DNA from: a virus | Length of the DNA stretch: 64,000 bases | IMG/VR virus record: IMGVR_UViG_3300027996_000011 | Location: 1 to 64,000 of that record | Reading direction: 5' to 3' (one strand) | In this document: piece after piece, positions 1 to 64,000 of the stretch | How positions within the stretch are numbered: position 1 is the stretch's first letter | Layout: each line of letters opens with the position of its first letter | The notes under the pieces: generated by a model | What the model was told of the DNA's origin: nothing | What the model saw: only the letters and a program-made list of their open reading frames with translations | The model's database searches: none | Made by a program: the position numbers and the translations under genes

Positions 1-1512
1 TTTAGTATCAAAACTTTTCTTTTGTAGGTTCCATCTACCATAAAAAGTTTGACTTGCTTTTCCTGTGATAAACCAAGGTTCTAGTTCTCTATTTTTACCC
101 GTAGAGTCTTGGTTAAGTTTTTCGGTATTCTCAACTTTAATTCCGTCGGGCCCATTTACCTTCATTCCTTTATAGAGTTGTCTTACGTTAAAACCAAATC
201 CATTACTCACTCGTTCACCAAAATAGTCATTTACTTTATATTTGCCATCTTCTACACCATCAACACCAAATGTATTGTTTTCACTTAATTTGCTTAATTC
301 TGGTAAAACTACTTGTGCTAAAGCTTCAAGTGCTTCTATTTCGGCTTGTTGTAACATTTCTGTTCGATTACCATTACCCTCCTTTACCTCTTCATTTATA
401 TTTCCTGTAGCTTTTAATGGGTAGGCTGTTGTCCAAACTTTTTTGGTTACACTATTACCTTCACCATTAACTTCTTTTATTAATATTTCTACATCCTCTC
501 CAAGGTCAGTGGCTAGATACTCACTCATCCAATCCTTTTTAAATTTTTCTTTTAATTTGTCTAGGGTTTCTTCATACCTTAATTTATCCGTAGTTGTTGT
601 TAAGTTTTTTTGCCCATATAATTTTCCTAAATCTTTATCTAATGTTTTTACTTTTTCTATTAATTCTACTATGGTGTATTCTGGAAAATCATTAGGTATT
701 AATTTAGAGTCTTTATATATTTTATAGACATTTCTCATAATCTGTCTTCCTTTTGTTGATGTTACGTTTCCGTCACCATCTACTCTTGTGGGGTACATAT
801 AAGGTGCTGTAACACATTGATGCATGTTTATATCACGTAAAAGGGCAATGTGGTTACCTTTAAAATCACAAGTTATTAAATAGTCACCACTACTAGGGTC
901 GAATCTTGATACAAATTTTTCCAGAGTTAACTGATACTGAACCGCTTTACCATAATACCCTTTAAGTGTTAGAAAAAATGTTGGGTACGGTAGGTGAAAA
1001 AATGCTGTGTATGGTGAGTTAGTTTTTGCTTGTTCAAATAATGTTTTACCCCTAACGTCCGTAAAGTTTATACTTACTTGTGGTATATAGGAAGAATTAA
1101 CCTTAACACTTATAGATGTGATACCAAACCCACCAAAATCTTTATCATTATCAAAAACTCTAGATGGTTTAACACCGTTTTTATCACTTTTTTTACTTTT
1201 ACCAAAATCTGGGTCTGTAAATCCTTCTGTCCAATCTGAATCTAAATTCTTTTTACCACCTGGTTTTAAAAAATTTAATTCACCATCAAATAAATCTACT
1301 TTTATTTCATCACCCGCAGCTGCACCAGCAATAATTTTACTTCTTGGATAAATTTTTGCTGTTAGGTTGGCGTACATTACTAAATCTTCGTGATTGACTA
1401 GTCTATCTACGATTTTACCATTGGAGCCCATAACTTTATTAGGGTCAACAACAACTAAATTGTTACCTACTGGGTTTGTAAAAACATCTCCGGAATTTAA
1501 TTTATCTGCCAT
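1..1512 (-). CDS. Large baseplate/tail-associated protein, N-terminal part (runs off the left edge)
   Basis: Not in the ORF track. ATG at 1512 (MADKLNSGDVFTNPVGNNLVVVDPNK...FGITSISVKVNSSYIPQVSINFTDVRGKTLFEQ...) and the frame appears open to position 1. It overlaps the gp53-like gene by 11 nt. Function is inferred from context (possible hub). Confidence 0.7.
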   Translation of the reverse strand, partial: MADKLNSGDVFTNPVGNNLVVVDPNKVMGSNGKIVDRLVNHEDLVMYANLTAKIYPRSKIIAGAAAGDEIKVDLFDGELNFLKPGGKKNLDSDWTEGFTDPDFGKSKKSDKNGVKPSRVFDNDKDFGGFGITSISVKVNSSYIPQVSINFTDVRGKTLFEQAKTNSPYTAFFHLPYPTFFLTLKGYYGKAVQYQLTLEKFVSRFDPSSGDYLITCDFKGNHIALLRDINMHQCVTAPYMYPTRVDGDGNVTSTKGRQIMRNVYKIYKDSKLIPNDFPEYTIVELIEKVKTLDKDLGKLYGQKNLTTTTDKLRYEETLDKLKEKFKKDWMSEYLATDLGEDVEILIKEVNGEGNSVTKKVWTTAYPLKATGNINEEVKEGNGNRTEMLQQAEIEALEALAQVVLPELSKLSENNTFGVDGVEDGKYKVNDYFGERVSNGFGFNVRQLYKGMKVNGPDGIKVENTEKLNQDSTGKNRELEPWFITGKASQTFYGRWNLQKKSFDTK

Positions 1513-1819
1513 AGTAGAGGAAGTGTTGGTCTAATTTTGATTTATAGTCCTCTAGTGATTGCATTAATGGGAATGGTATTGTTATTATTGTACCATCTGG
1601 TATATTCCATTCTTGTCCACCAAATGTTGGGTTAGACTGCATAATTAACCAACCATAGTATGGTGAACCGTAGTATTGTTGTGAAAATTTATCTAATCTA
1701 CTTTTACCAGTTTTATATACCACTTGTCTATCACTAGATTTTGGTGCTAGTTTTATGCCTGGTACCATTATATAATCACCATTAACAATAAACTCATTAT
1801 ATCTATTATAGTAACTCAT
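1502..1819 (-). CDS. Baseplate wedge protein, T4 gp53-like (LysM-like)
   Basis: RLDKFSQQYYGSPYYGWLIMQSNP...IPDGTIITIP matches the gp53/tail-X LysM-like pattern; baseplate context. Confidence 0.7.
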   Translation of the reverse strand: MSYYNRYNEFIVNGDYIMVPGIKLAPKSSDRQVVYKTGKSRLDKFSQQYYGSPYYGWLIMQSNPTFGGQEWNIPDGTIITIPFPLMQSLEDYKSKLDQHFLYYGR

Positions 1820-1824
1820 AATTT

Positions 1825-2925
1825 TTAACTAATATGTAATTGTCTTTCCAATTTAAAATTAAATTTATTATCTGGTACACCCCCTTGTCTTTGACGTAAA
1901 TTATCCCTAACTAGGTTTTGTGCTGTTGTTCCAGTTGTTATACCAAACTCAACATTAAAGTCACTAGTATAATTACTTAATTGCCCATCTAGTACTTCAT
2001 AACCAGCAACGATACCATTAGTTATTCTAGAATTAAAAAACCTAAGGTCATAACCAATCCAACCCCTAATTATGTCATTTAACAATGGTTCAAACCCTCT
2101 TTTAGTTTTTACTTTTATACCTTTAAACCCACTTTCGTCTATTTTCAATAAATTATCATAGAGTTGGCTATCTCTAAATCTTATTAATTTTTTTAATTCG
2201 TTCTCATAATTGCCATCAAAAGTAAATAATAAACTCTTATTTGTGTAGATATGATTGGAAAAGAAAATATATTCGTTACCTGATGGGTAATCTCTATTAA
2301 ATGTTGGATTAACATATTCACTAATATAATTACCTATACTTGCACTATCTGCTGTGTATGCTTGTATTAGTGTGGTGGTTGATGATGTTAGTTGTTGTAC
2401 CACAACTATCCCACCAAAAGTGTTTTGAAAATACCCATCGTAATTATTTACTGTTATAAAATTTAGTTTGTCTGCTGTTGTACTTAAATTATTTTGTAAC
2501 TTTCTTAAACTATTAACTACGGATATTAAATTATTGTTTATATATTCAAATTGATTTTCTAATACTTTATTTAACAACTCTTTTATATATAGTTTTTCAT
2601 TATCTGTTGGTGATAAGGTGTTAAAGTTTGTTTGTATTGTTGTTGTTTCACTACTAATAGCTATTTTTAATGTTGTGTAGTAGGTTGATACCCTGTCTAG
2701 TAAGTCTTTTGGTATACCCACTAAGTTTGTTACCCCACCACCAATACTATTGTTACCACCTAACATACCTTCGTGATAATTTCTAGAATACATTAATTCT
2801 TCTACTAAACCCATACTATTGTATAAAAATAAATTTTGTATTCTATTCTTAACATCTAGTCCATAGGCTTTACTACTACCAACAAAGGTATTTAAAGTAG
2901 TTTTATAATTAGTTGTCCCTGTCAT
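1825..2925 (-). CDS. Hypothetical virion protein
   Basis: 366-aa ORF in the tail/baseplate operon. Confidence 0.6.
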   Translation of the reverse strand: MTGTTNYKTTLNTFVGSSKAYGLDVKNRIQNLFLYNSMGLVEELMYSRNYHEGMLGGNNSIGGGVTNLVGIPKDLLDRVSTYYTTLKIAISSETTTIQTNFNTLSPTDNEKLYIKELLNKVLENQFEYINNNLISVVNSLRKLQNNLSTTADKLNFITVNNYDGYFQNTFGGIVVVQQLTSSTTTLIQAYTADSASIGNYISEYVNPTFNRDYPSGNEYIFFSNHIYTNKSLLFTFDGNYENELKKLIRFRDSQLYDNLLKIDESGFKGIKVKTKRGFEPLLNDIIRGWIGYDLRFFNSRITNGIVAGYEVLDGQLSNYTSDFNVEFGITTGTTAQNLVRDNLRQRQGGVPDNKFNFKLERQLHIS

Positions 2926-2936
2926 TTTTTAATTTT

Positions 2937-5813
2937 TTATGAAAACCAATCATTTATTTTATCAGTCGCTTTATTTGTAATCCAATCATAACTATTAAAC
3001 TCTTCTGGTTCGTCACCAGTATTAACTAAACTATTAGGGTTATACATTTCTGTATTAGCAAAATAATTGTTAGATAAAGCATTTTGTAATTGTGAGATTG
3101 GTGATTTAAGTCCTTGACCTCCGATATATTTAAAGTTGAGTGAGACCGTTGCTATCATAGGTTGTACACCTATCCCTTCTGGATTTAAATCTAATATTAA
3201 TGGGTCATAACTAAAACTAACAGAATCTATAGCTATTTTTGTGTGGTAAAAATCACCTACTCTAAGAACACATATTGGTGGTGCACCAAAAGCCGTATTT
3301 TCAGCGTCTAAGTTTTCTAACCCTCCCTCTGTTTGTGTTGGGATGGTTTTTCCTGGTCTAGTACATTGTAATAGAAAAGATAGTCTATTATTTAAACCTT
3401 CTGGTGTTGTAGAATGGAATGATGGATGAAAGTATTGTAATTTTCTTTTTAAAGAACTATATAAAAATTCATCAGTAGTTTCTAAATGTTTAAAATAATT
3501 TTCTTCACCCAACAACTTACTTAAAATTTTAGTTTTTAATTTAGCCTGATTTTCTTCCTGATTTGTGGTATTGTTTTTAAGTGTGTTTTTAAATTCTTCT
3601 GTTACACCCCCACCACCTTCGGCTACAGTTTCTGTCCAAGTATCCCAGAATGTTTTTGGGTCACTTGAGTTTTCATCTGTAGGTTCCACAGCATTGTCAG
3701 GACCTGGGTCTGTATTTGGTGGTGTTGGGTTGGTTTCATTACTATTTAAAACTTGGTTTATTTCGTCTGGTGTTAAAAATTCATATTTTTCAGCTAATTC
3801 ATAAACATCATAGTTTTTACATCCAGCAAAAAAAGCTTCTAAAGCTGCATCAGCAACACCGTCTGGTGTTTTAGCTAGTTCTTTTTGTACTATAGCGTTT
3901 AATATAGATGGGTGGTCAACTACAATTTTAAAACCTAATGTCCCAATTCTTTCAGTATAGTTATAAGCGTAAACTGGTTCTGGTCTACCTAAAAAGTTAA
4001 TTGAATTCCATTGTGCTGAGTTTGTATCACCAATACTTATGTCGTATGGTGGAAACCACATAATCCTTCCACCATTTGGCCCTTTCTCTGCCTTTGGCAG
4101 GTTTAGTAACTCTTCACTCCCCCTCCAAGCTAAATTTTCAATAGAAAACATATATTTTTTAACATTTTTTTCTTTTGCTTCCGTATCTACATTTATACCC
4201 ATATTAGGAGCTATGTTTAAATTAAATGTATCATTTAACACAGAACTTTCTTTACCTAGTTGGTTACCTTTAAACCTAACCATATTATTAAATTTATAAT
4301 ATGGGTTATCTTTGGTCCAGGTACGACAGAATTCTCTTTCTTGTAATGAACCAAAAATACCTTCGTCTACAAATTTAACCCCAGAACCTTTAGATATATT
4401 TTTGTACCCATCATTAAATATTTTAGATGTTTGGTCTATTGCATGTCCAGCGTGTTTTCTTCTTGCACCACCCATTAATGGTGCGGAATCTATAAGTTTT
4501 TGTGTTTCGTCTAATAAACCACCTTTTCTTTTGGGTTTTTCTGATGATTTTGTAGTTAACATTTGTGGTGGTGCATTTAAAGACGCAAAAGATTTGTTAC
4601 CAAACCAAGTCCACCCAGCTGATAAACCACCACCATCCATATAAGTCTTACCCATAAGACCAAAAGTTTGGAATAACCAAGTAGCTCTTCCATTTACTGT
4701 TTCTAATTCTTTTGCCAGTGTTGATGGTCCATATACCAAAGCTCCAGTACTTCTACCAAATTCGTCTTGTGGTACAGCGTCTAATGGACTTTGTATTTTT
4801 CCTGGTTCTGATTCTTTAGAGCCAACATAATAGAATGGTACTACCTTTTCTATATTACTAGGTAATGGTACTTTACTATAATCTGGTCTGTAAATATTAT
4901 ATTTTAAAGCTTGGAATAGTGATGATTGTTGTTCTTCACCAGCATACTGTAAAAATATATCACTAGGAATTGGCATATTAGTCGGGCTAGTTGGTATGCC
5001 TAGTCCGTTTGAAAATATTGAGTTTTGTATGGCGTTTGCAGTTGCTGTTATGTTTGGAGCCAACCCACCTACATAATTAATCTGATTTAATTGTAAAGCA
5101 TTTATATCTGGTACAAATGTTGTTTGGAAATAGTTTCCTGGAATGCTAGAGTAACCATAATATAGATTGGTTATTCTGGACATGAAGTCCGTACCCTCTA
5201 GTATTTTATCTCCTGGTGTTCTACTAATGTTAGAGTCAGATGACCCATCCACACTAATATCAAAATCGTACTGGGATTGTATACTCCCTAGGTTTCTACG
5301 TAAATGACCAGCTGATACTTCAGTTAACTTACTATCATTTAAAATTTTATTGTTTAATGTATTAACGAGCCCATTAGTTATGTTTACCGTTTCTAGTATT
5401 TCAGCTGGTGTATAGTTAGACGATACAAATGACTGAGGTGTAACAGTATTTGGTGCGACATATCCTTGTCCTGTTCTAGGTAGTACTTTATCAACATCAA
5501 TTAATTGTACATCCCTATAACCACCCATTGGACCATATTTATTATCTAAAAATAAATTGGTTTGTGGTTTTGTCCCACCTTCAGATACTGTATCTTGGTC
5601 TATTACAAATTTATCAGATAAGTAACTATAGTTTGTGGTTCCTGGTTTTTGTATTCCAAAAGATGGTGTCGTTGGGTTTGAGTCCGCCATATAAGAACTT
5701 TGCAAATTTTTTCCCAACAAAAACTTTCTTAAAATTTCTGTACTAGCAATAGATATTTTATAATTGCCTAATCCATAAGGATTTTGTGAACTAGAATTGT
5801 TTGGTGTTGCCAT
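2937..5813 (-). CDS. Large baseplate/tail-tube-initiator-like structural protein
   Basis: 958 aa. WNSINFLGRPEPVYAYNYTERIGTLGFKIVVD and PPICVLRVGDFY...IDSVSFSYD...PMIATVSLNFKYIG resemble tube-fold baseplate proteins. It lies directly after the tape measure gene. Confidence 0.55.
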   Translation of the reverse strand: MATPNNSSSQNPYGLGNYKISIASTEILRKFLLGKNLQSSYMADSNPTTPSFGIQKPGTTNYSYLSDKFVIDQDTVSEGGTKPQTNLFLDNKYGPMGGYRDVQLIDVDKVLPRTGQGYVAPNTVTPQSFVSSNYTPAEILETVNITNGLVNTLNNKILNDSKLTEVSAGHLRRNLGSIQSQYDFDISVDGSSDSNISRTPGDKILEGTDFMSRITNLYYGYSSIPGNYFQTTFVPDINALQLNQINYVGGLAPNITATANAIQNSIFSNGLGIPTSPTNMPIPSDIFLQYAGEEQQSSLFQALKYNIYRPDYSKVPLPSNIEKVVPFYYVGSKESEPGKIQSPLDAVPQDEFGRSTGALVYGPSTLAKELETVNGRATWLFQTFGLMGKTYMDGGGLSAGWTWFGNKSFASLNAPPQMLTTKSSEKPKRKGGLLDETQKLIDSAPLMGGARRKHAGHAIDQTSKIFNDGYKNISKGSGVKFVDEGIFGSLQEREFCRTWTKDNPYYKFNNMVRFKGNQLGKESSVLNDTFNLNIAPNMGINVDTEAKEKNVKKYMFSIENLAWRGSEELLNLPKAEKGPNGGRIMWFPPYDISIGDTNSAQWNSINFLGRPEPVYAYNYTERIGTLGFKIVVDHPSILNAIVQKELAKTPDGVADAALEAFFAGCKNYDVYELAEKYEFLTPDEINQVLNSNETNPTPPNTDPGPDNAVEPTDENSSDPKTFWDTWTETVAEGGGGVTEEFKNTLKNNTTNQEENQAKLKTKILSKLLGEENYFKHLETTDEFLYSSLKRKLQYFHPSFHSTTPEGLNNRLSFLLQCTRPGKTIPTQTEGGLENLDAENTAFGAPPICVLRVGDFYHTKIAIDSVSFSYDPLILDLNPEGIGVQPMIATVSLNFKYIGGQGLKSPISQLQNALSNNYFANTEMYNPNSLVNTGDEPEEFNSYDWITNKATDKINDWFS

Positions 5814-5846
5814 TTTCTTTTTTAATAAATAGAATGCTACTTCTTT

Positions 5847-7757
5847 TTATGCTGTTGCGTTGGATAGCATCATGCTTAGGTTTTGTAAGTCACCTGAACT
5901 TAATTGTGAGAGTAATCTTTTAACGTTTACTGTCGCGTTTTCTCCCTCACCTTTAACAGTTAACGTACCTGTAAGTTCTATTGGCCCGGTTTGTCCTTGC
6001 ACTCTAGGGGTGGTACTCATATTATTACTAACATTATTGATTTTATTGGTTATATCACCCCCTTGTCCACCATCTAACTCTGTACCACCTAATATAAGGT
6101 CACCCTCATTAAATTTTACTGGTGCCTGACCTGGTCTTAAAATAAAGTCATCAGCTTCGATTGCTGGATTTTGTGATGGTGTAATTATTCCCATTCTTTG
6201 TAAACCATCTAATATAGCTTTACTTGATTCATCCGTTATACCTGTGGGTGGATTTGCTGAAAAATCTGCTAGGAATTCTTTCATTTTACCCTCCCCTATC
6301 AAATTTAGTTGTTTAGTGGTTAGTAATTCCATACTTTCTCCAAGTTGTTGTGATAAACTGGCCATTACCATCCCTTCAGTATCACCACCACCTTCCCTTA
6401 CTAGTTTTCTTATTCCAGTATCAATTGTAGCTAAATATTGATTTGCTTTTTCTGCGACTGTAAGTTGTTGTGCATAAACTTGACTGTCGGTCATACCTAC
6501 AGTTTTTAACTCACCTATTTCTTCAGCTGTTAGTGAATCTAAATCCACCATTTTGTCTAAACTAGGTATTCTAACTTGCATTTCACCACCCTCACCCATT
6601 TGAGCCATGCCAGCTATAAGTTCTTTATCTTCTTCTGTTACATTGTTTAAAAATTCCATTTCAGAAAAAGCCTCTGCTCTTCTTGCTGATTTAACAGCTG
6701 TATCAGCTAAGTCTTGGTACGACATACCCATAGCTTCCGCCATATCTTTTAACTGTCGTCTTTGTTCAGGTGATATTACAAATTTACCTTTGTCTTCATC
6801 AAAAGTTACTGCAGCTGCAGCAGTATCTATTATGGCTTCCTGTAGACCTTCTAGGTCATTAGTAGCCATATACATTAGTTTAAATGGGTCTTGTAAATCA
6901 CCAACAGCTCCACCTATTACTTGCATTTGTGCTGCAAAATCAATCGCACCTTCTGGGTCAAAGAATTTGTCGGCTAATGAAGTTACCGTACTCATTTCTA
7001 ATCCTAGTGCCTGACCCCTAGCTACCATTCTAGCTAAACCTTCAACACCACGTTCAAATCCATAGGTATTAACTAACTTAAGTTGGGATGTTACGTTTCC
7101 TAGGAATTTTTCCATCACCACACCAAACCCTCTTCCAGTCTCAAGTATTTCACTCATGGCATTATTTGATTCATCCACACCACCAATCGCTTTATCTAAA
7201 CTAAAACCTATATCGTCAAATCCTTTAGCAAAATCTGAAGCGTCAAAACCTTCTAGTGTTTTGGTTAATAATGCTGCTCTTTCTGTTACTTCAGGTGAAA
7301 TTCTTAATTTTCTACCAACCTCTAGTGTTATCTCTTTAAATGTAGTAAATAAATCATTTACTGTTAATGCAAATCTTGAAGCTGATTCACCAGCTTCATT
7401 TAACTCATTAATAGTGTCAAATAACTGTTCGTTAGACATTCCAATACTTTTAGAGATGTCTACCCTTAAAGTATCTTCTAAAGCTAACATATCTAATATA
7501 ACACCCATGTTATCTTGTATAGAGGTGGTATCAGTACCGATAGCTGTAATTGCTGTTTGGAATTTTTCTAGGTCTGAAAAACTGAGTGAGTCTTTTGGTG
7601 TTCTGGTTTGTGCCAGCTGTTCTGGTATTTTACCAAAACCTTCTGCTTGAGGTCCTCTATTATTATCGGGTGGGTACCCTACTGGTTCCCACTTACTATT
7701 CTTAGTGTAAGATAGTCTTACACCATTGTTTACTTTTTCATCACCTATCTTTGGCAT
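5847..7757 (-). CDS. Tail tape measure protein
   Basis: 636 aa, Ala/Gly/Met-rich and helical (QRRQLKDMAEAMGMSYQDL). It sits downstream of the tube and chaperone genes, and its size is similar to T4 gp29. Confidence 0.65.
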   Translation of the reverse strand: MPKIGDEKVNNGVRLSYTKNSKWEPVGYPPDNNRGPQAEGFGKIPEQLAQTRTPKDSLSFSDLEKFQTAITAIGTDTTSIQDNMGVILDMLALEDTLRVDISKSIGMSNEQLFDTINELNEAGESASRFALTVNDLFTTFKEITLEVGRKLRISPEVTERAALLTKTLEGFDASDFAKGFDDIGFSLDKAIGGVDESNNAMSEILETGRGFGVVMEKFLGNVTSQLKLVNTYGFERGVEGLARMVARGQALGLEMSTVTSLADKFFDPEGAIDFAAQMQVIGGAVGDLQDPFKLMYMATNDLEGLQEAIIDTAAAAVTFDEDKGKFVISPEQRRQLKDMAEAMGMSYQDLADTAVKSARRAEAFSEMEFLNNVTEEDKELIAGMAQMGEGGEMQVRIPSLDKMVDLDSLTAEEIGELKTVGMTDSQVYAQQLTVAEKANQYLATIDTGIRKLVREGGGDTEGMVMASLSQQLGESMELLTTKQLNLIGEGKMKEFLADFSANPPTGITDESSKAILDGLQRMGIITPSQNPAIEADDFILRPGQAPVKFNEGDLILGGTELDGGQGGDITNKINNVSNNMSTTPRVQGQTGPIELTGTLTVKGEGENATVNVKRLLSQLSSGDLQNLSMMLSNATA

Positions 7758-7788
7758 AATATTAAACTATTTCTATATAAATAGTTAA

Positions 7789-7998
7789 TTATATGTTTTT
7801 ACTTTTGTTTTTTGCTTGTTCGATAGCTTGATTTTTCTTTTCAAATTCTTCTACTAGTTTACCAATGTAGAATCTTCTTTCAAATGTAGGCATTTGTAGT
7901 AAGTCAGTATATGGTATATGTAGGTGTCTCATTAAGAAGTAAAACTCTGACAACAGGGCATTCCTATAGCCCGTAGAAAGGACGAAAAAACTCAACAC
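7789..7998 (-). CDS. Tail/baseplate hub assembly chaperone C-terminal ORF (gp51-like / lambda gpT analogue), possibly reached by frameshift
   Basis: EFYFLMRHLHIPYTDLLQMPTFERRFYIGKL resembles gp51-type chaperones. It has only a weak GTG start and overlaps the upstream ORF in the +1 frame. Confidence 0.6.
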   Translation of the reverse strand: MLSFFVLSTGYRNALLSEFYFLMRHLHIPYTDLLQMPTFERRFYIGKLVEEFEKKNQAIEQAKNKSKNI

Positions 7999-8725
7999 CC
8001 AATGAAACTGATACTTTCATTTCTTCTCCTGATGGTGTGGTTGTCGTAACATTTAAATCCAATGCTGGGGTATTATTTTTGACCATTTTCCTAACGTCTT
8101 GAGCGTCTTTAATAGGCATGGTTTGTATAAACTGTGCAATTGTCATTCGGTCTCTTGTACCATCTACTTCAACTAACATTTTTTCTAGTTGTTTTGTCAT
8201 AAATGGATTTACTGGGTCATTTTTATGAGACTCGTCAATTTTTCTTAGGTCTTCTTGGTCAATAGGTGTTAAAAACTTTAGTTTTGATTTCTTTTTAGAT
8301 TTTTCTAAGTAGAACTCAAATTCGTTTTTATCATCCAATTCTATTGTAACATCTCTTGTTTTTAAAATAGATAAGTCCAAGGTGGTCTCAAATTCAATCC
8401 CTGTTTTTGGGTCTTTTAATTTAACTGAGTAATCAGACCCAAAAGCTGTGTTACGTAAAAAAACCAAAATAGCTTGTTTATCACATTCTGGCATATCACT
8501 AATTTGGATATCCTTATCTAAAACTTTTTTAAGTATTAGTTGATTTACTAAATCTCCACTACCCTGAAGTGATTGTGAAGCTAATAGATTTTCGTCTGAG
8601 GCATTAAGGTAGGTTACTTTTACAGATTTTTTCTTATTTTTATAGAATATACCCTCTGAAGGTAGTGTTACTACGTCATACGGTAAAATTGTTTCTGTAT
8701 CTGGCCTTAAATTATTTTCTAGCAT
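7964..8725 (-). CDS. Baseplate hub/tail assembly chaperone, T4 gp26-like
   Basis: VVTLPSEG..Y, DENLL, DKQAILVFLRNTAFGSDY and the C-terminal VEFFRP are typical of gp26-like proteins. It lies between the tube and tape measure genes. Confidence 0.7.
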   Translation of the reverse strand: MLENNLRPDTETILPYDVVTLPSEGIFYKNKKKSVKVTYLNASDENLLASQSLQGSGDLVNQLILKKVLDKDIQISDMPECDKQAILVFLRNTAFGSDYSVKLKDPKTGIEFETTLDLSILKTRDVTIELDDKNEFEFYLEKSKKKSKLKFLTPIDQEDLRKIDESHKNDPVNPFMTKQLEKMLVEVDGTRDRMTIAQFIQTMPIKDAQDVRKMVKNNTPALDLNVTTTTPSGEEMKVSVSLGVEFFRPFYGL

Positions 8726-8841
8726 AAATTATATATTTTATATAGCTTAATTATATAGCTTTTATTTTATTAGTAAATATTGCTATATTATTTTATATAT
8801 AAAGCTTGAGTATTTCTAATTATAAAGTCAAGTGTTTAAGC

Positions 8842-8867
8842 AAAAAAAAAGCCCCTTAGGACTTTTT
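8842..8867 (-). terminator. Rho-independent terminator after the tail tube gene
   Basis: Minus strand reads AAAAAGTCC-TAAG-GGGC-T9 (one G-U pair). Confidence 0.65.
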
Positions 8868-8886
8868 AATTTTATTTAAATTATTA

Positions 8887-9375
8887 TTAGTAAACTAATA
8901 TACACCTGTCTGGTCTTAAAGTAGCAGATATTGTAGCTAAACCATCATCACTATACCCTAAACTATCGAAGTTTACATCAGTTAAGAAACATCCTTGCAT
9001 TATCCATTTTTCCACAACAACACCTGTTGGGTCTAACATCTCCAAGTCAATATTTTTCTTGTATCCAGCAGCATAACCCATTCTTCCTGTTACCGACTCT
9101 GCATGTAATCTAACCCACTCCATTAATGCTTGTGAAGCAGATGGTCCAATTGGGTCTCTAAATGTTACATTTATTGTATTCCACACAAATCTACCAGCTA
9201 CATAAGTAGATGTGTTAAGAAAAGGTACCTCCACAGAGTTAATTGTTACTTGTGGTCTTGAAGTGCTCTCTACATACCATTCATTGATTCCTAAAGAAGA
9301 ATCGAACCTTAGAATAAATCTATTCTTTTTCTTTGGTTCGTAAGGTATCGGCATTTTCATTAATAAGTCAGCCAT
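8887..9375 (-). CDS. gp19: Tail tube protein, T4 gp19-like
   Basis: YEPKKKNRFILRF, YVAGRFVWNTINVTFRDPIGPSASQALMEW, GYKKNIDLEMLDPTGVVVEKW. Confidence 0.9.
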   Translation of the reverse strand: MADLLMKMPIPYEPKKKNRFILRFDSSLGINEWYVESTSRPQVTINSVEVPFLNTSTYVAGRFVWNTINVTFRDPIGPSASQALMEWVRLHAESVTGRMGYAAGYKKNIDLEMLDPTGVVVEKWIMQGCFLTDVNFDSLGYSDDGLATISATLRPDRCILVY

Positions 9376-9441
9376 ATCTTTTAATTTTAATTTTTACTTT
9401 TTTATTATACCTATAAATATAACGGTAATGAAAAAAATGTT

Positions 9442-10305
9442 CTAATTTACTTGTTTTAGTATTATTTTGTTCATTCCTCCTTCTGAAGTGTCGTATACTA
9501 CAAACTCAACATCAGGAAATTCTATTTGTAATACCTCTTTTATAAAGGGTATTATAGCGTTTATATTACCTAAATCATCATCACTAAATCCAACAGAAAG
9601 TTTATTATATTTTGTACTAACCATTTCAGAAGTTTTGTCTACTATTTTAGTTACATAATCTCTTAATGCTATTTTTTTATTTTCTTCCGGATTAGCCGCT
9701 GAACCCCTCTCAAGACCAAACTTATCAGTAAATTCATTTGAGGTCACTGGGTGGTACTCTTGTGAGTCTAGATAGGTCTTTAGTGTTAGTTCTGGGTTGG
9801 TCCCATCTAATTCTGGTATCTGTTGTTGTATGTTATCTACCATGTCAGATAATTCATTTTCAGTAAAAGTATAAGAAATTACTAAATCCATACCTTTTCT
9901 TAGTGTTTCGGGTTTGTGTCCCCTAGCTGTAATTATTGATATTGGATTACCGTAAATTAAAGCTTCTTTAAACTTATCAAATGAGGGAGCGTAAGAACTA
10001 TCCTTTAAAGCTTTTTCTAAATCAACAATAAAACTGTCGTCATTTATAAAGTTATTAAAAGCACCATCATCTAACTTATACTGATTATTGTCTCGTATAG
10101 TAGCAAACTCATCTGTACCAACATCAAACTTTTCCCAATTACCCCCATTATTTTTTAACATTTTTATTGTGGTGGGCATATTAATTATGTTATCATCCCA
10201 ATCAAAAGAGTATGCCCTTAAGTTAGTTGGGTCTGTTTTTTGTTCAGTTAAAACGTTATTAATCACTAATAACTGTTTTTCCGTTAATATAATATTTTTT
10301 CCCAT
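9442..10305 (-). CDS. HAD-superfamily hydrolase-like protein with N-terminal putative capsid-targeting leader
   Basis: HAD-like motifs FDWDDNI (I), IITARGH (II) and GFSDDDLGN (IV). Start moved to the ATG at 10305 because the late motif (10310-10317) lies inside the longer TTG-started ORF. Confidence 0.6.
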   Translation of the reverse strand: MGKNIILTEKQLLVINNVLTEQKTDPTNLRAYSFDWDDNIINMPTTIKMLKNNGGNWEKFDVGTDEFATIRDNNQYKLDDGAFNNFINDDSFIVDLEKALKDSSYAPSFDKFKEALIYGNPISIITARGHKPETLRKGMDLVISYTFTENELSDMVDNIQQQIPELDGTNPELTLKTYLDSQEYHPVTSNEFTDKFGLERGSAANPEENKKIALRDYVTKIVDKTSEMVSTKYNKLSVGFSDDDLGNINAIIPFIKEVLQIEFPDVEFVVYDTSEGGMNKIILKQVN

Positions 10306-10327
10306 ATAATATAAATACAAATTAATT

Positions 10328-10357
10328 TTGTTTATTCACTAATTTTATTTATCTTTG
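10328..10357 (+). promoter_or_regulatory. Bacteroidota sigmaA-type promoter
   Basis: TTG-N19-TATCTTTG is an exact TAnnTTTG (-7) plus -33 element. The ATG lies 4 nt downstream. Confidence 0.75.
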
Positions 10358-10361
10358 TATT

Positions 10362-10934
10362 ATGAAAAACATTATAAGCCTTTTATTAATTATATCTTTA
10401 GTTTCTTGTGATAAAGAACCTCCCTATATTCCTTGTACTGAAACATACCCAACAACACAAAACCCAGGAAGTTACGTTGGGGAAAACCTTATAGACGGTT
10501 GTTGGTTACTGGAGGATGGGGAAATGTATATGGAAAATTTAGAAACTAATGAATTAATTAAGTTACCCCATTTTAATAATGGTGACACTAGTAGTTTACG
10601 TTATGGGGGTAGTATATATGACTTTGAAAACTTAGTAAAGAACTATACTAGTTGGTGTTTTTACTTACCGAGTAATGTTCCTGGTATGGGTGATTTTGTG
10701 TTAAATAACGACACTTTATCACCATACGGACTTTCAGTAACTAATAATAATTTAACAGTAACAGAACCTTTGGTTGGTTCTTATTTACTACTAGGTGGGT
10801 CAGGAAGACCTATACTATACAATATATTAGACCTGGAAAATAAAATTATTGTTATCCATATACAAGAAACTTACAAAAATATAAATGGGTATAACTACAA
10901 ATACCACTCTAAACTTAAATTTAAAAAATACTAA
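10362..10934 (+). CDS. Lipoprotein
   Basis: MKNIISLLLIISLVS-C-DKE: SPII signal, lipobox Cys and charged residues after the Cys. Confidence 0.8.
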   Translation: MKNIISLLLIISLVSCDKEPPYIPCTETYPTTQNPGSYVGENLIDGCWLLEDGEMYMENLETNELIKLPHFNNGDTSSLRYGGSIYDFENLVKNYTSWCFYLPSNVPGMGDFVLNNDTLSPYGLSVTNNNLTVTEPLVGSYLLLGGSGRPILYNILDLENKIIVIHIQETYKNINGYNYKYHSKLKFKKY

Positions 10935-10935
10935 A

Positions 10936-11364
10936 ATGAAAAAATTAATACTACTACTAATACTATTACCAACACTAGCTTATTCACAAACTATAAACTT
11001 AAAAGATACAACCATGAATCTACTTGTATCTATTTCTAACTATGATGGTTATTTTATGTCCGAATATAACAAAAATGTAAAATTTAAAAGTTTTTCAAAT
11101 ACTAAAAATAAAGTCTATATAGATACTTTAAATTACAGTATTTCAGTTGAACGTAGTTCTAAAAAAAATGAAGACTATATAAAATGGGAATTATCTATAG
11201 TTAAAATTAAGTCTCTTAAGGGATATGGTTGTACGTATAACTTTATTGACCACTATAGTGGAACTGAAGGATTTTTGTATGTACAAGAATCAGGTATTAT
11301 TATTTTTGTAAATGAAAGTAATTTAGAAGAAGGTAATTACGTTGGGTTTATGGGTTTTTACTAA
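10936..11364 (+). CDS. Secreted protein (SPI signal peptide)
   Basis: Start reassigned to ATG 10936: MKKLILLLILLPTLAYS|QT, with Gln at +1 after cleavage. Confidence 0.75.
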   Translation: MKKLILLLILLPTLAYSQTINLKDTTMNLLVSISNYDGYFMSEYNKNVKFKSFSNTKNKVYIDTLNYSISVERSSKKNEDYIKWELSIVKIKSLKGYGCTYNFIDHYSGTEGFLYVQESGIIIFVNESNLEEGNYVGFMGFY

Positions 11365-11368
11365 AATA

Positions 11369-11656
11369 CTATTCTTTTGTATCCATATCCTCCTCCAAAT
11401 CTTCTATCGCTGGATGTTCCATCTCATCAACCTCATCAGTTTCCTCAACCTCATCAGTTTCCTCAACCTCATCAGTTTCCAAAAGGTCTTTATATTTTTC
11501 TGTTGGGGTGCCCATTAAACCAAAGTTTTGTCCATTACCATTGCCTATAGCTGAAGAAGCAAAACCTATATTTTCTTTTAAATCTTCTTCTTTAAGTAAA
11601 TTTAACCCCATTATTTCACGGGCTCTATTTAATTCGTTTAATATACTTTTATCCAT
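11369..11656 (-). CDS. Small acidic protein carrying the conserved NIGFASSAIG...KDLLE peptide (paralogue of 59325..59660)
   Basis: 95-aa ORF co-oriented with the sheath operon; shares a 105-bp segment with 59380-59484. Confidence 0.75.
   Translation of the reverse strand: MDKSILNELNRAREIMGLNLLKEEDLKENIGFASSAIGNGNGQNFGLMGTPTEKYKDLLETDEVEETDEVEETDEVDEMEHPAIEDLEEDMDTKE
11427..11480. repeat. 3 x 18-bp perfect tandem repeat (codes ETDEVE)
   Basis: tcaacctcatcagtttcc at 11427, 11445 and 11463. Confidence 0.95.
11476..11580 (-). repeat. 105-bp dispersed repeat, copy 1 (inverted relative to 59380-59484)
   Basis: Manual alignment gives 98/105 identity. Confidence 0.95.
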
Positions 11657-11657
11657 A

Positions 11658-12257
11658 TTAAATCTTTTTTATTGGACTAATAATTGCTTTCATTTTTTTA
11701 ATATCTTCTTGGATTAGTCTTTCTTTTTCTTCTTGTGATTCTTCTATGTTTTTTGAATCGTGTATATGGTCATAGTGCATATCATCTTCTAAATCATCTA
11801 TATGGCCTTCACTACCACCATCATGTTTTAAATCATAAAGTTCTTTATCGTCATGGCCTTCATCCTTACCATAATTCATAGCTTCATCATGACCAGAATC
11901 TTCCTTAACTTCTTTAGTTTTAGCCTCTTTAGATGCTTTTTTCATGGATTCTTTTTTATCACCATCACCATCAAGGTCTAAAAAATCAGGTTTTGCCCCT
12001 TCGTCCATTTCTTTTTTATCTTTAGATGCTTTTTTCATAGACTCTTTTTTATCACCGTCACCATCAAGGTCTAAAAAGTCAGGTTTAGCGTCTTCTTCTA
12101 AATTTATTTCTTGCCATTGTTCTTCTACAACACTTAAGACTCTTTCTAGTTGTTCCTCACTAATAATAACGTTTTGTTTTTTACCACTAGTAAAAGTTTT
12201 ACCACCGTTAGAAACCTTATTTAATGTCTCGGCTAATAATTTTTTTGTAAATTTCAT
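11658..12257 (-). CDS. Acidic protein with two DxDxDG Ca-binding-like repeats and a His/Asp-rich segment; probable head-internal protein
   Basis: AKPDFLDLDGDGDKKESMKKASK occurs twice; late motif upstream at 12271-12278. Confidence 0.7.
   Translation of the reverse strand: MKFTKKLLAETLNKVSNGGKTFTSGKKQNVIISEEQLERVLSVVEEQWQEINLEEDAKPDFLDLDGDGDKKESMKKASKDKKEMDEGAKPDFLDLDGDGDKKESMKKASKEAKTKEVKEDSGHDEAMNYGKDEGHDDKELYDLKHDGGSEGHIDDLEDDMHYDHIHDSKNIEESQEEKERLIQEDIKKMKAIISPIKKI
11928..12089. repeat. Two 69-bp imperfect direct repeats, period 93 bp
   Basis: 11928-11996 and 12021-12089 encode identical 23-aa units with synonymous differences. Confidence 0.9.
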
Positions 12258-12278
12258 ATCACTTTTTTATTATAAATA

Positions 12279-15200
12279 TTATATATCTTCAAAAGAAGCC
12301 CCTGTAGGAGTTATTAGGAATTCAACAAATATGTATTCTAAAGCTCTTGTAGGCTTAATATAGATTTTACCATTCATTTCATTTCTATCTATTTCTTCTG
12401 GGTCATTAGAAAGAACCACTCTAAAGTCTGTTAAACCTCTATCTCTTCTAATAGAATCTAGAATTGGGTTTACTAAGTCTAAGAATTGTTGTCTAACCAC
12501 ATCGTCATTCTGTTCGAATATTAATCTAACCGCGACAGCTGAAATTAATTTTCTAGTTTGTAATAACAATCTTCTTACATTAATTCTATCTAAAGCAGAT
12601 TCTCTAACTTGTAAAGTTTTATTACCCCAAATAATTGGTCCCGTATCACTAAACGTAGCGATTGGGTTAAGTCTACCCACATATAGAGTATCTCTTTCAT
12701 CCAAAGTAAGTTTCTTTCTTGCTTTCACCGCATTTACTAAACCTCTAGTGTAACCTGCCGATGCAAACCAAGGGAAAGATGTGTTGTCTGTTAAAGCTAT
12801 ATTTCTCATTACCTCTGCTGTTGGTGGTATGTATAGTTGTTTGTTATTTGCTGCGTCTCTTATTTGAACCCAAGGGTAGTATGTTGCTGTATAGTTTGAG
12901 TCTATTAAAGAATCTTCTATATTGTCTACCGCTTCATCGGGTGTTATTTGATTTGCAGAATCTGAAGTTGTTGTTACAAACATGTTGTAATCTGGTGTTG
13001 TAGTTATGTATAATGAATCAGCTCTATCTGTTTCAACCATGTCAATAGCTTCATTAACTAAACCTAAATTATCAACATAATCAATACCAGGTGTCGCAAA
13101 TACATTTATATCTACAGATTCTGGGTTATCAAATTTAGATATCCCTCTTAAGTATGCGAAATAATCGGTATTAGCTTCAGTTGTATTTAATTTTTTAAAT
13201 GACCCATCACCAGTTGCTGTTGGGAATTCTGAACTTGTACACGACCCGTTTAAGAAACCTGTTAGACCCATTCTATAGTCATCTGTATTTGACCTTGTTT
13301 TTCTATAGATGTCCCAACCATCAAACCCTCCGTGTGGTGCTATCGTAAATTTACGTGACCTTAATGATTTGTATGGTTCAGTACTTAAAGTAGGTTCGTG
13401 GTTAAATTGTCCAACACCACAATCAAATATAGATAAACCATTTAATGTTGTAGACGACCAAGTTAGGTAAGTTCCAACACCACCAACCACTACTGTAGCT
13501 CCAGAATCCATATGGAATCCTTGTGTAAGTACCTCCCACTGTGAACCGGCAACTCCAGTACAAATATTTGTTGGTGGGATATATCCTTTAAAATCAAAGA
13601 AGTCTGCGTCGTACCCAGCTCCACTACTATTTGAAACACCTAAGTAAACTTTACTAACTTTATCACCACCACTTCTTATAACGTTATTACCCGTACCAGA
13701 ACCGTAAGGTGGGTCAAAAATAGTTTCACCTGGGTTAAAATATTTTGTTTTATATATAATTTTTGGGTTTACACCACAAGTTCCGTACCTTCTGAATCTA
13801 TACCCCTCAAAACCAGCTGGTAATGAACCTACGTAAGTTCCATCCAATAAAGCTTCTGTAGGGTATAACATAGTATACTTAGACCTTAATTCAAATTCAC
13901 CTGTAGAAGTACCTATTTTTCTACCCACAAAAGATACTTTAGTTGGGTCTAGACTACATCTAGTGAATTTTTCTAACACTACTGGGTTTGCGTCGGTATC
14001 ATAAAAATCTCTAACAATAACATCAAATTCAGCTCTTTCAAATGAAAGGTTTACTATTGATATCTTATATTCTCTATTTGCGTTTGTTCCATCAGATATG
14101 GAAACAAATTTAAATAATCTAAATACATCACTACCTTGTAATTCCGAGACTATATATGGTGTCTCCGGTGTTTGCCACTCATTCATGTACCAAGCAATGG
14201 TGTTTGTATTTATTGTTTCTCTAGCAGCTGGTAAGTATTGTAGACAACATTGTAATCCTCTAACTTTACCTAACTTGTAACCTATATTCAATAGTGTTGG
14301 GTACGCCTCCTCAACAAAAACAGGTACGTCAACTTGTTTTTTATCAAAAGGACTTCTACCAAACACTCTAGGTGCGTAGTTTTGAGCTGTATTAGACATA
14401 GAAGTTTCGAAAGTGTAAATATTACCATCGTCAGTTTTTGCACTAATACCAAAAGTAGCGAATGGGTCTTCTAACACACTTTCATAACTGCCACTACAAT
14501 CGAATTCTACATTTCCACTTGTATTAGCACTTATTGCGTATATTGGACCACCAGTACCTAATGAACTTAAACCTCTAGACCTTAGAGTTAGTACATCCAT
14601 ACCATCCCATTCAGTGTTAGCTGTTACTCCTTGGTAATTTATAATGTCGAATACAGCATATCCAGATAAAACAACAATTGTACCACCAGTACTATCAAAA
14701 GTTGTACCAGTTGCTTGTGTTAAATCTAAAGTGCTATTTTGTGTGTCAGCACTCGCGTATAGTTGGTATGATACTCCACTATATGTGGTACCTGTACAAC
14801 ATGCAGTACTTCCAGTATATTCAAATAATCCATAATACCATGGGTCATTTTCATAAGAAGTTAAATCAGAACAATTTGTTCCTAATATATTACCAACACT
14901 AAATGTTGCTGCTGATACTGACGTAGATGCGTTATAGGAGAATGCCGATAAAGCAGATGTAGTAACACCAGTTGCGGTTTCAGTAAAGTATTGTGGTACA
15001 CAACCATATTGGTATATTGTACCATTTAATGTTACTGGTATACATGGAGATTGGCCGTAAGTACATCCAGCCGTATCACCTGAAGATAATAGTGGGTTAA
15101 ATGAAGTATCACTACTAAGTGTCATGGCAGCTGACGCCCAATCTATAAATGATTGATTAAATGATGAAATTGTTGAGCCGTCATTTAATGTGATTGTTTG

Positions 15201-15773
15201 TCCTGTAGCAGACCAGTCACCAAAATCAATACCGGTTAATTCTGATGGTAAAGTTGTCCAAAATGGTGATGACATTGATGCGTCACTAAACGCGTCAAGA
15301 CCAACCGTGGTACCAGAGTAGTAACTATCACCCGTAAGTGGTATATAGAAAGGTAAAACTGTGTTAGAACCCGCCGTTGTACCAGAAGTTACCGCGGAAT
15401 AAGAATGTTCAAGACCTGATGGTTCTAGTTGCCCTATTGTTTGTACTGACCAAGAAGGTCCAGCATCATAACCACTAAGACCCAATACTCTTGTTACAAA
15501 CAATTGATTAGATTGACTTAGATATGATTTTGCTATATACCCTAATTCATATTGTGGGATTTGTGAGTCCACGTATAATTTTGGTGATGTTCCACCAAAT
15601 CTTGTTACATAATCATCATAAGATGCAATGTATATTGGTTCAAAAGCTGGTCCTTTTAAAGCCTCACCAACTAAACCTAATGTTGTAACACCAACACTTT
15701 GTGCTACAAATGTTAAATCTTTCTCTGATGTGTATACACCAGGAGAAACAAATACTTTATTACCGTCTGCCAT
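12279..15773 (-). CDS. gp18: Contractile tail sheath protein, T4 gp18-like, with large Ser/Thr/Gly/Cys-rich insertion
   Basis: N-terminal FVSPGVYTSEKD; C-terminal PWFASAGYTRG, IWGNKTL, ALDRINVRRLL, IYIKPTRALEYIFVEF. Confidence 0.95.
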   Translation of the reverse strand: MADGNKVFVSPGVYTSEKDLTFVAQSVGVTTLGLVGEALKGPAFEPIYIASYDDYVTRFGGTSPKLYVDSQIPQYELGYIAKSYLSQSNQLFVTRVLGLSGYDAGPSWSVQTIGQLEPSGLEHSYSAVTSGTTAGSNTVLPFYIPLTGDSYYSGTTVGLDAFSDASMSSPFWTTLPSELTGIDFGDWSATGQTITLNDGSTISSFNQSFIDWASAAMTLSSDTSFNPLLSSGDTAGCTYGQSPCIPVTLNGTIYQYGCVPQYFTETATGVTTSALSAFSYNASTSVSAATFSVGNILGTNCSDLTSYENDPWYYGLFEYTGSTACCTGTTYSGVSYQLYASADTQNSTLDLTQATGTTFDSTGGTIVVLSGYAVFDIINYQGVTANTEWDGMDVLTLRSRGLSSLGTGGPIYAISANTSGNVEFDCSGSYESVLEDPFATFGISAKTDDGNIYTFETSMSNTAQNYAPRVFGRSPFDKKQVDVPVFVEEAYPTLLNIGYKLGKVRGLQCCLQYLPAARETINTNTIAWYMNEWQTPETPYIVSELQGSDVFRLFKFVSISDGTNANREYKISIVNLSFERAEFDVIVRDFYDTDANPVVLEKFTRCSLDPTKVSFVGRKIGTSTGEFELRSKYTMLYPTEALLDGTYVGSLPAGFEGYRFRRYGTCGVNPKIIYKTKYFNPGETIFDPPYGSGTGNNVIRSGGDKVSKVYLGVSNSSGAGYDADFFDFKGYIPPTNICTGVAGSQWEVLTQGFHMDSGATVVVGGVGTYLTWSSTTLNGLSIFDCGVGQFNHEPTLSTEPYKSLRSRKFTIAPHGGFDGWDIYRKTRSNTDDYRMGLTGFLNGSCTSSEFPTATGDGSFKKLNTTEANTDYFAYLRGISKFDNPESVDINVFATPGIDYVDNLGLVNEAIDMVETDRADSLYITTTPDYNMFVTTTSDSANQITPDEAVDNIEDSLIDSNYTATYYPWVQIRDAANNKQLYIPPTAEVMRNIALTDNTSFPWFASAGYTRGLVNAVKARKKLTLDERDTLYVGRLNPIATFSDTGPIIWGNKTLQVRESALDRINVRRLLLQTRKLISAVAVRLIFEQNDDVVRQQFLDLVNPILDSIRRDRGLTDFRVVLSNDPEEIDRNEMNGKIYIKPTRALEYIFVEFLITPTGASFEDI

Positions 15774-15872
15774 TTTATACTATTTTTTTAAAAAGTTATT
15801 TATTTTCGTTTACTATAAATACAACAGGTAAGATGAAAAGTTACGTAGTAAAAGGTCACATTTGTGTTGTTA

Positions 15873-15899
15873 TATGAAAAATTTCATACTTTTTTCATA
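15873..15899. promoter_or_regulatory. Operator-like inverted plus direct repeat
   Basis: TATGAAA-AA-TTTCATA followed by a second TTTCATA, in the divergent region between the sheath gene and an RHH-like gene. Confidence 0.4.
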
Positions 15900-15930
15900 C
15901 TATCTATTATTTATTGTAAAACCCTCACCA

Positions 15931-16098
15931 ATGTACTCACACAGTAAAAAACCAAAAATTAAGAATTTAAAGATTAATATAGAAACCCACACCATACTAA
16001 AAGAATACTGTAAAAAGAATGGTTTAAAGATGTTTGCTTTTGTAGAAAAATTAATAGAAGAAAAATGTAAACCTAAAAAAGGTATCTATATGGAATAG
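15931..16098 (+). CDS. Small ribbon-helix-helix-like DNA-binding protein
   Basis: Start reassigned to ATG 15931. KIKNLKINIETHTILKEYCKKNGLKMFAFVEKLIEE fits a beta-helix-helix pattern; TATTTATT at 15908-15915. Confidence 0.6.
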   Translation: MYSHSKKPKIKNLKINIETHTILKEYCKKNGLKMFAFVEKLIEEKCKPKKGIYME

Positions 16099-16099
16099 T

Positions 16100-17170
16100 C
16101 TAAGCGACTAATTTTTCTTGTATAATTAATTTTGATGTCCCAGCATTTGTTTTAACTATGGTGATTGTAAGTTTATCCCCCCCACTCACTAAAACCGGAG
16201 TGTCTAAAATAACCGAACCTATAGAAAAAGTAACACTATCAATATTACTTGTTCTCATTATAGTAATGTTATTATTATAAACATAATCAATAGTCCTTAC
16301 TGTAGTTTTAGCGTCAAACTCTATAACCGTCCTTACCTTGTCTGGGTTTTTTTCACCTATATTTTTTCTTTCTTTCCTCCTATTCTTTTCGTCAAAACCA
16401 TAAAGAACTAAACTTCTATTAATTGCTGGCTTAACTTCAAACTCTTCCTCATCCAACAAAAACCCCTGCAGTTGAAATTGGTAACTTTGTTGGTAGTATC
16501 TCCTTTCTTCCGTATCTATCTTACTTTCGTCCCCTATAGACTGCATTATTATTGGTATGTAATGACCCTTAACAAAGGTATAAGCTTGTCTAGATGTAAA
16601 TTTTTGTAATGTAACTTTATTAAATGTATTTAGCTCTCTCATCCTGTTACATATTATTTTAACATCGTAAGTTATGTCCACTGGTACTGGTTGAGGTATG
16701 GTATATACGTCATACCCTTTTCTATTACCGTCCCATGTAGGTACTTTAGCGTAATGAAATTGTTTTCTATTAGGTATTGTGTATTGTAAAGCTGGGTTTG
16801 TTCCATATTGTACGTCTGGATTTCTAACAACCACTATGAATGGTAAGTCCACATTTTTATCTTCCGTGGAAAATTTCCATGTCTGTGAAAATTCTGCCCA
16901 CCTCTGCAAAGTTAAAATTCTATCTACAACATTTATTTTTTTACCACCAGCTACCGCTTCCAACTGTTTTTGGACGAAGTCTAACATTCCTCTATCTAAA
17001 TCTGCGTGTAACAAGGATTTTGGTAAAAAAGTACCATCGTCACTAATTAAATCAAATAACTCTTTTCTTCTATTTGGCACTTCAATACCATCATACCCAT
17101 CTGGGTAATGTGGTTGTATAGGTTCTGGATTTATATTTAAGTGTTTTTTTATTTTTTTAGGTAATGCCAT
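16100..17170 (-). CDS. Tail completion/terminator protein (gp15-like)
   Basis: PVPVDITYDVKI...FQLQGFLLD pattern; adjacent to neck and sheath genes. Confidence 0.55.
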   Translation of the reverse strand: MALPKKIKKHLNINPEPIQPHYPDGYDGIEVPNRRKELFDLISDDGTFLPKSLLHADLDRGMLDFVQKQLEAVAGGKKINVVDRILTLQRWAEFSQTWKFSTEDKNVDLPFIVVVRNPDVQYGTNPALQYTIPNRKQFHYAKVPTWDGNRKGYDVYTIPQPVPVDITYDVKIICNRMRELNTFNKVTLQKFTSRQAYTFVKGHYIPIIMQSIGDESKIDTEERRYYQQSYQFQLQGFLLDEEEFEVKPAINRSLVLYGFDEKNRRKERKNIGEKNPDKVRTVIEFDAKTTVRTIDYVYNNNITIMRTSNIDSVTFSIGSVILDTPVLVSGGDKLTITIVKTNAGTSKLIIQEKLVA

Positions 17171-17685
17171 TATATTCCTTTAAATTCGTTTGGACTTACA
17201 TAAGAACATATAATAGTTCTATAAAAAGCCTTATACCCACCTATAGTGTGTGCATTATCTGATGTTACCCTACCATCGTTAGTTACCGTGTAATATCTCA
17301 TTTTATTTTCTGTTTCAGCGTAACCTATATAGTCTCCGTAATTAATATCTATACCCAACTCAACTAAATGTTTCATATAAACACCTAAAGTCATATTTCC
17401 CGGTTCCAAATCTTTAACTAAACCACCAGCATACGTATCCATTTTAGGTTGGTCTATTTTAACGTACGCTTTAAATTCTACTGGTGGCTTATATCTAATC
17501 TCCTCCTGACCGGCTTCACCATACACATCATCAACGTCCGATAGTTTTTGGTCCACCCTAAATAACACCAAATTAAAGTGTAAATCTCCATGTAACCATT
17601 CCATACCAATGTTCTGTTCTAACTGAAAATCTTCAGAACCAAAAAATTTAGATATCCTTGTAATAGGTATTTTTTTACTTGCCAT
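17170..17685 (-). CDS. Head closure/neck protein (gp14-like)
   Basis: DDVYGE...PVEFKAYV...INYGDYI pattern; neck context. Confidence 0.55.
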   Translation of the reverse strand: MASKKIPITRISKFFGSEDFQLEQNIGMEWLHGDLHFNLVLFRVDQKLSDVDDVYGEAGQEEIRYKPPVEFKAYVKIDQPKMDTYAGGLVKDLEPGNMTLGVYMKHLVELGIDINYGDYIGYAETENKMRYYTVTNDGRVTSDNAHTIGGYKAFYRTIICSYVSPNEFKGI

Positions 17686-17715
17686 ATTATTATACTCTTT
17701 TATTATAAATACAAT

Positions 17716-17746
17716 TTGTCTTTCTTTTCTCTTTTTATTATATTTT
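17716..17746 (+). promoter_or_regulatory. Host-type early promoter for the helicase gene
   Basis: TTG-N20-TATATTTT, with the ATG 4 nt downstream; same geometry as the 10328 and 30292 promoters. Confidence 0.5.
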
Positions 17747-17750
17747 TAAT

Positions 17751-19484
17751 ATGGATAATTTTGCACCTGAGATTAAAGCTAAGAATTTATTAGCTGATTA
17801 TAGTGGGGCCAATAACTATATTATTGGCCTTAAAAATAATATGCTAAACAGTAAAAGTTTTACCCTAACAAAATCCCAAATAGATTATATAAATAAAAAT
17901 AACGTAGAAAAACCTAAAATTGTTAGACTATGGATGGAAATAGACGACTATCTTTCTAAAGAACTTATGTCCACCAAATTTTTACAAAAAAAACCCACCA
18001 CCATCTGGATTGAAAAACTTCTAAGTGAAACCGATAAAGCTTATCATGTTTGGGGTAAGATTTTAGAATCTGAATCTTTGTCATCCTTTTGGGTCCCTAA
18101 GAACCAAATAATACCTAGAGCTAATCCGGATGTTAGTGTTGATTTTGGTGAGTTTTCCCACAGACCACCTTTTGAGCATCAGGAAATAGCGGTTATAAAA
18201 CTAGTATCCAATAAAAAATATATATTAGCTGACGATATGGGGTTAGGTAAAACTAGTTCTGCTATTATGGCAACTATTAGTCTTAAATTAAAAAAAGTAT
18301 TAATAATATGTCCAGCTTCATTAAAGGTTAACTGGAAAAGGGAAATAGAAAATTATAGTAGTAGTAAGGTTGGTATTGTGGAAGGTAAGAAGTGGGAAGA
18401 TGGAAAATACGTTATTATAAATTATGATATATTAAAAAATTTTCATTCATTACCTAAGGATTCTAATAAAAAGACTACAATATTAGACTCGAAGTTTGAT
18501 TTGGTCATAATAGATGAAGCACACTATGTATCCAATGGTAAAGCTCAAAGAACTAAATTAGTTAATAACCTTACTAGTAAGATTGGTAGGTTATGGTTAT
18601 TATCCGGAACTCCAATGACTTCTAGACCTATGAATTATTACAATTTATTAAAGTTGGTTGGTTCTAGAGTAGCTAATAACTGGATTAGTTATGTTAGAAG
18701 GTATTGTGATGGTAAACAAATTTTTAGGGGTTATAGAAAAATATGGTTAACTTTTGGGGCTACGAATTTGGAGGAGCTTAGGGATAAAACTAATGATAGG
18801 GTGTTACGTCGATTAAAAGAGGATGTATTAGATTTACCAGATAAAATAATTACCCCAATTCACATGGAACTTAAATCAAAGACATATGAAGATGAAATGG
18901 GTGAGTATTTAGACTGGCGTAGACAAAATAAAAATAGGGGTCTTTCCATACAACTGTCTAAGTTGATGAAGGTGAGACAAATAATAGCTATAGAAAAGGT
19001 TAAGGAAACCATACAACTAATAGAACAATGTTTACAACAAGATAAAAAAGTTATTGTGTTTACTAATTTTACGGAACCCTTAATGACCCTACACGAAAAA
19101 TATAAAAAAGAATCAGTAATTCTTAATGGGACAATGAAAAAAGAAGACCGACAAAAAAGTGTGGATAGATTTCAGAATGACGACAATGTTAAGGTTTTTA
19201 TTGGTAATGTTAAGGCCGCTGGTGTAGGAATTACCTTAACTGCGGCAGAGGTTGTAATATTCAACGACCTGTCTTTTGTTCCATCCGATATGTCTCAATG
19301 TGAAGACAGAGCATTTAGAATTGGACAAGATAAAAAAGTTTCTTGTATGTATCCAATTTATGATAATACTATAGAAAGAACTATATACGAATTGGTTAAT
19401 AAAAAGAAATCAGTAATAGATACAGTAATGGGTGATAATATTAATGAGGAAGATATTCTAGGAGAAATTTTATTAGGTTTGTAA
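17751..19484 (+). CDS. SNF2-family (HARP/SMARCAL1-like) helicase
   Basis: LADDMGLGKT, ICPASLKVNW, IIDEAH, LSGTP, AAGVGITLT, QCEDRAFRIGQ. Confidence 0.92.
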   Translation: MDNFAPEIKAKNLLADYSGANNYIIGLKNNMLNSKSFTLTKSQIDYINKNNVEKPKIVRLWMEIDDYLSKELMSTKFLQKKPTTIWIEKLLSETDKAYHVWGKILESESLSSFWVPKNQIIPRANPDVSVDFGEFSHRPPFEHQEIAVIKLVSNKKYILADDMGLGKTSSAIMATISLKLKKVLIICPASLKVNWKREIENYSSSKVGIVEGKKWEDGKYVIINYDILKNFHSLPKDSNKKTTILDSKFDLVIIDEAHYVSNGKAQRTKLVNNLTSKIGRLWLLSGTPMTSRPMNYYNLLKLVGSRVANNWISYVRRYCDGKQIFRGYRKIWLTFGATNLEELRDKTNDRVLRRLKEDVLDLPDKIITPIHMELKSKTYEDEMGEYLDWRRQNKNRGLSIQLSKLMKVRQIIAIEKVKETIQLIEQCLQQDKKVIVFTNFTEPLMTLHEKYKKESVILNGTMKKEDRQKSVDRFQNDDNVKVFIGNVKAAGVGITLTAAEVVIFNDLSFVPSDMSQCEDRAFRIGQDKKVSCMYPIYDNTIERTIYELVNKKKSVIDTVMGDNINEEDILGEILLGL

Positions 19485-19523
19485 AAAGCCACTTTTACTT
19501 ATATTTATATAGAAACAATTGTT

Positions 19524-19934
19524 ATGAATAAAAAAGAATATAGTAAAAAACAACTTAAAAAAAAACTAGGTATGTTAACAGAATCTAAATCAGATATTAA
19601 ATCAGAACTAAAAAAAGCGTATAAAGCGTTAAAGTCTTTAAAATCTTTACTAGTGGGACATAGAAGTGGTGAAGACACTTTAAGTTTTAGTGATTTAAAA
19701 AAAATTAAAACCGCAGCTAGACATATAGAAGATATATATGAAGATATGGTGGATAGTGAAATGACTGAAAAAGATAAAGAACAGGAAAGGGAGGTTGAGA
19801 AGAAAAACGAACAATCCGAAGGTCATGGAAATATGTACAACGCTTTGTCTGGTATTAAAGAAGGTAAAGTAATTAAGATTAATGAAAATACATTAAAAAA
19901 AATTGTAAATAGGGTAATTAAGGAACAAAAATAA
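19524..19934 (+). CDS. Hypothetical late protein with C-terminal IKINE...VIKEQ motif
   Basis: 136-aa ORF with its own late motif (19502-19509) and terminator. Confidence 0.7.
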   Translation: MNKKEYSKKQLKKKLGMLTESKSDIKSELKKAYKALKSLKSLLVGHRSGEDTLSFSDLKKIKTAARHIEDIYEDMVDSEMTEKDKEQEREVEKKNEQSEGHGNMYNALSGIKEGKVIKINENTLKKIVNRVIKEQK

Positions 19935-19956
19935 TTATTTACACCTATATTTTACT

Positions 19957-19980
19957 AAAGGCCCTAACAGGGCCTTTTTT
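19957..19980 (+). terminator. Rho-independent terminator
   Basis: AAAGGCCCT-AAC-AGGGCCTTTTTT. Confidence 0.8.
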
Positions 19981-20019
19981 AATGCCAACTTCCAAGTATT
20001 TATATAAAAAGGATATATT

Positions 20020-21144
20020 ATGCCAGCAACAATAGACCCAGCAAAAAGAGATAAATTATTTACACAAGTAAAACACTTGTTAGGAGCTCCACTTAGAGGT
20101 GTGGAGTTAGAGGATGAAATGTTGGATACTGCGTTGGAAATTGCTATACTAGACTATGGTCAGTATGTTCAGGATTGGTTAATTGAGAATCAATGGTCTT
20201 CTATATACGGACAAGACATGGATGTTATATCTTTAACCAATGCATTTTTAACTAGGGATTTAGACTTTGAAACTTCTTTTACCTATGCCTACTCTAAAAT
20301 TGTTGGGTTGCAAGCTGGTGGACCATACCAACTTAAACAAGACTACGTTTCCCTAAGTGCTGGAACCCAAATATATGAAATACCAGCTGGTAGAGAAATT
20401 AATGAAATTATGTGGTTTTCTAGAGCTGAACTTAACGAAGCTTTTATTGACCCATTTTTAGGTGCTTTCGGTGGTGGAGGTATGGGTATGGGTGGTGGTA
20501 TGGCCCAAATGGGGATACAGGGTTCTTATTTTATGATGCCTGCTTTTGATGTTATGTTAAGAATGCAAGATAGAAATTTAAAGAATAGACTGATTGGTGG
20601 TGACTTAAGTTATCGAATTACCGCTGGTGCTGGTGGTGTTCATGGACCAAAGTATTTACACCTTTATAATGTTCCAGGTGGTAGATTTGATTTTGGTGAT
20701 ATTATGTATAATCAAGAAAGAGTATGGTACTGGTACTACGACTCTGGACCAGCTAATAGGGATGATTGTTTAGATGCTAATAAAGATATTATTTTATTGC
20801 CTAGTGATGTTGATTTGGAGGAAATGACGTACACTCGTCTTAACCCCCCAGCACAAGCTTGGGTTAGAAGATACTTTTTTGCTAAAGCTAAGGAAATGTT
20901 AGGTAGAGTTAGGGGTAAATTTAGTGGTAACCTTAAAACACCTGACTCTGAATTAACTATGGAATATAGTGATTTATTAAGTGAGTCTAAGGATGAAGTG
21001 TCTAAATTAATAGAAGAGTTAATGACGAGATTAGAAAGACTAAGAAATGATAAAATGTTAGAAAGAAAAGCTTTAGAAGCTGAAAACCTAAATAAATCAT
21101 TGGGGTACCGACCTGTTAACCCTGGTTCTATATTCGTTATATAA
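20020..21144 (+). CDS. Neck/head-tail adaptor protein, T4 gp13-like
   Basis: VKHLLGAPLRGVELEDEML...AWVRRYFFAKAKEMLGRVRGKF, typical of gp13-like proteins. Confidence 0.8.
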   Translation: MPATIDPAKRDKLFTQVKHLLGAPLRGVELEDEMLDTALEIAILDYGQYVQDWLIENQWSSIYGQDMDVISLTNAFLTRDLDFETSFTYAYSKIVGLQAGGPYQLKQDYVSLSAGTQIYEIPAGREINEIMWFSRAELNEAFIDPFLGAFGGGGMGMGGGMAQMGIQGSYFMMPAFDVMLRMQDRNLKNRLIGGDLSYRITAGAGGVHGPKYLHLYNVPGGRFDFGDIMYNQERVWYWYYDSGPANRDDCLDANKDIILLPSDVDLEEMTYTRLNPPAQAWVRRYFFAKAKEMLGRVRGKFSGNLKTPDSELTMEYSDLLSESKDEVSKLIEELMTRLERLRNDKMLERKALEAENLNKSLGYRPVNPGSIFVI

Positions 21145-21145
21145 T

Positions 21146-22177
21146 ATGGCTTTTTTCACTAAAGTAGATTACTCAAGACAACTAATACAAAAATCAGATA
21201 CTATTGCTAGATTTTCTGGGTCTACCTTAGTTGAGCAGGACTTTAATGTTTATTCTGGGATTACTGGTGACGGGTCTTTTATGGTTTATAAACCAGCTGA
21301 TTGGTATGAGCAAGGTGGTGCCTCTTGTGGGTGTAGTGCTTGTACCACAGGTTATACTTTTGTTGTTGGTCATTATTCAGCTACTTCAGCGTCTTGTAAT
21401 GTTACTGTTACCGCTTTTTCAGCTGTTACTGGTATGTCATCCGTAATAGCACTAAACCAAGTTCCTATGCAAATACTAAGTGGAGAAACTAGTAATCCGG
21501 GTATTAGTGCTAGTACTTTACAAATAAATAAATTAGGGTTAGTTGACGCAAATCTAATGAGTGGTGTCGTCGATTTACAACTAGATGAAGATGGTAATGT
21601 TGTAAAAGGGGCTTCGTCATCTATGAGGTATAAACAAGAATTAAGAAAAATACCAGAAACACACTACAAAAAACTATTAGATTTAGATAGTTACTTTTTT
21701 AGGTACGTACAAAATGGGGTCGATAGTTTTGGTTTAATGGCTGAAGATTTACATGAATTAGGGTATAAAGAACTGGTAATATATGATGGTCAAGGAAGGC
21801 CTGACAATATACAATATAAACTTTTATCCGTTTCTTTGTTAAGTTTAATACAAAATTTACATAAAAAAAGTTTAAATGTTTATGATTACAATAAAGAAAC
21901 CGACACCATAACTAAAGTTATAACTGAGGACTACACAACCAACGGAGAACACTTAATAGTTATTAATAGTAAATGTACACTAACACTAAACTCAAATAAG
22001 GACACTAAAATAAAAGTAAAATCACTGTCTGAAGTAACAATTGTTTCTGATGTAGGGAAAATAGATAATAAATGGGACTCTATTAACTTAGATGGTGATA
22101 GTTGTGTTGAGTTGGTTTTTGTTAAAGAGTTGTCTTATTGGGTCATCACTAGTTCAGATGGTTTCAAGAATTCCTAA
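21146..22177 (+). CDS. Fibre-like protein with peptidase S74 (intramolecular chaperone) domain
   Basis: SSMRYKQEL...FGLMAEDL..LG..ELV.YD...PDNIQY..LSV.LL..IQ.L is the S74 pattern. It has an S/T-rich N-terminus and an extra C-terminal domain. Confidence 0.7.
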   Translation: MAFFTKVDYSRQLIQKSDTIARFSGSTLVEQDFNVYSGITGDGSFMVYKPADWYEQGGASCGCSACTTGYTFVVGHYSATSASCNVTVTAFSAVTGMSSVIALNQVPMQILSGETSNPGISASTLQINKLGLVDANLMSGVVDLQLDEDGNVVKGASSSMRYKQELRKIPETHYKKLLDLDSYFFRYVQNGVDSFGLMAEDLHELGYKELVIYDGQGRPDNIQYKLLSVSLLSLIQNLHKKSLNVYDYNKETDTITKVITEDYTTNGEHLIVINSKCTLTLNSNKDTKIKVKSLSEVTIVSDVGKIDNKWDSINLDGDSCVELVFVKELSYWVITSSDGFKNS

Positions 22178-24874
22178 ATCCTCCATAAAAGAATTTTCAC
22201 TTAACTCCATTTTTTTCCAGTAAATTTTTTCTTCTGGTGATAATGTAAGTATTTCTTCTAAAGAATCTTGGTCACCATCTTTTCTAGGTATTCCGTGTAT
22301 TAATTCACATTGGGAATTAGTATAATATTCTCTATCTTCTGGTTTCTTTTTTATTAAACTATTTCTAACTTCTGGTTTAAAACAAACTAGTAAAGGCTCA
22401 ACTCTTTTATTAAACGTATTTATATATCTTGGTACGTTATACTCACCTTTCATACCATTTTCTAAATCATTTTCTGATATTAGATAAGAGTTTAGTACTA
22501 TTTCTTCAGTACCGTCTTTTTTCTTTTTTCTCTGAACATCACCGTGAGACATAGCTTTACCATTATTAACGTAATAAATTGTATCCCCTAAAGAAACTTG
22601 TACATTATTAGCTATAACCAACTCCATGTGTGCTTGCCTAGCCATCAAACTACCAGACTTAGTTCTTTGTTTACATCTTTTTTTATAAGACTCTATAGTT
22701 TGTTTAATTCTGGACTTATTAGCTATTTTTGCTAATAGTATGTCCCTCTGATATATTTTATCTAAATACTCATAGTAATACTCAACAAAATCACCGCCCT
22801 TACCCTCTAGTAACATTCGTAAACCTTTATCAATAAAAGTCTCTAAATAACCTTGAATTTTTTTAGATTTAATTGAGTTACCTGTTAGTTTTACAGTACC
22901 GTCTACCATTAGTAAAGCGTAGTTTTTTCTTGCGACATTAATACATGAAGGCCATTGTCCGTCAGTATCTAAACCCATTTCACCCCTCATAAATAAATCA
23001 TTATATTCGGCAACATCAGCTTCACTCCCTAAATACTTTTTATCTTTAGTAACTAACTCATTTTTACCCAATCCTACATACGACCTATCCTCAACATCTA
23101 AAGGACAAGAAAAGTTAACTCCGTCAGTGTCCATAACTAAAGGGTCATAACCTTTGTTCATAAAAAATCTTACCATTTGTCTTAGGTATTGTCTAGCTGT
23201 ACAAGTTATCTTTTCCCCCATATTCATATCACCCCAAGGAAATACTTGTGGAGCTGATAAAGAACCAAACATAGAATTAATAAATATTTTTATGGGTAAT
23301 TGTTTCCTACCAAAAGACTCCGACTTCTTTTTATCACTACCGTAATATTCGGAAGCTAAATTTTTATATCTAATTCTAGTATCTCTAAAATATTTTAACA
23401 TCCCTTTCATAGCGTCAGTAATGTCGCACTCTGGGAAAACATTATGTACAAGTTGTATCGATGGGTAAAGTGAACTAAAGTCTAACTTTAATACATTTGT
23501 TGAGTATCCGGTTTTAACTAATCTAGATAACCCACCAACAAAAGGTCTTTTAGAGTCTTTTGCTGGGACAGATAGCCTTTTATGGTATGACCAAGCTAAC
23601 ATTAACATTTTCCAAAGTGTAGCTGTCCCCATTGTGGATACTCTTTCATAAGAGGTTGGTACCATACTTGCCAATAAGAATGAACCTTGGTTAAATTGTT
23701 CGTCCACTTCCATAGTCTCCCATAAGTCATCCATTAGATATTGCTCAACTATTTTAGCTCCACCAACTTTTTTATAAACATCAGGGAACTTTTTATCTAT
23801 ATCAAATAAACCTTCAGAGCCAACCGGTTTATATTTTCCATTATCTATATTTAAATAAAACTCTTTATTCTCCCTATGTGTTGAGGCTATCTTATCCCCC
23901 TCCACATACACTCGGTTAGGTTTTTCTGACTTGGCAAACTTGGTTATATACTTTAGTCCCCAACTTTTTATTTCTGAATTAATTGTTTGTGCACGTCTTA
24001 CCGAATGTGCAATATCTAACGAATTACATCCCCATATCTTTATTTGTTGGTAGTCTTCGATTTCAGCTCCCAATTTTAAAACACTATCCTTAAATTTATA
24101 CCCTTCATTTGGGTTTAGGGTTTTGAACTTAGTAGTGTCCATTTGTAATATTTCTGCACGTTTAAATAGCCAATTCCAATCAAAATTAGATGAATTGTAC
24201 CCACCTATTATGCTGGGTTGTATTTCTTGTATAGTTTCAAAAAATTTATATATTGCCTCAGATTCTTCTAAGTCATTTTCCCCAATTTCTATTACTTTCT
24301 CAAAACCTCTATTGTCCTTCATACCAATCATGAAAATTCTTCCATCTTCTGGATTTAAGGATGTAGTTTCTAAATCAAAAACAAATCTGTGTATGTCATC
24401 GTAAGCTTCAAAACCTTTAAATAATCTTTTTTCTTTTTGTACTAGATATTGTTCTATAGGTGGTAAAATCATTATAGCGTCTCTATTATCTTCACCCCAA
24501 GGATTTAGACCACCTTGTTTAAAAAAGCTTACTAAATCTCTATAAGTTTTTGTTGTTTTTATTAAATAAGTTAAACCGTTATTTAATCTTACATCGTCAC
24601 CAGAATGTAACTTTTCTATTAGTATTCCGTACTTACTTATAGCTTCTTTTTGTGATTGCTTACTTCCACGATAAAAATTCTTTTTACTCAAGTCCCCAAC
24701 CCAACAGAAAGGTATGAATGTATCTGTTTCTATAACCTTACCTTTATCCGGGTATTCTTTTATCTTATAGATTTTACTACTTCTCCAACCATATTCTAAG
24801 GCTACAATGTATTTTTCTGGGTCATTACCCAATAAAAATTGTTCTATCTCCTCAGGAGTAGCTTTTTCCACCAT
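22154..24874 (-). CDS. polB: DNA polymerase family B
   Basis: Exonuclease motifs FDLETT and GYNSSNFDW; polymerase motifs DFSSLYPS, KIFINSMFG and MDTDG. The start is probably ATG 24874 (or 24898) because the promoter overlaps the annotated GTG at 24910. Confidence 0.93.
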   Translation of the reverse strand: MVEKATPEEIEQFLLGNDPEKYIVALEYGWRSSKIYKIKEYPDKGKVIETDTFIPFCWVGDLSKKNFYRGSKQSQKEAISKYGILIEKLHSGDDVRLNNGLTYLIKTTKTYRDLVSFFKQGGLNPWGEDNRDAIMILPPIEQYLVQKEKRLFKGFEAYDDIHRFVFDLETTSLNPEDGRIFMIGMKDNRGFEKVIEIGENDLEESEAIYKFFETIQEIQPSIIGGYNSSNFDWNWLFKRAEILQMDTTKFKTLNPNEGYKFKDSVLKLGAEIEDYQQIKIWGCNSLDIAHSVRRAQTINSEIKSWGLKYITKFAKSEKPNRVYVEGDKIASTHRENKEFYLNIDNGKYKPVGSEGLFDIDKKFPDVYKKVGGAKIVEQYLMDDLWETMEVDEQFNQGSFLLASMVPTSYERVSTMGTATLWKMLMLAWSYHKRLSVPAKDSKRPFVGGLSRLVKTGYSTNVLKLDFSSLYPSIQLVHNVFPECDITDAMKGMLKYFRDTRIRYKNLASEYYGSDKKKSESFGRKQLPIKIFINSMFGSLSAPQVFPWGDMNMGEKITCTARQYLRQMVRFFMNKGYDPLVMDTDGVNFSCPLDVEDRSYVGLGKNELVTKDKKYLGSEADVAEYNDLFMRGEMGLDTDGQWPSCINVARKNYALLMVDGTVKLTGNSIKSKKIQGYLETFIDKGLRMLLEGKGGDFVEYYYEYLDKIYQRDILLAKIANKSRIKQTIESYKKRCKQRTKSGSLMARQAHMELVIANNVQVSLGDTIYYVNNGKAMSHGDVQRKKKKDGTEEIVLNSYLISENDLENGMKGEYNVPRYINTFNKRVEPLLVCFKPEVRNSLIKKKPEDREYYTNSQCELIHGIPRKDGDQDSLEEILTLSPEEKIYWKKMELSENSFMEDLGILETI

Positions 24875-24909
24875 ATTATTTTTGTTTAATTCTTGCATGT
24901 GATTACACA

Positions 24910-24940
24910 CAAAGATAAGTAAAAAACTTTAACTAATCAA
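24910..24940 (-). promoter_or_regulatory. Bacteroidota sigmaA-type promoter for DNA polymerase
   Basis: Minus strand reads TTG-N20-TATCTTTG. Confidence 0.75.
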
Positions 24941-24945
24941 TAAAA

Positions 24946-25326
24946 TTAACAAGGTGATTTAACAAATGAATCACTAATGTTAATATATAAATTTTCTCTA
25001 ATAGGAGCTATTAGTTCTGTATTGTCATCATGAAAATATATTATAAATTGACCTTCGAATCTACCCGTTTTTTTAACATCTTTTTTTGTCCATTTATAAT
25101 AGATGTAATATTCAATAGGTGAATTTAGTGATGTTGGTTCTTTCGTGACTATACCACCCGCTCTATTTAGTACCCTAGGTATTCCAGTTTCTTCGTCCTT
25201 CATGGAAAAATAGATACTAGAATTACTTAATTTGTCATGAAAATGCCTAAAGTCATTTCTTCCATCTTGCACTAATTGCATTTTAAGTATTGGTTCTATT
25301 GAGTCTTTTCTGATAAAAAATTCCAT
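24946..25326 (-). CDS. BppU-N-like Ig-fold structural protein
   Basis: FFIRKDSIEPILKMQL...IYYKWTKKDVKKTGRFEGQFIIYF pattern; late motif at 25339-25346. Confidence 0.55.
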   Translation of the reverse strand: MEFFIRKDSIEPILKMQLVQDGRNDFRHFHDKLSNSSIYFSMKDEETGIPRVLNRAGGIVTKEPTSLNSPIEYYIYYKWTKKDVKKTGRFEGQFIIYFHDDNTELIAPIRENLYINISDSFVKSPC

Positions 25327-25357
25327 TATTCTTTTTTATATAAATATAATTAATATG

Positions 25358-27544
25358 TTAACAAGGTGGTGGTAGTGCACCATTTTCTAAATTACAGTCT
25401 ACACACCCATCATAACAATTTTTACACTCTTCACAGTCTATAAGCTTGTATCTACTTTTGTTTATTAAAAAATTGTGATATATTTCATCTGGTGTTAACG
25501 GTTTTATGTAGTACATCATTTGTGAAATACCACCTATAAATGAACCAGCAAAATTTTCCATAATTAGTCTCTGGTCTGTTTCTCCAGACCAATGAATTAG
25601 GGAACTACTACTACCCGTAGTAGCAGAACAACAATCACTAGTACAACCACTCATATCAGTAATTAAACTTTCTCTTAGTCCCATAGCTCCACCACCCCAT
25701 GACATATTATAAGCTACACCTACCTGAGTTTGTTTATTAGTGTTTAGTTGCCTAGGGATTATTTCCTCATAATCTTTTACCTTATGAACCCTTCTACCAT
25801 TAACATAAAAAGTTAATGTACCCATCCTATATTCTTGTTCGTCAAACCAACTTTGTACATTTGCACCGTGACATGTAAAATCAAAGTAAGCCTCATCTAT
25901 AAAAGAAGGGTACTCGTCTTTACAGGTTGGTTTTGGTTCTGAAGGTGTTTCGGGGTGACAACCAAAAGGGCCGGTACTGGTCTCTATGTGTCTTCCATAT
26001 CTTTGGAATTTATCTGTCCTAACCTTAACCAAGTCATTTATACCACCATTATTATATATTTCACAATCTTCTAGACACAAATTCCTTTCAAATACCACAT
26101 CAACCTGTATCCAGTTTGATGTACAATCCCCACTTCGTGTCATAAAAGCACATATAGGTTCAGAATAACTTTCTTCTATAGTATATCCACAATCAAAACT
26201 ACTACCAGTATAGCAGTCAGAGACTACTTCCTGACCTTCAATAGACGTGGTTCTTCCAGTTGTTTGACACCCACCTGTATACCTAATAGTTCTGTAACCA
26301 ATTCTCATATCATCAGTAATCCTAAATCCAATAGCATTACTATATACATCATACTGTGCTGTTGGTGATTTATTTTCACCTGTTAGTTTAACCGGGTCTT
26401 CTAGACTAGCTGTGAACCCTGTTTGTCCCTCACAAATATCACTAACCACCCCTGTTTCAACACAGTCATAACAACAACCAGTATCACCAGTTAAAGTTGT
26501 ACACTCAGAAAAAGCAGAATAAGACATGTCTTCGTGAAACCATTTGTCCTCAGCTCTAATTCCTTTGTAAAAAAAGAAACCATACTTATCTGTCCTACCT
26601 ATGGTCATCCCGGACCCATTCCATGCACTGTAATTAAAAGTGTATTGTGGACCAATTGAATTATATGAATAAGCTGTGGGGTTTGCACTACATAATGGTG
26701 TTATGACACCAGTAGCTCCCATAGTATTCTTATACCAACCACTAGTATTGTAACAATTACCGTAAATACCATATTTTTTTAGCCCATCTTCAATTAATGG
26801 TGAGTCTGGTCCATTAATATCAGTACAAATAGTATTTAATTTAAGGTAAGTTTCGAATGACCACCCACATTTAGGTCTTGTGGGTAATACTTCATAAGGA
26901 TAACCATATAATTTGTAGAATCCTTGGTAGAAACCACCTTTTAATTCTTGGTAGTAACCAGAGTAGTCTGTTTTATCCAATATTGTTGTATCGGTATAAA
27001 AAGTATTACTCCACCAAGGGAACCCGTAGGCTTTTACTTGATGCATTTTAAATCTCTTATCATATGAAAATTTATCGTGTGTTAAAGATGTTGGTAAACT
27101 ATCATATAAATCTATAGAATAAGTTCCTTTACTAACTTCATTCGGGTTAACCAGCCCATTATCGGTACCTGTCCAAATAATATCTCGTATACTATATCCC
27201 GACCCTGTATAAGGGCAATCGCAATTAGATTTAGCGTGTGGCCAAGTATTTTTACTTATAATAACAAAAGGTTTAAAACCACTATCAACATAATAACTAA
27301 CTGTTAGTCCTGTAGGATATTGGTAATTACAATCTGTTATAGGTTGTGTAGAAGCAGTTGTATTTAAATCTATCCATACTGGCAATTTTTCACCATCACC
27401 ATGGTCGATTATTTTTGTTGACCATACGACATCTGTTTTAAAATCTTTTTCATCAGACGCTAAAAAAATATCATAGTAAGAGCTGTAATTCAGTTTACTA
27501 TCTATTTTATTGAAATAAAAATTACTTAAATTTTGTGTTCCCAT
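25358..27544 (-). CDS. Cys-rich virion protein with LamG/concanavalin-like elements
   Basis: WSFETYLK, TLTFYVNGRRV, FIGGISQMMYYIKPLTPDEI; about 31 Cys by hand count; late motif upstream. Confidence 0.6.
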   Translation of the reverse strand: MGTQNLSNFYFNKIDSKLNYSSYYDIFLASDEKDFKTDVVWSTKIIDHGDGEKLPVWIDLNTTASTQPITDCNYQYPTGLTVSYYVDSGFKPFVIISKNTWPHAKSNCDCPYTGSGYSIRDIIWTGTDNGLVNPNEVSKGTYSIDLYDSLPTSLTHDKFSYDKRFKMHQVKAYGFPWWSNTFYTDTTILDKTDYSGYYQELKGGFYQGFYKLYGYPYEVLPTRPKCGWSFETYLKLNTICTDINGPDSPLIEDGLKKYGIYGNCYNTSGWYKNTMGATGVITPLCSANPTAYSYNSIGPQYTFNYSAWNGSGMTIGRTDKYGFFFYKGIRAEDKWFHEDMSYSAFSECTTLTGDTGCCYDCVETGVVSDICEGQTGFTASLEDPVKLTGENKSPTAQYDVYSNAIGFRITDDMRIGYRTIRYTGGCQTTGRTTSIEGQEVVSDCYTGSSFDCGYTIEESYSEPICAFMTRSGDCTSNWIQVDVVFERNLCLEDCEIYNNGGINDLVKVRTDKFQRYGRHIETSTGPFGCHPETPSEPKPTCKDEYPSFIDEAYFDFTCHGANVQSWFDEQEYRMGTLTFYVNGRRVHKVKDYEEIIPRQLNTNKQTQVGVAYNMSWGGGAMGLRESLITDMSGCTSDCCSATTGSSSSLIHWSGETDQRLIMENFAGSFIGGISQMMYYIKPLTPDEIYHNFLINKSRYKLIDCEECKNCYDGCVDCNLENGALPPPC

Positions 27545-27597
27545 ATAATAATAAATACTATTTGATTGGTTTAGATATTTATATATAAACGTAAATA

Positions 27598-28446
27598 ATG
27601 GAAAGAACAGCAGCTATAGAGAAAGTAGTACAAAAACTTAGTACCATAAAAGAGGGTTTATCGACTGGAAAAGATGTTTCTCCTTTAGATTTTTTAATTT
27701 TATCGGAAATTTTTAAATTTAAAATAGAACCTAAATCCGACAGATTTACAGCTATATGTTTGGATGAGGCTTCTAAAACTAGTGATAGAAAAAGACACAT
27801 TAAGATTGTTGATGATATATTAGAACCTGAATTAGAGGAGGAGTCTGGTGAGGAAGAGGTTAATGAGTTAATTGATTTTGACGGGTCTATGCAAAGTAGT
27901 AAAATTCCACCAGGCACCGAAAACGTAAAAACAATGGGTTCTAAAAAAACTACTGATGATGTGGTAAAATCTACTAGGCAAGCTGGTACTTGGAGTGGTG
28001 CGGGACATTATTTTAAAAGATATTATGGAGAATCTATAGAGGAAAATGATTTAAGTGCTACATTAGGTTATGACGAAACACAAGATATGGACGCTGAAGA
28101 AACTATAGAGTACTTTGAGAAAGAACATGAGATGGATAGTATAGAAGCCAAAGAAAGAGCCGAAAGTATGGGTAAGACAGAAAAACTAGATAAGAAAGGT
28201 GAAAACTACCAAAGACTAACAGAAAAAGAAAAACTTAAAAAAATATCAGAAGATAAAGTAAAAAAAATGTTAGAGGTTATTTTAAAAACTAAGTCTGATG
28301 ATGGAGAAATAAGAGAACAATTACCTACAGTGTCATCTACAATAATTGTTAGCTTAATTAAAAAATTAGTTAAATTATTAAAAACTGAGGGTATTAATGA
28401 TGTGGATTCTATGTGTAAAAAAATAAAAGAGTATTGGGATGAATAG
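27598..28446 (+). CDS. Hypothetical late protein (acidic)
   Basis: 282-aa ORF after the late motif at 27576-27583. Confidence 0.7.
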   Translation: MERTAAIEKVVQKLSTIKEGLSTGKDVSPLDFLILSEIFKFKIEPKSDRFTAICLDEASKTSDRKRHIKIVDDILEPELEEESGEEEVNELIDFDGSMQSSKIPPGTENVKTMGSKKTTDDVVKSTRQAGTWSGAGHYFKRYYGESIEENDLSATLGYDETQDMDAEETIEYFEKEHEMDSIEAKERAESMGKTEKLDKKGENYQRLTEKEKLKKISEDKVKKMLEVILKTKSDDGEIREQLPTVSSTIIVSLIKKLVKLLKTEGINDVDSMCKKIKEYWDE

Positions 28447-28894
28447 TGATTTAAAAAACGACAAATATTCGTTACCTGAAGCCTTACTTAATTTGTTAAA
28501 AAATAAATTATCTTCACTAACTAAAGAAGATAAAGGTTACGACAGATGTAATACTATGGTTAATGATGGGTATGTTACTTACCCACAAGCTAAAAAATTA
28601 AAACATGAGTTGGAGAATGACTTAGAGGATATTGAGTATGAGACTGTGGGTGGTGAAGATATGTTAAATTTTATAAACAGTTCTTTAGAGTCTAGAAGAA
28701 ATGGGGTTCACAGGTCTAAAAAAATTAGACAAAATTCTGGAGAAGAAAACGTATTTAAAAAAACACACACAAAAGACAAAACTAAAAACCCAACTAAAAT
28801 AAGAAAAATAAAAGTCGCTACAAAAAGTGACGACATAAACAATAATCGAGCTATTTATGAAGAAATAAATAGAATAAAACAACTTTTAAAATAA
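28439..28894 (+). CDS. Hypothetical protein with C-terminal IYEEINRIKQLL motif
   Basis: Overlap-coupled 151-aa ORF. Confidence 0.7.
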   Translation: MNSDLKNDKYSLPEALLNLLKNKLSSLTKEDKGYDRCNTMVNDGYVTYPQAKKLKHELENDLEDIEYETVGGEDMLNFINSSLESRRNGVHRSKKIRQNSGEENVFKKTHTKDKTKNPTKIRKIKVATKSDDINNNRAIYEEINRIKQLLK

Positions 28895-28900
28895 AAAATT

Positions 28901-29257
28901 ATGGCAGATTTTAATCAAACTAAACCAGGAGCAAAATTAACAGACTTAGCTGCACAATATAGAAACCAAAACCTAGTTAAAAATGTATACCCTGTATCCG
29001 ATAGTGATGGATATAGTGCCAATCACCCTAATGCACTTGCTAATGGGGATGATAAAGGTAGGGGTAACGCAAATTATTTAGATGTTTTTGGTGAAGATAT
29101 TGGTACTCGTACTGACATTCACGGTAATGGAGAATCTAAAACCGGTAGAATCAATAACCTAAATACCAATCTTTATAGTAAGAAAAATGAATATAGTTCT
29201 GGAAATTTAGATTCTGGTCCTGGATTTGAAACAACTACAAATACACCACCGGCTTAA
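28901..29257 (+). CDS. Hypothetical protein (Asn/Gly-rich, probably structural)
   Basis: 118-aa ORF with an A-rich start context. Confidence 0.7.
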   Translation: MADFNQTKPGAKLTDLAAQYRNQNLVKNVYPVSDSDGYSANHPNALANGDDKGRGNANYLDVFGEDIGTRTDIHGNGESKTGRINNLNTNLYSKKNEYSSGNLDSGPGFETTTNTPPA

Positions 29258-29258
29258 A

Positions 29259-29660
29259 ATGAACTTATTTAATTCTCTTATTGAATTACTTAGTGAACAG
29301 GTATCCAATAGTGTAATAAAAGACGCTATAACAAATAAACATACTTGTGAATTACGGTATATGGATGACGAAAAATTACCTCAAGGTAGTCAGGTAAGAG
29401 TCATAGAGCCCGTCGCGTATGGATACTCTAAAAAAAATAATCCAGTTATAAGAGCATACCAAACTTCAGGACCCTCTTTAAAAGTTAATGAAAAAGGTAT
29501 ACCTTTACCTGACTGGAGATTATTTAGAGTTGATAGGATAAAAAGTATGAAACCTAAAAAAGGTGATGGTAGTTTATTCTTGACTTTTGGTGAACCTCCC
29601 TTATATAATCCTGTAGGGGATAACTCTATGGACAGAATGATGTACAACTCAAAATTTTAA
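29259..29660 (+). CDS. Stand-alone WYL-domain protein
   Basis: Start at ATG 29259. IKDAITNK...LRY...RVIEPVAYG...IRAYQ...WRLFRVDRI is the WYL pattern. Confidence 0.75.
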   Translation: MNLFNSLIELLSEQVSNSVIKDAITNKHTCELRYMDDEKLPQGSQVRVIEPVAYGYSKKNNPVIRAYQTSGPSLKVNEKGIPLPDWRLFRVDRIKSMKPKKGDGSLFLTFGEPPLYNPVGDNSMDRMMYNSKF

Positions 29661-29664
29661 ACTT

Positions 29665-30276
29665 ATGGATATGACAACGCTTCAACAAAATTTAGTTAAC
29701 GCTAAAAAAGTTATGAATAAAGTAGACGGTGGTAGTTTTACTAGTGGTAACGTTAATCTTTCACAAACAAATATGACTGACTCTACGGGATTATTATCAT
29801 CACCCACACCACTACCACAATCAGTTCCAACCCCTAACATAACAGAGTCAAGACAAGACCTATCACCAAAATCTAATATAACAGAAGATAGAATAAATAA
29901 ATCAAGATTGCCAGACGCTATTAAACAAGCCATGATAAATAATCCTATACCAGATATTCCTTTTAATGGTGGTGGCGTGGGACTTACTGATGAATTTTTA
30001 TCTGGTGTACAAGAACAAATGAATAAACAGGGTATGGGAACATCCGAACCACAAACTAATAACACAACACCACAAATTAATAATGTGGTACCACCAATTG
30101 GAAAAACCACAAAAAAAATATCATCTAAAAATTTAAAGTCCATAATTAAAGAATCTGTAAAAGAACTATTAGATGAAACTATTGGTTTAAAAACAGATAA
30201 TGACGAAAATTTCCAGTTCCGAGTTGGTGATAGAATTTTTTACGGAAAAATTACATCCAGTAAAACTGTTAAATAA
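29665..30276 (+). CDS. Hypothetical protein
   Basis: 203-aa ORF, last gene of the late operon. Confidence 0.7.
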   Translation: MDMTTLQQNLVNAKKVMNKVDGGSFTSGNVNLSQTNMTDSTGLLSSPTPLPQSVPTPNITESRQDLSPKSNITEDRINKSRLPDAIKQAMINNPIPDIPFNGGGVGLTDEFLSGVQEQMNKQGMGTSEPQTNNTTPQINNVVPPIGKTTKKISSKNLKSIIKESVKELLDETIGLKTDNDENFQFRVGDRIFYGKITSSKTVK

Positions 30277-30291
30277 TTACCTAAAACACCT

Positions 30292-30322
30292 TTGACATAT
30301 TCAATATATTGTTTTATTATTG
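30292..30322 (+). promoter_or_regulatory. Strong host-type promoter heading the glycan/metabolic cluster
   Basis: TTGACA-N17-TATTAT(TG), with the ATG at 30327. Confidence 0.75.
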
Positions 30323-30326
30323 AGGT

Positions 30327-31562
30327 ATGAATAAAGCAAAATACAAAATCCTTGTACTACCAAGTGATAGAACGGGGGTGTCTAAATTTAGGTCTGTTGA
30401 CCCACACACTTACTTACAAGATATGTATCCAGAAGATTTTTGGGTGGATATTGTTTATGAACCACCTTATCATGATAATAATTGGTGGAAACAATATGAT
30501 TTAATCCATTATCATAGAAGTATTGGTCCTGACTACGACGCATCAAAAGCTGTAGCTAAAAGACTTACTGGTTGGGGAATACCTCACATTATGGATATTG
30601 ATGATTATTGGTCACCTACACCAGACCATCCAGCTCACCACTTAATTAAGAAAAACGGTATAGATAAAAAAATACAAGAAAATATAAGACTAGCTGGTTA
30701 TGTAACTACAACCACTAAAGTTTTTGCCGCAGAAATAGCTAAACAAAATAAGAATGTTGAAATTTTCCCGAATGCTATAGACCACGAGGAAAAACAATAC
30801 GTACCACAACCAACAAAATCAGACAAGGTTAGAATTGGCTGGTTGGGTGGTTCTTCACACATAGAAGATTTAAATATTTTACAAGGTATGGCCGGTAAAA
30901 TACAAAGTGCCAAAAAAGACGAATTCCAATTTGTTTTATGTGGTTATGACTTACGAGGTAGTATGACTATGATTGATGAAAAAACCGGTAAACAGACTCA
31001 ACGTCCTATTAAACCAGAAGAATCTGTATGGTACAAATATGAACAATTATTCACTGACAATTATAAAATAGTAAGTGGTGATTATAAAAAAGAATTATTA
31101 GGATTTCAGAAAAAAAATATTAGTGGTGATTTAAATTCGGTTTATAGAAGAGTTTGGACCAAACCAATTACAACCTACGCGTCTAATTATAACTATTTTG
31201 ACGTTAGTATTGCACCTCTTAAAGAACATATTTTTAATCAAGTAAAATCACAATTAAAAGTTATAGAAGCTGGATTCCATAAAAAAGCTTTAATAGCTCA
31301 AGATTATGGACCTTACACAGTAGATTGTATAAGTGCTTTAGATAAGGGCGGTATTATAAACTCAACTGGTAATGCTCTTTTGGTTGATTCACATAAAAAC
31401 CACAAACAGTGGTTTCAACACGTAAAAAGACTAATCGACAACCCTAATTTAGTTGAGGATTTGGGTGAAAGACTTCATGAAACAATAGCACCACACTATA
31501 ATTTAAAAACAGTGACTGAAAAAAGAGCTGAGTGGTATAAAGAATTAATAAGAAAATCATAA
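30327..31562 (+). CDS. GT-B (GT4-like) glycosyltransferase
   Basis: MDIDDYW, VRIGWLGGSSH, DVSIAPL...FNQVKSQLKVIEAG. Confidence 0.8.
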   Translation: MNKAKYKILVLPSDRTGVSKFRSVDPHTYLQDMYPEDFWVDIVYEPPYHDNNWWKQYDLIHYHRSIGPDYDASKAVAKRLTGWGIPHIMDIDDYWSPTPDHPAHHLIKKNGIDKKIQENIRLAGYVTTTTKVFAAEIAKQNKNVEIFPNAIDHEEKQYVPQPTKSDKVRIGWLGGSSHIEDLNILQGMAGKIQSAKKDEFQFVLCGYDLRGSMTMIDEKTGKQTQRPIKPEESVWYKYEQLFTDNYKIVSGDYKKELLGFQKKNISGDLNSVYRRVWTKPITTYASNYNYFDVSIAPLKEHIFNQVKSQLKVIEAGFHKKALIAQDYGPYTVDCISALDKGGIINSTGNALLVDSHKNHKQWFQHVKRLIDNPNLVEDLGERLHETIAPHYNLKTVTEKRAEWYKELIRKS

Positions 31563-31573
31563 AAAATTAAAAA

Positions 31574-32005
31574 ATGGCAGAAGTAGTAATTAATGACAAA
31601 ATAAAGACCCACGAAGAGGGCAAACACACTTATATTGGAAAATATAAGGGAAAAGATTTTAAGGCAAGTATGCAAGACATGAATGATGATAGAGAACTTG
31701 TTTATATGGAAGGTGAGGAAAATTTCACTGATGAAGATAAGGACGTTATTTTTGAACAATTGGACGACATGAGTTATGTGGACTCTATAGAAGAGGCTGG
31801 TAATGATAAAGTATATATAGAAAATAACTATGAAACTTGGTTTGCTTTTAAGTTTGAGGCTTATGGTTCTTATGGTGAGCATAAGTTTATAGTTGAGGAG
31901 TATAGTGATGAACACGGTGGTGATGCCACTTTTGTAGAAGGTGAGGATAAATTTAGTGAAGAAGAACAAGAACTAATTTACGAAGCCGTAAACGAATATA
32001 TGTAA
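31574..32005 (+). CDS. Very acidic protein with internal domain duplication
   Basis: The two halves end in EGEENFTDEDKDVIFEQL and EGEDKFSEEEQELIYEAV. Confidence 0.75.
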   Translation: MAEVVINDKIKTHEEGKHTYIGKYKGKDFKASMQDMNDDRELVYMEGEENFTDEDKDVIFEQLDDMSYVDSIEEAGNDKVYIENNYETWFAFKFEAYGSYGEHKFIVEEYSDEHGGDATFVEGEDKFSEEEQELIYEAVNEYM

Positions 32006-32006
32006 T

Positions 32007-32159
32007 ATGGAAGTGTTAATGTGTTTGTTTGTTGTTTTATTTATAATTTTTTTATGTAGATATGTTATGTCAGAGGGGTATAAACGGGAAAACGAAAAAC
32101 AATTTCTTCATAACTTAGAAAACTTTGATAAAAAAGAAAAAGAAAATGAAACAAAGTAA
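32007..32159 (+). CDS. Small single-pass membrane protein (50 aa)
   Basis: Not in the track. MEVLMCLFVVLFIIFLCRYVMSEGYKRENEKQFLHNLENFDKKEKENETK fills the gap between neighbours. Confidence 0.6.
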   Translation: MEVLMCLFVVLFIIFLCRYVMSEGYKRENEKQFLHNLENFDKKEKENETK

Positions 32160-32400
32160 ATTACCAGTTTGGTTTGATGGGGAAACTTATAATGAAGGTG
32201 GTAAAGTAAGAAATAGGTTTTCAGGGGAAGAATATGAATTAACACCAGAAGAATTGTCTATGTATGACTTTATAATGGGTAGCCAAATAGTTTTAGAAAT
32301 GGGAATGATAGACAACCCTAAAATGGTTGAAGACCTAAGAAAAGGACTAGAGTGGTTTAGGATAAATAATAGTAAGGCTTATATGGTCTTATTAGATTAA
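32146..32400 (+). CDS. Hypothetical protein
   Basis: Start reassigned to ATG 32146 (MKQSKLPVWF...). Confidence 0.7.
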   Translation: MKQSKLPVWFDGETYNEGGKVRNRFSGEEYELTPEELSMYDFIMGSQIVLEMGMIDNPKMVEDLRKGLEWFRINNSKAYMVLLD

Positions 32401-32425
32401 TTAATAAAAAATAAAAAATTAAAAA

Positions 32426-32605
32426 ATGGCAGTAGAGATTAATATTATGGAAAATGGACCTATCTTGGTCAAAGGAGAAACCACAGTAACAAAAGGTGGG
32501 GAAAAAGTAGTGGTAAGTGAAAATTACGCATTGTGTAGATGTGGGAAAAGTAAGTCCCAACCAATGTGTGATGGAACACATAAATTAGAAAATTTTAAAG
32601 GATAA
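32426..32605 (+). CDS. CDGSH-type [2Fe-2S] domain protein (59 aa)
   Basis: Not in the track. MAVEINIMENGPILVKG...YALCRCGKSKSQPMCDGTHK has the full C-x-C-x2-S-x3-P-x-CDG[ST]H motif. Confidence 0.9.
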   Translation: MAVEINIMENGPILVKGETTVTKGGEKVVVSENYALCRCGKSKSQPMCDGTHKLENFKG

Positions 32606-32609
32606 AAAT

Positions 32610-32840
32610 ATGTATTATCAAGCAATCGTGGCATTCGAAACTGGAGTTATGGATAACGAAGGAAATGCTAAAGTTAAAAAATTTAAATATGTTGTGGAAG
32701 CTGAGTCTCTTTTTGAGGTTAATAAAAGGTTAGCATCTTACTTATCTGAAGACACTAGAGATTCAGAAATAGTATCAATTGCTAAGGCTCCTTTTGAGGA
32801 TTTTTTACACCCGGAATTGACCCCTAAGTATTATGGATAA
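32610..32840 (+). CDS. DUF4494-like protein
   Basis: YYQAIVAFE...G..KVKK.KYVVEAESLFEV resembles the Bacteroidota DUF4494 half-domain (recognised from memory). Confidence 0.5.
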   Translation: MYYQAIVAFETGVMDNEGNAKVKKFKYVVEAESLFEVNKRLASYLSEDTRDSEIVSIAKAPFEDFLHPELTPKYYG

Positions 32841-33438
32841 AGAAAGTAACACTTGGAAAGAGATAATGTCAATGGCTAAAAATAATCCAAAACAAATGGA
32901 CGACACTTCACTATTAAAAAATTTGGGTTTGGATGGGGATACTTTAAAAAAAATCGAGGAGGACACTATTGAGTCCGCCAAAGAAGAGATTAAAGTTAAG
33001 GTTAGCTTTATGAATACCTCCACCAACGAAGACCCAAAACACAAATATATAGATGACAGTGGGATGGATTTACGTGCTAATTTAGAAAATCAGGTACATC
33101 TTAAACCAAGCGAAATAAAATTAATCCCAACAGGACTACACTTTGAATTACCTGAAAGTATGGAAATACAAGTAAGACCTAGAAGTGGTTTGGCAGCAAA
33201 AAATGGTATTACTGTTTTAAATACACCAGGAACTGTAGATAGGGGTTATAGTGGAGAAATAAAAGTTATTTTAATTAATTTGGGTAAGGACACTTTTATA
33301 GTAAATCATGGTGATAGAATTGCACAAGCTGTAATTTCACCAGTAATATCTGGTAGGTGGTGTACACTAACTAAAAAAAATAAACTAGCAAATACCAAAA
33401 GAAGTGATGGGGGATTTGGTTCAACAGGTATAAATTAA
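32833..33438 (+). CDS. dut: dUTPase (trimeric) with N-terminal extension
   Basis: SGMDL, IPTG, RPRSGLA, GTVDRGYSGE, GDRIAQ, RSDGGFGSTG. Confidence 0.95.
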   Translation: MDKESNTWKEIMSMAKNNPKQMDDTSLLKNLGLDGDTLKKIEEDTIESAKEEIKVKVSFMNTSTNEDPKHKYIDDSGMDLRANLENQVHLKPSEIKLIPTGLHFELPESMEIQVRPRSGLAAKNGITVLNTPGTVDRGYSGEIKVILINLGKDTFIVNHGDRIAQAVISPVISGRWCTLTKKNKLANTKRSDGGFGSTGIN

Positions 33439-33447
33439 AAATATATT

Positions 33448-34890
33448 ATGTCATTATCAGTAGTATTCAGTTCAAAAGAAATAAATAAAGATTTTATAGA
33501 GTTAATAAAAAAAACCTCTGGGGTACATAAAATAGAAATTTTACCATATGAAAATCCAGGAAAATATTCTTTAACTGATGTCTACAATATGGGTTTGAAG
33601 GACTCAAAAAATGACATAGTTTTATTTTGTCATGACGATATTAAGTTTGATACTAAAAATTGGGGTAGAAAGTTACTTAAACATTTTGAAAAAAGTGATT
33701 ATGGTATATTAGGTGTTGCTGGATGTAGGTATTTACCTGAATCTGGAAAATGGTGGGAAATACCATCAGAAATGATGGGTCAGGTTTACCACGAAAATGA
33801 TGGTAAAAGATGGTTATCAACATATAACCCTAAATTTGGTAATAATATATTACCCTCTGTTTTAGTTGATGGGTTATTTTTTGCTGTTAATAAGAATAAC
33901 TTATCTAGGGATTTTGACGAGTCCGTTAGGGGGTTCCATTTTTATGATTTAAACTTCTGTGTACAAAACTTCTTGTCTGGTGTTAAAATTGGTGTTATCT
34001 CTAATATTGACATTACCCACTTATCTATTGGTCAAACTAATCAAGAATGGGAAAGGAATAGGATTTTATTTAGTGAAAAGTATAGTGATAGTTTACCATT
34101 AATGGTTAGCTTAGTTATGCCCGAATTAAAACCTAAAAAAAGTAGTCCTTTAGTTTCTATTATAATTCCTGTTTATAATTATGGAAAAACTTTAGATAGG
34201 GCAATAACTTCAGTATTTTCCCAAACCTATAAAAATTTAGAAATTATTATAATAGATGATGGGTCTACAGATAATTTTACAAAGTTAAAACTTAAAAATT
34301 TAAAATTACCAAATACTAAAATCATATTTCAAGAAAATGGAGGCCCTTCTAAAGCTAGGAATGAAGGTATAAAAATTTCTAGTGGTGAATATATTTTACC
34401 TTTGGATTCTGATGATTTGATGCACCCTACTTACGTAGAACAGTGTATAAAAATTATAACTACAGATAAAAAATATAGCCCTATATATTGTGATACAGTA
34501 CATGAGGGACAAATGAGGGGTATAGAAAAAAGGCCTGAGTGGAGTAAAGAAAGATTAATTAATGGCCCTTTTATCGTTAATTGTTCTATGTTTAGTAGAG
34601 AAGCTTTTGATTCTATAAATGGTTATGACGAAGAACTAAAAGGTTGGGAGGATTACGACATGTGGTTACGAATGATGCAAGAAGGTTATGTGGGTAAAAG
34701 AATCCCAAACCCTTTATTTATTTATTTCCACCATGAAAGTGAAGGGACGGTATCCACTATAGCAAATCAAGATACTAAATCACTACACGAAAAAATATTA
34801 ATAAAAAACAAGTTAATAACTGACCCAGCTAAAACATCTATTTACACTCCTTTAACGAATAATAACACATCATTTAATTCATTTGTATAA
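33448..34890 (+). CDS. Two-domain GT-A glycosyltransferase (GT2-like + GT2)
   Basis: N-domain FCHDDI...FHFYD; C-domain VSIIIPVYN, IIDDGSTD, LPLDSDD, WEDYDMWLR. Confidence 0.9.
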   Translation: MSLSVVFSSKEINKDFIELIKKTSGVHKIEILPYENPGKYSLTDVYNMGLKDSKNDIVLFCHDDIKFDTKNWGRKLLKHFEKSDYGILGVAGCRYLPESGKWWEIPSEMMGQVYHENDGKRWLSTYNPKFGNNILPSVLVDGLFFAVNKNNLSRDFDESVRGFHFYDLNFCVQNFLSGVKIGVISNIDITHLSIGQTNQEWERNRILFSEKYSDSLPLMVSLVMPELKPKKSSPLVSIIIPVYNYGKTLDRAITSVFSQTYKNLEIIIIDDGSTDNFTKLKLKNLKLPNTKIIFQENGGPSKARNEGIKISSGEYILPLDSDDLMHPTYVEQCIKIITTDKKYSPIYCDTVHEGQMRGIEKRPEWSKERLINGPFIVNCSMFSREAFDSINGYDEELKGWEDYDMWLRMMQEGYVGKRIPNPLFIYFHHESEGTVSTIANQDTKSLHEKILIKNKLITDPAKTSIYTPLTNNNTSFNSFV

Positions 34891-34893
34891 AAT

Positions 34894-35589
34894 ATGGAAA
34901 CACTAACAGTATTATGTTCAAACTACAATTCAGATAGGTGGATTGATAACTACTTATTGTCACTTAACAACCAACTTCTTAAGGAGTTTACTATTATATT
35001 TGTTGACGCAAATTCTACTGACCACTCACTTAAAACAATTAAAAATTATAAATTTAGAGAAGGTATCACCAAAAAAATTATAGAAAACGATAAAAGAATT
35101 ACGATTTACGAAGCTTGGAATATGGCTATAGAGGCTAGTAAAAGTGAGTTTGTAATTAATTTTAATACTGATGATAGATTGTTTCCCGGTGCCTTACTAA
35201 CCCTATACCATTATATGGTACAAAATCCAAATGTTGACATTGCTTATGGTACTAGTTTAATTGTTGGTGATGAGGACCATAATAATATTAGAGGAATACA
35301 GAATTGGCCGGAACATAGCCACGAAATATTATTACAAAATTGTATTTGTGGACCATTTCCAATAGTAAAAAAATCAGTACTTGTAAATAATGGATTATTT
35401 AACCCAAAATATACTATATCAGGTGATTATGAAATGTGGTTAAGACTATCTAAAAGAAATTACAAATTTAAAAAAATAATTGACTTTTTAGGTTCATACT
35501 ACGACAACCCTAAAGGGGTTAGTTCCGATAAATCCACACTACAAGAACACATAAAACAAGATACTGAAATAAGAAATTTACATAGATGA
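34894..35589 (+). CDS. GT2 glycosyltransferase
   Basis: FVDANSTD, IYEAWN, NTDD, SGDYEMWLR. Confidence 0.85.
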   Translation: METLTVLCSNYNSDRWIDNYLLSLNNQLLKEFTIIFVDANSTDHSLKTIKNYKFREGITKKIIENDKRITIYEAWNMAIEASKSEFVINFNTDDRLFPGALLTLYHYMVQNPNVDIAYGTSLIVGDEDHNNIRGIQNWPEHSHEILLQNCICGPFPIVKKSVLVNNGLFNPKYTISGDYEMWLRLSKRNYKFKKIIDFLGSYYDNPKGVSSDKSTLQEHIKQDTEIRNLHR

Positions 35590-36272
35590 AAAAATTAATC
35601 TGTTATAGTTTGTGGGGTGATAACCCTAGATATACTGAAGGAGCTATTAGAAATGCTGAATTAGCTAAAGTAGTATATCCTGATTGGATTTGTAGGTTTT
35701 ATGTTGGTAATTGTGTTCCGATTGATATAATGAATAGATTAACTTCTTTTGATAATGTTGAAATAGTTGAGATGGGTGTTGTTGGTGATTGGACTGGTAT
35801 GTTTTGGCGTTTTACCGCTGCTAGTGATAAAGATGTTAGTATTATGTTATCTAGAGATACTGATAGTAGATTAACTTTACGGGAAAAGTATTCTGTGGAT
35901 GAGTGGTTAAATAGTAAGTTTAGTTTTCATATTATGAGAGACCACCCTTATCATTCTACCGAAATTTTAGGTGGTATGTGGGGTGTTAAAGGTGACATAT
36001 TAGACGGTATAAGTAATTTAATAACTGATTATGTAAAAGGTGATTTTTGGCAAGTAGACCAGAATTTTTTAAGAGAAAAAATTTGGCCTTTAGTTAAAGA
36101 AAATTCTTTTACTCACGATGAATTCTTTAGTCATGTTTTTGGTCCTGCTAACCCATATAAATTTAAAAGAGACCCCAAACACTTTATTGGTCAAGCTTAC
36201 GATGGTGATGATAAAATATTAGACGATAATGTATATTTTAATGATTACTTAGATAAGTCTAAAAAAATATAA
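35586..36272 (+). CDS. Putative GT-A-fold glycosyltransferase
   Basis: YSLWG...MFWRF...SRDTDSR...HIMRDHPYH..ILGGMWG...DQ.FL; DxD motif. Confidence 0.55.
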   Translation: MKKLICYSLWGDNPRYTEGAIRNAELAKVVYPDWICRFYVGNCVPIDIMNRLTSFDNVEIVEMGVVGDWTGMFWRFTAASDKDVSIMLSRDTDSRLTLREKYSVDEWLNSKFSFHIMRDHPYHSTEILGGMWGVKGDILDGISNLITDYVKGDFWQVDQNFLREKIWPLVKENSFTHDEFFSHVFGPANPYKFKRDPKHFIGQAYDGDDKILDDNVYFNDYLDKSKKI

Positions 36273-36276
36273 CAAT

Positions 36277-37104
36277 ATGAGAGTTTACGCAAATATAATG
36301 ACAAAAAATGAGGAGCTACTACTAAACGAACTACTCCCAATATGGAATAACTACCCAGTAGAAAAATTTATCTTTTATAACGATAATTCTACAGACGGTA
36401 GCGTTAACCTTATAAAATCCTACTTAGGTGATAGAGCTGTTATTCTTAATGATAATTTAGAAGAATTTAATGAATCACACAATAGGTCTAGAATGTTAGA
36501 ATATAGTAGAGAAGATGGGGCTACTCATGTTATAGCTTTTGATTGTGACGAATTACTCTCAAATAATACTATAACTAATTTTAATGAGGTTATTAATATG
36601 TATGAAACTAAAGACGTTTATCTTTACTGGTATAATGTTGTAAATAACACTTTAAGTGAGACTAGGAATGACCCTTCTTACATACATAACTATCGTAGTT
36701 TTATATTACCACTTAAAAATACTGGTAAATTTAACTTAGCTTTATGGAAATACCACACACCTAGAACACCACAAATCAACCTACCTAAAAGCACAACTAA
36801 AGATTATGGTGTTATACACCTACAATCAATTAATACAAAATTTTACGCCTTAAAACAATTATGGTATAAACACTATGAGTATGTTAAATATAACCACCCG
36901 GTAACATTTATTAATCAAAGATATGACCCAGTAATTAATAATTTAAATTTTATGTCTGTACAAACACCAGAAGAAATTCTTGGTGATATAAAATTTGACC
37001 ACACGGTATATGATAAGATGTGTGAACATAAAGGATATTTAAAATTTATAAAAGAAAATTATAATAGTGAGTTAGTTACTTTTGGTTCTGAGTTTTTAGA
37101 TTAA
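36277..37104 (+). CDS. GT2-like glycosyltransferase
   Basis: KNEE, YNDNSTDGS, AFDCDE. Confidence 0.75.
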   Translation: MRVYANIMTKNEELLLNELLPIWNNYPVEKFIFYNDNSTDGSVNLIKSYLGDRAVILNDNLEEFNESHNRSRMLEYSREDGATHVIAFDCDELLSNNTITNFNEVINMYETKDVYLYWYNVVNNTLSETRNDPSYIHNYRSFILPLKNTGKFNLALWKYHTPRTPQINLPKSTTKDYGVIHLQSINTKFYALKQLWYKHYEYVKYNHPVTFINQRYDPVINNLNFMSVQTPEEILGDIKFDHTVYDKMCEHKGYLKFIKENYNSELVTFGSEFLD

Positions 37105-37142
37105 AATATTTACGAATATAAAAATAATATGTATATTTTAGT

Positions 37143-37769
37143 ATGGACCATCACGATAAACTAAACTTCGAAGAAATCACTAAATTTATTAAAGATGATA
37201 GTGTTGTTGTAGATGTTGGGGCACATATAGGTGGTTATTGTGATTTTTTTTTAGAGAAGTTGGGTAAGTCAGGTAAAATATACGCTTTAGAAATACACCC
37301 AAAGAACTACGCTAGACTGTATAATAAATATAAATTATTAAATAATTTAGTTTTGATTCATAAAGCTGCTTCTAATAATGACGGGGTTGAGGATGTGTAT
37401 CATAACGGTAGTCCCGGACATACCCAAACTACTAATATATTAGGTAAAGACACTAATGAAGTAAGTGTGCCTAGAATTGGTTCGATACAGAGTATTAAAT
37501 TGGACACACTATTACATAATGAAAATAGTATAGATTTAGTAAAGATTGATGTTGAGGGTGCTGAGATAAAAGTTTTAGAAGGATTATCTAAAATACATAA
37601 TAGAATTAATCATTTACTTATTGAATGTCATTTTGATAAGGATTGGGGCAGGATAAAAGACCTTTTACTTAATGAGTATAATTTTTTGTGTTACGATTTA
37701 AGTGATAAAAACAATATAGATATTACCACTGACAAACGAGCTTATCAGTGTTTATGTAAAAAAAAATAA
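37143..37769 (+). CDS. FkbM-family methyltransferase
   Basis: VDVGAHIG, KIDVEGAE. Confidence 0.9.
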   Translation: MDHHDKLNFEEITKFIKDDSVVVDVGAHIGGYCDFFLEKLGKSGKIYALEIHPKNYARLYNKYKLLNNLVLIHKAASNNDGVEDVYHNGSPGHTQTTNILGKDTNEVSVPRIGSIQSIKLDTLLHNENSIDLVKIDVEGAEIKVLEGLSKIHNRINHLLIECHFDKDWGRIKDLLLNEYNFLCYDLSDKNNIDITTDKRAYQCLCKKK

Positions 37770-37775
37770 TTTAAT

Positions 37776-38690
37776 ATGAAAAAAGTAATAGTTACAGGAG
37801 GGGCTGGATTTATAGGTTCACATTTAGTGGATAAATTAATATCTAAAGGTGTGACAGTTATTGTATTAGATAACCTATCATCAGGTAAAGAAAAAAATAT
37901 AAATCCCAAGGCTACACACATAAATGTGGATTTAAGTACTATGGATACCAAAAAATTTCATTGGGAGTTATATCCTATGAAGTTTTTTAAAAATGTCGAC
38001 ACCGTTTTTCATTTGGCAGCTACACCACAAGTACAATATTCCATAGAGAACCCAACAGATAACAATAATTTAGACTCTTTAATTAATATTTTAGATTTAA
38101 GTAGGGTTATAGAAGCAAAAAGATTTGTATTCAGCAGTAGTTCTGCTGTTTATGGTAACCCAACTTACACACCAATAGATGAAAATCACCCACTAAACCC
38201 ATTAAGTCCTTATGCTCTACACAAATTAATTGGTGAACAGTATTGTAAACTGTACTCGAACTTGTATAATTTAGATACAGCGTGTTTAAGGTATTTTAAT
38301 GCATATGGTAATAGAATGCCTAACAAAGGAGCTTACAGAAGTGTAATATCTATTTTTATGGAACAAACTGAAAAAAAACAACTACTTAATATTGTAAATG
38401 ACGGTGAACAAAAAAGAGATTTTGTACATGTAGAAGACATTGTCCAAGCAAACATTCTATGTGCTGAATCAAAAAATAATCTTAATGGTGAAATATTTAA
38501 TGTGGGTACCGGTAAAGCTTTTACTGTTAATGAAATAGCTAATATGTTTGGTGGTGAAAAAAAATATGGTGAGCTTAGGATTGAACCCAAGGATTCGGTA
38601 GCTGAAAACGCAAAAATAATTTTAGACTTGGGTTGGTCACCTACGGGAAACTTAAATAATTGGATAAATAAAATATTAAATAATGAATAG
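37776..38690 (+). CDS. NAD-dependent nucleotide-sugar epimerase/dehydratase
   Basis: TGGAGFIGSH, SSSAVYG, YALHK, LRYFNAYG. Confidence 0.9.
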   Translation: MKKVIVTGGAGFIGSHLVDKLISKGVTVIVLDNLSSGKEKNINPKATHINVDLSTMDTKKFHWELYPMKFFKNVDTVFHLAATPQVQYSIENPTDNNNLDSLINILDLSRVIEAKRFVFSSSSAVYGNPTYTPIDENHPLNPLSPYALHKLIGEQYCKLYSNLYNLDTACLRYFNAYGNRMPNKGAYRSVISIFMEQTEKKQLLNIVNDGEQKRDFVHVEDIVQANILCAESKNNLNGEIFNVGTGKAFTVNEIANMFGGEKKYGELRIEPKDSVAENAKIILDLGWSPTGNLNNWINKILNNE

Positions 38691-39333
38691 TAAGACCATA
38701 TCTTTATGTATTACGTGTTATGATGGTGATTATCATTTACTTAATACATTATTAAATGAGTGTAAAAAACAAACTGTACCACCTAATGAGATTATAATAT
38801 CTTCTAGTGGTTTGGGTAGTGAATCTTTGTTAGGTATTGGTATGATAAAAATAAAAGGAGTGGAGGTGCCGATTATTAGTGTGAATTTTTTAGATAGACA
38901 TTCTGAAGGTAGAGCAAGAAATGAAGGCGGTTTAAAATCAAATATGGACATTATACAGTTTTTTGATGTAGATGATACCCCACACCCCCAAAGAATAGAA
39001 ATAACCAAAAAAATATTCGAGACTACTAATTGTGACGCTTTAGTCCACAGTTACCAAACTAATAATAAAGGGTTTGAGTCTTTAACTTTTACACCTTCTA
39101 AAGTTTTTGATTGTAGGTGGAACCCTGATAATGGTTTGGGTGGTGGCCAACTTATAGCTAACAAAGAATGTAATATAGCTCATGGCCCTATAACAATAAA
39201 AAAAGAGATTTCAGAAAGTATAAAATACACTTTTGATAGTAGAGCTGCGGATTGTAAATTTGCTGGCAAATTAATGGAAAATAACTATAAAGTATTTTAT
39301 TATGATGATATATTAATGAATTATAATTTATAA
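38683..39333 (+). CDS. GT2-like glycosyltransferase
   Basis: ISLCIT, ARNEG, FFDVDD..HPQRIE. Confidence 0.7.
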   Translation: MNSKTISLCITCYDGDYHLLNTLLNECKKQTVPPNEIIISSSGLGSESLLGIGMIKIKGVEVPIISVNFLDRHSEGRARNEGGLKSNMDIIQFFDVDDTPHPQRIEITKKIFETTNCDALVHSYQTNNKGFESLTFTPSKVFDCRWNPDNGLGGGQLIANKECNIAHGPITIKKEISESIKYTFDSRAADCKFAGKLMENNYKVFYYDDILMNYNL

Positions 39334-39334
39334 C

Positions 39335-40090
39335 ATGGAAAACTACACTACATACTGTTGGTGGACAGGTGATAACGAACTATCAGAAAATAGAAAAAAG
39401 TCCTTAGAGACCATGAAAATAGCACCTGGGGGTAATATTGTCTTCATAGATAAGGACAATTTAAAAGATTATATATTACCGGAATCCCCATTACATGAAG
39501 GGTACCATTACCTTTCACCAATCCAAAAAGGTGATTATTTAAAATGTTATTTTATGCATCATTATGGTGGTGGTTATAGTGATATAAAACAAACTTCTAA
39601 ACCGTGGACTGAATACTTTGATAGGTTAAATGAAAATAAAGATTTGTACGCTATAGGGTATGGTGAAAGGGAACCAAATCATGTAGCTTGTCTAGAAGAT
39701 TGTAGGTTAGACCCTCAAGAATCAATTAAATGTAGAACCAACACACTTAGTGAAGATGGTAAATCGTGGACATCCCAACACCTAAGAAATAACTGGACTA
39801 AGTTAATTGGTTGTGGGTTAATGATTTGTAGAAAAAATACACCTTTTACTCGTGACTGGTGGGAAGCTTTAAATGAAAAAATGGATGGATACCTAGAAGA
39901 ATTAAAAAAGTACCCCTCTCAATGGCCTCGAGATTCTCATAACCATGTAAACCCTAATACTGGTGAAAAATCTAAATATCCAATTGCGTGGGCGGTATTA
40001 CACGGACATGTATATCATCCACTAACTTTAAAACACCATAAAAATATAGACCAGGATTTAACCTACCCTGTAATGAGTAATTACCAATAA
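39335..40090 (+). CDS. GT32-like (DxD) glycosyltransferase
   Basis: DYLKCYFMHHYGGGYSDIK. Confidence 0.7.
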   Translation: MENYTTYCWWTGDNELSENRKKSLETMKIAPGGNIVFIDKDNLKDYILPESPLHEGYHYLSPIQKGDYLKCYFMHHYGGGYSDIKQTSKPWTEYFDRLNENKDLYAIGYGEREPNHVACLEDCRLDPQESIKCRTNTLSEDGKSWTSQHLRNNWTKLIGCGLMICRKNTPFTRDWWEALNEKMDGYLEELKKYPSQWPRDSHNHVNPNTGEKSKYPIAWAVLHGHVYHPLTLKHHKNIDQDLTYPVMSNYQ

Positions 40091-40092
40091 CT

Positions 40093-40653
40093 ATGAGTTC
40101 ACATTCACACTGGTCTACGGCCACCGATAAAATTTTTATTAAAAAAATATATGATAATATAGGGGCATACATCAATCAAGGAACTATCCTAGATTTAGGT
40201 GTTGAGGATTATAATTTTGATTGTAATGGGTTTATTGATAACCAGTCTGTAAAATATTGGCAATTGGAACCTAATCGAGTTTGTGGAAATAATGATGGTT
40301 TTTTTAATTGTACCGTACAGGAATGTTTGGACAAGTATCCTGGTAATGAAAATAAATTTGATTCTATATTAGATTTTGGGGTTTTGGGTTGGAATGGAAT
40401 TAGGTTTTCCCAAGAAGAACAAGAAAAATATATTAGTGTTATCCTTAAACTCTTAAAACCTGGTGGTTTATATATTTTACATGGTGATAGAGTTGAGGAG
40501 GATGAAGAGTATAAAATTAATATAGATAAATTTATATCTCCTAACTTTGAGTTGGTTTCGGTTATGGGGTTTAAGTCTCATGAGATTATAGAGTGCCCTA
40601 GATGGGGTACCGTATGGGATATAAGATTTTTTAAGAAAAATATAAAAATATGA
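40093..40653 (+). CDS. Class I SAM-dependent methyltransferase
   Basis: ILDLGV, FDSIL..GVLGW, LLKPGGLYI. Confidence 0.7.
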   Translation: MSSHSHWSTATDKIFIKKIYDNIGAYINQGTILDLGVEDYNFDCNGFIDNQSVKYWQLEPNRVCGNNDGFFNCTVQECLDKYPGNENKFDSILDFGVLGWNGIRFSQEEQEKYISVILKLLKPGGLYILHGDRVEEDEEYKINIDKFISPNFELVSVMGFKSHEIIECPRWGTVWDIRFFKKNIKI

Positions 40654-41231
40654 AAAAAGTATTACTAGACTGTGGTGCAAATCATTTTCAAGGACTTAAA
40701 AAATTAATAACTGACTTAGATGTTGATTCAGGGTGGGTTGTGCATTCTTTTGAACCTAACCCTAACATTAGTGTTCCTGCACCCCCCAACGTCACACTTC
40801 ATCGTAAAGCGATATGGATAGAAGATGGTATACAACCATTTGCTGTAGAATCTTCAAGAGCGGAGACGGGGTGTGATATTAATACTGGTGGTGGTTCCAC
40901 ACTAAACCAGAATGAGTTAATTCAAAACCTTTCCTCACCAGTAAGTTTTACTAAAATAGATGTACCAACCATAGACTTCTCCGAATTTATAAAAAATAAT
41001 TTTTCAAAAGAGGATTACATAGTGGTTAAAATGGACATTGAGGGGGCTGAGTTTGAGGTCATATCTAAATTAATAGATACCGGGGTGGTACATTATATTA
41101 ATTACTTACTTATCGAATATCACGATAAAACTTTTAAAACAGCACCTATAACACCTAGACCATTTTCACGAATTAAGTGTGAACAAATAAAATTTTTTAA
41201 CGATAATAATATTAAATTTGAATTATACTAA
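40650..41231 (+). CDS. FkbM-family methyltransferase
   Basis: LDCGAN, SFEPNP, KMDIEGAE, IEYH. Confidence 0.85.
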   Translation: MKKVLLDCGANHFQGLKKLITDLDVDSGWVVHSFEPNPNISVPAPPNVTLHRKAIWIEDGIQPFAVESSRAETGCDINTGGGSTLNQNELIQNLSSPVSFTKIDVPTIDFSEFIKNNFSKEDYIVVKMDIEGAEFEVISKLIDTGVVHYINYLLIEYHDKTFKTAPITPRPFSRIKCEQIKFFNDNNIKFELY

Positions 41232-41833
41232 TGAAATACAAAAACACAAATAAATTAATGATTGTGGCTCATGCAGATGATGAGTTAATTTGGGCTGGTG
41301 AAACACTACTAAAAGAGAAAGGACAGTGGGATATACTTTGTGTTGTTACACCAGACCACCAAAGTAAATTTAGGATACCAATGTTTTTAGAGAGTGTAAG
41401 TAACTACCTAGAATGCAACACTACAATGTTAGACTTTATAGATACTGGATGGAGGAGTAACACTCAAGCAAACCCAATCCGTGGTGATATAAACATACCT
41501 ATTTTAGAAAAGATTAAAAGTAAAGAATGGTCTATGATTTTAACTCACGGTGAATCCGGTGAATATGGTCATTACCACCACACTCAAGTACACCAATCAG
41601 TAAAAAGTATATTAACTGAAATTAATAAACTAGAAAAGCTTTTTGTGTTCGACCCAATTAAACACCCACATCCTTTAGTTTTATCTAAAGAAAAATTATC
41701 TTTGTTCGAAACCACATACGATATTGAAAGTAACTTACCACCAAGTCACCCTAGACAATGGATACATGGATGGAACACTAGTATGGGTTGGGAGGAGAGA
41801 ATAGTAAATTACAAAACTAAAAAAATATTATGA
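41231..41833 (+). CDS. PIG-L/LmbE-family N-deacetylase
   Basis: VAHADDE, THGESGEYGHYHH. Confidence 0.8.
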   Translation: MKYKNTNKLMIVAHADDELIWAGETLLKEKGQWDILCVVTPDHQSKFRIPMFLESVSNYLECNTTMLDFIDTGWRSNTQANPIRGDINIPILEKIKSKEWSMILTHGESGEYGHYHHTQVHQSVKSILTEINKLEKLFVFDPIKHPHPLVLSKEKLSLFETTYDIESNLPPSHPRQWIHGWNTSMGWEERIVNYKTKKIL

Positions 41834-42537
41834 AAAATGAATTATGTATACACCACCACTTAGGTTTAGGTGACCATTTTGATATGAACGGTATGGTTAG
41901 AAATTACCTTAAGGAATATGACAAAGTACATATTTTTTCTAAACCAAATTACTACAAAATGATTGATTACATGTATAGGGATGAAGATAATATTTTAGTA
42001 GTTGAGATTCCTGGTGGTCCACAGGAGGTAATGCAGGCTGAGGAATATTATAGAAATAGTAATTGTGGTGAATTTTTGAGAATTGGTTTTGAGCATTATC
42101 CCTTTGGGCAAGAAGAATTATATGATAAGAATTGTTGGGAGTTTTTTTATGAACAGGTTGACGTTCCTTATGAAGTTAGAACTGATATGTTTCACGTGAA
42201 ACGTGACAAAGAAGGTGAAAATACACTACTTACTAAACTAAATCCAAACAAAGAAAAATTTATCTTTGTACATGATGATAAATCTAGGGGGTTCGAAGTT
42301 AGACGTAATTATTTTTTAGATAAAAATTTATTAGTTTTAGAAAATGATGTTAGTGAAAATATTTTTCACTTTATAAAATTAATAGAAGAAGCTGAAGAAA
42401 TACATTGTATGGAAAGTTCTATGAAGTCATTGATTGACCTTTATGCTAAAACTGATAATATTTTTTACCACGATTTTAGAAATCAGCCTATTGGTAACTT
42501 AACTCACAAAAAATGGAATGTCATAAAGTATGACTGA
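41830..42537 (+). CDS. Putative GT-B-like glycosyltransferase
   Basis: HHHLGLGD N-terminus, FIFVHDD, AEEIHCMESS. Confidence 0.45.
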   Translation: MKNELCIHHHLGLGDHFDMNGMVRNYLKEYDKVHIFSKPNYYKMIDYMYRDEDNILVVEIPGGPQEVMQAEEYYRNSNCGEFLRIGFEHYPFGQEELYDKNCWEFFYEQVDVPYEVRTDMFHVKRDKEGENTLLTKLNPNKEKFIFVHDDKSRGFEVRRNYFLDKNLLVLENDVSENIFHFIKLIEEAEEIHCMESSMKSLIDLYAKTDNIFYHDFRNQPIGNLTHKKWNVIKYD

Positions 42538-43366
42538 GTTAATAAATTATAACTTTATGACTAGACCCGCATCTCATTGTGTGGATTCTTCTGAAGAATT
42601 TTACAATTCTTGTGGTGTAAGTAGGGGGAACAAAAATGGGTTTTCCATAGAAACATTAAAAGATGGTGATGTTATTTTTGTAAAAACAGACTTTATACAT
42701 AACGGTACGTTCCAAAAACAAATACTACCACAAATAAAAACAAAATTTATTTTAGTTACTGGGGTATCTTCTTTTTCTGTTGACGAGGGGGATAGTTCGT
42801 ACTTGGATATTTTAAATCACCCTAACTTAGTTAAATGGTTTTGTACTAACCCACCCATTAAACCCAACGAAAAAATAGTTTGGTTACCTATTGGGTTTGA
42901 GGAACGTGAACGTGATGGGGGTAATGTTAAAATTTTAAATAATTTTTACAAAAGCCACACGCCTTGGGATAAAAAAGAAAATAAAATTTACATACCTCAC
43001 CATTCTAATACGTTTAAAGATAGAAATTCTATAATAGAAAAATTATCTTTAGAGTCTTATGTAGTAACCGAACCAACTAGACTTTCTTTTGAGGAGTATC
43101 TAAAAAATATGGACAAGTATAAGTTTGTTTTGTCTTTGCGGGGTGCTGGGTGGGATTGTCATAGACACTATGAATGTTTACTAGTTGGTTCCGTGCCAAT
43201 TATGGAAAAAGGCCCAATTCAAAAGTCTTTCGAAAGTAATGGTTTACCTAATTTAGAAATAGGTGAAATTTCACAGAATATATTTGATGACCATTATAAT
43301 TTTTTATCAAGTAAGAATTTCTTGACAATGGACCATCATTTTAATAAAATTAACAATATAAAATAA
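42530..43366 (+). CDS. Exostosin (GT47)-like glycosyltransferase
   Basis: YKFVLSLRGAGWDCHRHYECLLVGSVPI. Confidence 0.7.
   Translation: MTELINYNFMTRPASHCVDSSEEFYNSCGVSRGNKNGFSIETLKDGDVIFVKTDFIHNGTFQKQILPQIKTKFILVTGVSSFSVDEGDSSYLDILNHPNLVKWFCTNPPIKPNEKIVWLPIGFEERERDGGNVKILNNFYKSHTPWDKKENKIYIPHHSNTFKDRNSIIEKLSLESYVVTEPTRLSFEEYLKNMDKYKFVLSLRGAGWDCHRHYECLLVGSVPIMEKGPIQKSFESNGLPNLEIGEISQNIFDDHYNFLSSKNFLTMDHHFNKINNIK
43322..43350 (+). promoter_or_regulatory. Internal sigma70-like promoter
   Basis: TTGACA-N17-TAAAAT in the 3' end of the upstream gene. Confidence 0.55.
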
Positions 43367-43373
43367 TAATACT

Positions 43374-44282
43374 ATGATAGACATATCTTTTGATAAAAAC
43401 CCAATCCTTTATAGAGATTATGAAGCGTGTCAAAACATGCTATCTACTATAAAAAATGAAGACTATAATTACCCAGAAAACGTAACTTTATTTCACATAT
43501 ACACCGAATTTAGAACAGATAAAGAGGTAGAATGTTTAAAGTCTTTTTTGGCTACACAAAACCTAGATAAATGTAAGCTTATAATTTGGTCGGATTACGA
43601 TATAAACGATAATCCACTAATCCAAAAATATAAAAAATATTTAGATTTACGTTTATGGGACGCTAAAAAAGAAGCTGAGGGTACTGTTTTAGAAGGTATA
43701 CCACATTTAGATGCTATAGATGATAAACACTACCTACAAAGTGATTTATTAAGAATATTAGTTCTTTATAAGTATGGGGGTGTGTGGGTTGATATGGATA
43801 TTATATTTTTAAGGGACTTTAGACCTATCTTAGACCAAGAATATATGTACCAATGGGGTGGTGATACCGATTTTTCAAACCAGGGAGCTTGTGCTACGGT
43901 ACTTTCCGGTTTTAAAGAAAGTGAGTTTATGTTTAAACTATTACAAGGAATAGTAGAGTCTAGAATTATTCCAGCTACTACAATATGGGGTAAAGATTTG
44001 TTCGCTACGTTATGGAAAAAATGGCCTAATTTTACTATTTTTCCATCACCATTTTTTAATACGGAATGGTTAATTAGTAAAAAAGATGTTAAATTAAGTG
44101 AAGATATAGAAAGTGGTTGGTTTATTAATAATGGTGTTGGGGACAAACATTTATTTTTAGATTCATTTGCTTGGCACTGGCATAACTCAAGTAAAAAACA
44201 TTTACCAATACAAGAGGGGTCTAAATTTTATGCTTTACAAAAATTAACAAATAAAAGATTAAAAGAAAAAGGAATATTATGA
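43374..44282 (+). CDS. GT32 (DxD; alpha-1,4-glycosyltransferase-like)
   Basis: SDLLRILVLYKYGGVWVDMD, WHWHN. Confidence 0.85.
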   Translation: MIDISFDKNPILYRDYEACQNMLSTIKNEDYNYPENVTLFHIYTEFRTDKEVECLKSFLATQNLDKCKLIIWSDYDINDNPLIQKYKKYLDLRLWDAKKEAEGTVLEGIPHLDAIDDKHYLQSDLLRILVLYKYGGVWVDMDIIFLRDFRPILDQEYMYQWGGDTDFSNQGACATVLSGFKESEFMFKLLQGIVESRIIPATTIWGKDLFATLWKKWPNFTIFPSPFFNTEWLISKKDVKLSEDIESGWFINNGVGDKHLFLDSFAWHWHNSSKKHLPIQEGSKFYALQKLTNKRLKEKGIL

Positions 44283-44665
44283 AAATAGAGGTTTCAATAG
44301 GAGAAGTGGTTGATAAGATTACCATACTACAGATTAAAGAAGAAAAAATTATAGATTTATTAAAACTAGAACATATAAAGCATGAATTATTGGTTTTAGA
44401 AAATACGCTTACAGAATCAAAAATAGTGGTACCTATAAATCTAATAGAAAAACTTAAAGAAGTTAATTTAAAATTGTGGGATGCTGAAGATATTATACGT
44501 GATAGGGAAAATAGGAATTTATTTGACGATGAATTTGTTAAATGTGCAAGACTAGACGCTAAGTTAAACGACGAAAGATTTTTAATTAAGAATGAAATAA
44601 ATAATGCTTGTGAATCTAACATTAAAGAACAAAAATCATATGAGGGACTTTATTCCGCAAATTGA
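44279..44665 (+). CDS. DUF6165-like protein
   Basis: VSIGEVVDKITILQIK...NLKLWDAED...NDER..IK.EIN...EQKSY. Confidence 0.7.
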   Translation: MKIEVSIGEVVDKITILQIKEEKIIDLLKLEHIKHELLVLENTLTESKIVVPINLIEKLKEVNLKLWDAEDIIRDRENRNLFDDEFVKCARLDAKLNDERFLIKNEINNACESNIKEQKSYEGLYSAN

Positions 44666-45740
44666 GCCTTGGATAGACGATAATGAATTAAAACACTTAA
44701 AGAGAGTGGTGGATTCTACCTATGTTGTGGAACACGAACTAACTAAGGAATTTGAGTCTGTAATTAAGGAGTATACTGGTAGTAAACACGCTGTAGCCAT
44801 GACTAATGGTACTATGGCTTTATATTCTTGCCTATTAGCTTTAGGACTTAAACCTGGTGACGAAGTAATTGTACCTAATCTGACTTTTATAGCTAGTTCA
44901 AACGCTGTTTTAATGGCTAATGGGGTACCTGTATTATGTGAGGTAACTAAAGACACTTTGTGTTTGGACCCTGTTGAATTAGAGAAATGCATAACTAAGA
45001 AAACTAAGATAATAATGCCAGTACACCTATATGGTCAAAGTGCTGATATGAAATCAATTACAGAAATAGCTAAAAAATATAATTTAAAAATATTAGAGGA
45101 TGCGGCACAGGGTGTTGGTGTTTTTTCTGGTGGTAAACATGTTGGTACTTTTGGGGATTGCGGGATACTTTCTTTTTATGGTAATAAAACAATTACTTGT
45201 GGTGAAGGGGGTGTTATTTTAACAGACGATGATGAAATAGCTAAAGAATGTTATAGGTTAAAAAATCACGGTAGGGATAGAAAGGGTATTTTTGAACACG
45301 AGCATATAGGTTTTAATTTTTGTTTTACTGAAATGCAAGCCGCTATTGGGATATCTCAAATGGAAAAATTAGATAGAATAATAGATAGAAAAAATACTTG
45401 TCACGAAAAATACAAAAGTGGTTTAGTGGGTATTGGGGACCTATCTTTCTTTGAGTTTACTGAGTCTACCCGACCTGTTCACTGGTTTACATCGATATTA
45501 ACTAGTTACAAAATAGAACTTTCTGATTATCTTTTAGAAAAAGGGATACAAAGTAGGTTTTTCTTTTATCCCCTTAATTTACAACCTTGTTATAAAAACG
45601 TTTTAGATACTAGTGGGGACTTTAATATTAGTAGTGAAATGTATGATAAAGGTTTGTCGTTACCATCCAGTTATAACTTAACAGATGAGGAACAAAATTA
45701 TGTTATTAAAACAATTAAAGAATTTTTTAAAAAGAAATGA
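44640..45740 (+). CDS. DegT-family PLP aminotransferase, GDP-perosamine synthase-like
   Basis: EDAAQ and SFYGNKTITCGEGG (catalytic Lys present). Start reassigned to ATG 44640. Confidence 0.8.
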   Translation: MRDFIPQIEPWIDDNELKHLKRVVDSTYVVEHELTKEFESVIKEYTGSKHAVAMTNGTMALYSCLLALGLKPGDEVIVPNLTFIASSNAVLMANGVPVLCEVTKDTLCLDPVELEKCITKKTKIIMPVHLYGQSADMKSITEIAKKYNLKILEDAAQGVGVFSGGKHVGTFGDCGILSFYGNKTITCGEGGVILTDDDEIAKECYRLKNHGRDRKGIFEHEHIGFNFCFTEMQAAIGISQMEKLDRIIDRKNTCHEKYKSGLVGIGDLSFFEFTESTRPVHWFTSILTSYKIELSDYLLEKGIQSRFFFYPLNLQPCYKNVLDTSGDFNISSEMYDKGLSLPSSYNLTDEEQNYVIKTIKEFFKKK

Positions 45741-46891
45741 ATATACCATTAGTCAAAAATACAATAAATAAAGAAGATATAGATAAATTAATAGAGTGGT
45801 TAAAAACGTACCCTAGATTAACTAAAGGCGATTTAACAATAGAGTTTGAACAGTTATGGTCTAAATTTATGGGTGTAAAGCATTCTATTTTTGTTAATTC
45901 TGGTTCTTCTGCTAATCTAGTTATGGTTTATGCGTTAATAGAATCAGGTATTTTAAAAATAGGTGATGATATTATAATACCTTCACTATCCTGGTCTACA
46001 AGTTTAGCACCAGCTATACAGTTTGGACTTAACCCAGTTTTATGTGATTGTAATAAGGAAGATTTATCGGTAGATTTAGAGCATCTGGTGTCTTTAATTA
46101 AAGATAGACAACCTAAATGTATGATGATTGTACCTATATTAGGTCTAGTACCACAAATGGATAAAATAATGGATATCTGTGAAAAATATAACGTTGTTTT
46201 AATTGAGGATGCTTGTGAGTCTTTAGGTTCTAAATTTAATGATAAAAAATTAGGTTCTTTTGGGTTAATGTCGACTTTTTCAACTTATTTTGGTCATCAC
46301 ATATCTACTATCGAAGGTGGTATGGTTTGTACTAATGATGATGATTTTGCTAACTTATTAAAATCACTTAGAAGTCATGGTTGGGCTAGAGACATGGATA
46401 CAAATGCTCAAGAAAAATTACGTAAAGAATATAATGTGGATGATTTTAATACACAATATACTTTTTACCACACTGGATTTAATTTACGGTCCACCGACCT
46501 TCAGGCTTTTCTTGGTATAGGTCAATTAGAAAAATTACCTATGGTGGTAAAAAATAGGTGTGATAATTTTAAACTATATTATGAATTATTGGATGACTCT
46601 TTTTGGAAACCAAAGCTAAGAGACACTGATTACATTTCAAATTTCGCTTTTCCAATAATACACGAAAAAAGAAATGAGTTAGTAAAACTATTAAATGATA
46701 ATAATATAGAAAACAGACCATTACTAGCTGGTTCTTTAGGTAAACAACCCTATTGGTATAAAAAATATGGTATAAATAAGTTACCTAATGTAGATGATAT
46801 AGATACCTTTGGATTATATCTACCTAATAATCACGAAATGTCAGAAGAAGAAATAAAAAAAGTTTGTAACGTCTTAAACTCCATAGTATAA
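45737..46891 (+). CDS. colD: GDP-4-keto-6-deoxy-D-mannose 3-dehydratase (ColD-like)
   Basis: NSGSSANL, EDACES, STYFGHHISTIEGG (His replaces the catalytic Lys), SHGW.R. No E1-type Fe-S Cys motif. Confidence 0.75.
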   Translation: MNIPLVKNTINKEDIDKLIEWLKTYPRLTKGDLTIEFEQLWSKFMGVKHSIFVNSGSSANLVMVYALIESGILKIGDDIIIPSLSWSTSLAPAIQFGLNPVLCDCNKEDLSVDLEHLVSLIKDRQPKCMMIVPILGLVPQMDKIMDICEKYNVVLIEDACESLGSKFNDKKLGSFGLMSTFSTYFGHHISTIEGGMVCTNDDDFANLLKSLRSHGWARDMDTNAQEKLRKEYNVDDFNTQYTFYHTGFNLRSTDLQAFLGIGQLEKLPMVVKNRCDNFKLYYELLDDSFWKPKLRDTDYISNFAFPIIHEKRNELVKLLNDNNIENRPLLAGSLGKQPYWYKKYGINKLPNVDDIDTFGLYLPNNHEMSEEEIKKVCNVLNSIV

Positions 46892-47334
46892 TGAGTGAGG
46901 CAAAACCAATACCCCAAGACTTATATAATGAAATTTTGAGTACCATGCCTATAATTTGTGTAGATGGGATTATACAAAAAGGGGATGAGACACTTTTATT
47001 ATTAAGGGATAATGAACCTGAAAAAGGTAAATGGTGGTTTCCTGGTGGTCGTGTTTTAAAAGGTGAAAGATTGGAAGATGCTATTATTAGAAAGATAAAA
47101 GAGGAGACTGGTTTACTTTGTGAAGTTTTAGAAATGTTAGACATCACCCAAACATCATTTACAACAGGACCTAATGATATACCAGTACACACAATTAATG
47201 TCTGCTTTACTTTAAAAATAAAAAGTGGTGTCGTATCTCTAGATAGTGAACATAATGAGTATGGTTGGTTTACAGAAGCTCCAGAGACCGCACATTCAGT
47301 AATAAAATATATTTTTAAAAAATTAAAAAAATGA
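46891..47334 (+). CDS. gmm: GDP-mannose mannosyl hydrolase (Nudix)
   Basis: P..CVD, R..EP.KG.W..PGGRV.KGE, EETG, EH..Y.WF. Confidence 0.75.
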   Translation: MSEAKPIPQDLYNEILSTMPIICVDGIIQKGDETLLLLRDNEPEKGKWWFPGGRVLKGERLEDAIIRKIKEETGLLCEVLEMLDITQTSFTTGPNDIPVHTINVCFTLKIKSGVVSLDSEHNEYGWFTEAPETAHSVIKYIFKKLKK

Positions 47335-48305
47335 AAACAGCACTAATAACAGGTATTAACGGTCAGGATGGTTCTTATCTTGCTGAATTTTTATTGGATA
47401 AGGGTTATGAGGTTTGGGGTATACTAAAACGTAATTCTGTGGCCGAAAATCAAACAGCTAGAATACCAGATAATATTTTTAAAGAGTTGAATTTAGTTTA
47501 TGGTGATTTAACTGACCTTTCGTCTATAATAAGTGTAATTCAAAAATGTGTACCTGATGAAATTTATAATCTAGCTGCACAATCTCATGTTAGGATTAGT
47601 TTTGACCAACCAATATATACTTCTAATGTAACTGGTCTAGGTGTTTTAAATTTACTAGAAGCTGTTAGATTAACTGACCCTAAAATTAAAGTATACCAAG
47701 CCAGTTCTTCAGAAATGTTTGGTAATAGTATTGATGAGGATGGGTACCAACGAGAGACCACACCACTTAACCCTGTTTCACCATATGGTTGTGCTAAGGT
47801 TTTTGGTTACAACATATGTAGAAATTATAGAAACTCGTATAATATGTTCATTTCTAATGGTATTTTATTTAACCACGAATCACCTAGAAGAGGAATTAAT
47901 TTTGTAACAAATAAAGTCGCGAAAGAGGCTGTAAAAATAAAATTGGGGTTGTCTGATGAATTAAAATTAGGTAATTTAGATGCTAGTCGGGATTGGGGTC
48001 ACGCTAAAGATTACGTTGAAGCGATGTGGTTAATGTTACAACAGGATAAACCTGGTGATTATGTTTGTTCGACTGGTGTTTCTCATAGTGTAAAAGACTT
48101 GGTAGAGTACGTGTTCAACTCATTAGGGTTGGATTGGTCCAAATATGTATCTGTGGATGAAAAATATCTTAGACCCGAAGAACTAAAACACTTAAAAGGT
48201 GATTGTTCTAAAATTAAAAAGGATTTGGGTTGGTCACCTAATTATAACTTCGAGTCTATGATGGACGAGATGATTGAGTATTGGGTAGAATATTATGAAA
48301 AATAA
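47331..48305 (+). CDS. gmd: GDP-mannose 4,6-dehydratase
   Basis: ALITGINGQDGSYLAE, YNLAAQSHV, QASSSE, FNHESPRRG, RDWGHA. Confidence 0.95.
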   Translation: MKTALITGINGQDGSYLAEFLLDKGYEVWGILKRNSVAENQTARIPDNIFKELNLVYGDLTDLSSIISVIQKCVPDEIYNLAAQSHVRISFDQPIYTSNVTGLGVLNLLEAVRLTDPKIKVYQASSSEMFGNSIDEDGYQRETTPLNPVSPYGCAKVFGYNICRNYRNSYNMFISNGILFNHESPRRGINFVTNKVAKEAVKIKLGLSDELKLGNLDASRDWGHAKDYVEAMWLMLQQDKPGDYVCSTGVSHSVKDLVEYVFNSLGLDWSKYVSVDEKYLRPEELKHLKGDCSKIKKDLGWSPNYNFESMMDEMIEYWVEYYEK

Positions 48306-49209
48306 TTTAGTTACTTTAGTTACTGGTGGTAGTGGGTTAGTTGGTTCTTCAATAACCGGTAACACCCTTAAGGTTGGTAGTAGTTTTGATTTACGAGATA
48401 CATCTGTAACCAATAAACTATTTTCGGACCTACAACCAGATAATGTTATACATTGTGCTGGTAGGGTAGGTGGTTTAGGTGGTAATATGAATATGAAGGG
48501 AGAATTTTTCTACGATAACATAATGATTAATACTAATGTTATAGAATCATGTAGGAAATACGGTGTAAAAAAATTAGTTTGTTTTTTATCTACTTGTGTG
48601 TTCCCTAATGATGTTGAGTATCCACTGACTGAAAAGAAAATTCATTTGGGTCCACCACACACCTCAAACGATGCTTACTCATATGCAAAACGTATGGCTG
48701 ATATACAAATTCGTGCATACAGAGAACAATACGGTCTTAATTACGTATCAGTTATACCAACTAACATATATGGACCTAACGATAATTTTGATTTGGTTAA
48801 TGGGCATGTTGTGCCTTCATTAATTCATAAATGTTATTTGGCTAAAAAAAATAACACACCTTTTAAAATATGGGGTAGTGGTAAACCTTTAAGAGAATTT
48901 ATTTTTTCTAAAGATGTAGGAAAATTAACAGAATGGGTTTTAAAAAACTATGAAGAGGAAGAACCTATTATATTTTCTACCTCACAAGAAGTTTCAATAA
49001 GAGATGTGGTTGGTTTGATTGTTAAACACATGTCTTTTACTGGTGACGTAGTTTGGGAGGATGATAAACCTGATGGACAATTTAGAAAACCTAGTGATAA
49101 TAGTAAATTATTATCTTACTTACCGGATTTTAAATTTACTAGTTTAGATAAAGGTTTAAAAGAAACTATAGATTGGTTTATAGATAATTATGAAAATTGT
49201 AGAAAATAA
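48295..49209 (+). CDS. fcl: GDP-L-fucose/colitose synthase (Fcl/ColC)
   Basis: TGGSGLVGS, AGRVGG...N, LSTCVFP, YSYAKR, PTNIYGPNDNF, WGSGKPLREF. Confidence 0.9.
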   Translation: MKNNLVTLVTGGSGLVGSSITGNTLKVGSSFDLRDTSVTNKLFSDLQPDNVIHCAGRVGGLGGNMNMKGEFFYDNIMINTNVIESCRKYGVKKLVCFLSTCVFPNDVEYPLTEKKIHLGPPHTSNDAYSYAKRMADIQIRAYREQYGLNYVSVIPTNIYGPNDNFDLVNGHVVPSLIHKCYLAKKNNTPFKIWGSGKPLREFIFSKDVGKLTEWVLKNYEEEEPIIFSTSQEVSIRDVVGLIVKHMSFTGDVVWEDDKPDGQFRKPSDNSKLLSYLPDFKFTSLDKGLKETIDWFIDNYENCRK

Positions 49210-49227
49210 AAATTTAAATAAATAATA

Positions 49228-49965
49228 ATGGGAAGAAGAAGTAAAAAATTAAGTAGAGATGAACAACAAGAAGTAGAAGAGTGGATTTACCAAAATAACA
49301 CTGAAGAAATTAGAATGACTGACACTATGACCATAAATGTTAAGTGTAAAACAGAAAATCAAAAATCCTTAGTAAATTCTATAAAAGAAAAAGAAGTAAC
49401 TATATGTTCTGGTCCAGCTGGAACGGGTAAAACATTTTTAGCTTGTGCCGAGGCTTTAAAATTAATTAAAAGATATGCAAAATATAAAAAGATTGTAATT
49501 GTAAAGTCAGTTACCACCCTAAAGAATGAAGAAATTGGTTTTTTAAAAGGTAATTTAAGGGAGAAGATGGAACCGTTTATGTTTTCTTTTGTTCATAATT
49601 TTGAGAAGATTGTGGGACAAGCTATAACATCAAGACTTAGGGAGTTAAAAACTATAGAAGAAATGCCTATCGCGTATATGAGGGGTATTAATCTAGATAA
49701 GTCAATTATAATTATAGATGAGGCTCAAAATATATCTCAAGAAAATATGAGGACAATACTAACTAGGTTAGGTAAGGATTCTAAAATGATATTCTTAGGT
49801 GATGAAAGACAACAAGATTCTAAAGGTGGTAATGGATTAACTTTTTTAATGGACCATTTTTCACACATTGATGAAATTGGGTGTGTCCAATTTAACAAAT
49901 CTGATGTGGTTAGAAATCCATTAATAGCAAAAATAGAAAGAGTTTTTGATTCTTTACAAAAATAA
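49228..49965 (+). CDS. phoH: PhoH-family ATPase
   Basis: GPAGTGKT, IGFLKG, PIAYMRG, IIDEAQN, LTRLG, DVVRNPL. Confidence 0.93.
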   Translation: MGRRSKKLSRDEQQEVEEWIYQNNTEEIRMTDTMTINVKCKTENQKSLVNSIKEKEVTICSGPAGTGKTFLACAEALKLIKRYAKYKKIVIVKSVTTLKNEEIGFLKGNLREKMEPFMFSFVHNFEKIVGQAITSRLRELKTIEEMPIAYMRGINLDKSIIIIDEAQNISQENMRTILTRLGKDSKMIFLGDERQQDSKGGNGLTFLMDHFSHIDEIGCVQFNKSDVVRNPLIAKIERVFDSLQK

Positions 49966-49975
49966 GATTTATAAT
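49946..49975 (+). promoter_or_regulatory. Possible sigma70-like promoter
   Basis: TTGATT-N18-TATAAT, 11 nt before ATG 49987. Confidence 0.4.
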
Positions 49976-49986
49976 TAGGTTTAAAT

Positions 49987-50565
49987 ATGAAAATTAGTGT
50001 AAATATAAATGGTGTACTTAGAAACGTACTTTTAAAATTTCAACAGGTTTATGAGAAATACGAAGATAGGGATGTTAAGTCCGATGTCATCACACCAAAC
50101 CTTATGGAATACACTCATTTTGACGATGAAGAAAAACTATACAATTTTTTATATCAGGAAGCACCCATGGAGATATTTGGACAAGCTAAAGAAACATTCA
50201 TTAATGTTATTTCTCACTTAGTAGAACTTTACAAAAATATGCCATCTGATTATAAATTAAGGGTTGTAAGTGATGATTTAGGTAAAGCTAAACCCGCTAC
50301 ATTATGGTTTTTAGCAAAATATGGTTTAGTTTGTGATGAAATAGTATTTTACAACACAAAGACCTTAGAAAACATTTGGGACAATACTGATGTTTTTATA
50401 ACAAGTGATGTTGATGTTATTGAGTCTAAGCCAAAAAATAAAAAATTAATAGTTGTTGACCAATCGTATAATAATTCATATGATTGTGACTTACGAATAA
50501 CTAATTTAAAAGAATTAGATACATTAAATATAGAAGATATATGGCGATTAAAAGAGATACATTAA
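49987..50565 (+). CDS. Degenerate HAD 5'(3')-nucleotidase-like protein
   Basis: MKISVNINGVLRN corresponds to DxDGVL with both Asp replaced by Asn; ATLWFL and YN motifs. Confidence 0.55.
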   Translation: MKISVNINGVLRNVLLKFQQVYEKYEDRDVKSDVITPNLMEYTHFDDEEKLYNFLYQEAPMEIFGQAKETFINVISHLVELYKNMPSDYKLRVVSDDLGKAKPATLWFLAKYGLVCDEIVFYNTKTLENIWDNTDVFITSDVDVIESKPKNKKLIVVDQSYNNSYDCDLRITNLKELDTLNIEDIWRLKEIH

Positions 50566-50843
50566 CTAATTTAAAGTTAAATGTTGGTAATGAACGTCTT
50601 TACTTAGACGTTGATGAGATGCTGGGTAATGTGGAAATATTTACCCGTGACAAAGAAGGTAGAGATATCATTGAATTGAACTTACCAAAATTTGAATTTT
50701 TTAAAATGATGTTAGATACGGTTTGTAATACTGTAGAAGATGTAGATGATAATTTGGGTGTGGTGTCCTTAAATAAATTACCTGTTTCGTCTAAATTGGC
50801 GATTAACACCTTAATAAAATATAAAATAATAAAAAAATTATAA
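50541..50843 (+). CDS. Hypothetical protein
   Basis: 100-aa ORF in the operon. Confidence 0.65.
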   Translation: MAIKRDTLTNLKLNVGNERLYLDVDEMLGNVEIFTRDKEGRDIIELNLPKFEFFKMMLDTVCNTVEDVDDNLGVVSLNKLPVSSKLAINTLIKYKIIKKL

Positions 50844-50849
50844 TTAAAT

Positions 50850-51911
50850 ATGGAACAACAATTAACTCAATTAGAGAACGGTTTAAAAAAAATTAAAAAC
50901 AAAGAGAGTATGATTTATTTCTTAACTCAAGACACTAATGGGACTGCATCTGCTTCTGTTGCAAATACCTATCAGTATGTAAAATACCTAAGAGAAGCTG
51001 GTTACAAAGCAGAAATCTTGTATGAAAAGAAAGACTATAAAGGTGTGGGTGAATGGTTAGGTTCAGAATACACTGAATTACCACATTGTACTATAGAGGA
51101 TGGTGAATTAAAAGTTGGTCCAGCAGATGTTGTTGTGGTACCAGAATTGTACGGCCATGTATTAGAACAAATAACAAATATGCCTTGTACCAAAATAATG
51201 TTTAGTCAAGCTTATGATTACATTTTAGAAACTTTAAATCCTGGTTTTGGTTGGTCTAATTACGGTGTTACTAAATGTATAACAACATCTGATGCCCAAA
51301 AAGAAGAAATTAAAAAATTATTTCCAACTGTAGAATCAACAGTAATCACACCCTCAATCCCAAGTTATTTTAAACCAAGTGAAAAACCTAAAAAGCCAAT
51401 GATTGCTGTACATACTAGAGACCAAAGGGATACTATGAAGATTATTAAATCTTTTTACCTACAAAACCCACAATTTAAATGGATTACATTTAGAGATATG
51501 AGAGGTTTATCTAGAGAAGAATTTGCTAAAAATTTAGGTGAAGCATGTGCATCAATATGGGTGGATAGAATATCTAGTTTTGGTACTTTCCCATTGGAGT
51601 CTATGATGTGTAATACACCTTGTATCGGAACGCTTCCTATTATGAAACCTGAATGGTTAACTGAAGAGAATGGTATATGGGTTTTTGACGAATCTAAGGT
51701 TGTTGAGGTTATAGCTGGATTCTTAAAGAATTGGTTGGAGGATTCCGTACCAGTAAATTTATATGAAAAAATGAAAAAAACTACCGAAATGATATCGGAA
51801 GATAAAGAATCTAAGGAAGTGGTGAAATTCTTTGACACTTTATTTGGTGAAAAATCTGTGGAGTTTGATTCCGCAATAAATAAACTTACACCTGTAAGTG
51901 AAAACTCTTAA
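50850..51911 (+). CDS. GT-B (GT4-like) glycosyltransferase
   Basis: DVVVVPE, SSFGTFPLESMMC.TPCIG (ExxxxE-like acceptor region). Confidence 0.75.
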   Translation: MEQQLTQLENGLKKIKNKESMIYFLTQDTNGTASASVANTYQYVKYLREAGYKAEILYEKKDYKGVGEWLGSEYTELPHCTIEDGELKVGPADVVVVPELYGHVLEQITNMPCTKIMFSQAYDYILETLNPGFGWSNYGVTKCITTSDAQKEEIKKLFPTVESTVITPSIPSYFKPSEKPKKPMIAVHTRDQRDTMKIIKSFYLQNPQFKWITFRDMRGLSREEFAKNLGEACASIWVDRISSFGTFPLESMMCNTPCIGTLPIMKPEWLTEENGIWVFDESKVVEVIAGFLKNWLEDSVPVNLYEKMKKTTEMISEDKESKEVVKFFDTLFGEKSVEFDSAINKLTPVSENS

Positions 51912-51923
51912 AAAAATATTAAA

Positions 51924-52721
51924 ATGAATAGTAAAGACATTACAATTATACTTCCGGTACACGATGTATCTGACGATTTTAACAACTGGTTTCCTAAATC
52001 TCTTAAAAGTTTAGAACAATCACAAGCAAAACCAGGTAAACTATTAATAGTTTGTGCTGAAAATAACTCCATAAAAGAATACATGAGCTCTTTAGAAAAT
52101 ACTACTGGTATCGATACTGAAATTGTGTACAATGATGGTGACACAACATATTGTGGACAAATTAATTTAGGTGTGTCCAAATGTAAGACTGAATACATTT
52201 CAGTATTAGAGTACGATGATGAATATTCTAATATTTGGTTTAAACAGTTTGATTTGTATGTGCCACATTATAAAGACGTAGATATATTTTTACCTTTGGT
52301 AGTAGATACTGACCAAGTAGGTCAATTTTTAGGTTTTACTAATGAAGCTTTATGGGCTATGGGATTCTCAGAAGAAATTGGATTTCTAGATAATAATACC
52401 TTATTAAAATATCAAAATTTCCAAGTTAGTGGTATGATTATGAGAAAGGATAAATTTGAGGAGATTGGTGGTTTAAAAGCTTCTATGAAACTTACTTTTA
52501 ATTACGAATTTTTATTACGTGCTACTTACAATGACACTACTATTATGACAATACCTAAAATAGGTTATAAGCATGTAAACCAAAGAGACAAGTCCTTATT
52601 TTGGAATTATAAATTTAAAGACGATTTAAAAATTGGCCAGGACGAAGCTAAGTTCTGGGTGGAAACAGCTAAAAAAGAATATTTTTTCACTAAAGATAGA
52701 CAGGTTGAATTTGAGGGGTAA
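51924..52721 (+). CDS. GT2-like glycosyltransferase
   Basis: ITIILPVH, INLGV, LEYDDEY, YEFLLR. Confidence 0.75.
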   Translation: MNSKDITIILPVHDVSDDFNNWFPKSLKSLEQSQAKPGKLLIVCAENNSIKEYMSSLENTTGIDTEIVYNDGDTTYCGQINLGVSKCKTEYISVLEYDDEYSNIWFKQFDLYVPHYKDVDIFLPLVVDTDQVGQFLGFTNEALWAMGFSEEIGFLDNNTLLKYQNFQVSGMIMRKDKFEEIGGLKASMKLTFNYEFLLRATYNDTTIMTIPKIGYKHVNQRDKSLFWNYKFKDDLKIGQDEAKFWVETAKKEYFFTKDRQVEFEG

Positions 52722-53425
52722 TGGGAAGAAAGCCACTTACTAAACAATATTTTGGTCCTGACCAAGAGTTTGCTGTTAGAGTTTTTTTAACAGCTACTAC
52801 TTGGGATGAAAAAAATAAAGTTTATAACACCTCTCTTCGTGACCCTCTTATAAAAATGATAGAAAGTATTATAAGAAGATATAGGTTATATAGACCAGGT
52901 ATGGAGTTTACTGATATTCACACCGATACTCTTTCATTTTTAGTTACAAAAATGGAAAAATTTAAACCAGCTAAAGGTAAAAAAGCTTATTCCTATTTTG
53001 GTACTATTTGTAAAAATTATTTAATGGGTCAAATAATGAAGGATAATAGAGATAGGAATAGAAAAATTTCATACGAGGATATATCTGGTAGTATGGAACA
53101 AAATGAAAAATATTCATATAGTATGTTTGATGATGATTACCTACCTATTGAGAAGATTATAAAACGTTTAATTTTAGAAATTAAAGAATTTGTTTCTAAT
53201 AATCGATTAAGTATTAATGAAGAAAAGATTGGTTACTGTTTAATAGATGTTTTTGAAAATTACCAAACTATATTTATCGCGGGTAAAGGTAATAAATTTA
53301 ACAAAAATATTATACTTTACCAATTACGTGAAATGAGTGGGTTGACCACTAAAGAAATTAGGTCTGCTTTAAAACCATATAAAAACATATATAAAGATAT
53401 ACTGGGAACGATACTAAATCAGTAA
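52721..53425 (+). CDS. Phage late-transcription sigma factor, T4 gp55-like
   Basis: Sigma region-2-like FLVTKMEKFKPAKGKKAYSYFGTICKNYL (compare the gp55 NF.P....AF.YFT pattern). Confidence 0.7.
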   Translation: MGRKPLTKQYFGPDQEFAVRVFLTATTWDEKNKVYNTSLRDPLIKMIESIIRRYRLYRPGMEFTDIHTDTLSFLVTKMEKFKPAKGKKAYSYFGTICKNYLMGQIMKDNRDRNRKISYEDISGSMEQNEKYSYSMFDDDYLPIEKIIKRLILEIKEFVSNNRLSINEEKIGYCLIDVFENYQTIFIAGKGNKFNKNIILYQLREMSGLTTKEIRSALKPYKNIYKDILGTILNQ

Positions 53426-53430
53426 TTAGA

Positions 53431-53438
53431 TATTTATA
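53431..53438 (+). promoter_or_regulatory. Late promoter motif TATTTATA (representative of at least 16 copies)
   Basis: Recurs on the coding strand upstream of structural genes on both strands; see findings. Confidence 0.75.
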
Positions 53439-53441
53439 GGT

Positions 53442-53816
53442 ATGCCTAGACCAAAAAGAAAGGAAATAAAATTAACCCACGATAGTGCGGTATCCTTAAT
53501 GCAGGAAATATACAATGAATGTGTGGAACAAAGAACCACAGCTATACGTATACAAAATAAGATGATTGGGTTTATGAAAGAAGCTGCTGACATGGCTTTA
53601 ATCGGTCCGGTACTTAAAGAACAACAAAAAATTATAGATTCTTCTATAGATAAAAAATTACAACTATCTAAACTATTAGCTACTATAGCTTCTAAAAATA
53701 TGGAGGTTTCCGGCACTGGATTTACTATCGACGGTGACATGAAAGAAGCTATTAATGAATTAGTAACAAAAACACAACAATCTCAAGAAGGTGATAATTT
53801 AAATTATAAAATTTAA
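53442..53816 (+). CDS. Hypothetical coiled-coil late protein (possibly terminase small subunit)
   Basis: 124 aa and helical. The function is a guess from size and late expression. Confidence 0.5.
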   Translation: MPRPKRKEIKLTHDSAVSLMQEIYNECVEQRTTAIRIQNKMIGFMKEAADMALIGPVLKEQQKIIDSSIDKKLQLSKLLATIASKNMEVSGTGFTIDGDMKEAINELVTKTQQSQEGDNLNYKI

Positions 53817-53818
53817 TT

Positions 53819-55891
53819 ATGGCTGACCCAATACAACAACAAAAAGACATATTTAGTAAAGTCCAAGGATTAATGGCATTTTTAGATGCTACCGATGAAC
53901 AGCGTAATAGGGAAAATTTAGACCAGTGGAAACAAACTTTCGCCGCACTAAAAGACATAACTAACAACCCACTACCTTTTTTATTAGATTTATTAAAAAG
54001 TCTTAAATCACATAAAGGAAATAGAATAAAATTTAAACGTAAAGGGTATACCATGTCTTCTGAGTTAGAAAAAGACAAAAAAGGAGTTAAAGGGGATGGT
54101 TTATACAAAAAAACTAAAAAAGCATTCAGTACTAGATTTGGTTTATCCACTAGTACCGACCCTTGGTTAAGACAATTAGACCAGATTATTAGAACTTCTA
54201 TGTTAGAAGTTTTACCTAGGGTAGACGATATTCTTTTTGAGGAATTGTTAAAGGCATTTAATTGTGATATGTCTATGTTAGTTCCTACCGTTGGTGATGG
54301 TTTAACTACAGCGTTACAAATAGATATTGCTGAGGTAGACCTTTTAAAACAACTAAAGAATGACCCGTCTAGTAGTGTTGGTAAATATATGTATGAGCAA
54401 AGTCCTTGGGCTACTGGTTATCCTCCTGGGAGTACGCCATTCTCAATGAATAAATTTCTTCGTGATTTGTATTTTACAACACCTGGTGTAGCACAAACAG
54501 TATACGGTGCAAGTGGTAGGCCTTTATTTGATATTACCGCTGCTGCTGGTGTGTATACAATATCACCATATTATAAAGAACAAACTGGTAACCCAGGAAT
54601 TCAATCAGCACCTAACGCAGCTGACCCTCTTGCTACAAAATTTACTTTCGTTGAATTTCTTAAGGATTACTTTGATAGTATACGTGTGATAGAAATACAG
54701 AACATTTTAGGTGCTTTGATGGAGGTACTTACTGGTTTTATGAGTGTTAGAAATAAATCTTTTAGTGTCGAAGATGCTTTGGGGTTAGAAAAATTTATGT
54801 CTGCTGTAGAAAATATGTTGGAGTCGTGTGATGGTGCGGACTTGTCAGGCCCTAACAGTGAATCGGTAAACTATTTATCTGAACTTTCTGATGACGATAG
54901 TTTTTTTGAATTTAATGTGGAGGAAGAAAGAAATATAATTCTTGAAGCGGAAAGAAAATCTAAAAATGTTTTGTCTTTGGTGAGTTGTGGTCAAGTTGAT
55001 ATTCCAGTAGATAACGGTGTAATTGATGATGGGTGTGATGAAATACTAGCCACCCAAGTCTTAGATGAACAATTAAAAGCTTTTGACCTTGTATTACAAA
55101 AAGCGGCTTCATCCTCAGCTTCTAAAGCTGGGTATGATATAAGTTTAGGGTCTATAAGTTTACCAGTAGAAATAGATTTTAAAGAAAATTTAATTAAAAA
55201 ATTACCACAAATATTAACTTATTGTGTACTTAGTACTAAAGCTATTCTTCCTGTAGTACTTACTAGTAGACTATTAAATCAGAATGGTGCTTTAGCTACA
55301 AATATTGAGTTATTTGGTAAGTTATTTAAACGTGTTATTATAAGACTTGTTAAAGAGTTTTTAGCTAGAGTAGCTAGACATATATTAGTGTTAGTAAAAA
55401 ACATATTACTTCGTTTAATTAGAGATTTAATAAAACGTAAGTTAGATGCTATGAATAAAAAGAAAATTCGATTACTTAGAAGATTGTTGGATATTTTACT
55501 ACCTCTTATTATCGCCTTACAAAACGCTACAAGTTGTAAAGAAATATTTAACATTATTTTAGGTATTTTGGCTGCAAATATGCCAGATATACCTTTTGGT
55601 GTACCACCATTTTTACTAGCAGCTTCAAAATTAAAACCTGGGTCTAGTAATTTAGGTACTTTTGAAAAGTTTATAGGTAAAATGGAAGCTGCGGGTCTTC
55701 CTGTGGGTGATATGCCGGATGGGAGTACCAACCAATTTACAAAAGCTTTATTTATGTATGGAGCTGCTCATGAAGAAGAAAGAGTAGATAATGAAAAGGT
55801 GAAAATAAGTATAATGTATGGACAGACCTTACATTGGTCTGGTCCTGGATTATTAAAACCTGGAACTACCGGAGACGGTACATCATTTTAA
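53819..55891 (+). CDS. Hypothetical structural protein
   Basis: 690-aa ORF in the late operon, upstream of the spike gene. Confidence 0.65.
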   Translation: MADPIQQQKDIFSKVQGLMAFLDATDEQRNRENLDQWKQTFAALKDITNNPLPFLLDLLKSLKSHKGNRIKFKRKGYTMSSELEKDKKGVKGDGLYKKTKKAFSTRFGLSTSTDPWLRQLDQIIRTSMLEVLPRVDDILFEELLKAFNCDMSMLVPTVGDGLTTALQIDIAEVDLLKQLKNDPSSSVGKYMYEQSPWATGYPPGSTPFSMNKFLRDLYFTTPGVAQTVYGASGRPLFDITAAAGVYTISPYYKEQTGNPGIQSAPNAADPLATKFTFVEFLKDYFDSIRVIEIQNILGALMEVLTGFMSVRNKSFSVEDALGLEKFMSAVENMLESCDGADLSGPNSESVNYLSELSDDDSFFEFNVEEERNIILEAERKSKNVLSLVSCGQVDIPVDNGVIDDGCDEILATQVLDEQLKAFDLVLQKAASSSASKAGYDISLGSISLPVEIDFKENLIKKLPQILTYCVLSTKAILPVVLTSRLLNQNGALATNIELFGKLFKRVIIRLVKEFLARVARHILVLVKNILLRLIRDLIKRKLDAMNKKKIRLLRRLLDILLPLIIALQNATSCKEIFNIILGILAANMPDIPFGVPPFLLAASKLKPGSSNLGTFEKFIGKMEAAGLPVGDMPDGSTNQFTKALFMYGAAHEEERVDNEKVKISIMYGQTLHWSGPGLLKPGTTGDGTSF

Positions 55892-55894
55892 GAT

Positions 55895-56083
55895 ATGGAA
55901 GAATTTTTTAAAGAATATAAAAACAAACCAAATAAAGAACTATTAGATATGCTGATGGTTTTAAAAGAGGAGTTTGATAAGACCAAGTCGGTACTTATTA
56001 ATTTAACTTTACATATAGAAGATATAGAAAAAAAATTTAATTTAATAAATAAAGAACTAGATAATCGTAAACCTAATAAATAA
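55895..56083 (+). CDS. Small coiled-coil protein
   Basis: 62 aa; TAATG-coupled to the next gene. Confidence 0.65.
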   Translation: MEEFFKEYKNKPNKELLDMLMVLKEEFDKTKSVLINLTLHIEDIEKKFNLINKELDNRKPNK

Positions 56084-57798
56084 TGGCTGGAACACAACCT
56101 TTTGACCATAGAAAAAATTCTGGAGTTGGTATTAAAATAAGTCAAATAATTAAATTTGCTGTATGTGTTGATAATAAGGACCCTCAAAGAGCCGGTCGTA
56201 TTAGGGCAGTAATAACCAAAGGTGAGGGGTTAACAAAAAGTAAGATTGTTGACCCATTAAATGCTATTATAGGATTTGACGCTCAAGGAGTTAAAGATAA
56301 AACTTATTTACCTTGGGGGGCTGACGACCCATATACATTTGCTCCTTTTTTACCATTACATTTAAATATACAACCTATTCCTGGTGAAGCAGTTAAAATA
56401 GTTGGGTTTGGACAAAGGGAAGGTAATTTTAATGAAGAGTACGTTGGTCCTATGATTTCACAACCAGGTGAAATACGTACGGATAATTATTCTAGTGGAC
56501 AACAGAATACAAGTTTTGGTACACAAAATAAACCTTTACCTGATTTTGCTCCGGGTGGAATACCGTTACCTCAAGGTAAGGGATGTTTTCCTAATCCTGA
56601 TGATATAGCTTTAATAGGTAGGGAAAATTGTGATATTATTCTTGGTATGCGAGAAAAGGCCATAGTAGATGAGACTGATGAAAAATTAAAAGATTGGTAC
56701 CCACAGATATTAATTAGGTCTGGGCAATTAATAAAAAACGATAAATTTAGTTCAAGACCTAGATTTAACCCAAAACAAACCTTTATACAACTAAATACTT
56801 TCCCAACTACATTAACTTCTACAGTAATAGAATTAGAAAAGACAGTACTAGAAGACGTACCCTTAACTACTTTACTTGAGTATCATTTAGATGATGCTCC
56901 CCTACAAGCTGGAATACTTACTGGTTTTATAAGAATATTAAAGATACCATTTGACAATAACTCAAAAATATATATGTCTGGTGACTTTAATAAAGAAATA
57001 CAACTCCCTCCTAACACTATAGAAGCCTGTAGACTTAGTTTTACCAACGCTCCGTCAGTTACTGAGTTAGGTGGTATTATAACTCAGTACATTGCAGAAT
57101 ATGACGGTGGAGAATGGAGTAAGTTTGTAAAACCACCACCTTCTTGGGCTACAAAAACATACCACCCACAAGTAGATTTAAACAATAATAATAATGTTGG
57201 GTCTTTTATGGGTAAAACCCACCCATTATATTTTAGACCAGATAGTGTAACTTTAAGATATATGGATAAAGCTATACCTGTTGGTGCACCATTGGTGTGG
57301 CCTAATATGCAAACTATAGTTAATAATTTAAAAGATTTAATTGTGTTAGATGGGGTAAAAACTGATGGTTGGGGTCTAGCGTTTACTAGTGATGTGGGAG
57401 AAAGAAAGGTTAAGGAAAACAAAGTTAAAGAAAGTAAAAACGAAATAACTAGTGAAGATATGCAACAAGGTATTATTACCGCTGGTTCAGAAAAAATATA
57501 TTTATTATCCCATAACTCAGCTGAACTTAATGGGAGAATAACATTAAGCACTAATTACGGTATCGACCAAGAAAAATTTGTAGTAGATATAGATGGTAAA
57601 ACTAATTCACTAGTAAGGGGAGAAAAACTAATGGAGTTATTGACAAAAATAGTAAGTTTTGTTTCTAGTCATACACACGCTTTTCCAGGACTAGCTCCAG
57701 TACCTCAAGGTCACGACGGTACTAGAGTAGAAGATATCAGTAGATTACTCGCGGATGCACCTAATACAATATTAAATCAAAATATTAGGATTAACTAG
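56083..57798 (+). CDS. Baseplate central spike, gp5/gpV-like (OB-fold, HxH tip)
   Basis: AVCVDNKDPQRAGRIRA and P.PGEAV (OB-fold); LVRGEKL...SHTH near the C-terminus. Confidence 0.7.
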   Translation: MAGTQPFDHRKNSGVGIKISQIIKFAVCVDNKDPQRAGRIRAVITKGEGLTKSKIVDPLNAIIGFDAQGVKDKTYLPWGADDPYTFAPFLPLHLNIQPIPGEAVKIVGFGQREGNFNEEYVGPMISQPGEIRTDNYSSGQQNTSFGTQNKPLPDFAPGGIPLPQGKGCFPNPDDIALIGRENCDIILGMREKAIVDETDEKLKDWYPQILIRSGQLIKNDKFSSRPRFNPKQTFIQLNTFPTTLTSTVIELEKTVLEDVPLTTLLEYHLDDAPLQAGILTGFIRILKIPFDNNSKIYMSGDFNKEIQLPPNTIEACRLSFTNAPSVTELGGIITQYIAEYDGGEWSKFVKPPPSWATKTYHPQVDLNNNNNVGSFMGKTHPLYFRPDSVTLRYMDKAIPVGAPLVWPNMQTIVNNLKDLIVLDGVKTDGWGLAFTSDVGERKVKENKVKESKNEITSEDMQQGIITAGSEKIYLLSHNSAELNGRITLSTNYGIDQEKFVVDIDGKTNSLVRGEKLMELLTKIVSFVSSHTHAFPGLAPVPQGHDGTRVEDISRLLADAPNTILNQNIRIN

Positions 57799-57822
57799 AT
57801 ATTTATTATATAAAGATATTTC

Positions 57823-59328
57823 ATGTCAACACATAGGTCCTACTTTAGTAAAAATAACACAATAATAGCTAATAGTTATGTAAATACAGCAAAAAATCCT
57901 GTCACACAACTATTTTATGGTAAAAGTCCATTCCCTACATGCGTTTTTACTGGATTATCAGGTGATAGTTGTAATAATCAGAGTGGTTTTACTAGTACAG
58001 TAACAGAAGGTTTTAGTAGATTTATATTTGACCTTGATTTGCGTGATTTGTCGGAAAAAGTAAATAATTGTTGTGTCGAGTTGAGTGATGTAGGAACTAC
58101 TCACACTCTAAAAATGACAAATACATCTAGTTTTGATGATAAGTTATTAAATGATAAAGTTTTGGTTAATGACACTAGAAGGGCTACTTCTTTTGATTTA
58201 ATTTTATTTAAATCGGTTAGTGGTCATAGTTGGGATGAGGGGGTTGGTTATGACTACCTAGTACCTAACGGTATATTTGAACCAGAATTTGATATGACGT
58301 ACTCTACACGACCTAGTCATTGGTTTTCTTGTACAACTCTTTCACATTGGACTTATCCTGGTACATACCTTAACACACTAAGTACTAGTTACGATATCTT
58401 AGATACTCAACATTTTGATAATGGTAATGAGGATATCAACTTCTCTTCTCAGGCTTTAAAAGATGAGATTAATTTTTTATTAACGGCAAGTACTAGTCTT
58501 ACTTCCGGTACAACTTATGGTATAGCTTTTAGTGGGGCGTATGAAAATATAACAGGTATAACAGAATCTTACTCTGTTGGGTTTTTTACAAAGTACACAC
58601 AGACATTTTTTGAACCTTTTTTAGAGACTTTGTGGGATGATGATATTATTGATAATAGAAATAATTTTAATTTATTTAAACTAAATAGGCTTTTTCTTTA
58701 TGTTTCAGACCACAATGGTCAACCAATATGTTTAGATAAACTTCCTAAATGCCAAATATTTGACTGTAATGGTAATCCAGTTGCTAATTTAATTGTTAAG
58801 AAACTAACTTGTGGTGTTTATTATGTGGAACTAACACTCTCATCCCTACCACCGGGTCAATCAACACCAGTTTTATATGAAGATGTGTGGTCAAGTATTG
58901 ATATTGGTGGTGTGACACAACCTAATGTCGAGAATGAGTTTATAATCTATGATAACGCTTTTTCTATAGGACCATCTGCAGCACAACCTAAAGTATATGG
59001 GTATTCTGTTTCTGGTATTAAAGAAGATGAAAAAATAAGTAGTGGTGAAACAAGGAAAGTCTTTATTTCTACAAGAGTACCTTATACAACAGAAAAACAG
59101 GTCTTAGTGGATAATTTACAATACAGGGTTTATGTTACACAAGGAACAACACAAGTAGAGGTAATTCCATGGTCACAAGTAAACATGGGTAACGAACATA
59201 ATTACTTACTTATAGACACTGGGTGGATGATTCCTAACGAATATTACCTAGACATTAAAGCGACTTCTAATCAACAAGTAGATACTTATAGAAAAGCAAT
59301 AAAATTCCAAATAATTAATCAATTATGA
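57823..59328 (+). CDS. Virion structural protein
   Basis: 501 aa with WDEGVGYD, S/T-rich segments and a beta-rich C-terminus; late motif at 57800-57807. Confidence 0.65.
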   Translation: MSTHRSYFSKNNTIIANSYVNTAKNPVTQLFYGKSPFPTCVFTGLSGDSCNNQSGFTSTVTEGFSRFIFDLDLRDLSEKVNNCCVELSDVGTTHTLKMTNTSSFDDKLLNDKVLVNDTRRATSFDLILFKSVSGHSWDEGVGYDYLVPNGIFEPEFDMTYSTRPSHWFSCTTLSHWTYPGTYLNTLSTSYDILDTQHFDNGNEDINFSSQALKDEINFLLTASTSLTSGTTYGIAFSGAYENITGITESYSVGFFTKYTQTFFEPFLETLWDDDIIDNRNNFNLFKLNRLFLYVSDHNGQPICLDKLPKCQIFDCNGNPVANLIVKKLTCGVYYVELTLSSLPPGQSTPVLYEDVWSSIDIGGVTQPNVENEFIIYDNAFSIGPSAAQPKVYGYSVSGIKEDEKISSGETRKVFISTRVPYTTEKQVLVDNLQYRVYVTQGTTQVEVIPWSQVNMGNEHNYLLIDTGWMIPNEYYLDIKATSNQQVDTYRKAIKFQIINQL

Positions 59329-59660
59329 AAAAAATAAAAATTAAAGAAAATGAACTAGTAGAATTAATAGAAAAACTAGTAAAAGAAAATATAGGTTTTG
59401 CTTCTTCAGCTATAGGTAATGGTAATGGGCAAAACTTTGGTTTAATGGGTACCCCAACGGCAAAATACAAAGACCTTTTAGAAAAAGAAGATATTGAGGA
59501 AGATGATATGGACGACAATGAAAATGAAGTTAGTGAAGAAACACTAAATCTTAATGTGGATGACGAAACTCAAGATGGGTTAAATCAAGAAGATTATATG
59601 GAAAGTGTAAAAGAATCACGATTAATCTCTAGAATTAGAAAAAATTTAAATAAAAAATAA
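59325..59660 (+). CDS. Small acidic protein with leader and NIGFASSAIG...KDLLE peptide (paralogue of 11369..11656)
   Basis: 111 aa; overlaps the upstream stop (ATGA). Confidence 0.75.
   Translation: MKKIKIKENELVELIEKLVKENIGFASSAIGNGNGQNFGLMGTPTAKYKDLLEKEDIEEDDMDDNENEVSEETLNLNVDDETQDGLNQEDYMESVKESRLISRIRKNLNKK
59380..59484 (+). repeat. 105-bp dispersed repeat, copy 2
   Basis: 98/105 identical to the reverse complement of 11476-11580. Confidence 0.95.
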
Positions 59661-59672
59661 AAAATAAAAACT

Positions 59673-59735
59673 ATGTGTGATTGTCAAATATGTAAATGTG
59701 GTACAAAGTGTGATTGTAGTTGTTGCGATTGTTAA
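59673..59735 (+). CDS. Mini-metallothionein-like peptide (20 aa, 9 Cys)
   Basis: Not in the track. MCDCQICKCGTKCDCSCCDC* has an A-rich start context (aaaaataaaaact-ATG) and lies just before the operon terminator. Confidence 0.75.
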   Translation: MCDCQICKCGTKCDCSCCDC

Positions 59736-59754
59736 AACACTAAAATATAGATAT

Positions 59755-59786
59755 AAAAAAAACCACCTAATAAGTGGTTTTTTTTT
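59755..59786. terminator. Bidirectional Rho-independent terminator
   Basis: A8-CCAC-CTAATAA-GTGG-T9 between convergent units. Confidence 0.8.
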
Positions 59787-59788
59787 GT

Positions 59789-60097
59789 TTAAATATCTTC
59801 GTCACTTTCGTCAACGTAATCATTGTCATAATCATATTCGTGAGTTACAACAGTTCTACTAGGTGGCTCTGGTTCCTCAACAACCTCACCTTTCGGTGAG
59901 AAATTTTCTGAAGCTGTAAAACCAAGTCCAGCCATTACAATCCATTGTAAAGACTCAAATATATTATCGTCAATTGTGAAATCCCAAAAAAGATTTGCTG
60001 TATAACCAATTAACATAAATAGAAGACATACAAAGGTAACAAATCTTTTACTAGATACTTTACCTTCACTACTTAACATGTTTTTAAAAAAGTTCAT
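59789..60097 (-). CDS. Two-TM membrane protein, holin-like
   Basis: Start reassigned to ATG 60097. MNFFKNMLSSEGKVSSKRF is followed by two hydrophobic segments and an acidic tail; late motif at 60110-60117. Confidence 0.55.
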   Translation of the reverse strand: MNFFKNMLSSEGKVSSKRFVTFVCLLFMLIGYTANLFWDFTIDDNIFESLQWIVMAGLGFTASENFSPKGEVVEEPEPPSRTVVTHEYDYDNDYVDESDEDI

Positions 60098-60126
60098 AAT
60101 TGTTTTTATTATAAATATCAGTACAT

Positions 60127-60157
60127 AAAAAAAAGCCCTCATAAAGAGGGCTTTTTT
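60127..60157 (-). terminator. Terminator after the major capsid gene
   Basis: A8-GCCCTC-ATAAA-GAGGGC-T6. Confidence 0.85.
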
Positions 60158-60179
60158 AAATATATAACTTATTCAGTTA

Positions 60180-61976
60180 CTAGAATCTTTTCAATTCTCT
60201 AATATCAAATGTTCTAACTCCATCAACAGTGATTCTTCCGTAGAATCTATTGTTCACCATTTTCTTAGCGTATCTAGTCATGATACCTTTGATTGGTGTA
60301 AAGTTGAATGGGTTATACATTGTTGGAGTTAACTGTAATGGTACATACGGTGCGTAAACGTACCCAGTATCCAATAAAGATGTTCCTTTATGTCCAATTA
60401 ACACTTGGTTAGCTGGGAAGTAAGGGTCTCTATATACAGTAAATCTTCCTGATAATGTTCCAATTTTCTCAATACCCATGTTATATGAATCTTGTTCTGG
60501 TGACGCATTTGATACGTGGAAGTATTCCAAGTCATCAAAAATTGCAGAAACCTCTGAAGAACATACAATCCAGTTAGCCCCACCTCTTAAAGTAGACTTG
60601 TGAATTTGAGCAGAAATTTGGTTTATAGTTGTAATCAATGTTTGATTCCAATCTTTTTGAGTATATGGAGCTTGACCAGCTGAGAATCTCTTCCAACCGT
60701 TGTAGTCCCATCTTAAGTCCCATGCTGCACCTTTTCTAAGGTCTCTCAAGATTTCTCTATCGATTTCAGCTGCAACTTCTTCAGATAATAAAGCTGTTAA
60801 TTCAGCTTCAGCATCAATATTATGGAATGCAGAAACATCTTGTGCAAGTTCTGGTGACCATTGAGCTCTTAACTTTCTTTCAGTAACAGAAACTGTAACC
60901 GCTTGTAAGTCAAAAGAAACTTCTCCCATTTGGTCTTCGAATTCAAGACTGTTATACTGTCTCCATTTAGCCGTCATAACATAAGCTGTATCACCTGATG
61001 AACCAACATAACCGTCAACTGATGTACAAGATACACAAGCTGGACAAGATAAGTCTAATTCAAGGAATACTGTTCCTGTAGAGTCACAAACATCAGTTCT
61101 ATCAACAATACCAAATCCGTATTTTTGTGTAACTACACGGAATAAGATTGCTGATTCAGCAGCGTAAGTAACACCAGTAGTTACTGAACCACCTGCAGTT
61201 CCGTCAGTATCACAACAGTTAATTATTGTTGAGTTAGATACAACTAATGAAGATAAAAAGTCTTCATTATCCATCTCGTTACCTTTAGCGTCAGTTAATT
61301 TACCAGCTCCAGTAGTACTAAATCCAGTTAAAGAAACAACAATTGTTCTTCTACAAGCAACGTGATAAGTTGCCCAATTTGCAGCGTCAGTAACTAATTG
61401 GTTTCCTGACCATGCGTAAGGATATAATACTTGTTGTGCTACAGTAAAACTTCCTTTTGAGTAGTCATATAAACCATCATTTGCTTCTTGTGGTGCATTT
61501 CCAGCGTAAAAATCATCATATAAAGATGATGATGCTGCTGAGAATGAAGCTCCTGGAGTTTGTTGATACCCATCAGCTACCGTAGTACCTTCATTTTGAG
61601 GTGCTCCGTAAGGTGAGAATTGTACTCCTGTTGCAGCGTAAGCTGCGATTTTAGGTACAAAGTAAAATAACTTACCAATTGGTAAATTCATAGCTTGTAC
61701 AGAAACGATGTCGTTTGCTAATAATTTAGAGAATACTCTCCTAATTATTGGAAAAACGACTGTTTCGAATGAACCTGAATCAGCAGCTGTAGTAGCTTCG
61801 TTGATTAGGTGTGTTGCTTGGTTTTCATATAGCTGAGCTATATTTTCTTTAACGTGTCCTTTAAGACCGTCTAGGAATCCAAGTTTGTTCCATTTGTTTA
61901 AGGTATCTTCTTTAATAACTTTAAGGTGTTTTAACCCAATGTTACCGACCATACCTGATTCTAATAGTGCTCCCAT
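60180..61976 (-). CDS. gp23: Major capsid protein, T4 gp23-like, with Cys/Thr-rich insertion
   Basis: IVSVQAMNLP.G, RKLRAQWSPELAQD...H.IDAEAEL, EIDREI, GYVYAPYVPL, F.P..G.MTRY. Confidence 0.97.
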   Translation of the reverse strand: MGALLESGMVGNIGLKHLKVIKEDTLNKWNKLGFLDGLKGHVKENIAQLYENQATHLINEATTAADSGSFETVVFPIIRRVFSKLLANDIVSVQAMNLPIGKLFYFVPKIAAYAATGVQFSPYGAPQNEGTTVADGYQQTPGASFSAASSSLYDDFYAGNAPQEANDGLYDYSKGSFTVAQQVLYPYAWSGNQLVTDAANWATYHVACRRTIVVSLTGFSTTGAGKLTDAKGNEMDNEDFLSSLVVSNSTIINCCDTDGTAGGSVTTGVTYAAESAILFRVVTQKYGFGIVDRTDVCDSTGTVFLELDLSCPACVSCTSVDGYVGSSGDTAYVMTAKWRQYNSLEFEDQMGEVSFDLQAVTVSVTERKLRAQWSPELAQDVSAFHNIDAEAELTALLSEEVAAEIDREILRDLRKGAAWDLRWDYNGWKRFSAGQAPYTQKDWNQTLITTINQISAQIHKSTLRGGANWIVCSSEVSAIFDDLEYFHVSNASPEQDSYNMGIEKIGTLSGRFTVYRDPYFPANQVLIGHKGTSLLDTGYVYAPYVPLQLTPTMYNPFNFTPIKGIMTRYAKKMVNNRFYGRITVDGVRTFDIRELKRF

Positions 61977-62002
61977 AGTTTTTTTTTTAGTTTAAAAAGC
62001 GT

Positions 62003-63478
62003 TTATTTAATTTTAGACATTAAGTCTTTCATCCTACTAAATTGTGGATTTTCGTAAACTTTTGATTCTAACAGTTTACCTCCACTAGTAGGAGTCTTAG
62101 TAATTTTCTTTTCCACTGACTCAGCAATTGTTTTTGTAGGTTTAACTACTTCCTGAGTTAGTTCTTCTTTGATTACCTTGTACAAATCTTTAGAACCTTT
62201 TAATGAATTAACTCCATCAAAACGTCTTAAAACTTTGATTTTTTCCTGCTTGGTAGTTGAATGTTCTGTAAATAGACGTGTTACGTAAGCTAAATTTGAA
62301 TTAAACACACCTACTTCATTCAGTTTATCTTTAAAAGTTGTTAATGCTTTCTTATAATCAGAATTTTTAACTTTTAAAGTTTCTACCTCTTCTTTAAGAA
62401 GATTGTAGGACTTTCTAATACGACTTTCACCTAGGTTACGATTTGGTGTAATAGCTTTTCTAATACCAGAAGGTTTATGTTTACCACCAGACTCTCTTCC
62501 CAACCCTAAAGTTCTTGAAGCTTCTGTTGTATCATACTTTCTAGTACCTCTTGCCATTCTTGCTCTGGTTTTTAAAGACATTTTATCGTCTTCATGACCA
62601 TGTTCTCCACCTAACATATCAGCCTCTCTATCCAAGTAACCTTGGTTAGAGTGTCCTTTATGGTTTTTGAGTCCATAGTCACCTTCTTCCATTTCGTGTT
62701 CACCTTCTCCCATTTCATCTTCAGGACCTAAATCCATATCAGACTCTTCCCCCATTCTTTGTTTATTAATATCCGAATCTACACCGACTACTTCTGAATC
62801 ACTACCGTCAAAGTCATCTCTGTCTTCGTGGTCTTCTTCTTCATAGTCTTCAGACAATTCAATTTCATAAACAACATCATCCATTTCGTCCATTTCTTTG
62901 TAACCTTCGTCCATGTTATCCATTTCCTCCATGTCCATTTCGTCCATTTTGTCCATTTCTTCCATGTCCATTTCGTCCATGTCCATTTCCTTAATTGATT
63001 TTTTCATTGTTTTTGATTTTTTTTCTTCGTCTAGTTTAATGATGTATTCAGTGTCTGTAGTAGTATCAGTCAACTCAATTTCTTCATCATCTTTTTGGAT
63101 AATGATTCCATCTTCGTCTCCCATTGCTTTAAATACTTTTAACACTTCTTCATCGGATGCTAATGTTAAGTCTAGAGGTGGCAGTTCAGGTAACTCTACG
63201 TCGTCTGTCTCGTCCTCAATATCAAGTTCCATACTATCTAACACATCTAAATCCATTTCAGGTTCATCACCTTCCATTTCATCATCAACATCGATAATAT
63301 CAACTTCTTCTTCTTCTTCTTGCTCCTTAAGGTAATCGTCTTCGTTTAACGATTCTTTTACTAATTCTTGAATTTCTTCCTTCATAGTTGAAGAAAGTAT
63401 TTCTTTTGCATTAGACTTCATAGTTTCTTCCAACTGTTCCGCCTCGAGCAACGCTTTTTCTAAAATTGATTCACTCAC
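62003..63478 (-). CDS. Prohead core/scaffold protein (gp22-like)
   Basis: Highly acidic and coiled-coil, between the protease and major capsid genes, with many L/I-x-E sites. The start is probably GTG 63478 after an A-rich tract. Confidence 0.8.
   Translation of the reverse strand: MSESILEKALLEAEQLEETMKSNAKEILSSTMKEEIQELVKESLNEDDYLKEQEEEEEVDIIDVDDEMEGDEPEMDLDVLDSMELDIEDETDDVELPELPPLDLTLASDEEVLKVFKAMGDEDGIIIQKDDEEIELTDTTTDTEYIIKLDEEKKSKTMKKSIKEMDMDEMDMEEMDKMDEMDMEEMDNMDEGYKEMDEMDDVVYEIELSEDYEEEDHEDRDDFDGSDSEVVGVDSDINKQRMGEESDMDLGPEDEMGEGEHEMEEGDYGLKNHKGHSNQGYLDREADMLGGEHGHEDDKMSLKTRARMARGTRKYDTTEASRTLGLGRESGGKHKPSGIRKAITPNRNLGESRIRKSYNLLKEEVETLKVKNSDYKKALTTFKDKLNEVGVFNSNLAYVTRLFTEHSTTKQEKIKVLRRFDGVNSLKGSKDLYKVIKEELTQEVVKPTKTIAESVEKKITKTPTSGGKLLESKVYENPQFSRMKDLMSKIK
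62878..62990. repeat. Low-complexity Met/Asp/Glu tandem repeats in the scaffold gene
   Basis: MDMDEMDMEEMDKMDEMDMEEMDNMDE; repeated tccatttc/gtccat units. Confidence 0.85.
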
Positions 63479-63596
63479 GTTTTTTTTATTTTTTTTAAAA
63501 AGTTTATTATCAAAAAGCCACAAGCATAAATGCGGTTTTATTATAAATATAATAGTATTGTAAAAAAACCCAATTTAAATGGCTTTAGTGATAGAT

Positions 63597-64000
63597 TTAT
63601 CTATTTAAGAAATTGTCCAACTTAGACATCATAGATAAAGATTTATTTAATTTTTGTTCTGGAGCTTTAGAAGATTCCAAAACTTCACCAGTTTCATCTA
63701 CGCTATCTGGTGATTCTGTCTCTTGGAATAGGTAAGAGCCTGGTGTTGAGGGGGATGATACTAAGTCAAAACAAATTAACTCAAAGTCTTCTTGGACTTG
63801 GTTGTAGTCTCCGTTTTTTGTTAGTGAACCAACACCTCTAGAAGATATACCTAGAGTAACACCCTGCCTTAATAAATTAGCTGCTTGGTCACCAACACAT
63901 GAAATAACCCCTTCTTTAATATATCCTGGTGATGTAAGTAGCTTAAGTTTACCAATTAATCTATTTCCATCCCACCAAGTTTCTGTGATTATATGAGAAG
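63597..64000 (-). CDS. gp21: Prohead protease, T4 gp21-like (C-terminal part; starts beyond the right edge)
   Basis: Not in the track. SHIITETWWDGN..IGK...LGISSRGVGSL...VQEDFELICFDLVSSPSTPGSY. Confidence 0.92.
   Translation of the reverse strand, partial: SHIITETWWDGNRLIGKLKLLTSPGYIKEGVISCVGDQAANLLRQGVTLGISSRGVGSLTKNGDYNQVQEDFELICFDLVSSPSTPGSYLFQETESPDSVDETGEVLESSKAPEQKLNKSLSMMSKLDNFLNR

Follow-up and report, generated by a model that had tools for sequence, protein, structure and literature searches.

A four-residue motif, hydrophobic-[ST]-[GA]-x-T, occurs 4 to 6 times more often than expected in the tail sheath and fibre-like proteins, which face outward, of a phage represented by IMG/VR record IMGVR_UViG_3300027996_000011 (the window analyzed here comprises the first 64,000 nucleotides of this record). 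The motif is a signal under selection and specific to the lineage, and it is carried by the outer sheath insertion, the S74 fibre, the proteins p25358 and p57823, and many fibres of related phages, a widespread, uncultured lineage of aquatic jumbo phages whose host phylum is probably Bacteroidota. Because the motif is overabundant on outward tail proteins in a lineage that encodes soluble sugar transferases, it may mark sites of sugar attachment. We tentatively propose that phage-encoded enzymes recognize it, or use it as the acceptor, when they O-glycosylate the surface of the tail; a structural explanation is nearly as likely. The features discussed are listed in Table 1.

Table 1. Positions in the window of the virion proteins, the glycan-building genes, and the promoter-like boxes
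Feature	Position	Strand	Remarks
Tail sheath gene, 1164 aa	12279..15773	-	PF17482, PF04984, phrog_23; Foldseek of model
Lineage-specific outer insertion of sheath, residues 101-470	14364..15473	-	20/22 motif sites
Region of the original prediction, sheath residues 126-418	14520..15398		Inside the insertion of residues 101-470
TATTTATA box	15814..15821	-	41 nt upstream of sheath start
Motif-rich N-terminal 130 aa of S74-chaperone fibre protein	21146..21535	+	10 sites versus 1.3; whole gene 21146-22177
p25358, 728 aa, Cys-rich	25358..27544	-	14 sites versus 2.7
TATTTATA box	32038..32045	+	Only one upstream of the plus-strand gene run with the glycan island
Glycan-building island, soluble enzymes	33448..52721	+	
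Two-domain glycosyltransferase (PF13712 + GT2)	33448..34890	+	
235-aa protein, no known family	41830..42537	+	Conserved in island of relative G001
Two lineage-conserved glycosyltransferase genes (GT1-like, 50850-51911; GT2-like, 51924-52721)	50850..52721	+	Directly upstream of sigma-like gene
p57823, late protein, 501 aa	57823..59328	+	8 sites versus 1.6
Gp23-type major capsid protein	60180..61976	-	Insertion at residues 110-335; 4 sites, at chance

The sheath protein matched phrog_23 (4e-56), PF17482 (2e-7, above the cut-off), and, weakly, PF04984, and a Foldseek search with its model returned the T4 and KP1 sheath chains at a probability of 0.98 to 1.0. It is a T4-type contractile tail sheath (gp18), with a core formed by the N-terminal ~100 amino acids together with residues ~870 to 1164. 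The original prediction described the motif-rich region as an insertion relative to ordinary sheaths, and this was borne out: residues ~150 to 450 had no counterpart in four outgroup sheaths, those of T4, Flavobacterium phage immuto, Microcystis phage Mel-JY01, and LR756508. Foldseek recognized the sheath core only. Folding of residues 101 to 470 alone (40 sequences) gave a pLDDT of 58, too poor for use, and a fold of the whole protein from 106 sequences modelled the insertion better.

All of the original hand counts of [ST][GA]x[ST] were reproduced, and the excess proved stronger than had been stated. The sheath carries 22 sites in total; 19 of these, the tetrapeptides originally listed, fall within residues 126 to 418, where shuffles of the region's own residues gave 4.9 (z = 7.0). 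The other 872 amino acids hold 3 sites against 3.2 expected, in line with the scarcity reported there. Permuting each region's own residues gave similarly clear results for residues 1 to 130 of the S74 fibre, with all sites within residues 24 to 124 (z = 8.2), and for p25358 (z = 6.9) and p57823 (z = 5.1) (counts in Table 1). When 24 class patterns were compared, [ST][GA]x[ST] was the sole outlier (56 versus 13; z = 12.9), while five re-orderings of the same residue classes remained at chance (z = -0.6 to 2.0), so the motif was not cherry-picked. The remaining open reading frames of the 95.7-kb contig showed no excess; the 918-aa polymerase, for example, has the two sites first counted. The predicted enrichment of structural over nonstructural proteins thus held for the tail proteins, and cores, capsid, and nonstructural proteins were at chance. 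In the capsid insertion, the four sites were as counted but were not enriched over shuffles (4 versus 2.2; P = 0.17), and the capsid of relative G001 was similar (3 versus ~1.7 expected), which speaks against the suggested glycan coat on the head. Over 15 proteins carry the motif; no similarity could be detected among them, and each is an outward part of the tail.

The identity of the fibre-like proteins is less certain than that of the sheath. The S74 fibre has a weak Peptidase_S74 match at residues 158 to 211, below the cut-off. p25358 is probably LamG-like (the match is a lead only) and is likely a fibre or tail accessory protein, and its homologue in G001 sits in a fibre module. Neither p25358 nor p57823 belonged to a family in Pfam, PHROGs, or NCBIfam, and PDB sequence searches with these two proteins and a G001 fibre returned nothing useful.

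Refinement of the motif gave hydrophobic-[ST]-[G=A]-x(not Pro)-T. In a set of proteins picked for motif richness, in which counts are accordingly inflated, S[GA]xT occurred 148 times against 25 expected and T[GA]xT 153 times against 34. Within this same set, Asn and Asp were depleted at the first position and did not substitute for the hydroxyl residue; Ala (5.2-fold) and Gly (5.0-fold) were enriched at the second, where Asn (0.65-fold), Asp (1.0-fold), and Ser were not; and Val and Ile were not enriched at position 3, where they cannot stand in for Thr. Thr is far commoner than Ser at position 3, position x excludes Pro and mildly prefers Gly and Asn, and a hydrophobic residue precedes the motif at position -1. 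The equivalence of Ala and Gly also appears within a single sheath column (column 415; 39 Ala and 30 Gly). The unit is the full tetrapeptide: [GA]xT preceded by Ser or Thr was found 38 times versus 6.6 expected, whereas [GA]xT without the preceding hydroxyl residue was depleted (14 versus 23).

The excess was preserved in more than 100 sheath homologues and in 120 homologues of p25358, and a G001 homologue of p57823 has 4 sites against 0.9 to 1.8 expected. In the fibre modules of two relatives the excess was much stronger, and there the motif forms part of regular repeats such as nltvTGNT; one motif-rich G001 protein carries SprB repeats, and a scan of bacterial genomes returned no relatives of it. 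A literature search with the fibre word SGGTMTG found no paper. The excess was absent from the fibres and sheath of T4, from the huge-phage outgroup LR756508, and from homologous fibres of the small phages Rollin and CRP-6. An apparent excess in Mel-JY01 was traced to a collagen-like SGT low-complexity protein, which is not the same motif. The sheath and p25358 families differ in where the excess lies: in the sheath family, all of it (6.9 of 11.6 sites per protein) is confined to ~14 columns that are conserved in position, sporadic sites being no more frequent than expected, while p25358 homologues also show an excess at nonconserved positions (7.9 versus ~3.3 per protein).

As originally noted, the phage and its lineage carry their own glycosyltransferases (GTs). 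The island contains ~9 to 10 GT-like genes along with FkbM methyltransferases, epimerases, Gmd, two DegT aminotransferases, a PIG-L deacetylase, and a NUDIX protein. Four of its soluble proteins, namely, three GTs and the 41830 product, recur in G001, in 24 IMG/VR contigs of the lineage, or in both (the N-terminal domain of the 33448 GT at 45 to 84% identity), and their genes flank a variable, swappable sugar cassette. A GT2 was present in 7 of 12 related records, every one a fragment (4 to 68% complete). No island protein has a transmembrane-like segment, and Bac_transf, Polysacc_synt, and Wzx, which would indicate a lipid-carrier or export pathway, were not found in five records (fragments). 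None of the 10 island proteins scanned against NCBIfam (mostly GTs) reached a curated cut-off, and no GT here matched a known protein-O-GT family.

On our favored, though tentative, reading, the motif would be a new O-glycosylation sequon read by these soluble GTs, which would place strain-variable glycans on the sheath and fibres and not on the head. The conserved GTs (33448, 50850, and 51924, perhaps with 41830) would start a sugar chain on Ser or Thr in the cytoplasm, on folded or folding protein, and enzymes from the swappable middle of the island would lengthen it with deoxy, amino, and methylated sugars particular to each strain. Several observations suggest that the tail proteins are substrates of the GTs and that the motif is their recognition mark: the residue order, chemical sharpness, spread, and lineage restriction of the motif, its excess at nonconserved positions of p25358, the conserved soluble GTs, and the precedent of SgtA discussed below. 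Weighing against such a role are the positional nature of the sheath excess, the fibre repeats, the hydrophobic residue at -1, a site in the sheath core, the lack of enrichment on the capsid, the largest surface, and the failure of any GT here to match a known protein-O-GT family. The original prediction of an acceptor code for the phage's own GTs therefore stands in part, in that the motif is real, ordered, and located on outward virion parts of a phage with GTs, but it does not extend to the head. Likewise, since ~14 fixed columns hold all of the sheath excess, a shifting "glycan shield" is not what the sheath suggests.

The confinement of the sheath excess to these columns, together with the regular fibre repeats, makes a purely structural role a serious rival, and we consider it a plausible one. 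Under this explanation, the motif is an element with which strands begin or end in the beta-rich modules used for decoration and fibres (beta-helical fibre repeats and small Ig- or SprB-like domains), kept for folding or packing without any modification, and the glycan island has another target. The wholly positional excess resembles that of structural residues, and the SprB repeats of the G001 protein, the hydrophobic -1 residue, the preference for Thr over Ser at position 3, and the mild preference for Gly and Asn at x all fit it. The full-length model places 11 of 20 sheath sites at the ends of strands, which, with the hydrophobic residue before the motif, suggests partly packed positions, and one instance (TGAS at residue 1157) is fully conserved inside the universal sheath core. 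A two-residue type II'/I' beta-hairpin turn was considered and rejected: its positive-phi position takes Gly, with Asn or Asp as substitutes and Ala disfavoured, and the equal use of Ala and Gly without Asn or Asp argues against such a position. More generally, no known turn type takes Ala as readily as Gly yet rejects Asn and Asp, and the beta-branched residues Val and Ile fail to replace Thr. A structural element would also have to account for its absence from T4 fibres and sheath and from the homologous fibres of Rollin and CRP-6, for its occurrence in many proteins without detectable homology, and for the p25358 excess at nonconserved positions.

It is unlikely that the motif has a reader other than a GT, such as a different modifying enzyme, a chaperone for assembly, or a ligand from the host or the environment, with the island serving to modify DNA or the host envelope. 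The interleaving of dUTPase-like, PhoH, and NT5C genes with the island, here and in G001, and the thymidylate-synthase-family genes of G001 would fit such a role. Five records contained no Tet/JBP or C5-methyltransferase gene, although the Tet/JBP search was also blank in control genomes and shows little; among the open reading frames scanned, we noticed neither a kinase nor any other modifying enzyme, and we infer that ~10 GTs plus methylated- and amino-sugar genes far exceed the needs of known DNA sugar modification. Despite the Ser/Thr richness of the regions (24 to 30%) and the choice of the motif after the sequence had been read, an artefact of Ser/Thr/Gly/Ala-rich composition is scarcely credible given z values of 5 to 24 in local and block-60 shuffles, the chance-level re-orderings, and the recurrence of the excess in hundreds of homologues, and a DNA-level repeat is ruled out because 27 different codon pairs encode the first two motif residues.

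Returning to glycosylation as the favored reading, there are parallels among known bacterial systems. BclA of Bacillus anthracis is O-glycosylated on Thr in Gly-x-Thr collagen-like repeats. SgtA of Clostridioides difficile, a soluble GT-A domain fused to TPR repeats, adds O-GlcNAc to Thr, and also to Ser, after Gly/Ala-x in the G-x-T repeats of the surface fibre protein BclA3 (PMC7157674). Our motif may correspond to this acceptor in its [GA]-x-T half, but the unit here is a tetrapeptide; BclA3 uses GPT, while our motif does not allow Pro at x; and the sheath, S74, p25358, and p57823 lack collagen-like GXY runs. No TPR was found on the scanned GT-cluster proteins, nor TPR_11 in records G000, G001, and G002 (all fragments). 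The general O-glycosylation sequon of Bacteroidota, D-[ST]-[AILMVT], is likewise short (three to four residues) and Ser/Thr based with a hydrophobic neighbor, and it comes from the probable host phylum. The host system works in the periplasm, whereas the tail proteins have no transmembrane-like or N-terminal hydrophobic segment and are assembled in the cytoplasm; the motif differs from this sequon, as originally stated, and the sequon is not enriched here (7 versus 9.2 expected).

Viruses that glycosylate their own particles offer further comparisons. PBCV-1, a eukaryotic virus, has N-linked capsid glycans. Chlorovirus PBCV-1 is described as glycosylating its capsid protein autonomously (PMC9614988, PMC5408694). 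It shares with our phage soluble GTs, Gmd-type sugar-nucleotide enzymes, methyltransferases, and the lack of a host-type lipid-carrier pathway, but here the capsid has no motif excess and the linkage would be O-linked. Mycobacteriophages Che8, Corndog, and Myrna, as summarized in PMC12619734 from Freeman et al. 2023, modify their own structural proteins with their own GTs, the glycans lying on C-terminal tails of capsid and tail-tube subunits. Our phage likewise encodes its own GTs but differs in that its candidate sites, predicted from sequence, lie within the sheath insertion and the fibres and not at C-termini, that its capsid is unenriched, and that its host is probably of the Bacteroidota.

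Large soluble GT and sugar-nucleotide islands are common in big aquatic phages, including large T4-like cyanophages, aquatic jumbo phages, and moraphages. To our knowledge, these glycan ("LPS/cell-wall") clusters have had neither an acceptor nor a motif put forward for them, and a motif on named, abundant virion proteins provides a candidate sugar receiver. In moraphages, whose predicted hosts are Bacteroidota, four GT orthogroups are core genes (PMC12619734). If glycosylation is confirmed, no phage that infects Gram-negative hosts had, as far as we know, an earlier defined protein glycosylation sequon, and no contractile tail was earlier known to be coated with sugar; such a coat would bear on host recognition, on the stability of the particle, and on evasion of grazing or immunity. 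A structural motif would still be of note, as a sequence rule of an unusual kind that the whole lineage follows in its beta-rich tail modules.

The sheath gene and the plus-strand gene run that holds the island are each preceded by TATTTATA (Table 1), a late-promoter-like box found before many structural genes.

The sequence analyzed comprises the initial 64 kb of an IMG/VR viral contig of 95.7 kb (estimated completeness, ~30%). It has a GC content of ~31% and carries genes for a tail sheath, an S74-chaperone fibre protein, a Gp23-type capsid protein, and a family-B polymerase (see table). The closest deposited phages—Microcystis phage Mel-JY01, huge phage LR756508, and Flavobacterium phage immuto—are remote, with 41 to 45% capsid identity. 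The sheath type is abundant in aquatic metagenomes (757 proteins, at least 599 IMG/VR stretches, and contigs reaching 424 kb). Outgroup sheaths entirely lack region ~150 to 450, which bears out the earlier description of this region as an insertion.

All hand counts of [ST][GA]x[ST] tetrapeptides in the original prediction were reproduced. Against shuffles of each region's own residues, the excess held in sheath residues 126 to 418 (19 sites versus 4.9 expected; z = 7), S74 residues 1 to 130 (10 versus 1.3; z = 8), p25358 (14 versus 2.7; z = 7), and p57823 (8 versus 1.6; z = 5). The remainder of the sheath had 3 sites versus 3.2 expected. Clustering in the capsid insertion, also proposed, was not significant (4 versus 2.2), and the capsid of the related phage G001 had no enrichment. 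Because the motif had been picked by eye, 24 class patterns were enumerated as a check; it was an outlier (56 versus 13; z = 12.9), and five re-orderings of the same residue classes were all at chance. Motif residues 1 and 2 are encoded by 27 different codon pairs, so the excess is not a DNA word.

The motif was refined on four window proteins and 17 motif-rich proteins from two relatives, a set selected for motif richness, which inflates absolute z values and leaves residue-to-residue comparisons unaffected. When every residue pair a and b (20 x 20) was tabulated for a-[GA]-x-b, hydroxyl pairs alone stood out (S..T, 148 versus 25; T..T, 153 versus 34), Asn/Asp was depleted at the first position, and Val/Ile was not enriched at the last. 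At the second residue, Gly (5.0x) and Ala (5.2x) were equally enriched, and Asn, Asp, and Ser were not. Pro was excluded at x, the preceding residue was Val/Leu/Ile or aromatic (2- to 3-fold) and almost never charged, and [GA]xT without a preceding Ser/Thr was depleted (14 versus 23). These preferences define the unit as hydrophobic-[ST]-[GA]-x(not Pro)-T. As predicted, it is distinct from the host-type sequon D[ST][AILMVT], which occurs at chance in these proteins, as does N-x-S/T.

Among the matches listed, 120 of 120 sheath homologues carried more insertion sites than expected (~3- to 4-fold in the closer ones), and 120 p25358 homologues had 1.77 versus 0.50 sites per 100 aa. Two larger relatives with ~50% sheath identity, G001 (203 kb) and G002 (105 kb), were examined in full and had genome-wide excesses (369 versus ~200 and 185 versus ~89 sites). 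These are focused in a module of fibre-like proteins, where the motif sits inside repeats such as 'nltvTGNT' and 'plSGGTvTGDT'; one protein, resembling annotated tail fibres of other phages, has 59 sites versus ~15 to 19. No excess was found in T4 (121 versus 104 to 112), in the LR756508 segment (61 versus 64 to 74), or in the fibre homologues from Pseudomonas phage Rollin and Roseobacter phage CRP-6. An apparent signal in Mel-JY01 comes from a collagen-like SGT repeat protein; this phage carries long SGT/SGS repeat proteins and two GT2 genes, a pairing that recalls BclA/SgtA. In Immuto (NC_055915, L085-L092), the sharper motif was mildly overrepresented, at twofold (44 versus 17 to 28). This cultured phage has its own small sugar-gene cluster, lacks the lineage-conserved glycosyltransferases, and might be usable as a culturable comparison.

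Coordinates of features in the window and in other phage genomes
Feature	Genome	Position	Details
TATTTATA boxes	Window	7776, 9412, 12271, 15814, 17704, 19502, 19997, 25339, 27576, 32038, 53431 and more	
Sheath	Window	12279-15773 (-)	1164 aa; Cys at residues 237-326
S74 fibre	Window	21146-22177 (+)	
p25358	Window	25358-27544 (-)	728 aa; 31 Cys (4.3%), including C-terminal CxxCxxCxxxCxxC cluster
p57823	Window	57823-59328 (+)	501 aa
Capsid	Window	60180-61976 (-)	Cys at residues 254-317
Glycan genes	Window	33448-52721	~9 glycosyltransferase-like, FkbM methyltransferases, epimerases, Gmd, two DegT aminotransferases, PIG-L deacetylase, NUDIX
Fixed island frame	Window; G001	32833-53425; 95195-110003 (L122-L123)	dUTPase-like, GT, variable cassette, PhoH, NT5C, GT, GT, sigma-like gene
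SGT/SGS repeat proteins, two GT2 genes	Mel-JY01	635-3052 and 9444-9986 (L093)	
GT/DegT/epimerase cluster	Immuto	52-59 kb	
Fibres with HxEGRxHWN module	G001	66989-69556 and 80451-81884 (L121, L122)	
SprB-repeat protein	G001	L118:5934-8816	960 aa; PF13573, 3e-18
Thymidylate-synthase-family gene	G001	C1:199944-202823 (L127-L128)	Two halves

Across 106 aligned sheaths, 6.9 of the 11.6 insertion sites per protein fall in ~14 columns with occupancy of at least 20%, and one column is 100% [ST][GA]x[ST], with S/T and A/G swaps. Sporadic sites (4.6 per protein) are at the level of control patterns, so the sheath excess is positional. Unlike the sheath, the p25358 family keeps motif density in variable modules too (7.9 sites per protein in poorly conserved columns versus ~3.3 for controls). 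In the AlphaFold full-length sheath model (pLDDT, 68.6; insertion mostly 70 to 90), 20 sites mapped by hand lie at strand starts or ends (11), in coil (4), within strands (3), or in helix (2 to 3). From T4 gp18 homology, established knowledge, and Foldseek matches, the insertion point after residue ~100 would lead to the outermost part of the subunit. Cys is also abundant in the outward insertions of sheath, p25358, capsid, and S74 gene, where CC and CxC pairs adjoin motif sites; this may reflect disulfide or metal stabilization of exposed domains.

Glycan genes form an island whose middle alone differs between the window phage and G001, in which homologues of the glycosyltransferase genes 33448, 50850, and 51924 and of gene 41830 are syntenic. 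Conservation of the 33448 N-terminal domain extends to 24 IMG/VR contigs; 3 of these have the same lengths as the longest contigs given for sheath-family matches and are probably identical to them. Of 12 related records, all fragments, 7 contain GT2 genes. No scanned glycosyltransferase reached a curated NCBIfam cut-off, island proteins have no TM-like segments, and a GT2-TPR (SgtA-like) protein, and with it the SgtA architecture, was absent from the examined records, which are fragments. Searches of five related records revealed no Bac_transf or Wzx family. C5-methyltransferase families were likewise missing from five records, as were Tet/JBP families; the Tet/JBP search was equally blank in control genomes and so shows little.

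We tentatively regard the motif as a putative sequon read by a glycosyltransferase. A trans-acting reader of this kind is favored by a chemically sharp word common to many proteins without detectable homology in one lineage only, and by Ala serving as well as Gly where Asn/Asp is no substitute; we know of no turn type that takes Ala like Gly yet rejects Asn/Asp. The glycosyltransferase set is conserved while the cassette it flanks is swappable, a pattern to be expected if the product is exposed, which also favors such a reader. So does the precedent of SgtA/BclA3, a soluble GT-A enzyme with a G-x-T acceptor (PMC7157674). It is nearly as probable that the motif is a structural element, a reading consistent with the fixed sheath positions, the fibre sites belonging to repeats, the preceding hydrophobic residue, one site within the conserved sheath core, and the unenriched capsid. 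The sequon and structural readings are not mutually exclusive, as a transferase can target a strand-loop motif that is structural in its own right; in AIDA-I heptosylation, such a motif is recognized by the transferase. That another reader is involved, or that the glycan genes serve another target, is improbable. An artefact can be dismissed, given that the excess survives own-residue shuffles, that re-ordered patterns are at chance, and that codon usage is so varied.

A candidate late promoter, TATTTATA (coding-strand sense), precedes the start codon by 4 to 41 nt at many structural genes, including the sheath. Its total (39) matches compositional expectation (38), and its placement is strongly non-random; it differs from the T4 late promoter, TATAAATA. 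One box upstream of the strand run holding the glycan island weakly hints at late expression.

Two G001 fibres have in common a conserved module outside the repeats, '...HxEGRxHWN...', with further matches in the tail fibres of Rollin, CRP-6, and phage zth2-2; this module probably explains an odd H[GA]xG excess (20 versus 2.5). A motif-rich G001 protein contains SprB repeats, typical of Bacteroidota gliding adhesins and thus consistent with a Bacteroidota host. In G001, matches to the two halves of a thymidylate-synthase-family gene lie in separate frames ~1.8 kb apart, which could reflect an intron/homing-endonuclease insertion or two genes.

Follow-up and report, generated by a model that had tools for sequence, protein, structure and literature searches.

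A stretch of 64,000 nucleotides (the window) carries a two-tier glycan-building island of an uncultured, aquatic, T4-related jumbo phage of ~300 kb. The stretch is the first part of a 95.7-kb fragment, which by estimate covers 30% of that phage's genome. The first tier consists of conserved glycosyltransferases (GTs), namely the GT4-like 30327, the two-domain GT-A protein 33448, the AmGGT/Agt-like 50850 and the GT2 51924, and the second of a hypervariable cassette. Our best reading, which we hold tentatively, is that these enzymes glycosylate the phage's own virion proteins in the cytoplasm and give them a strain-specific glycan coat. Genes are named by their first coordinate, and all are on the plus strand.

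Gene content of the island

Using Pfam, AlphaFold2 with Foldseek, and the protein Atlas, we identified 11 GT genes (12 GT domains) between 30.3 and 52.7 kb, together with two to three methyltransferases, a PIG-L deacetylase, an epimerase and a GDP-mannose-derived sugar module. The GT genes comprised two of GT-B type (30327 and 50850), five GT2-like genes (33448, with two GT-A domains, 34894, 36277, 38683 and 51924), two GT32-like genes (39335, at the Pfam cut-off, and 43374, which was clear), a single weak GT47-clan match (42530) and one more probable GT-A (35586). A preliminary description of the window had listed this same content, and our family assignments by Pfam or fold agreed with its GT counts, the GT47-like match being below cut-off. 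Its "22-kb glycan factory" was correct as to the presence of glycan genes but not as to their contiguity, as a dUTPase (32833), a PhoH-like ATPase (49228), a HAD/NT5C-like protein (49987) and a number of small ORFs lie between them.

The first cassette gene encodes a GT2 (34894..35589; Glycos_transf_2, E 3e-16) with no ortholog in the five relatives compared. It is followed by the probable GT-A of 228 aa (35586..36272), which had no Pfam match and was placed by the Atlas with virus-only 'hexosyltransferase' clusters (score 0.99) and a viral GT2 cluster (TM 0.92). The other cassette GTs matched Glyco_tranf_2_4 (36277..37104; 29.7 bits, cut-off 27.5), Glycos_transf_2 (38683..39333; 30.7 bits), Caps_synth (39335..40090; 24.7 bits, cut-off 24.5) and the DXD sugar-binding region Gly_transf_sug (43374..44282; 43 bits), with RXYLT1_C marking the possible GT47-clan transferase (42530..43366; E 1.7e-4). 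Two methyltransferases belonged to the FkbM family, the RfbT-like 37143..37769 (Methyltransf_21, E 3e-18; TIGR01444, 85 bits; V_cholerae_RfbT, 27.6 bits, near the cut-off) and 40650..41231 (Methyltransf_21, E 5e-13), and a possible third gave a weak match (40093..40653; Methyltransf_31, E 0.0015, below cut-off). An SDR nucleotide-sugar epimerase/dehydratase (37776..38690; Epimerase, E 2e-58; best NCBIfam model GalE, below cut-off), a PIG-L/LmbE-type de-N-acetylase (41231..41833; PIG-L, 30.4 bits, cut-off 28.2), an unnamed protein of 235 aa (41830..42537; no Pfam match, virus-only unnamed clusters in the Atlas) and a DUF6165 protein (44279..44665; PF19662, E 6e-12) were also present. The cassette thus holds seven clear or probable GT genes, the weak candidate 42530, two to three methyltransferases and the deacetylase.

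The GDP-sugar module (44604-49209) starts with a GDP-perosamine synthase-like aminotransferase (44604..45740), whose best PDB match was Caulobacter perosamine synthetase (3DR7/3BN1, E 9e-73) and which retains the Schiff-base Lys. The next gene, encoding a ColD-like GDP-4-keto-6-deoxymannose 3-dehydratase (45737..46891; best PDB match ColD/WbdK 2GMS, E 4e-61), has His-His at the aminotransferase Lys position, as in ColD. These are followed by a NUDIX hydrolase resembling GDP-mannose mannosyl hydrolase (46891..47334; NUDIX, E 1e-16; NF011963, 55.6 bits, below cut-off), a GDP-mannose 4,6-dehydratase (GMD; 47331..48305; TIGR01472, 412 bits against a cut-off of 415) and, as the last cassette gene, an Fcl/ColC-like GDP-4-keto-6-deoxyhexose epimerase/reductase (48295..49209; GDPFucSynFcl, 228 bits, below the cut-off of 500). 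Judging from the PDB matches and active-site residues, the module should yield GDP-colitose, by way of GMD, ColD and the Fcl/ColC-like enzyme, and GDP-perosamine; it would convert host GDP-mannose to GDP-L-colitose (or GDP-fucose) and GDP-perosamine.

Conserved flanks and variable cassette

We compared the island with that of 47 relatives; identity among their core proteins is only ~40-60%. Four GT genes (30327, 33448, 50850 and 51924, with five GT domains), PhoH and the sigma-like gene were conserved, and the region at 34.9-49.2 kb (34894-49209) was a hypervariable cassette of 0 to ~20 kb, with 193 families from 385 genes and 33 architectures among 42 loci. All recurrent cassette families were sugar-related, including GT11/GT10 fucosyltransferases in relatives. 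The GMD gene adjoined PhoH in 20 of the 47 relatives, and the Fcl/ColC-like gene was found in 19. In four relatives the cassette was empty and the core GTs were still kept. Synteny bore out the earlier proposal of a swappable cassette between core GTs, which the same proposal took as possible initiating enzymes. This hyperdiversity resembles the clade-specific fibril-glycosylation clusters of Megavirinae (PMC10117803).

On the left, the GT4-like GT-B of 411 aa (30327..31562; no Pfam match; AF2 pLDDT 89.9) was present in all four relatives whose fetched stretch extends there (52-76% identity), had >7,900 metagenomic clusters at 90% identity, and is homologous to phi92 gp164/gp163. After the core dUTPase, which is not glycan-related (32833..33438; Pfam dUTPase, E 5e-24; NCBIfam dut, 170 bits, cut-off 103), comes the two-domain GT-A protein (33448..34890), with Glyco_tranf_2_5 at residues 16-210 and Glycos_transf_2 at residues 237-346. 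Its N-domain is core and its C-domain, which resembles chondroitin polymerase K4CP (2Z87, E 7e-36), varies more; homologues of ~500 aa persist in cassette-less relatives. The right border is the PhoH-like ATPase (49228..49965; PhoH, E 4e-59; 46/47 relatives), followed by the HAD/NT5C-like protein (49987..50565; NT5C, E 6e-4, below cut-off; 47/47), the AmGGT/Agt-like GT-B of 353 aa (50850..51911) and the core GT2 (51924..52721; Glyco_tranf_2_2, 29.2 bits; 46/47). As had been noted, this GT2 is TAATG-coupled to the next gene (stop/start overlap at 52718-52723). That core gene (52721..53425), previously termed a late sigma gene, can be called sigma-like from weak matches only: Sigma70_r2 at E 0.004, weak matches in 12 of 20 relatives, and colinear profile matches to SigA (E 0.04) and T4 gp55 (E 0.32).

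The late-type motif TATTTATA was found at 27576 and at 53431, directly downstream of the sigma-like gene, heading the operons on either side of the island, and was absent within 33448-52721. Because of this absence, and because dUTPase, PhoH and the sigma-like gene are tightly packed together with the GT genes, these gene strings look like an early or middle unit. Two internal promoters had also been proposed, at 37109-37139 and 43322-43350. The latter was a real 11/12 match and the former was missing from the listed top 60 sites (beyond which lie 55 weaker ones), but sigma-70-like matches were no more frequent than chance, for an E. coli-type consensus that may not be the host's, and we do not retain either promoter.

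Membrane steps and the host envelope

In a hydropathy scan, none of the block's real genes, all GTs included, encoded a transmembrane segment, and the 95.7-kb contig as a whole had no multipass membrane protein. As the fragment is ~30% of the genome, absence from the window proves little, and we searched two complete relatives (296 kb, and 309 kb with terminal repeats) and two at 66-76% completeness. Wzx, Wzy_C/ligase, WecA-type, WbaP-type and ABC-2 permease families were absent from all four, and control families gave matches in 10-14 of 14 genomes. The earlier statement that export, polymerase and priming genes are lacking thus extended to the contig and both complete relatives. In the 296-kb relative, the only one scanned for hydropathy, the multipass proteins named by Pfam were an ABC_membrane_3 protein and a rhomboid; a Band_7/SPFH protein had two N-terminal hydrophobic segments, and three more multi-segment candidates (116-361 aa) lacked an informative Pfam match.

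These results favour virion proteins as acceptors, since the GTs are soluble and families for priming, flipping, polymerising and exporting are missing, but they also bear on a serious rival. Soluble phage GTs could use host undecaprenyl-phosphate as the carrier for an O-antigen, capsule or general O-glycan unit, either new or altered, which host enzymes would prime, flip and ligate; the altered surface of the infected cell would then block superinfection or trap competitors. Lipid-linked O-antigen and capsule are normally assembled by soluble enzymes of the GT2, GT4 and GT32 families, and O-antigen GTs commonly lack membrane helices. Colitose, perosamine, the RfbT-like methyltransferase and the relatives' GT11/GT10 fucosyltransferases are typical of O-antigen loci, surface-antigen loci are typically hypervariable at a fixed position, and the dUTPase, PhoH and sigma-like neighbours suggest expression ahead of the late genes. 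The early- or middle-like unit without an internal late-type motif likewise counts against a virion acceptor, and comparable islands of cyanophages and pelagimyophages have been published as host O-chain modification (PMC7824862, PMC7029224). However, all membrane steps would have to be borrowed, one conserved acceptor would be needed across the many hosts of a marine and freshwater lineage with four conserved core GT genes, and the core is retained where the cassette is empty. On balance we judge envelope remodelling less likely than glycosylation of virion proteins.

Candidate acceptors

Conservation of the enzymes implies that their acceptor is conserved as well, and the simplest candidate is a product of the phage itself. 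The virion-protein reading is further favoured by the hyperdiversity of the cassette with its sugar-related recurrent families, by the position of the island between TATTTATA-headed operons, and by 50850, a specific homologue of AmGGT/Agt (PDB 8XSG profile E 2.9e-16; AF2 pLDDT 89.7; Foldseek TM 0.74-0.76 against 8XSG; 1,947 metagenomic clusters). Within a cytoplasmic system of protein glycosylation, Agt elongates glucose that is already attached to protein (PMC12159676). The homology to AmGGT is remote (~20% identity, with two of the four tested donor-site residues aligned with identical residues), which weakens the argument. The tail sheath contained 16 [ST][GA]xT motifs against 3.7 expected from composition-matched shuffles, and an excess was also seen in three neighbours, of which one weakly matched a tail protein and two have no assigned role; this supports the same reading, although the enrichment could be purely structural. 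Against it, no protein-initiating enzyme was identifiable: there was no GT41/NGT, and NxS/T was not enriched.

The product might instead be a free oligo- or polysaccharide or a glycosylated small molecule, much like the polymethylated polysaccharides of mycobacteria or the GlcNAc conjugates of mycothiol and bacillithiol; alternatively, the sugars might go onto phage or host proteins that are not structural. No export would be required; the best Foldseek matches of 30327 were MshA, GlgM, ManT (methylmannose polysaccharide), BshA and PglA, of which the first four act on soluble acceptors; FkbM methyltransferases and a PIG-L/LmbE deacetylase lie beside the GTs; and AmGGT prefers free oligosaccharides, which it elongates (PMC12159676). 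We consider this improbable, as GT4-fold neighbours are generic, PIG-L belongs to the cassette rather than the core, and strain-level hypervariability is hard to explain for a metabolite unseen outside the cell.

Still less probable, and in our view only a slim prospect, is glycosylation of the phage DNA, in which a modified base would carry mono- to oligosaccharides; T-even phages and metavirome MT/5mYOX/GT clusters offer parallels. The phage is T4-related, its GTs lie amid nucleotide-metabolism genes (dUTPase, HAD/NT5C-like, and a PolB-type exonuclease in relatives), and phage GTs akin to the enzymes of LPS and teichoic acids can attach sugars as long as trisaccharides to 5hmC (bioRxiv 10.1101/2023.12.21.572611). 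Yet, in line with the preliminary description, no hydroxymethyl-pyrimidine synthase was found in the contig or the complete relatives; each of the latter has a single thymidylate synthase locus, the copy checked in one of them scoring as a true ThyA (268 bits, cut-off 108), and the contig has none. Tet_JBP gave no match, its control being equally silent. The dUTPase is a standard dut, neither T4 alpha-GT nor T4 beta-GT appeared in the listed top 50 fold matches, PDB or viral, and eleven GTs, rare GDP-sugars and O-methylation far exceed any known DNA glycan.

Glycan islands of a similar kind are already known in marine phages, and the present one belongs to a widespread lineage of uncultured, T4-related aquatic jumbo phages. 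Chloroviruses, Megavirinae and some mycobacteriophages glycosylate their own virion proteins in the cytoplasm, as we propose here. If virion proteins are the acceptors, the glycan would be assembled directly on them in the cytoplasm, most likely on exposed ones such as decoration domains of the tail sheath, head-decoration proteins or fibre-like proteins. A conserved base would then come from the core enzymes, and from the cassette an outer part that differs between strains and might be capped by methylated 6-deoxy or amino sugars.

Gene content and setting of the glycan block

The window corresponds to the first 64 kb of an IMG/VR contig of 95,727 bp, rated by CheckV as about 30% complete, and because it is a small share of the genome, the absence of a gene from the window alone says little. 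Among the contig’s genes are those for a T4-type major capsid protein, a tail sheath of 1,164 aa, a DNA polymerase of family B and a helicase; IMG/VR contains at least 598 relatives of the capsid protein, one of them on a 296-kb record rated 100% complete. Its nearest cultured phages are Microcystis phage Mel-JY01 and Flavobacterium phage immuto, with a capsid identity of only 42–43%, and this gene content, together with the distance of the cultured kin, marked the contig as part of a jumbo myovirus that is widespread in aquatic habitats and has yet to be cultured. Judged from the cluster numbers of two core GT-B glycosyltransferase (GT) families in public metagenomes (about 2,000 and more than 7,900 clusters at 90% identity), the lineage is very abundant. 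GC content is about 31% throughout, the composition of the block being the same as that of its surroundings, and the block as a whole had no megablast match among GenBank phages. A protein identical to the ColD-like enzyme of the block is also encoded on a 248-kb contig, which may be a fuller assembly of the same phage. Two separate observations concern this lineage: the match of the major capsid protein (60180–61976, minus strand) to the T4-type head family is confined to residues 334–572, leaving about 330 N-terminal residues unexplained, and the 229-kb relative G008 (the record of stretch L126) is a provirus by its IMG/VR class, which a T4-related jumbo myovirus would not be expected to be.

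The plus strand carries all genes from 27598 to 59660, and from 33448 to 53425 they overlap or are spaced by no more than 38 nt; wider gaps (50, 119 and 432 nt) are found upstream, at 30277–32832. Pfam searches placed GT2-type domains in the genes starting at 33448 (two domains), 34894, 36277, 38683 and 51924, GT32-type domains in 39335 (at the cut-off) and 43374, and a weak RXYLT1_C domain in 42530. They also identified FkbM methyltransferases (37143 and 40650), a weakly matched methyltransferase (40093), a PIG-L protein (41231), an SDR epimerase (37776) and, within 44604–49209, two DegT-family enzymes, a NUDIX protein, a GDP-mannose 4,6-dehydratase (GMD) and a second SDR protein. The products of 30327 and 50850, which gave no Pfam signal and one weak Glycos_transf_1 match below cut-off, respectively, both have the predicted fold of GT-B glycosyltransferases (pLDDT of about 90). 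The product of 35586 was found in the Atlas among virus-only ‘hexosyltransferase’ clusters with a GT-A-like model, and an Atlas search with the 235-aa product of 41830 returned nothing informative. By Pfam, folds and the Atlas together, the block contains 11 GT genes with 12 GT domains, in agreement with the approximately 11 GT genes of the preliminary description. The glycan factory of about 22 kb that it proposed was upheld in its sugar-gene content but not as an uninterrupted run, since genes for a dUTPase, PhoH and a HAD/NT5C-like protein are interleaved.

Directly upstream of the dUTPase gene is a conserved 75-aa ORF (32610–32834, plus strand), omitted from ORF lists with an 80-aa floor, that is 76% identical to a 76-aa ORF in the same place in the relative G002 and weakly matches PHROG 19572 (function unknown). 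Positions 31574–32600 form a second, small variable spot of about 1 kb, which contains ORFs of little conservation (one of 143 aa, one of 91 aa and a hydrophobic one of 50 aa at 32007–32159) and a TATTTATA element at 32038; its counterpart is a PolB-type 3'-5' exonuclease gene in the relatives G001, G004 and G005, and nothing in G002. A decayed copy of this exonuclease gene was considered at 31.5–32.9 kb and rejected, as no remnant was present there.

The TAATG overlap said to couple the last GT2 gene to a late sigma factor gene is present at 52718–52723, and the sigma identity of the downstream gene (52721) is a weak call: Sigma70_r2 falls below cut-off, and a profile of 20 relatives matched SigA with an E of 0.04 and, in a colinear alignment, T4 gp55 with an E of 0.32. 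A PHROGs search of this gene and its neighbours found no match. The element TATTTATA sits in the sense orientation 9–57 nt upstream of 22 genes on the whole contig, many of them structural and the sheath gene among them, and looks like the late promoter element of the phage. Near the block it occurs on the plus strand only at 27576, 32038 and 53431 and nowhere inside 33448–52721, the copies at 27576 and 53431 bracketing the glycan block. Sigma-70-like promoter matches were at the level of shuffled sequence (115 against 109 ± 10, and 76 against 97 ± 10), as were the results of a terminator scan. We have dropped the suggestion of internal promoters in the cassette because both scans were at chance level; a match at 43322–43350 exists, and the one at 37109–37139 is not among the 60 strongest sites listed.

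Conserved core genes and a swappable cassette

We compared the block with five relatives, four of which are bracketed by the same two anchor genes, while the contig of the fifth starts inside the block, so that its left-hand core genes lie outside the contig and are not visible. Every relative reaching the respective position has the small late genes (27598–30276), the GT-B gene 30327, the dUTPase gene and the N-terminal domain of the two-domain GT-A protein 33448, as well as PhoH (49228), the HAD-like gene, the GT-B gene 50850, the GT2 gene 51924, the sigma-like gene and the genes beyond it. Between 34894 and 49209, almost nothing is common to the five, and the spacing of the anchor genes varies from 18.6 to 30.1 kb. 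The left border of this cassette runs through 33448, whose N-terminal domain is the more conserved part.

In a wider sample of 47 relatives, comprising 10-kb flanks on each side of the 50850 homologue, PhoH and the GT2 gene were present in 46 each, the HAD-like and sigma-like genes in all 47, and the two genes downstream in 47 and 46. The cassette, measured from the two-domain GT to PhoH, was empty (40–101 bp) in four relatives, 1.4–7.4 kb long in fifteen, and longer than the visible 8.3 kb in 27; its size in the lineage ranges from 0 to about 20 kb. The visible cassette genes (385 in 193 families, 126 singletons) formed 33 architectures among 42 loci, and the recurrent families were all sugar-related. 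They include GMD (21 loci in the clustering, which counts the window’s own copy; 20 of the 47 relatives by BLAST), an Fcl-like reductase (17), a GT11 fucosyltransferase (9), DegT enzymes, a GNAT acetyltransferase, GT2, cupin isomerases, an RmlD-like reductase and GT17. Close copies (72–91% identical) of distinctive genes of the window’s cassette, including GT32, the 235-aa protein and PIG-L, occurred in only one of the 47 sampled relatives, probably the one represented by the stretch L105, given its core GT-B identity of 82%. The earlier proposal of core flanks around a swappable cassette is therefore well supported by the synteny of the five relatives and by the larger sample. In a test of horizontal exchange, the median pairwise identity of GMD was 72.5%, as against 48.5% for the core GT (r = 0.28), which is compatible with exchange, though the test is weakened because GMD evolves slowly. 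The short cassette of G001 (about 6 kb; L091 13461–19491, minus strand) encodes a PhyH-type dioxygenase, a GH130-like protein, a hexapeptide acyltransferase, WbqC and a truncated DegT protein, and is quite unlike the window’s cassette.

Sugar-nucleotide enzymes of the cassette

The product of 47331 is a GMD, scoring 412 bits against the TIGR01472 cut-off of 415. That of 45737 is closest to E. coli ColD/WbdK (PDB 2GMS, E 4e-61) and has, as ColD does, His-His at the position of the PLP-binding Lys of aminotransferases, while 48295 encodes an Fcl/ColC-like protein that scores below the Fcl cut-off. The product of 44604 is closest to the Caulobacter perosamine synthase (PDB 3DR7, E 9e-73) and keeps the catalytic Lys, and that of 46891 resembles, below cut-off, a GDP-mannose mannosyl hydrolase. 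As far as sequence matches can tell, the cassette would thus hold the enzymes of a GDP-L-colitose pathway (GMD, ColD with its His, ColC), with the ColC step filled by an Fcl-like protein below cut-off whose product could also be GDP-fucose, and also those of a GDP-perosamine pathway (GMD and a synthase with the catalytic Lys). This enzyme set suggests that the cassette branches off host GDP-mannose: one branch would lead to GDP-L-colitose, or to GDP-fucose if 48295 encodes a true Fcl, and the other to GDP-perosamine. No ManC-type transferase was found in the contig, and no perosamine N-acyltransferase was recognised.

The FkbM enzyme 37143 also touches the model of V. cholerae RfbT, the methylase of the terminal perosamine of the O1 antigen, and a methylated perosamine cap may reasonably be inferred. 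With its GMD, ColD-like, Fcl/ColC-like, Per-like and RfbT-like enzymes, the cassette resembles the pathways of E. coli O55/O111 colitose, Caulobacter perosamine and V. cholerae O1; unlike these, it is phage-borne, and no ManB/ManC, Wzx/Wzy or ABC exporter was found with it.

Export machinery and the acceptor of the glycan

In Kyte-Doolittle scans, none of the 11 GTs had a membrane helix and no multipass membrane protein was found in the 95.7-kb contig. We extended the search to two complete relatives, G001 (296 kb, 100%) and G007 (308.6 kb, terminal repeats, 100%), and to G006 and G008 (66–76% complete). These four genomes gave no match to Bac_transf (WbaP-type, PF02397; also absent from the contig), Glycos_transf_4 (WecA-type, PF00953), Polysacc_synt (Wzx, PF01943) or Wzy_C/WaaL-type ligase (PF04932), and the Wzm/KpsM-type exporter family ABC2_membrane (PF01061) was absent from all four and from the contig; controls were positive in 10–12 of 14 genomes for the primer searches and in 10–14 of 14 for all export and primer searches. 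The locus shares nucleotide-sugar synthesis genes and several GTs with Wzx/Wzy loci, whose primer, Wzx and Wzy/ligase were not found in these searches, and neither was the ABC-2 exporter of ABC-transporter-dependent polysaccharide loci. The reported absence of export, polymerase and priming genes held in the contig and in the nearest complete genomes, where priming or flippase genes, named in advance as evidence against a cytoplasmic acceptor, were sought by family searches and not found.

The multipass proteins of G001 with a Pfam name were an unrelated ABC_membrane_3 protein, encoded next to thyA about 130 kb away, and a rhomboid protein. Two hydrophobic segments were also seen at the N-terminus of a Band_7/SPFH protein, and another three multi-segment candidates (116–361 aa) had no informative match. 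As a side observation, G001 (L085 3586–5469; L089 5137–5880; L084 14840–15784) encodes this membrane protein immediately after ThyA and, elsewhere, the rhomboid protease and the SPFH/Band-7 protein, which is unusual phage cargo.

The transferase core is kept, even where there is no cassette, across marine and freshwater relatives with only 40–60% identity between their core proteins, suggesting a conserved acceptor, most simply a phage-encoded one, and the hypervariability of the outer genes suggests that the product is recognised by something outside the cell. A conserved core, a hypervariable cassette and complete genomes without export machinery are together best fitted by glycosylation of virion proteins in the cytoplasm, a reading to which we give nearly even chances. 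We tentatively propose, as a possibility falling somewhat short of even, an autonomous, exporter-free system in which the five-domain core would build a base glycan on exposed virion proteins and the freely exchangeable cassette would add an outer glycan that differs from strain to strain and in this phage includes colitose, perosamine and O-methyl groups.

The main rival, remodelling of the host envelope, is in our estimation less likely but a serious one, and several points speak for it. Enzymes of these families normally carry no membrane anchor themselves and act on undecaprenyl-linked intermediates, priming, flipping and ligation could come from the host, and the genes look co-transcribed with early or middle functions. 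To our knowledge, the targets proposed for the ‘LPS-like’ islands of marine phages were inferred from gene content and never put to test. Envelope remodelling is the published reading of the analogous ‘LPS/cell-wall’ islands of large T4-like cyanophages (P-SSM2 etc.) and host-recognition islands of pelagimyophages, which likewise combine many soluble GTs with NDP-sugar dehydratases, epimerases and aminotransferases, lack exporters and vary between close relatives (PMC7824862, PMC7029224). The present lineage differs from those phages (its best cultured capsid match is 43%), and its locus is fixed: four conserved GT genes flank a cassette that is empty in some relatives.

Glycosylation of DNA is, in our estimation, very improbable. 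The complete relatives G001 and G007 each have a single thymidylate-synthase locus, that of G001 scoring as a genuine ThyA (268 bits against a cut-off of 108), and the dUTPase of the contig is a standard dut; no known acceptor base was in evidence in the complete relatives or the contig. The Tet_JBP family gave no match, and the positive-control genomes were silent as well. The MT/5mYOX/GT clusters, which glycosylate 5hmC in DNA, resemble the present locus in having phage GTs related to those of LPS and teichoic acid and in being widespread in metaviromes (bioRxiv 10.1101/2023.12.21.572611), but this locus is far larger, and neither here nor in the complete relatives did a hydroxymethylase partner turn up. 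Separately, the only thymidylate synthase gene of G007 (the record of L120; 48722–50707, minus strand) is interrupted: Pfam positions 1–90 and 75–234 lie about 835 bp apart within a single open frame of 679 aa, with the final 40 positions in a different frame, suggesting an intein or intron-like insertion.

Further clues to the acceptor came from the core enzymes. By profile and fold comparison, 50850 (353 aa) is a specific homologue of AmGGT/Agt-type alpha-glucosyltransferases (AmGGT, PDB 8XSG: profile E 2.9e-16, TM 0.74–0.76; next profile match 1.3e-9). In the HMMER alignment, at about 20% identity, the second Glu of EX7E and an Arg aligned with R203 are kept, whereas the first Glu of EX7E and, in the donor site, K171 have been replaced. 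AmGGT comes from Actinobacillus minor and is a homologue of Agt, which extends the N-linked glucose set on proteins by the cytoplasmic N-glycosyltransferase NGT (PMC12159676). The present locus shares the Agt-type homologue with this system but not its partner, since GT41/NGT (PF13844) was absent from the contig and from G001, G002, G004 and G005, and the N-x-S/T sequon was not enriched in any contig protein. AmGGT itself elongates free alpha-glucans and mannosides (PMC12159676), and the 30327 product resembles generic GT4 members (MshA, BshA, GlgM, ManT); some cytoplasmic product or target other than virion proteins or DNA nevertheless seems rather improbable to us. Against GenBank phages, 50850 had no tblastn match. 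The matches listed by a BFVD fold search were all viral GT1/GT4 proteins of a generic kind. The C-terminal domain of 33448 matches the chondroitin polymerase K4CP (E 7e-36), which makes synthase-like elongation without Wzy conceivable; its matches in GenBank phages were partial, none covering 80% of the protein.

The 30327 product is 27% identical over 88% of its length to gp164/gp163 of Escherichia phage phi92 (E 4e-24). In phi92 and in its kin arall and alia, two phages of E. coli K-12, the four genes gp163–gp166 likewise encode soluble GTs one after the other, with non-structural genes around them but no sugar-synthesis cassette. They are annotated in the phi92 record only as glycosyltransferases or conserved hypothetical proteins, and we know of no function assigned to them; the other core GTs had no similarity to gp163, gp165 or gp166.

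With regard to candidate acceptors, we counted [ST][GA]xT motifs in proteins of at least 150 aa against composition-matched shuffles. Four proteins showed a 4- to 14-fold excess, namely the tail sheath (12279–15773, with an insertion domain at about 14520–15398; 16 observed, 3.7 expected), a 343-aa protein with a weak tail-protein match (21146–22177; 7 and 0.5), a 728-aa protein encoded just upstream of the block (25358–27544; 9 and 1.5) and a 501-aa protein downstream (57823–59328; 5 and 0.8). Few others did; the sigma-like protein and one probable shadow ORF reached similar z-scores on only one or two occurrences.

Virion-protein glycosylation of the kind proposed here has counterparts elsewhere. 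The fibril clusters of Megavirinae, which are clade-specific and comprise 6–33 genes (PMC10117803), and chlorovirus capsid glycosylation likewise rely on soluble virus-encoded GTs, their own rare bacterial-type sugar pathways and cytoplasmic assembly without export machinery (PMC10117803, PMC9614988), and soluble GTs without export genes and a cluster content differing between clades were both found here. Those, however, are eukaryotic viruses with chemically proven virion glycans, whereas the host here is a bacterium and the virion acceptor a proposed one. In the mycobacteriophages Che8, Corndog and Myrna, phage GTs glycosylate capsid and tail proteins in the bacterial cytoplasm (Freeman et al. 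2023, as cited in PMC11256854); their systems comprise 2–4 GTs and lack a comparable rare-sugar cassette.

This kind of locus is already known from the literature; what is new here is that the cassette could be assigned to colitose and perosamine, that one core enzyme is related to AmGGT/Agt, that some relatives have no cassette, that explicit searches of two complete genomes were negative, and that a core enzyme could be linked to laboratory E. coli phages. With a fixed core, a cassette of anything from zero to about 20 kb and no export genes in the complete genomes, the lineage offers an unusually clean natural experiment, and the homology of 30327 to the phi92 group provides a laboratory entry point. 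If the proposed system is real, it would be to bacterial viruses what fibril glycosylation is to giant viruses, and if the virion is what it glycosylates, marine phage particles would be coated with strain-specific glycans, with effects on adsorption, decay, grazing and immune-like recognition.
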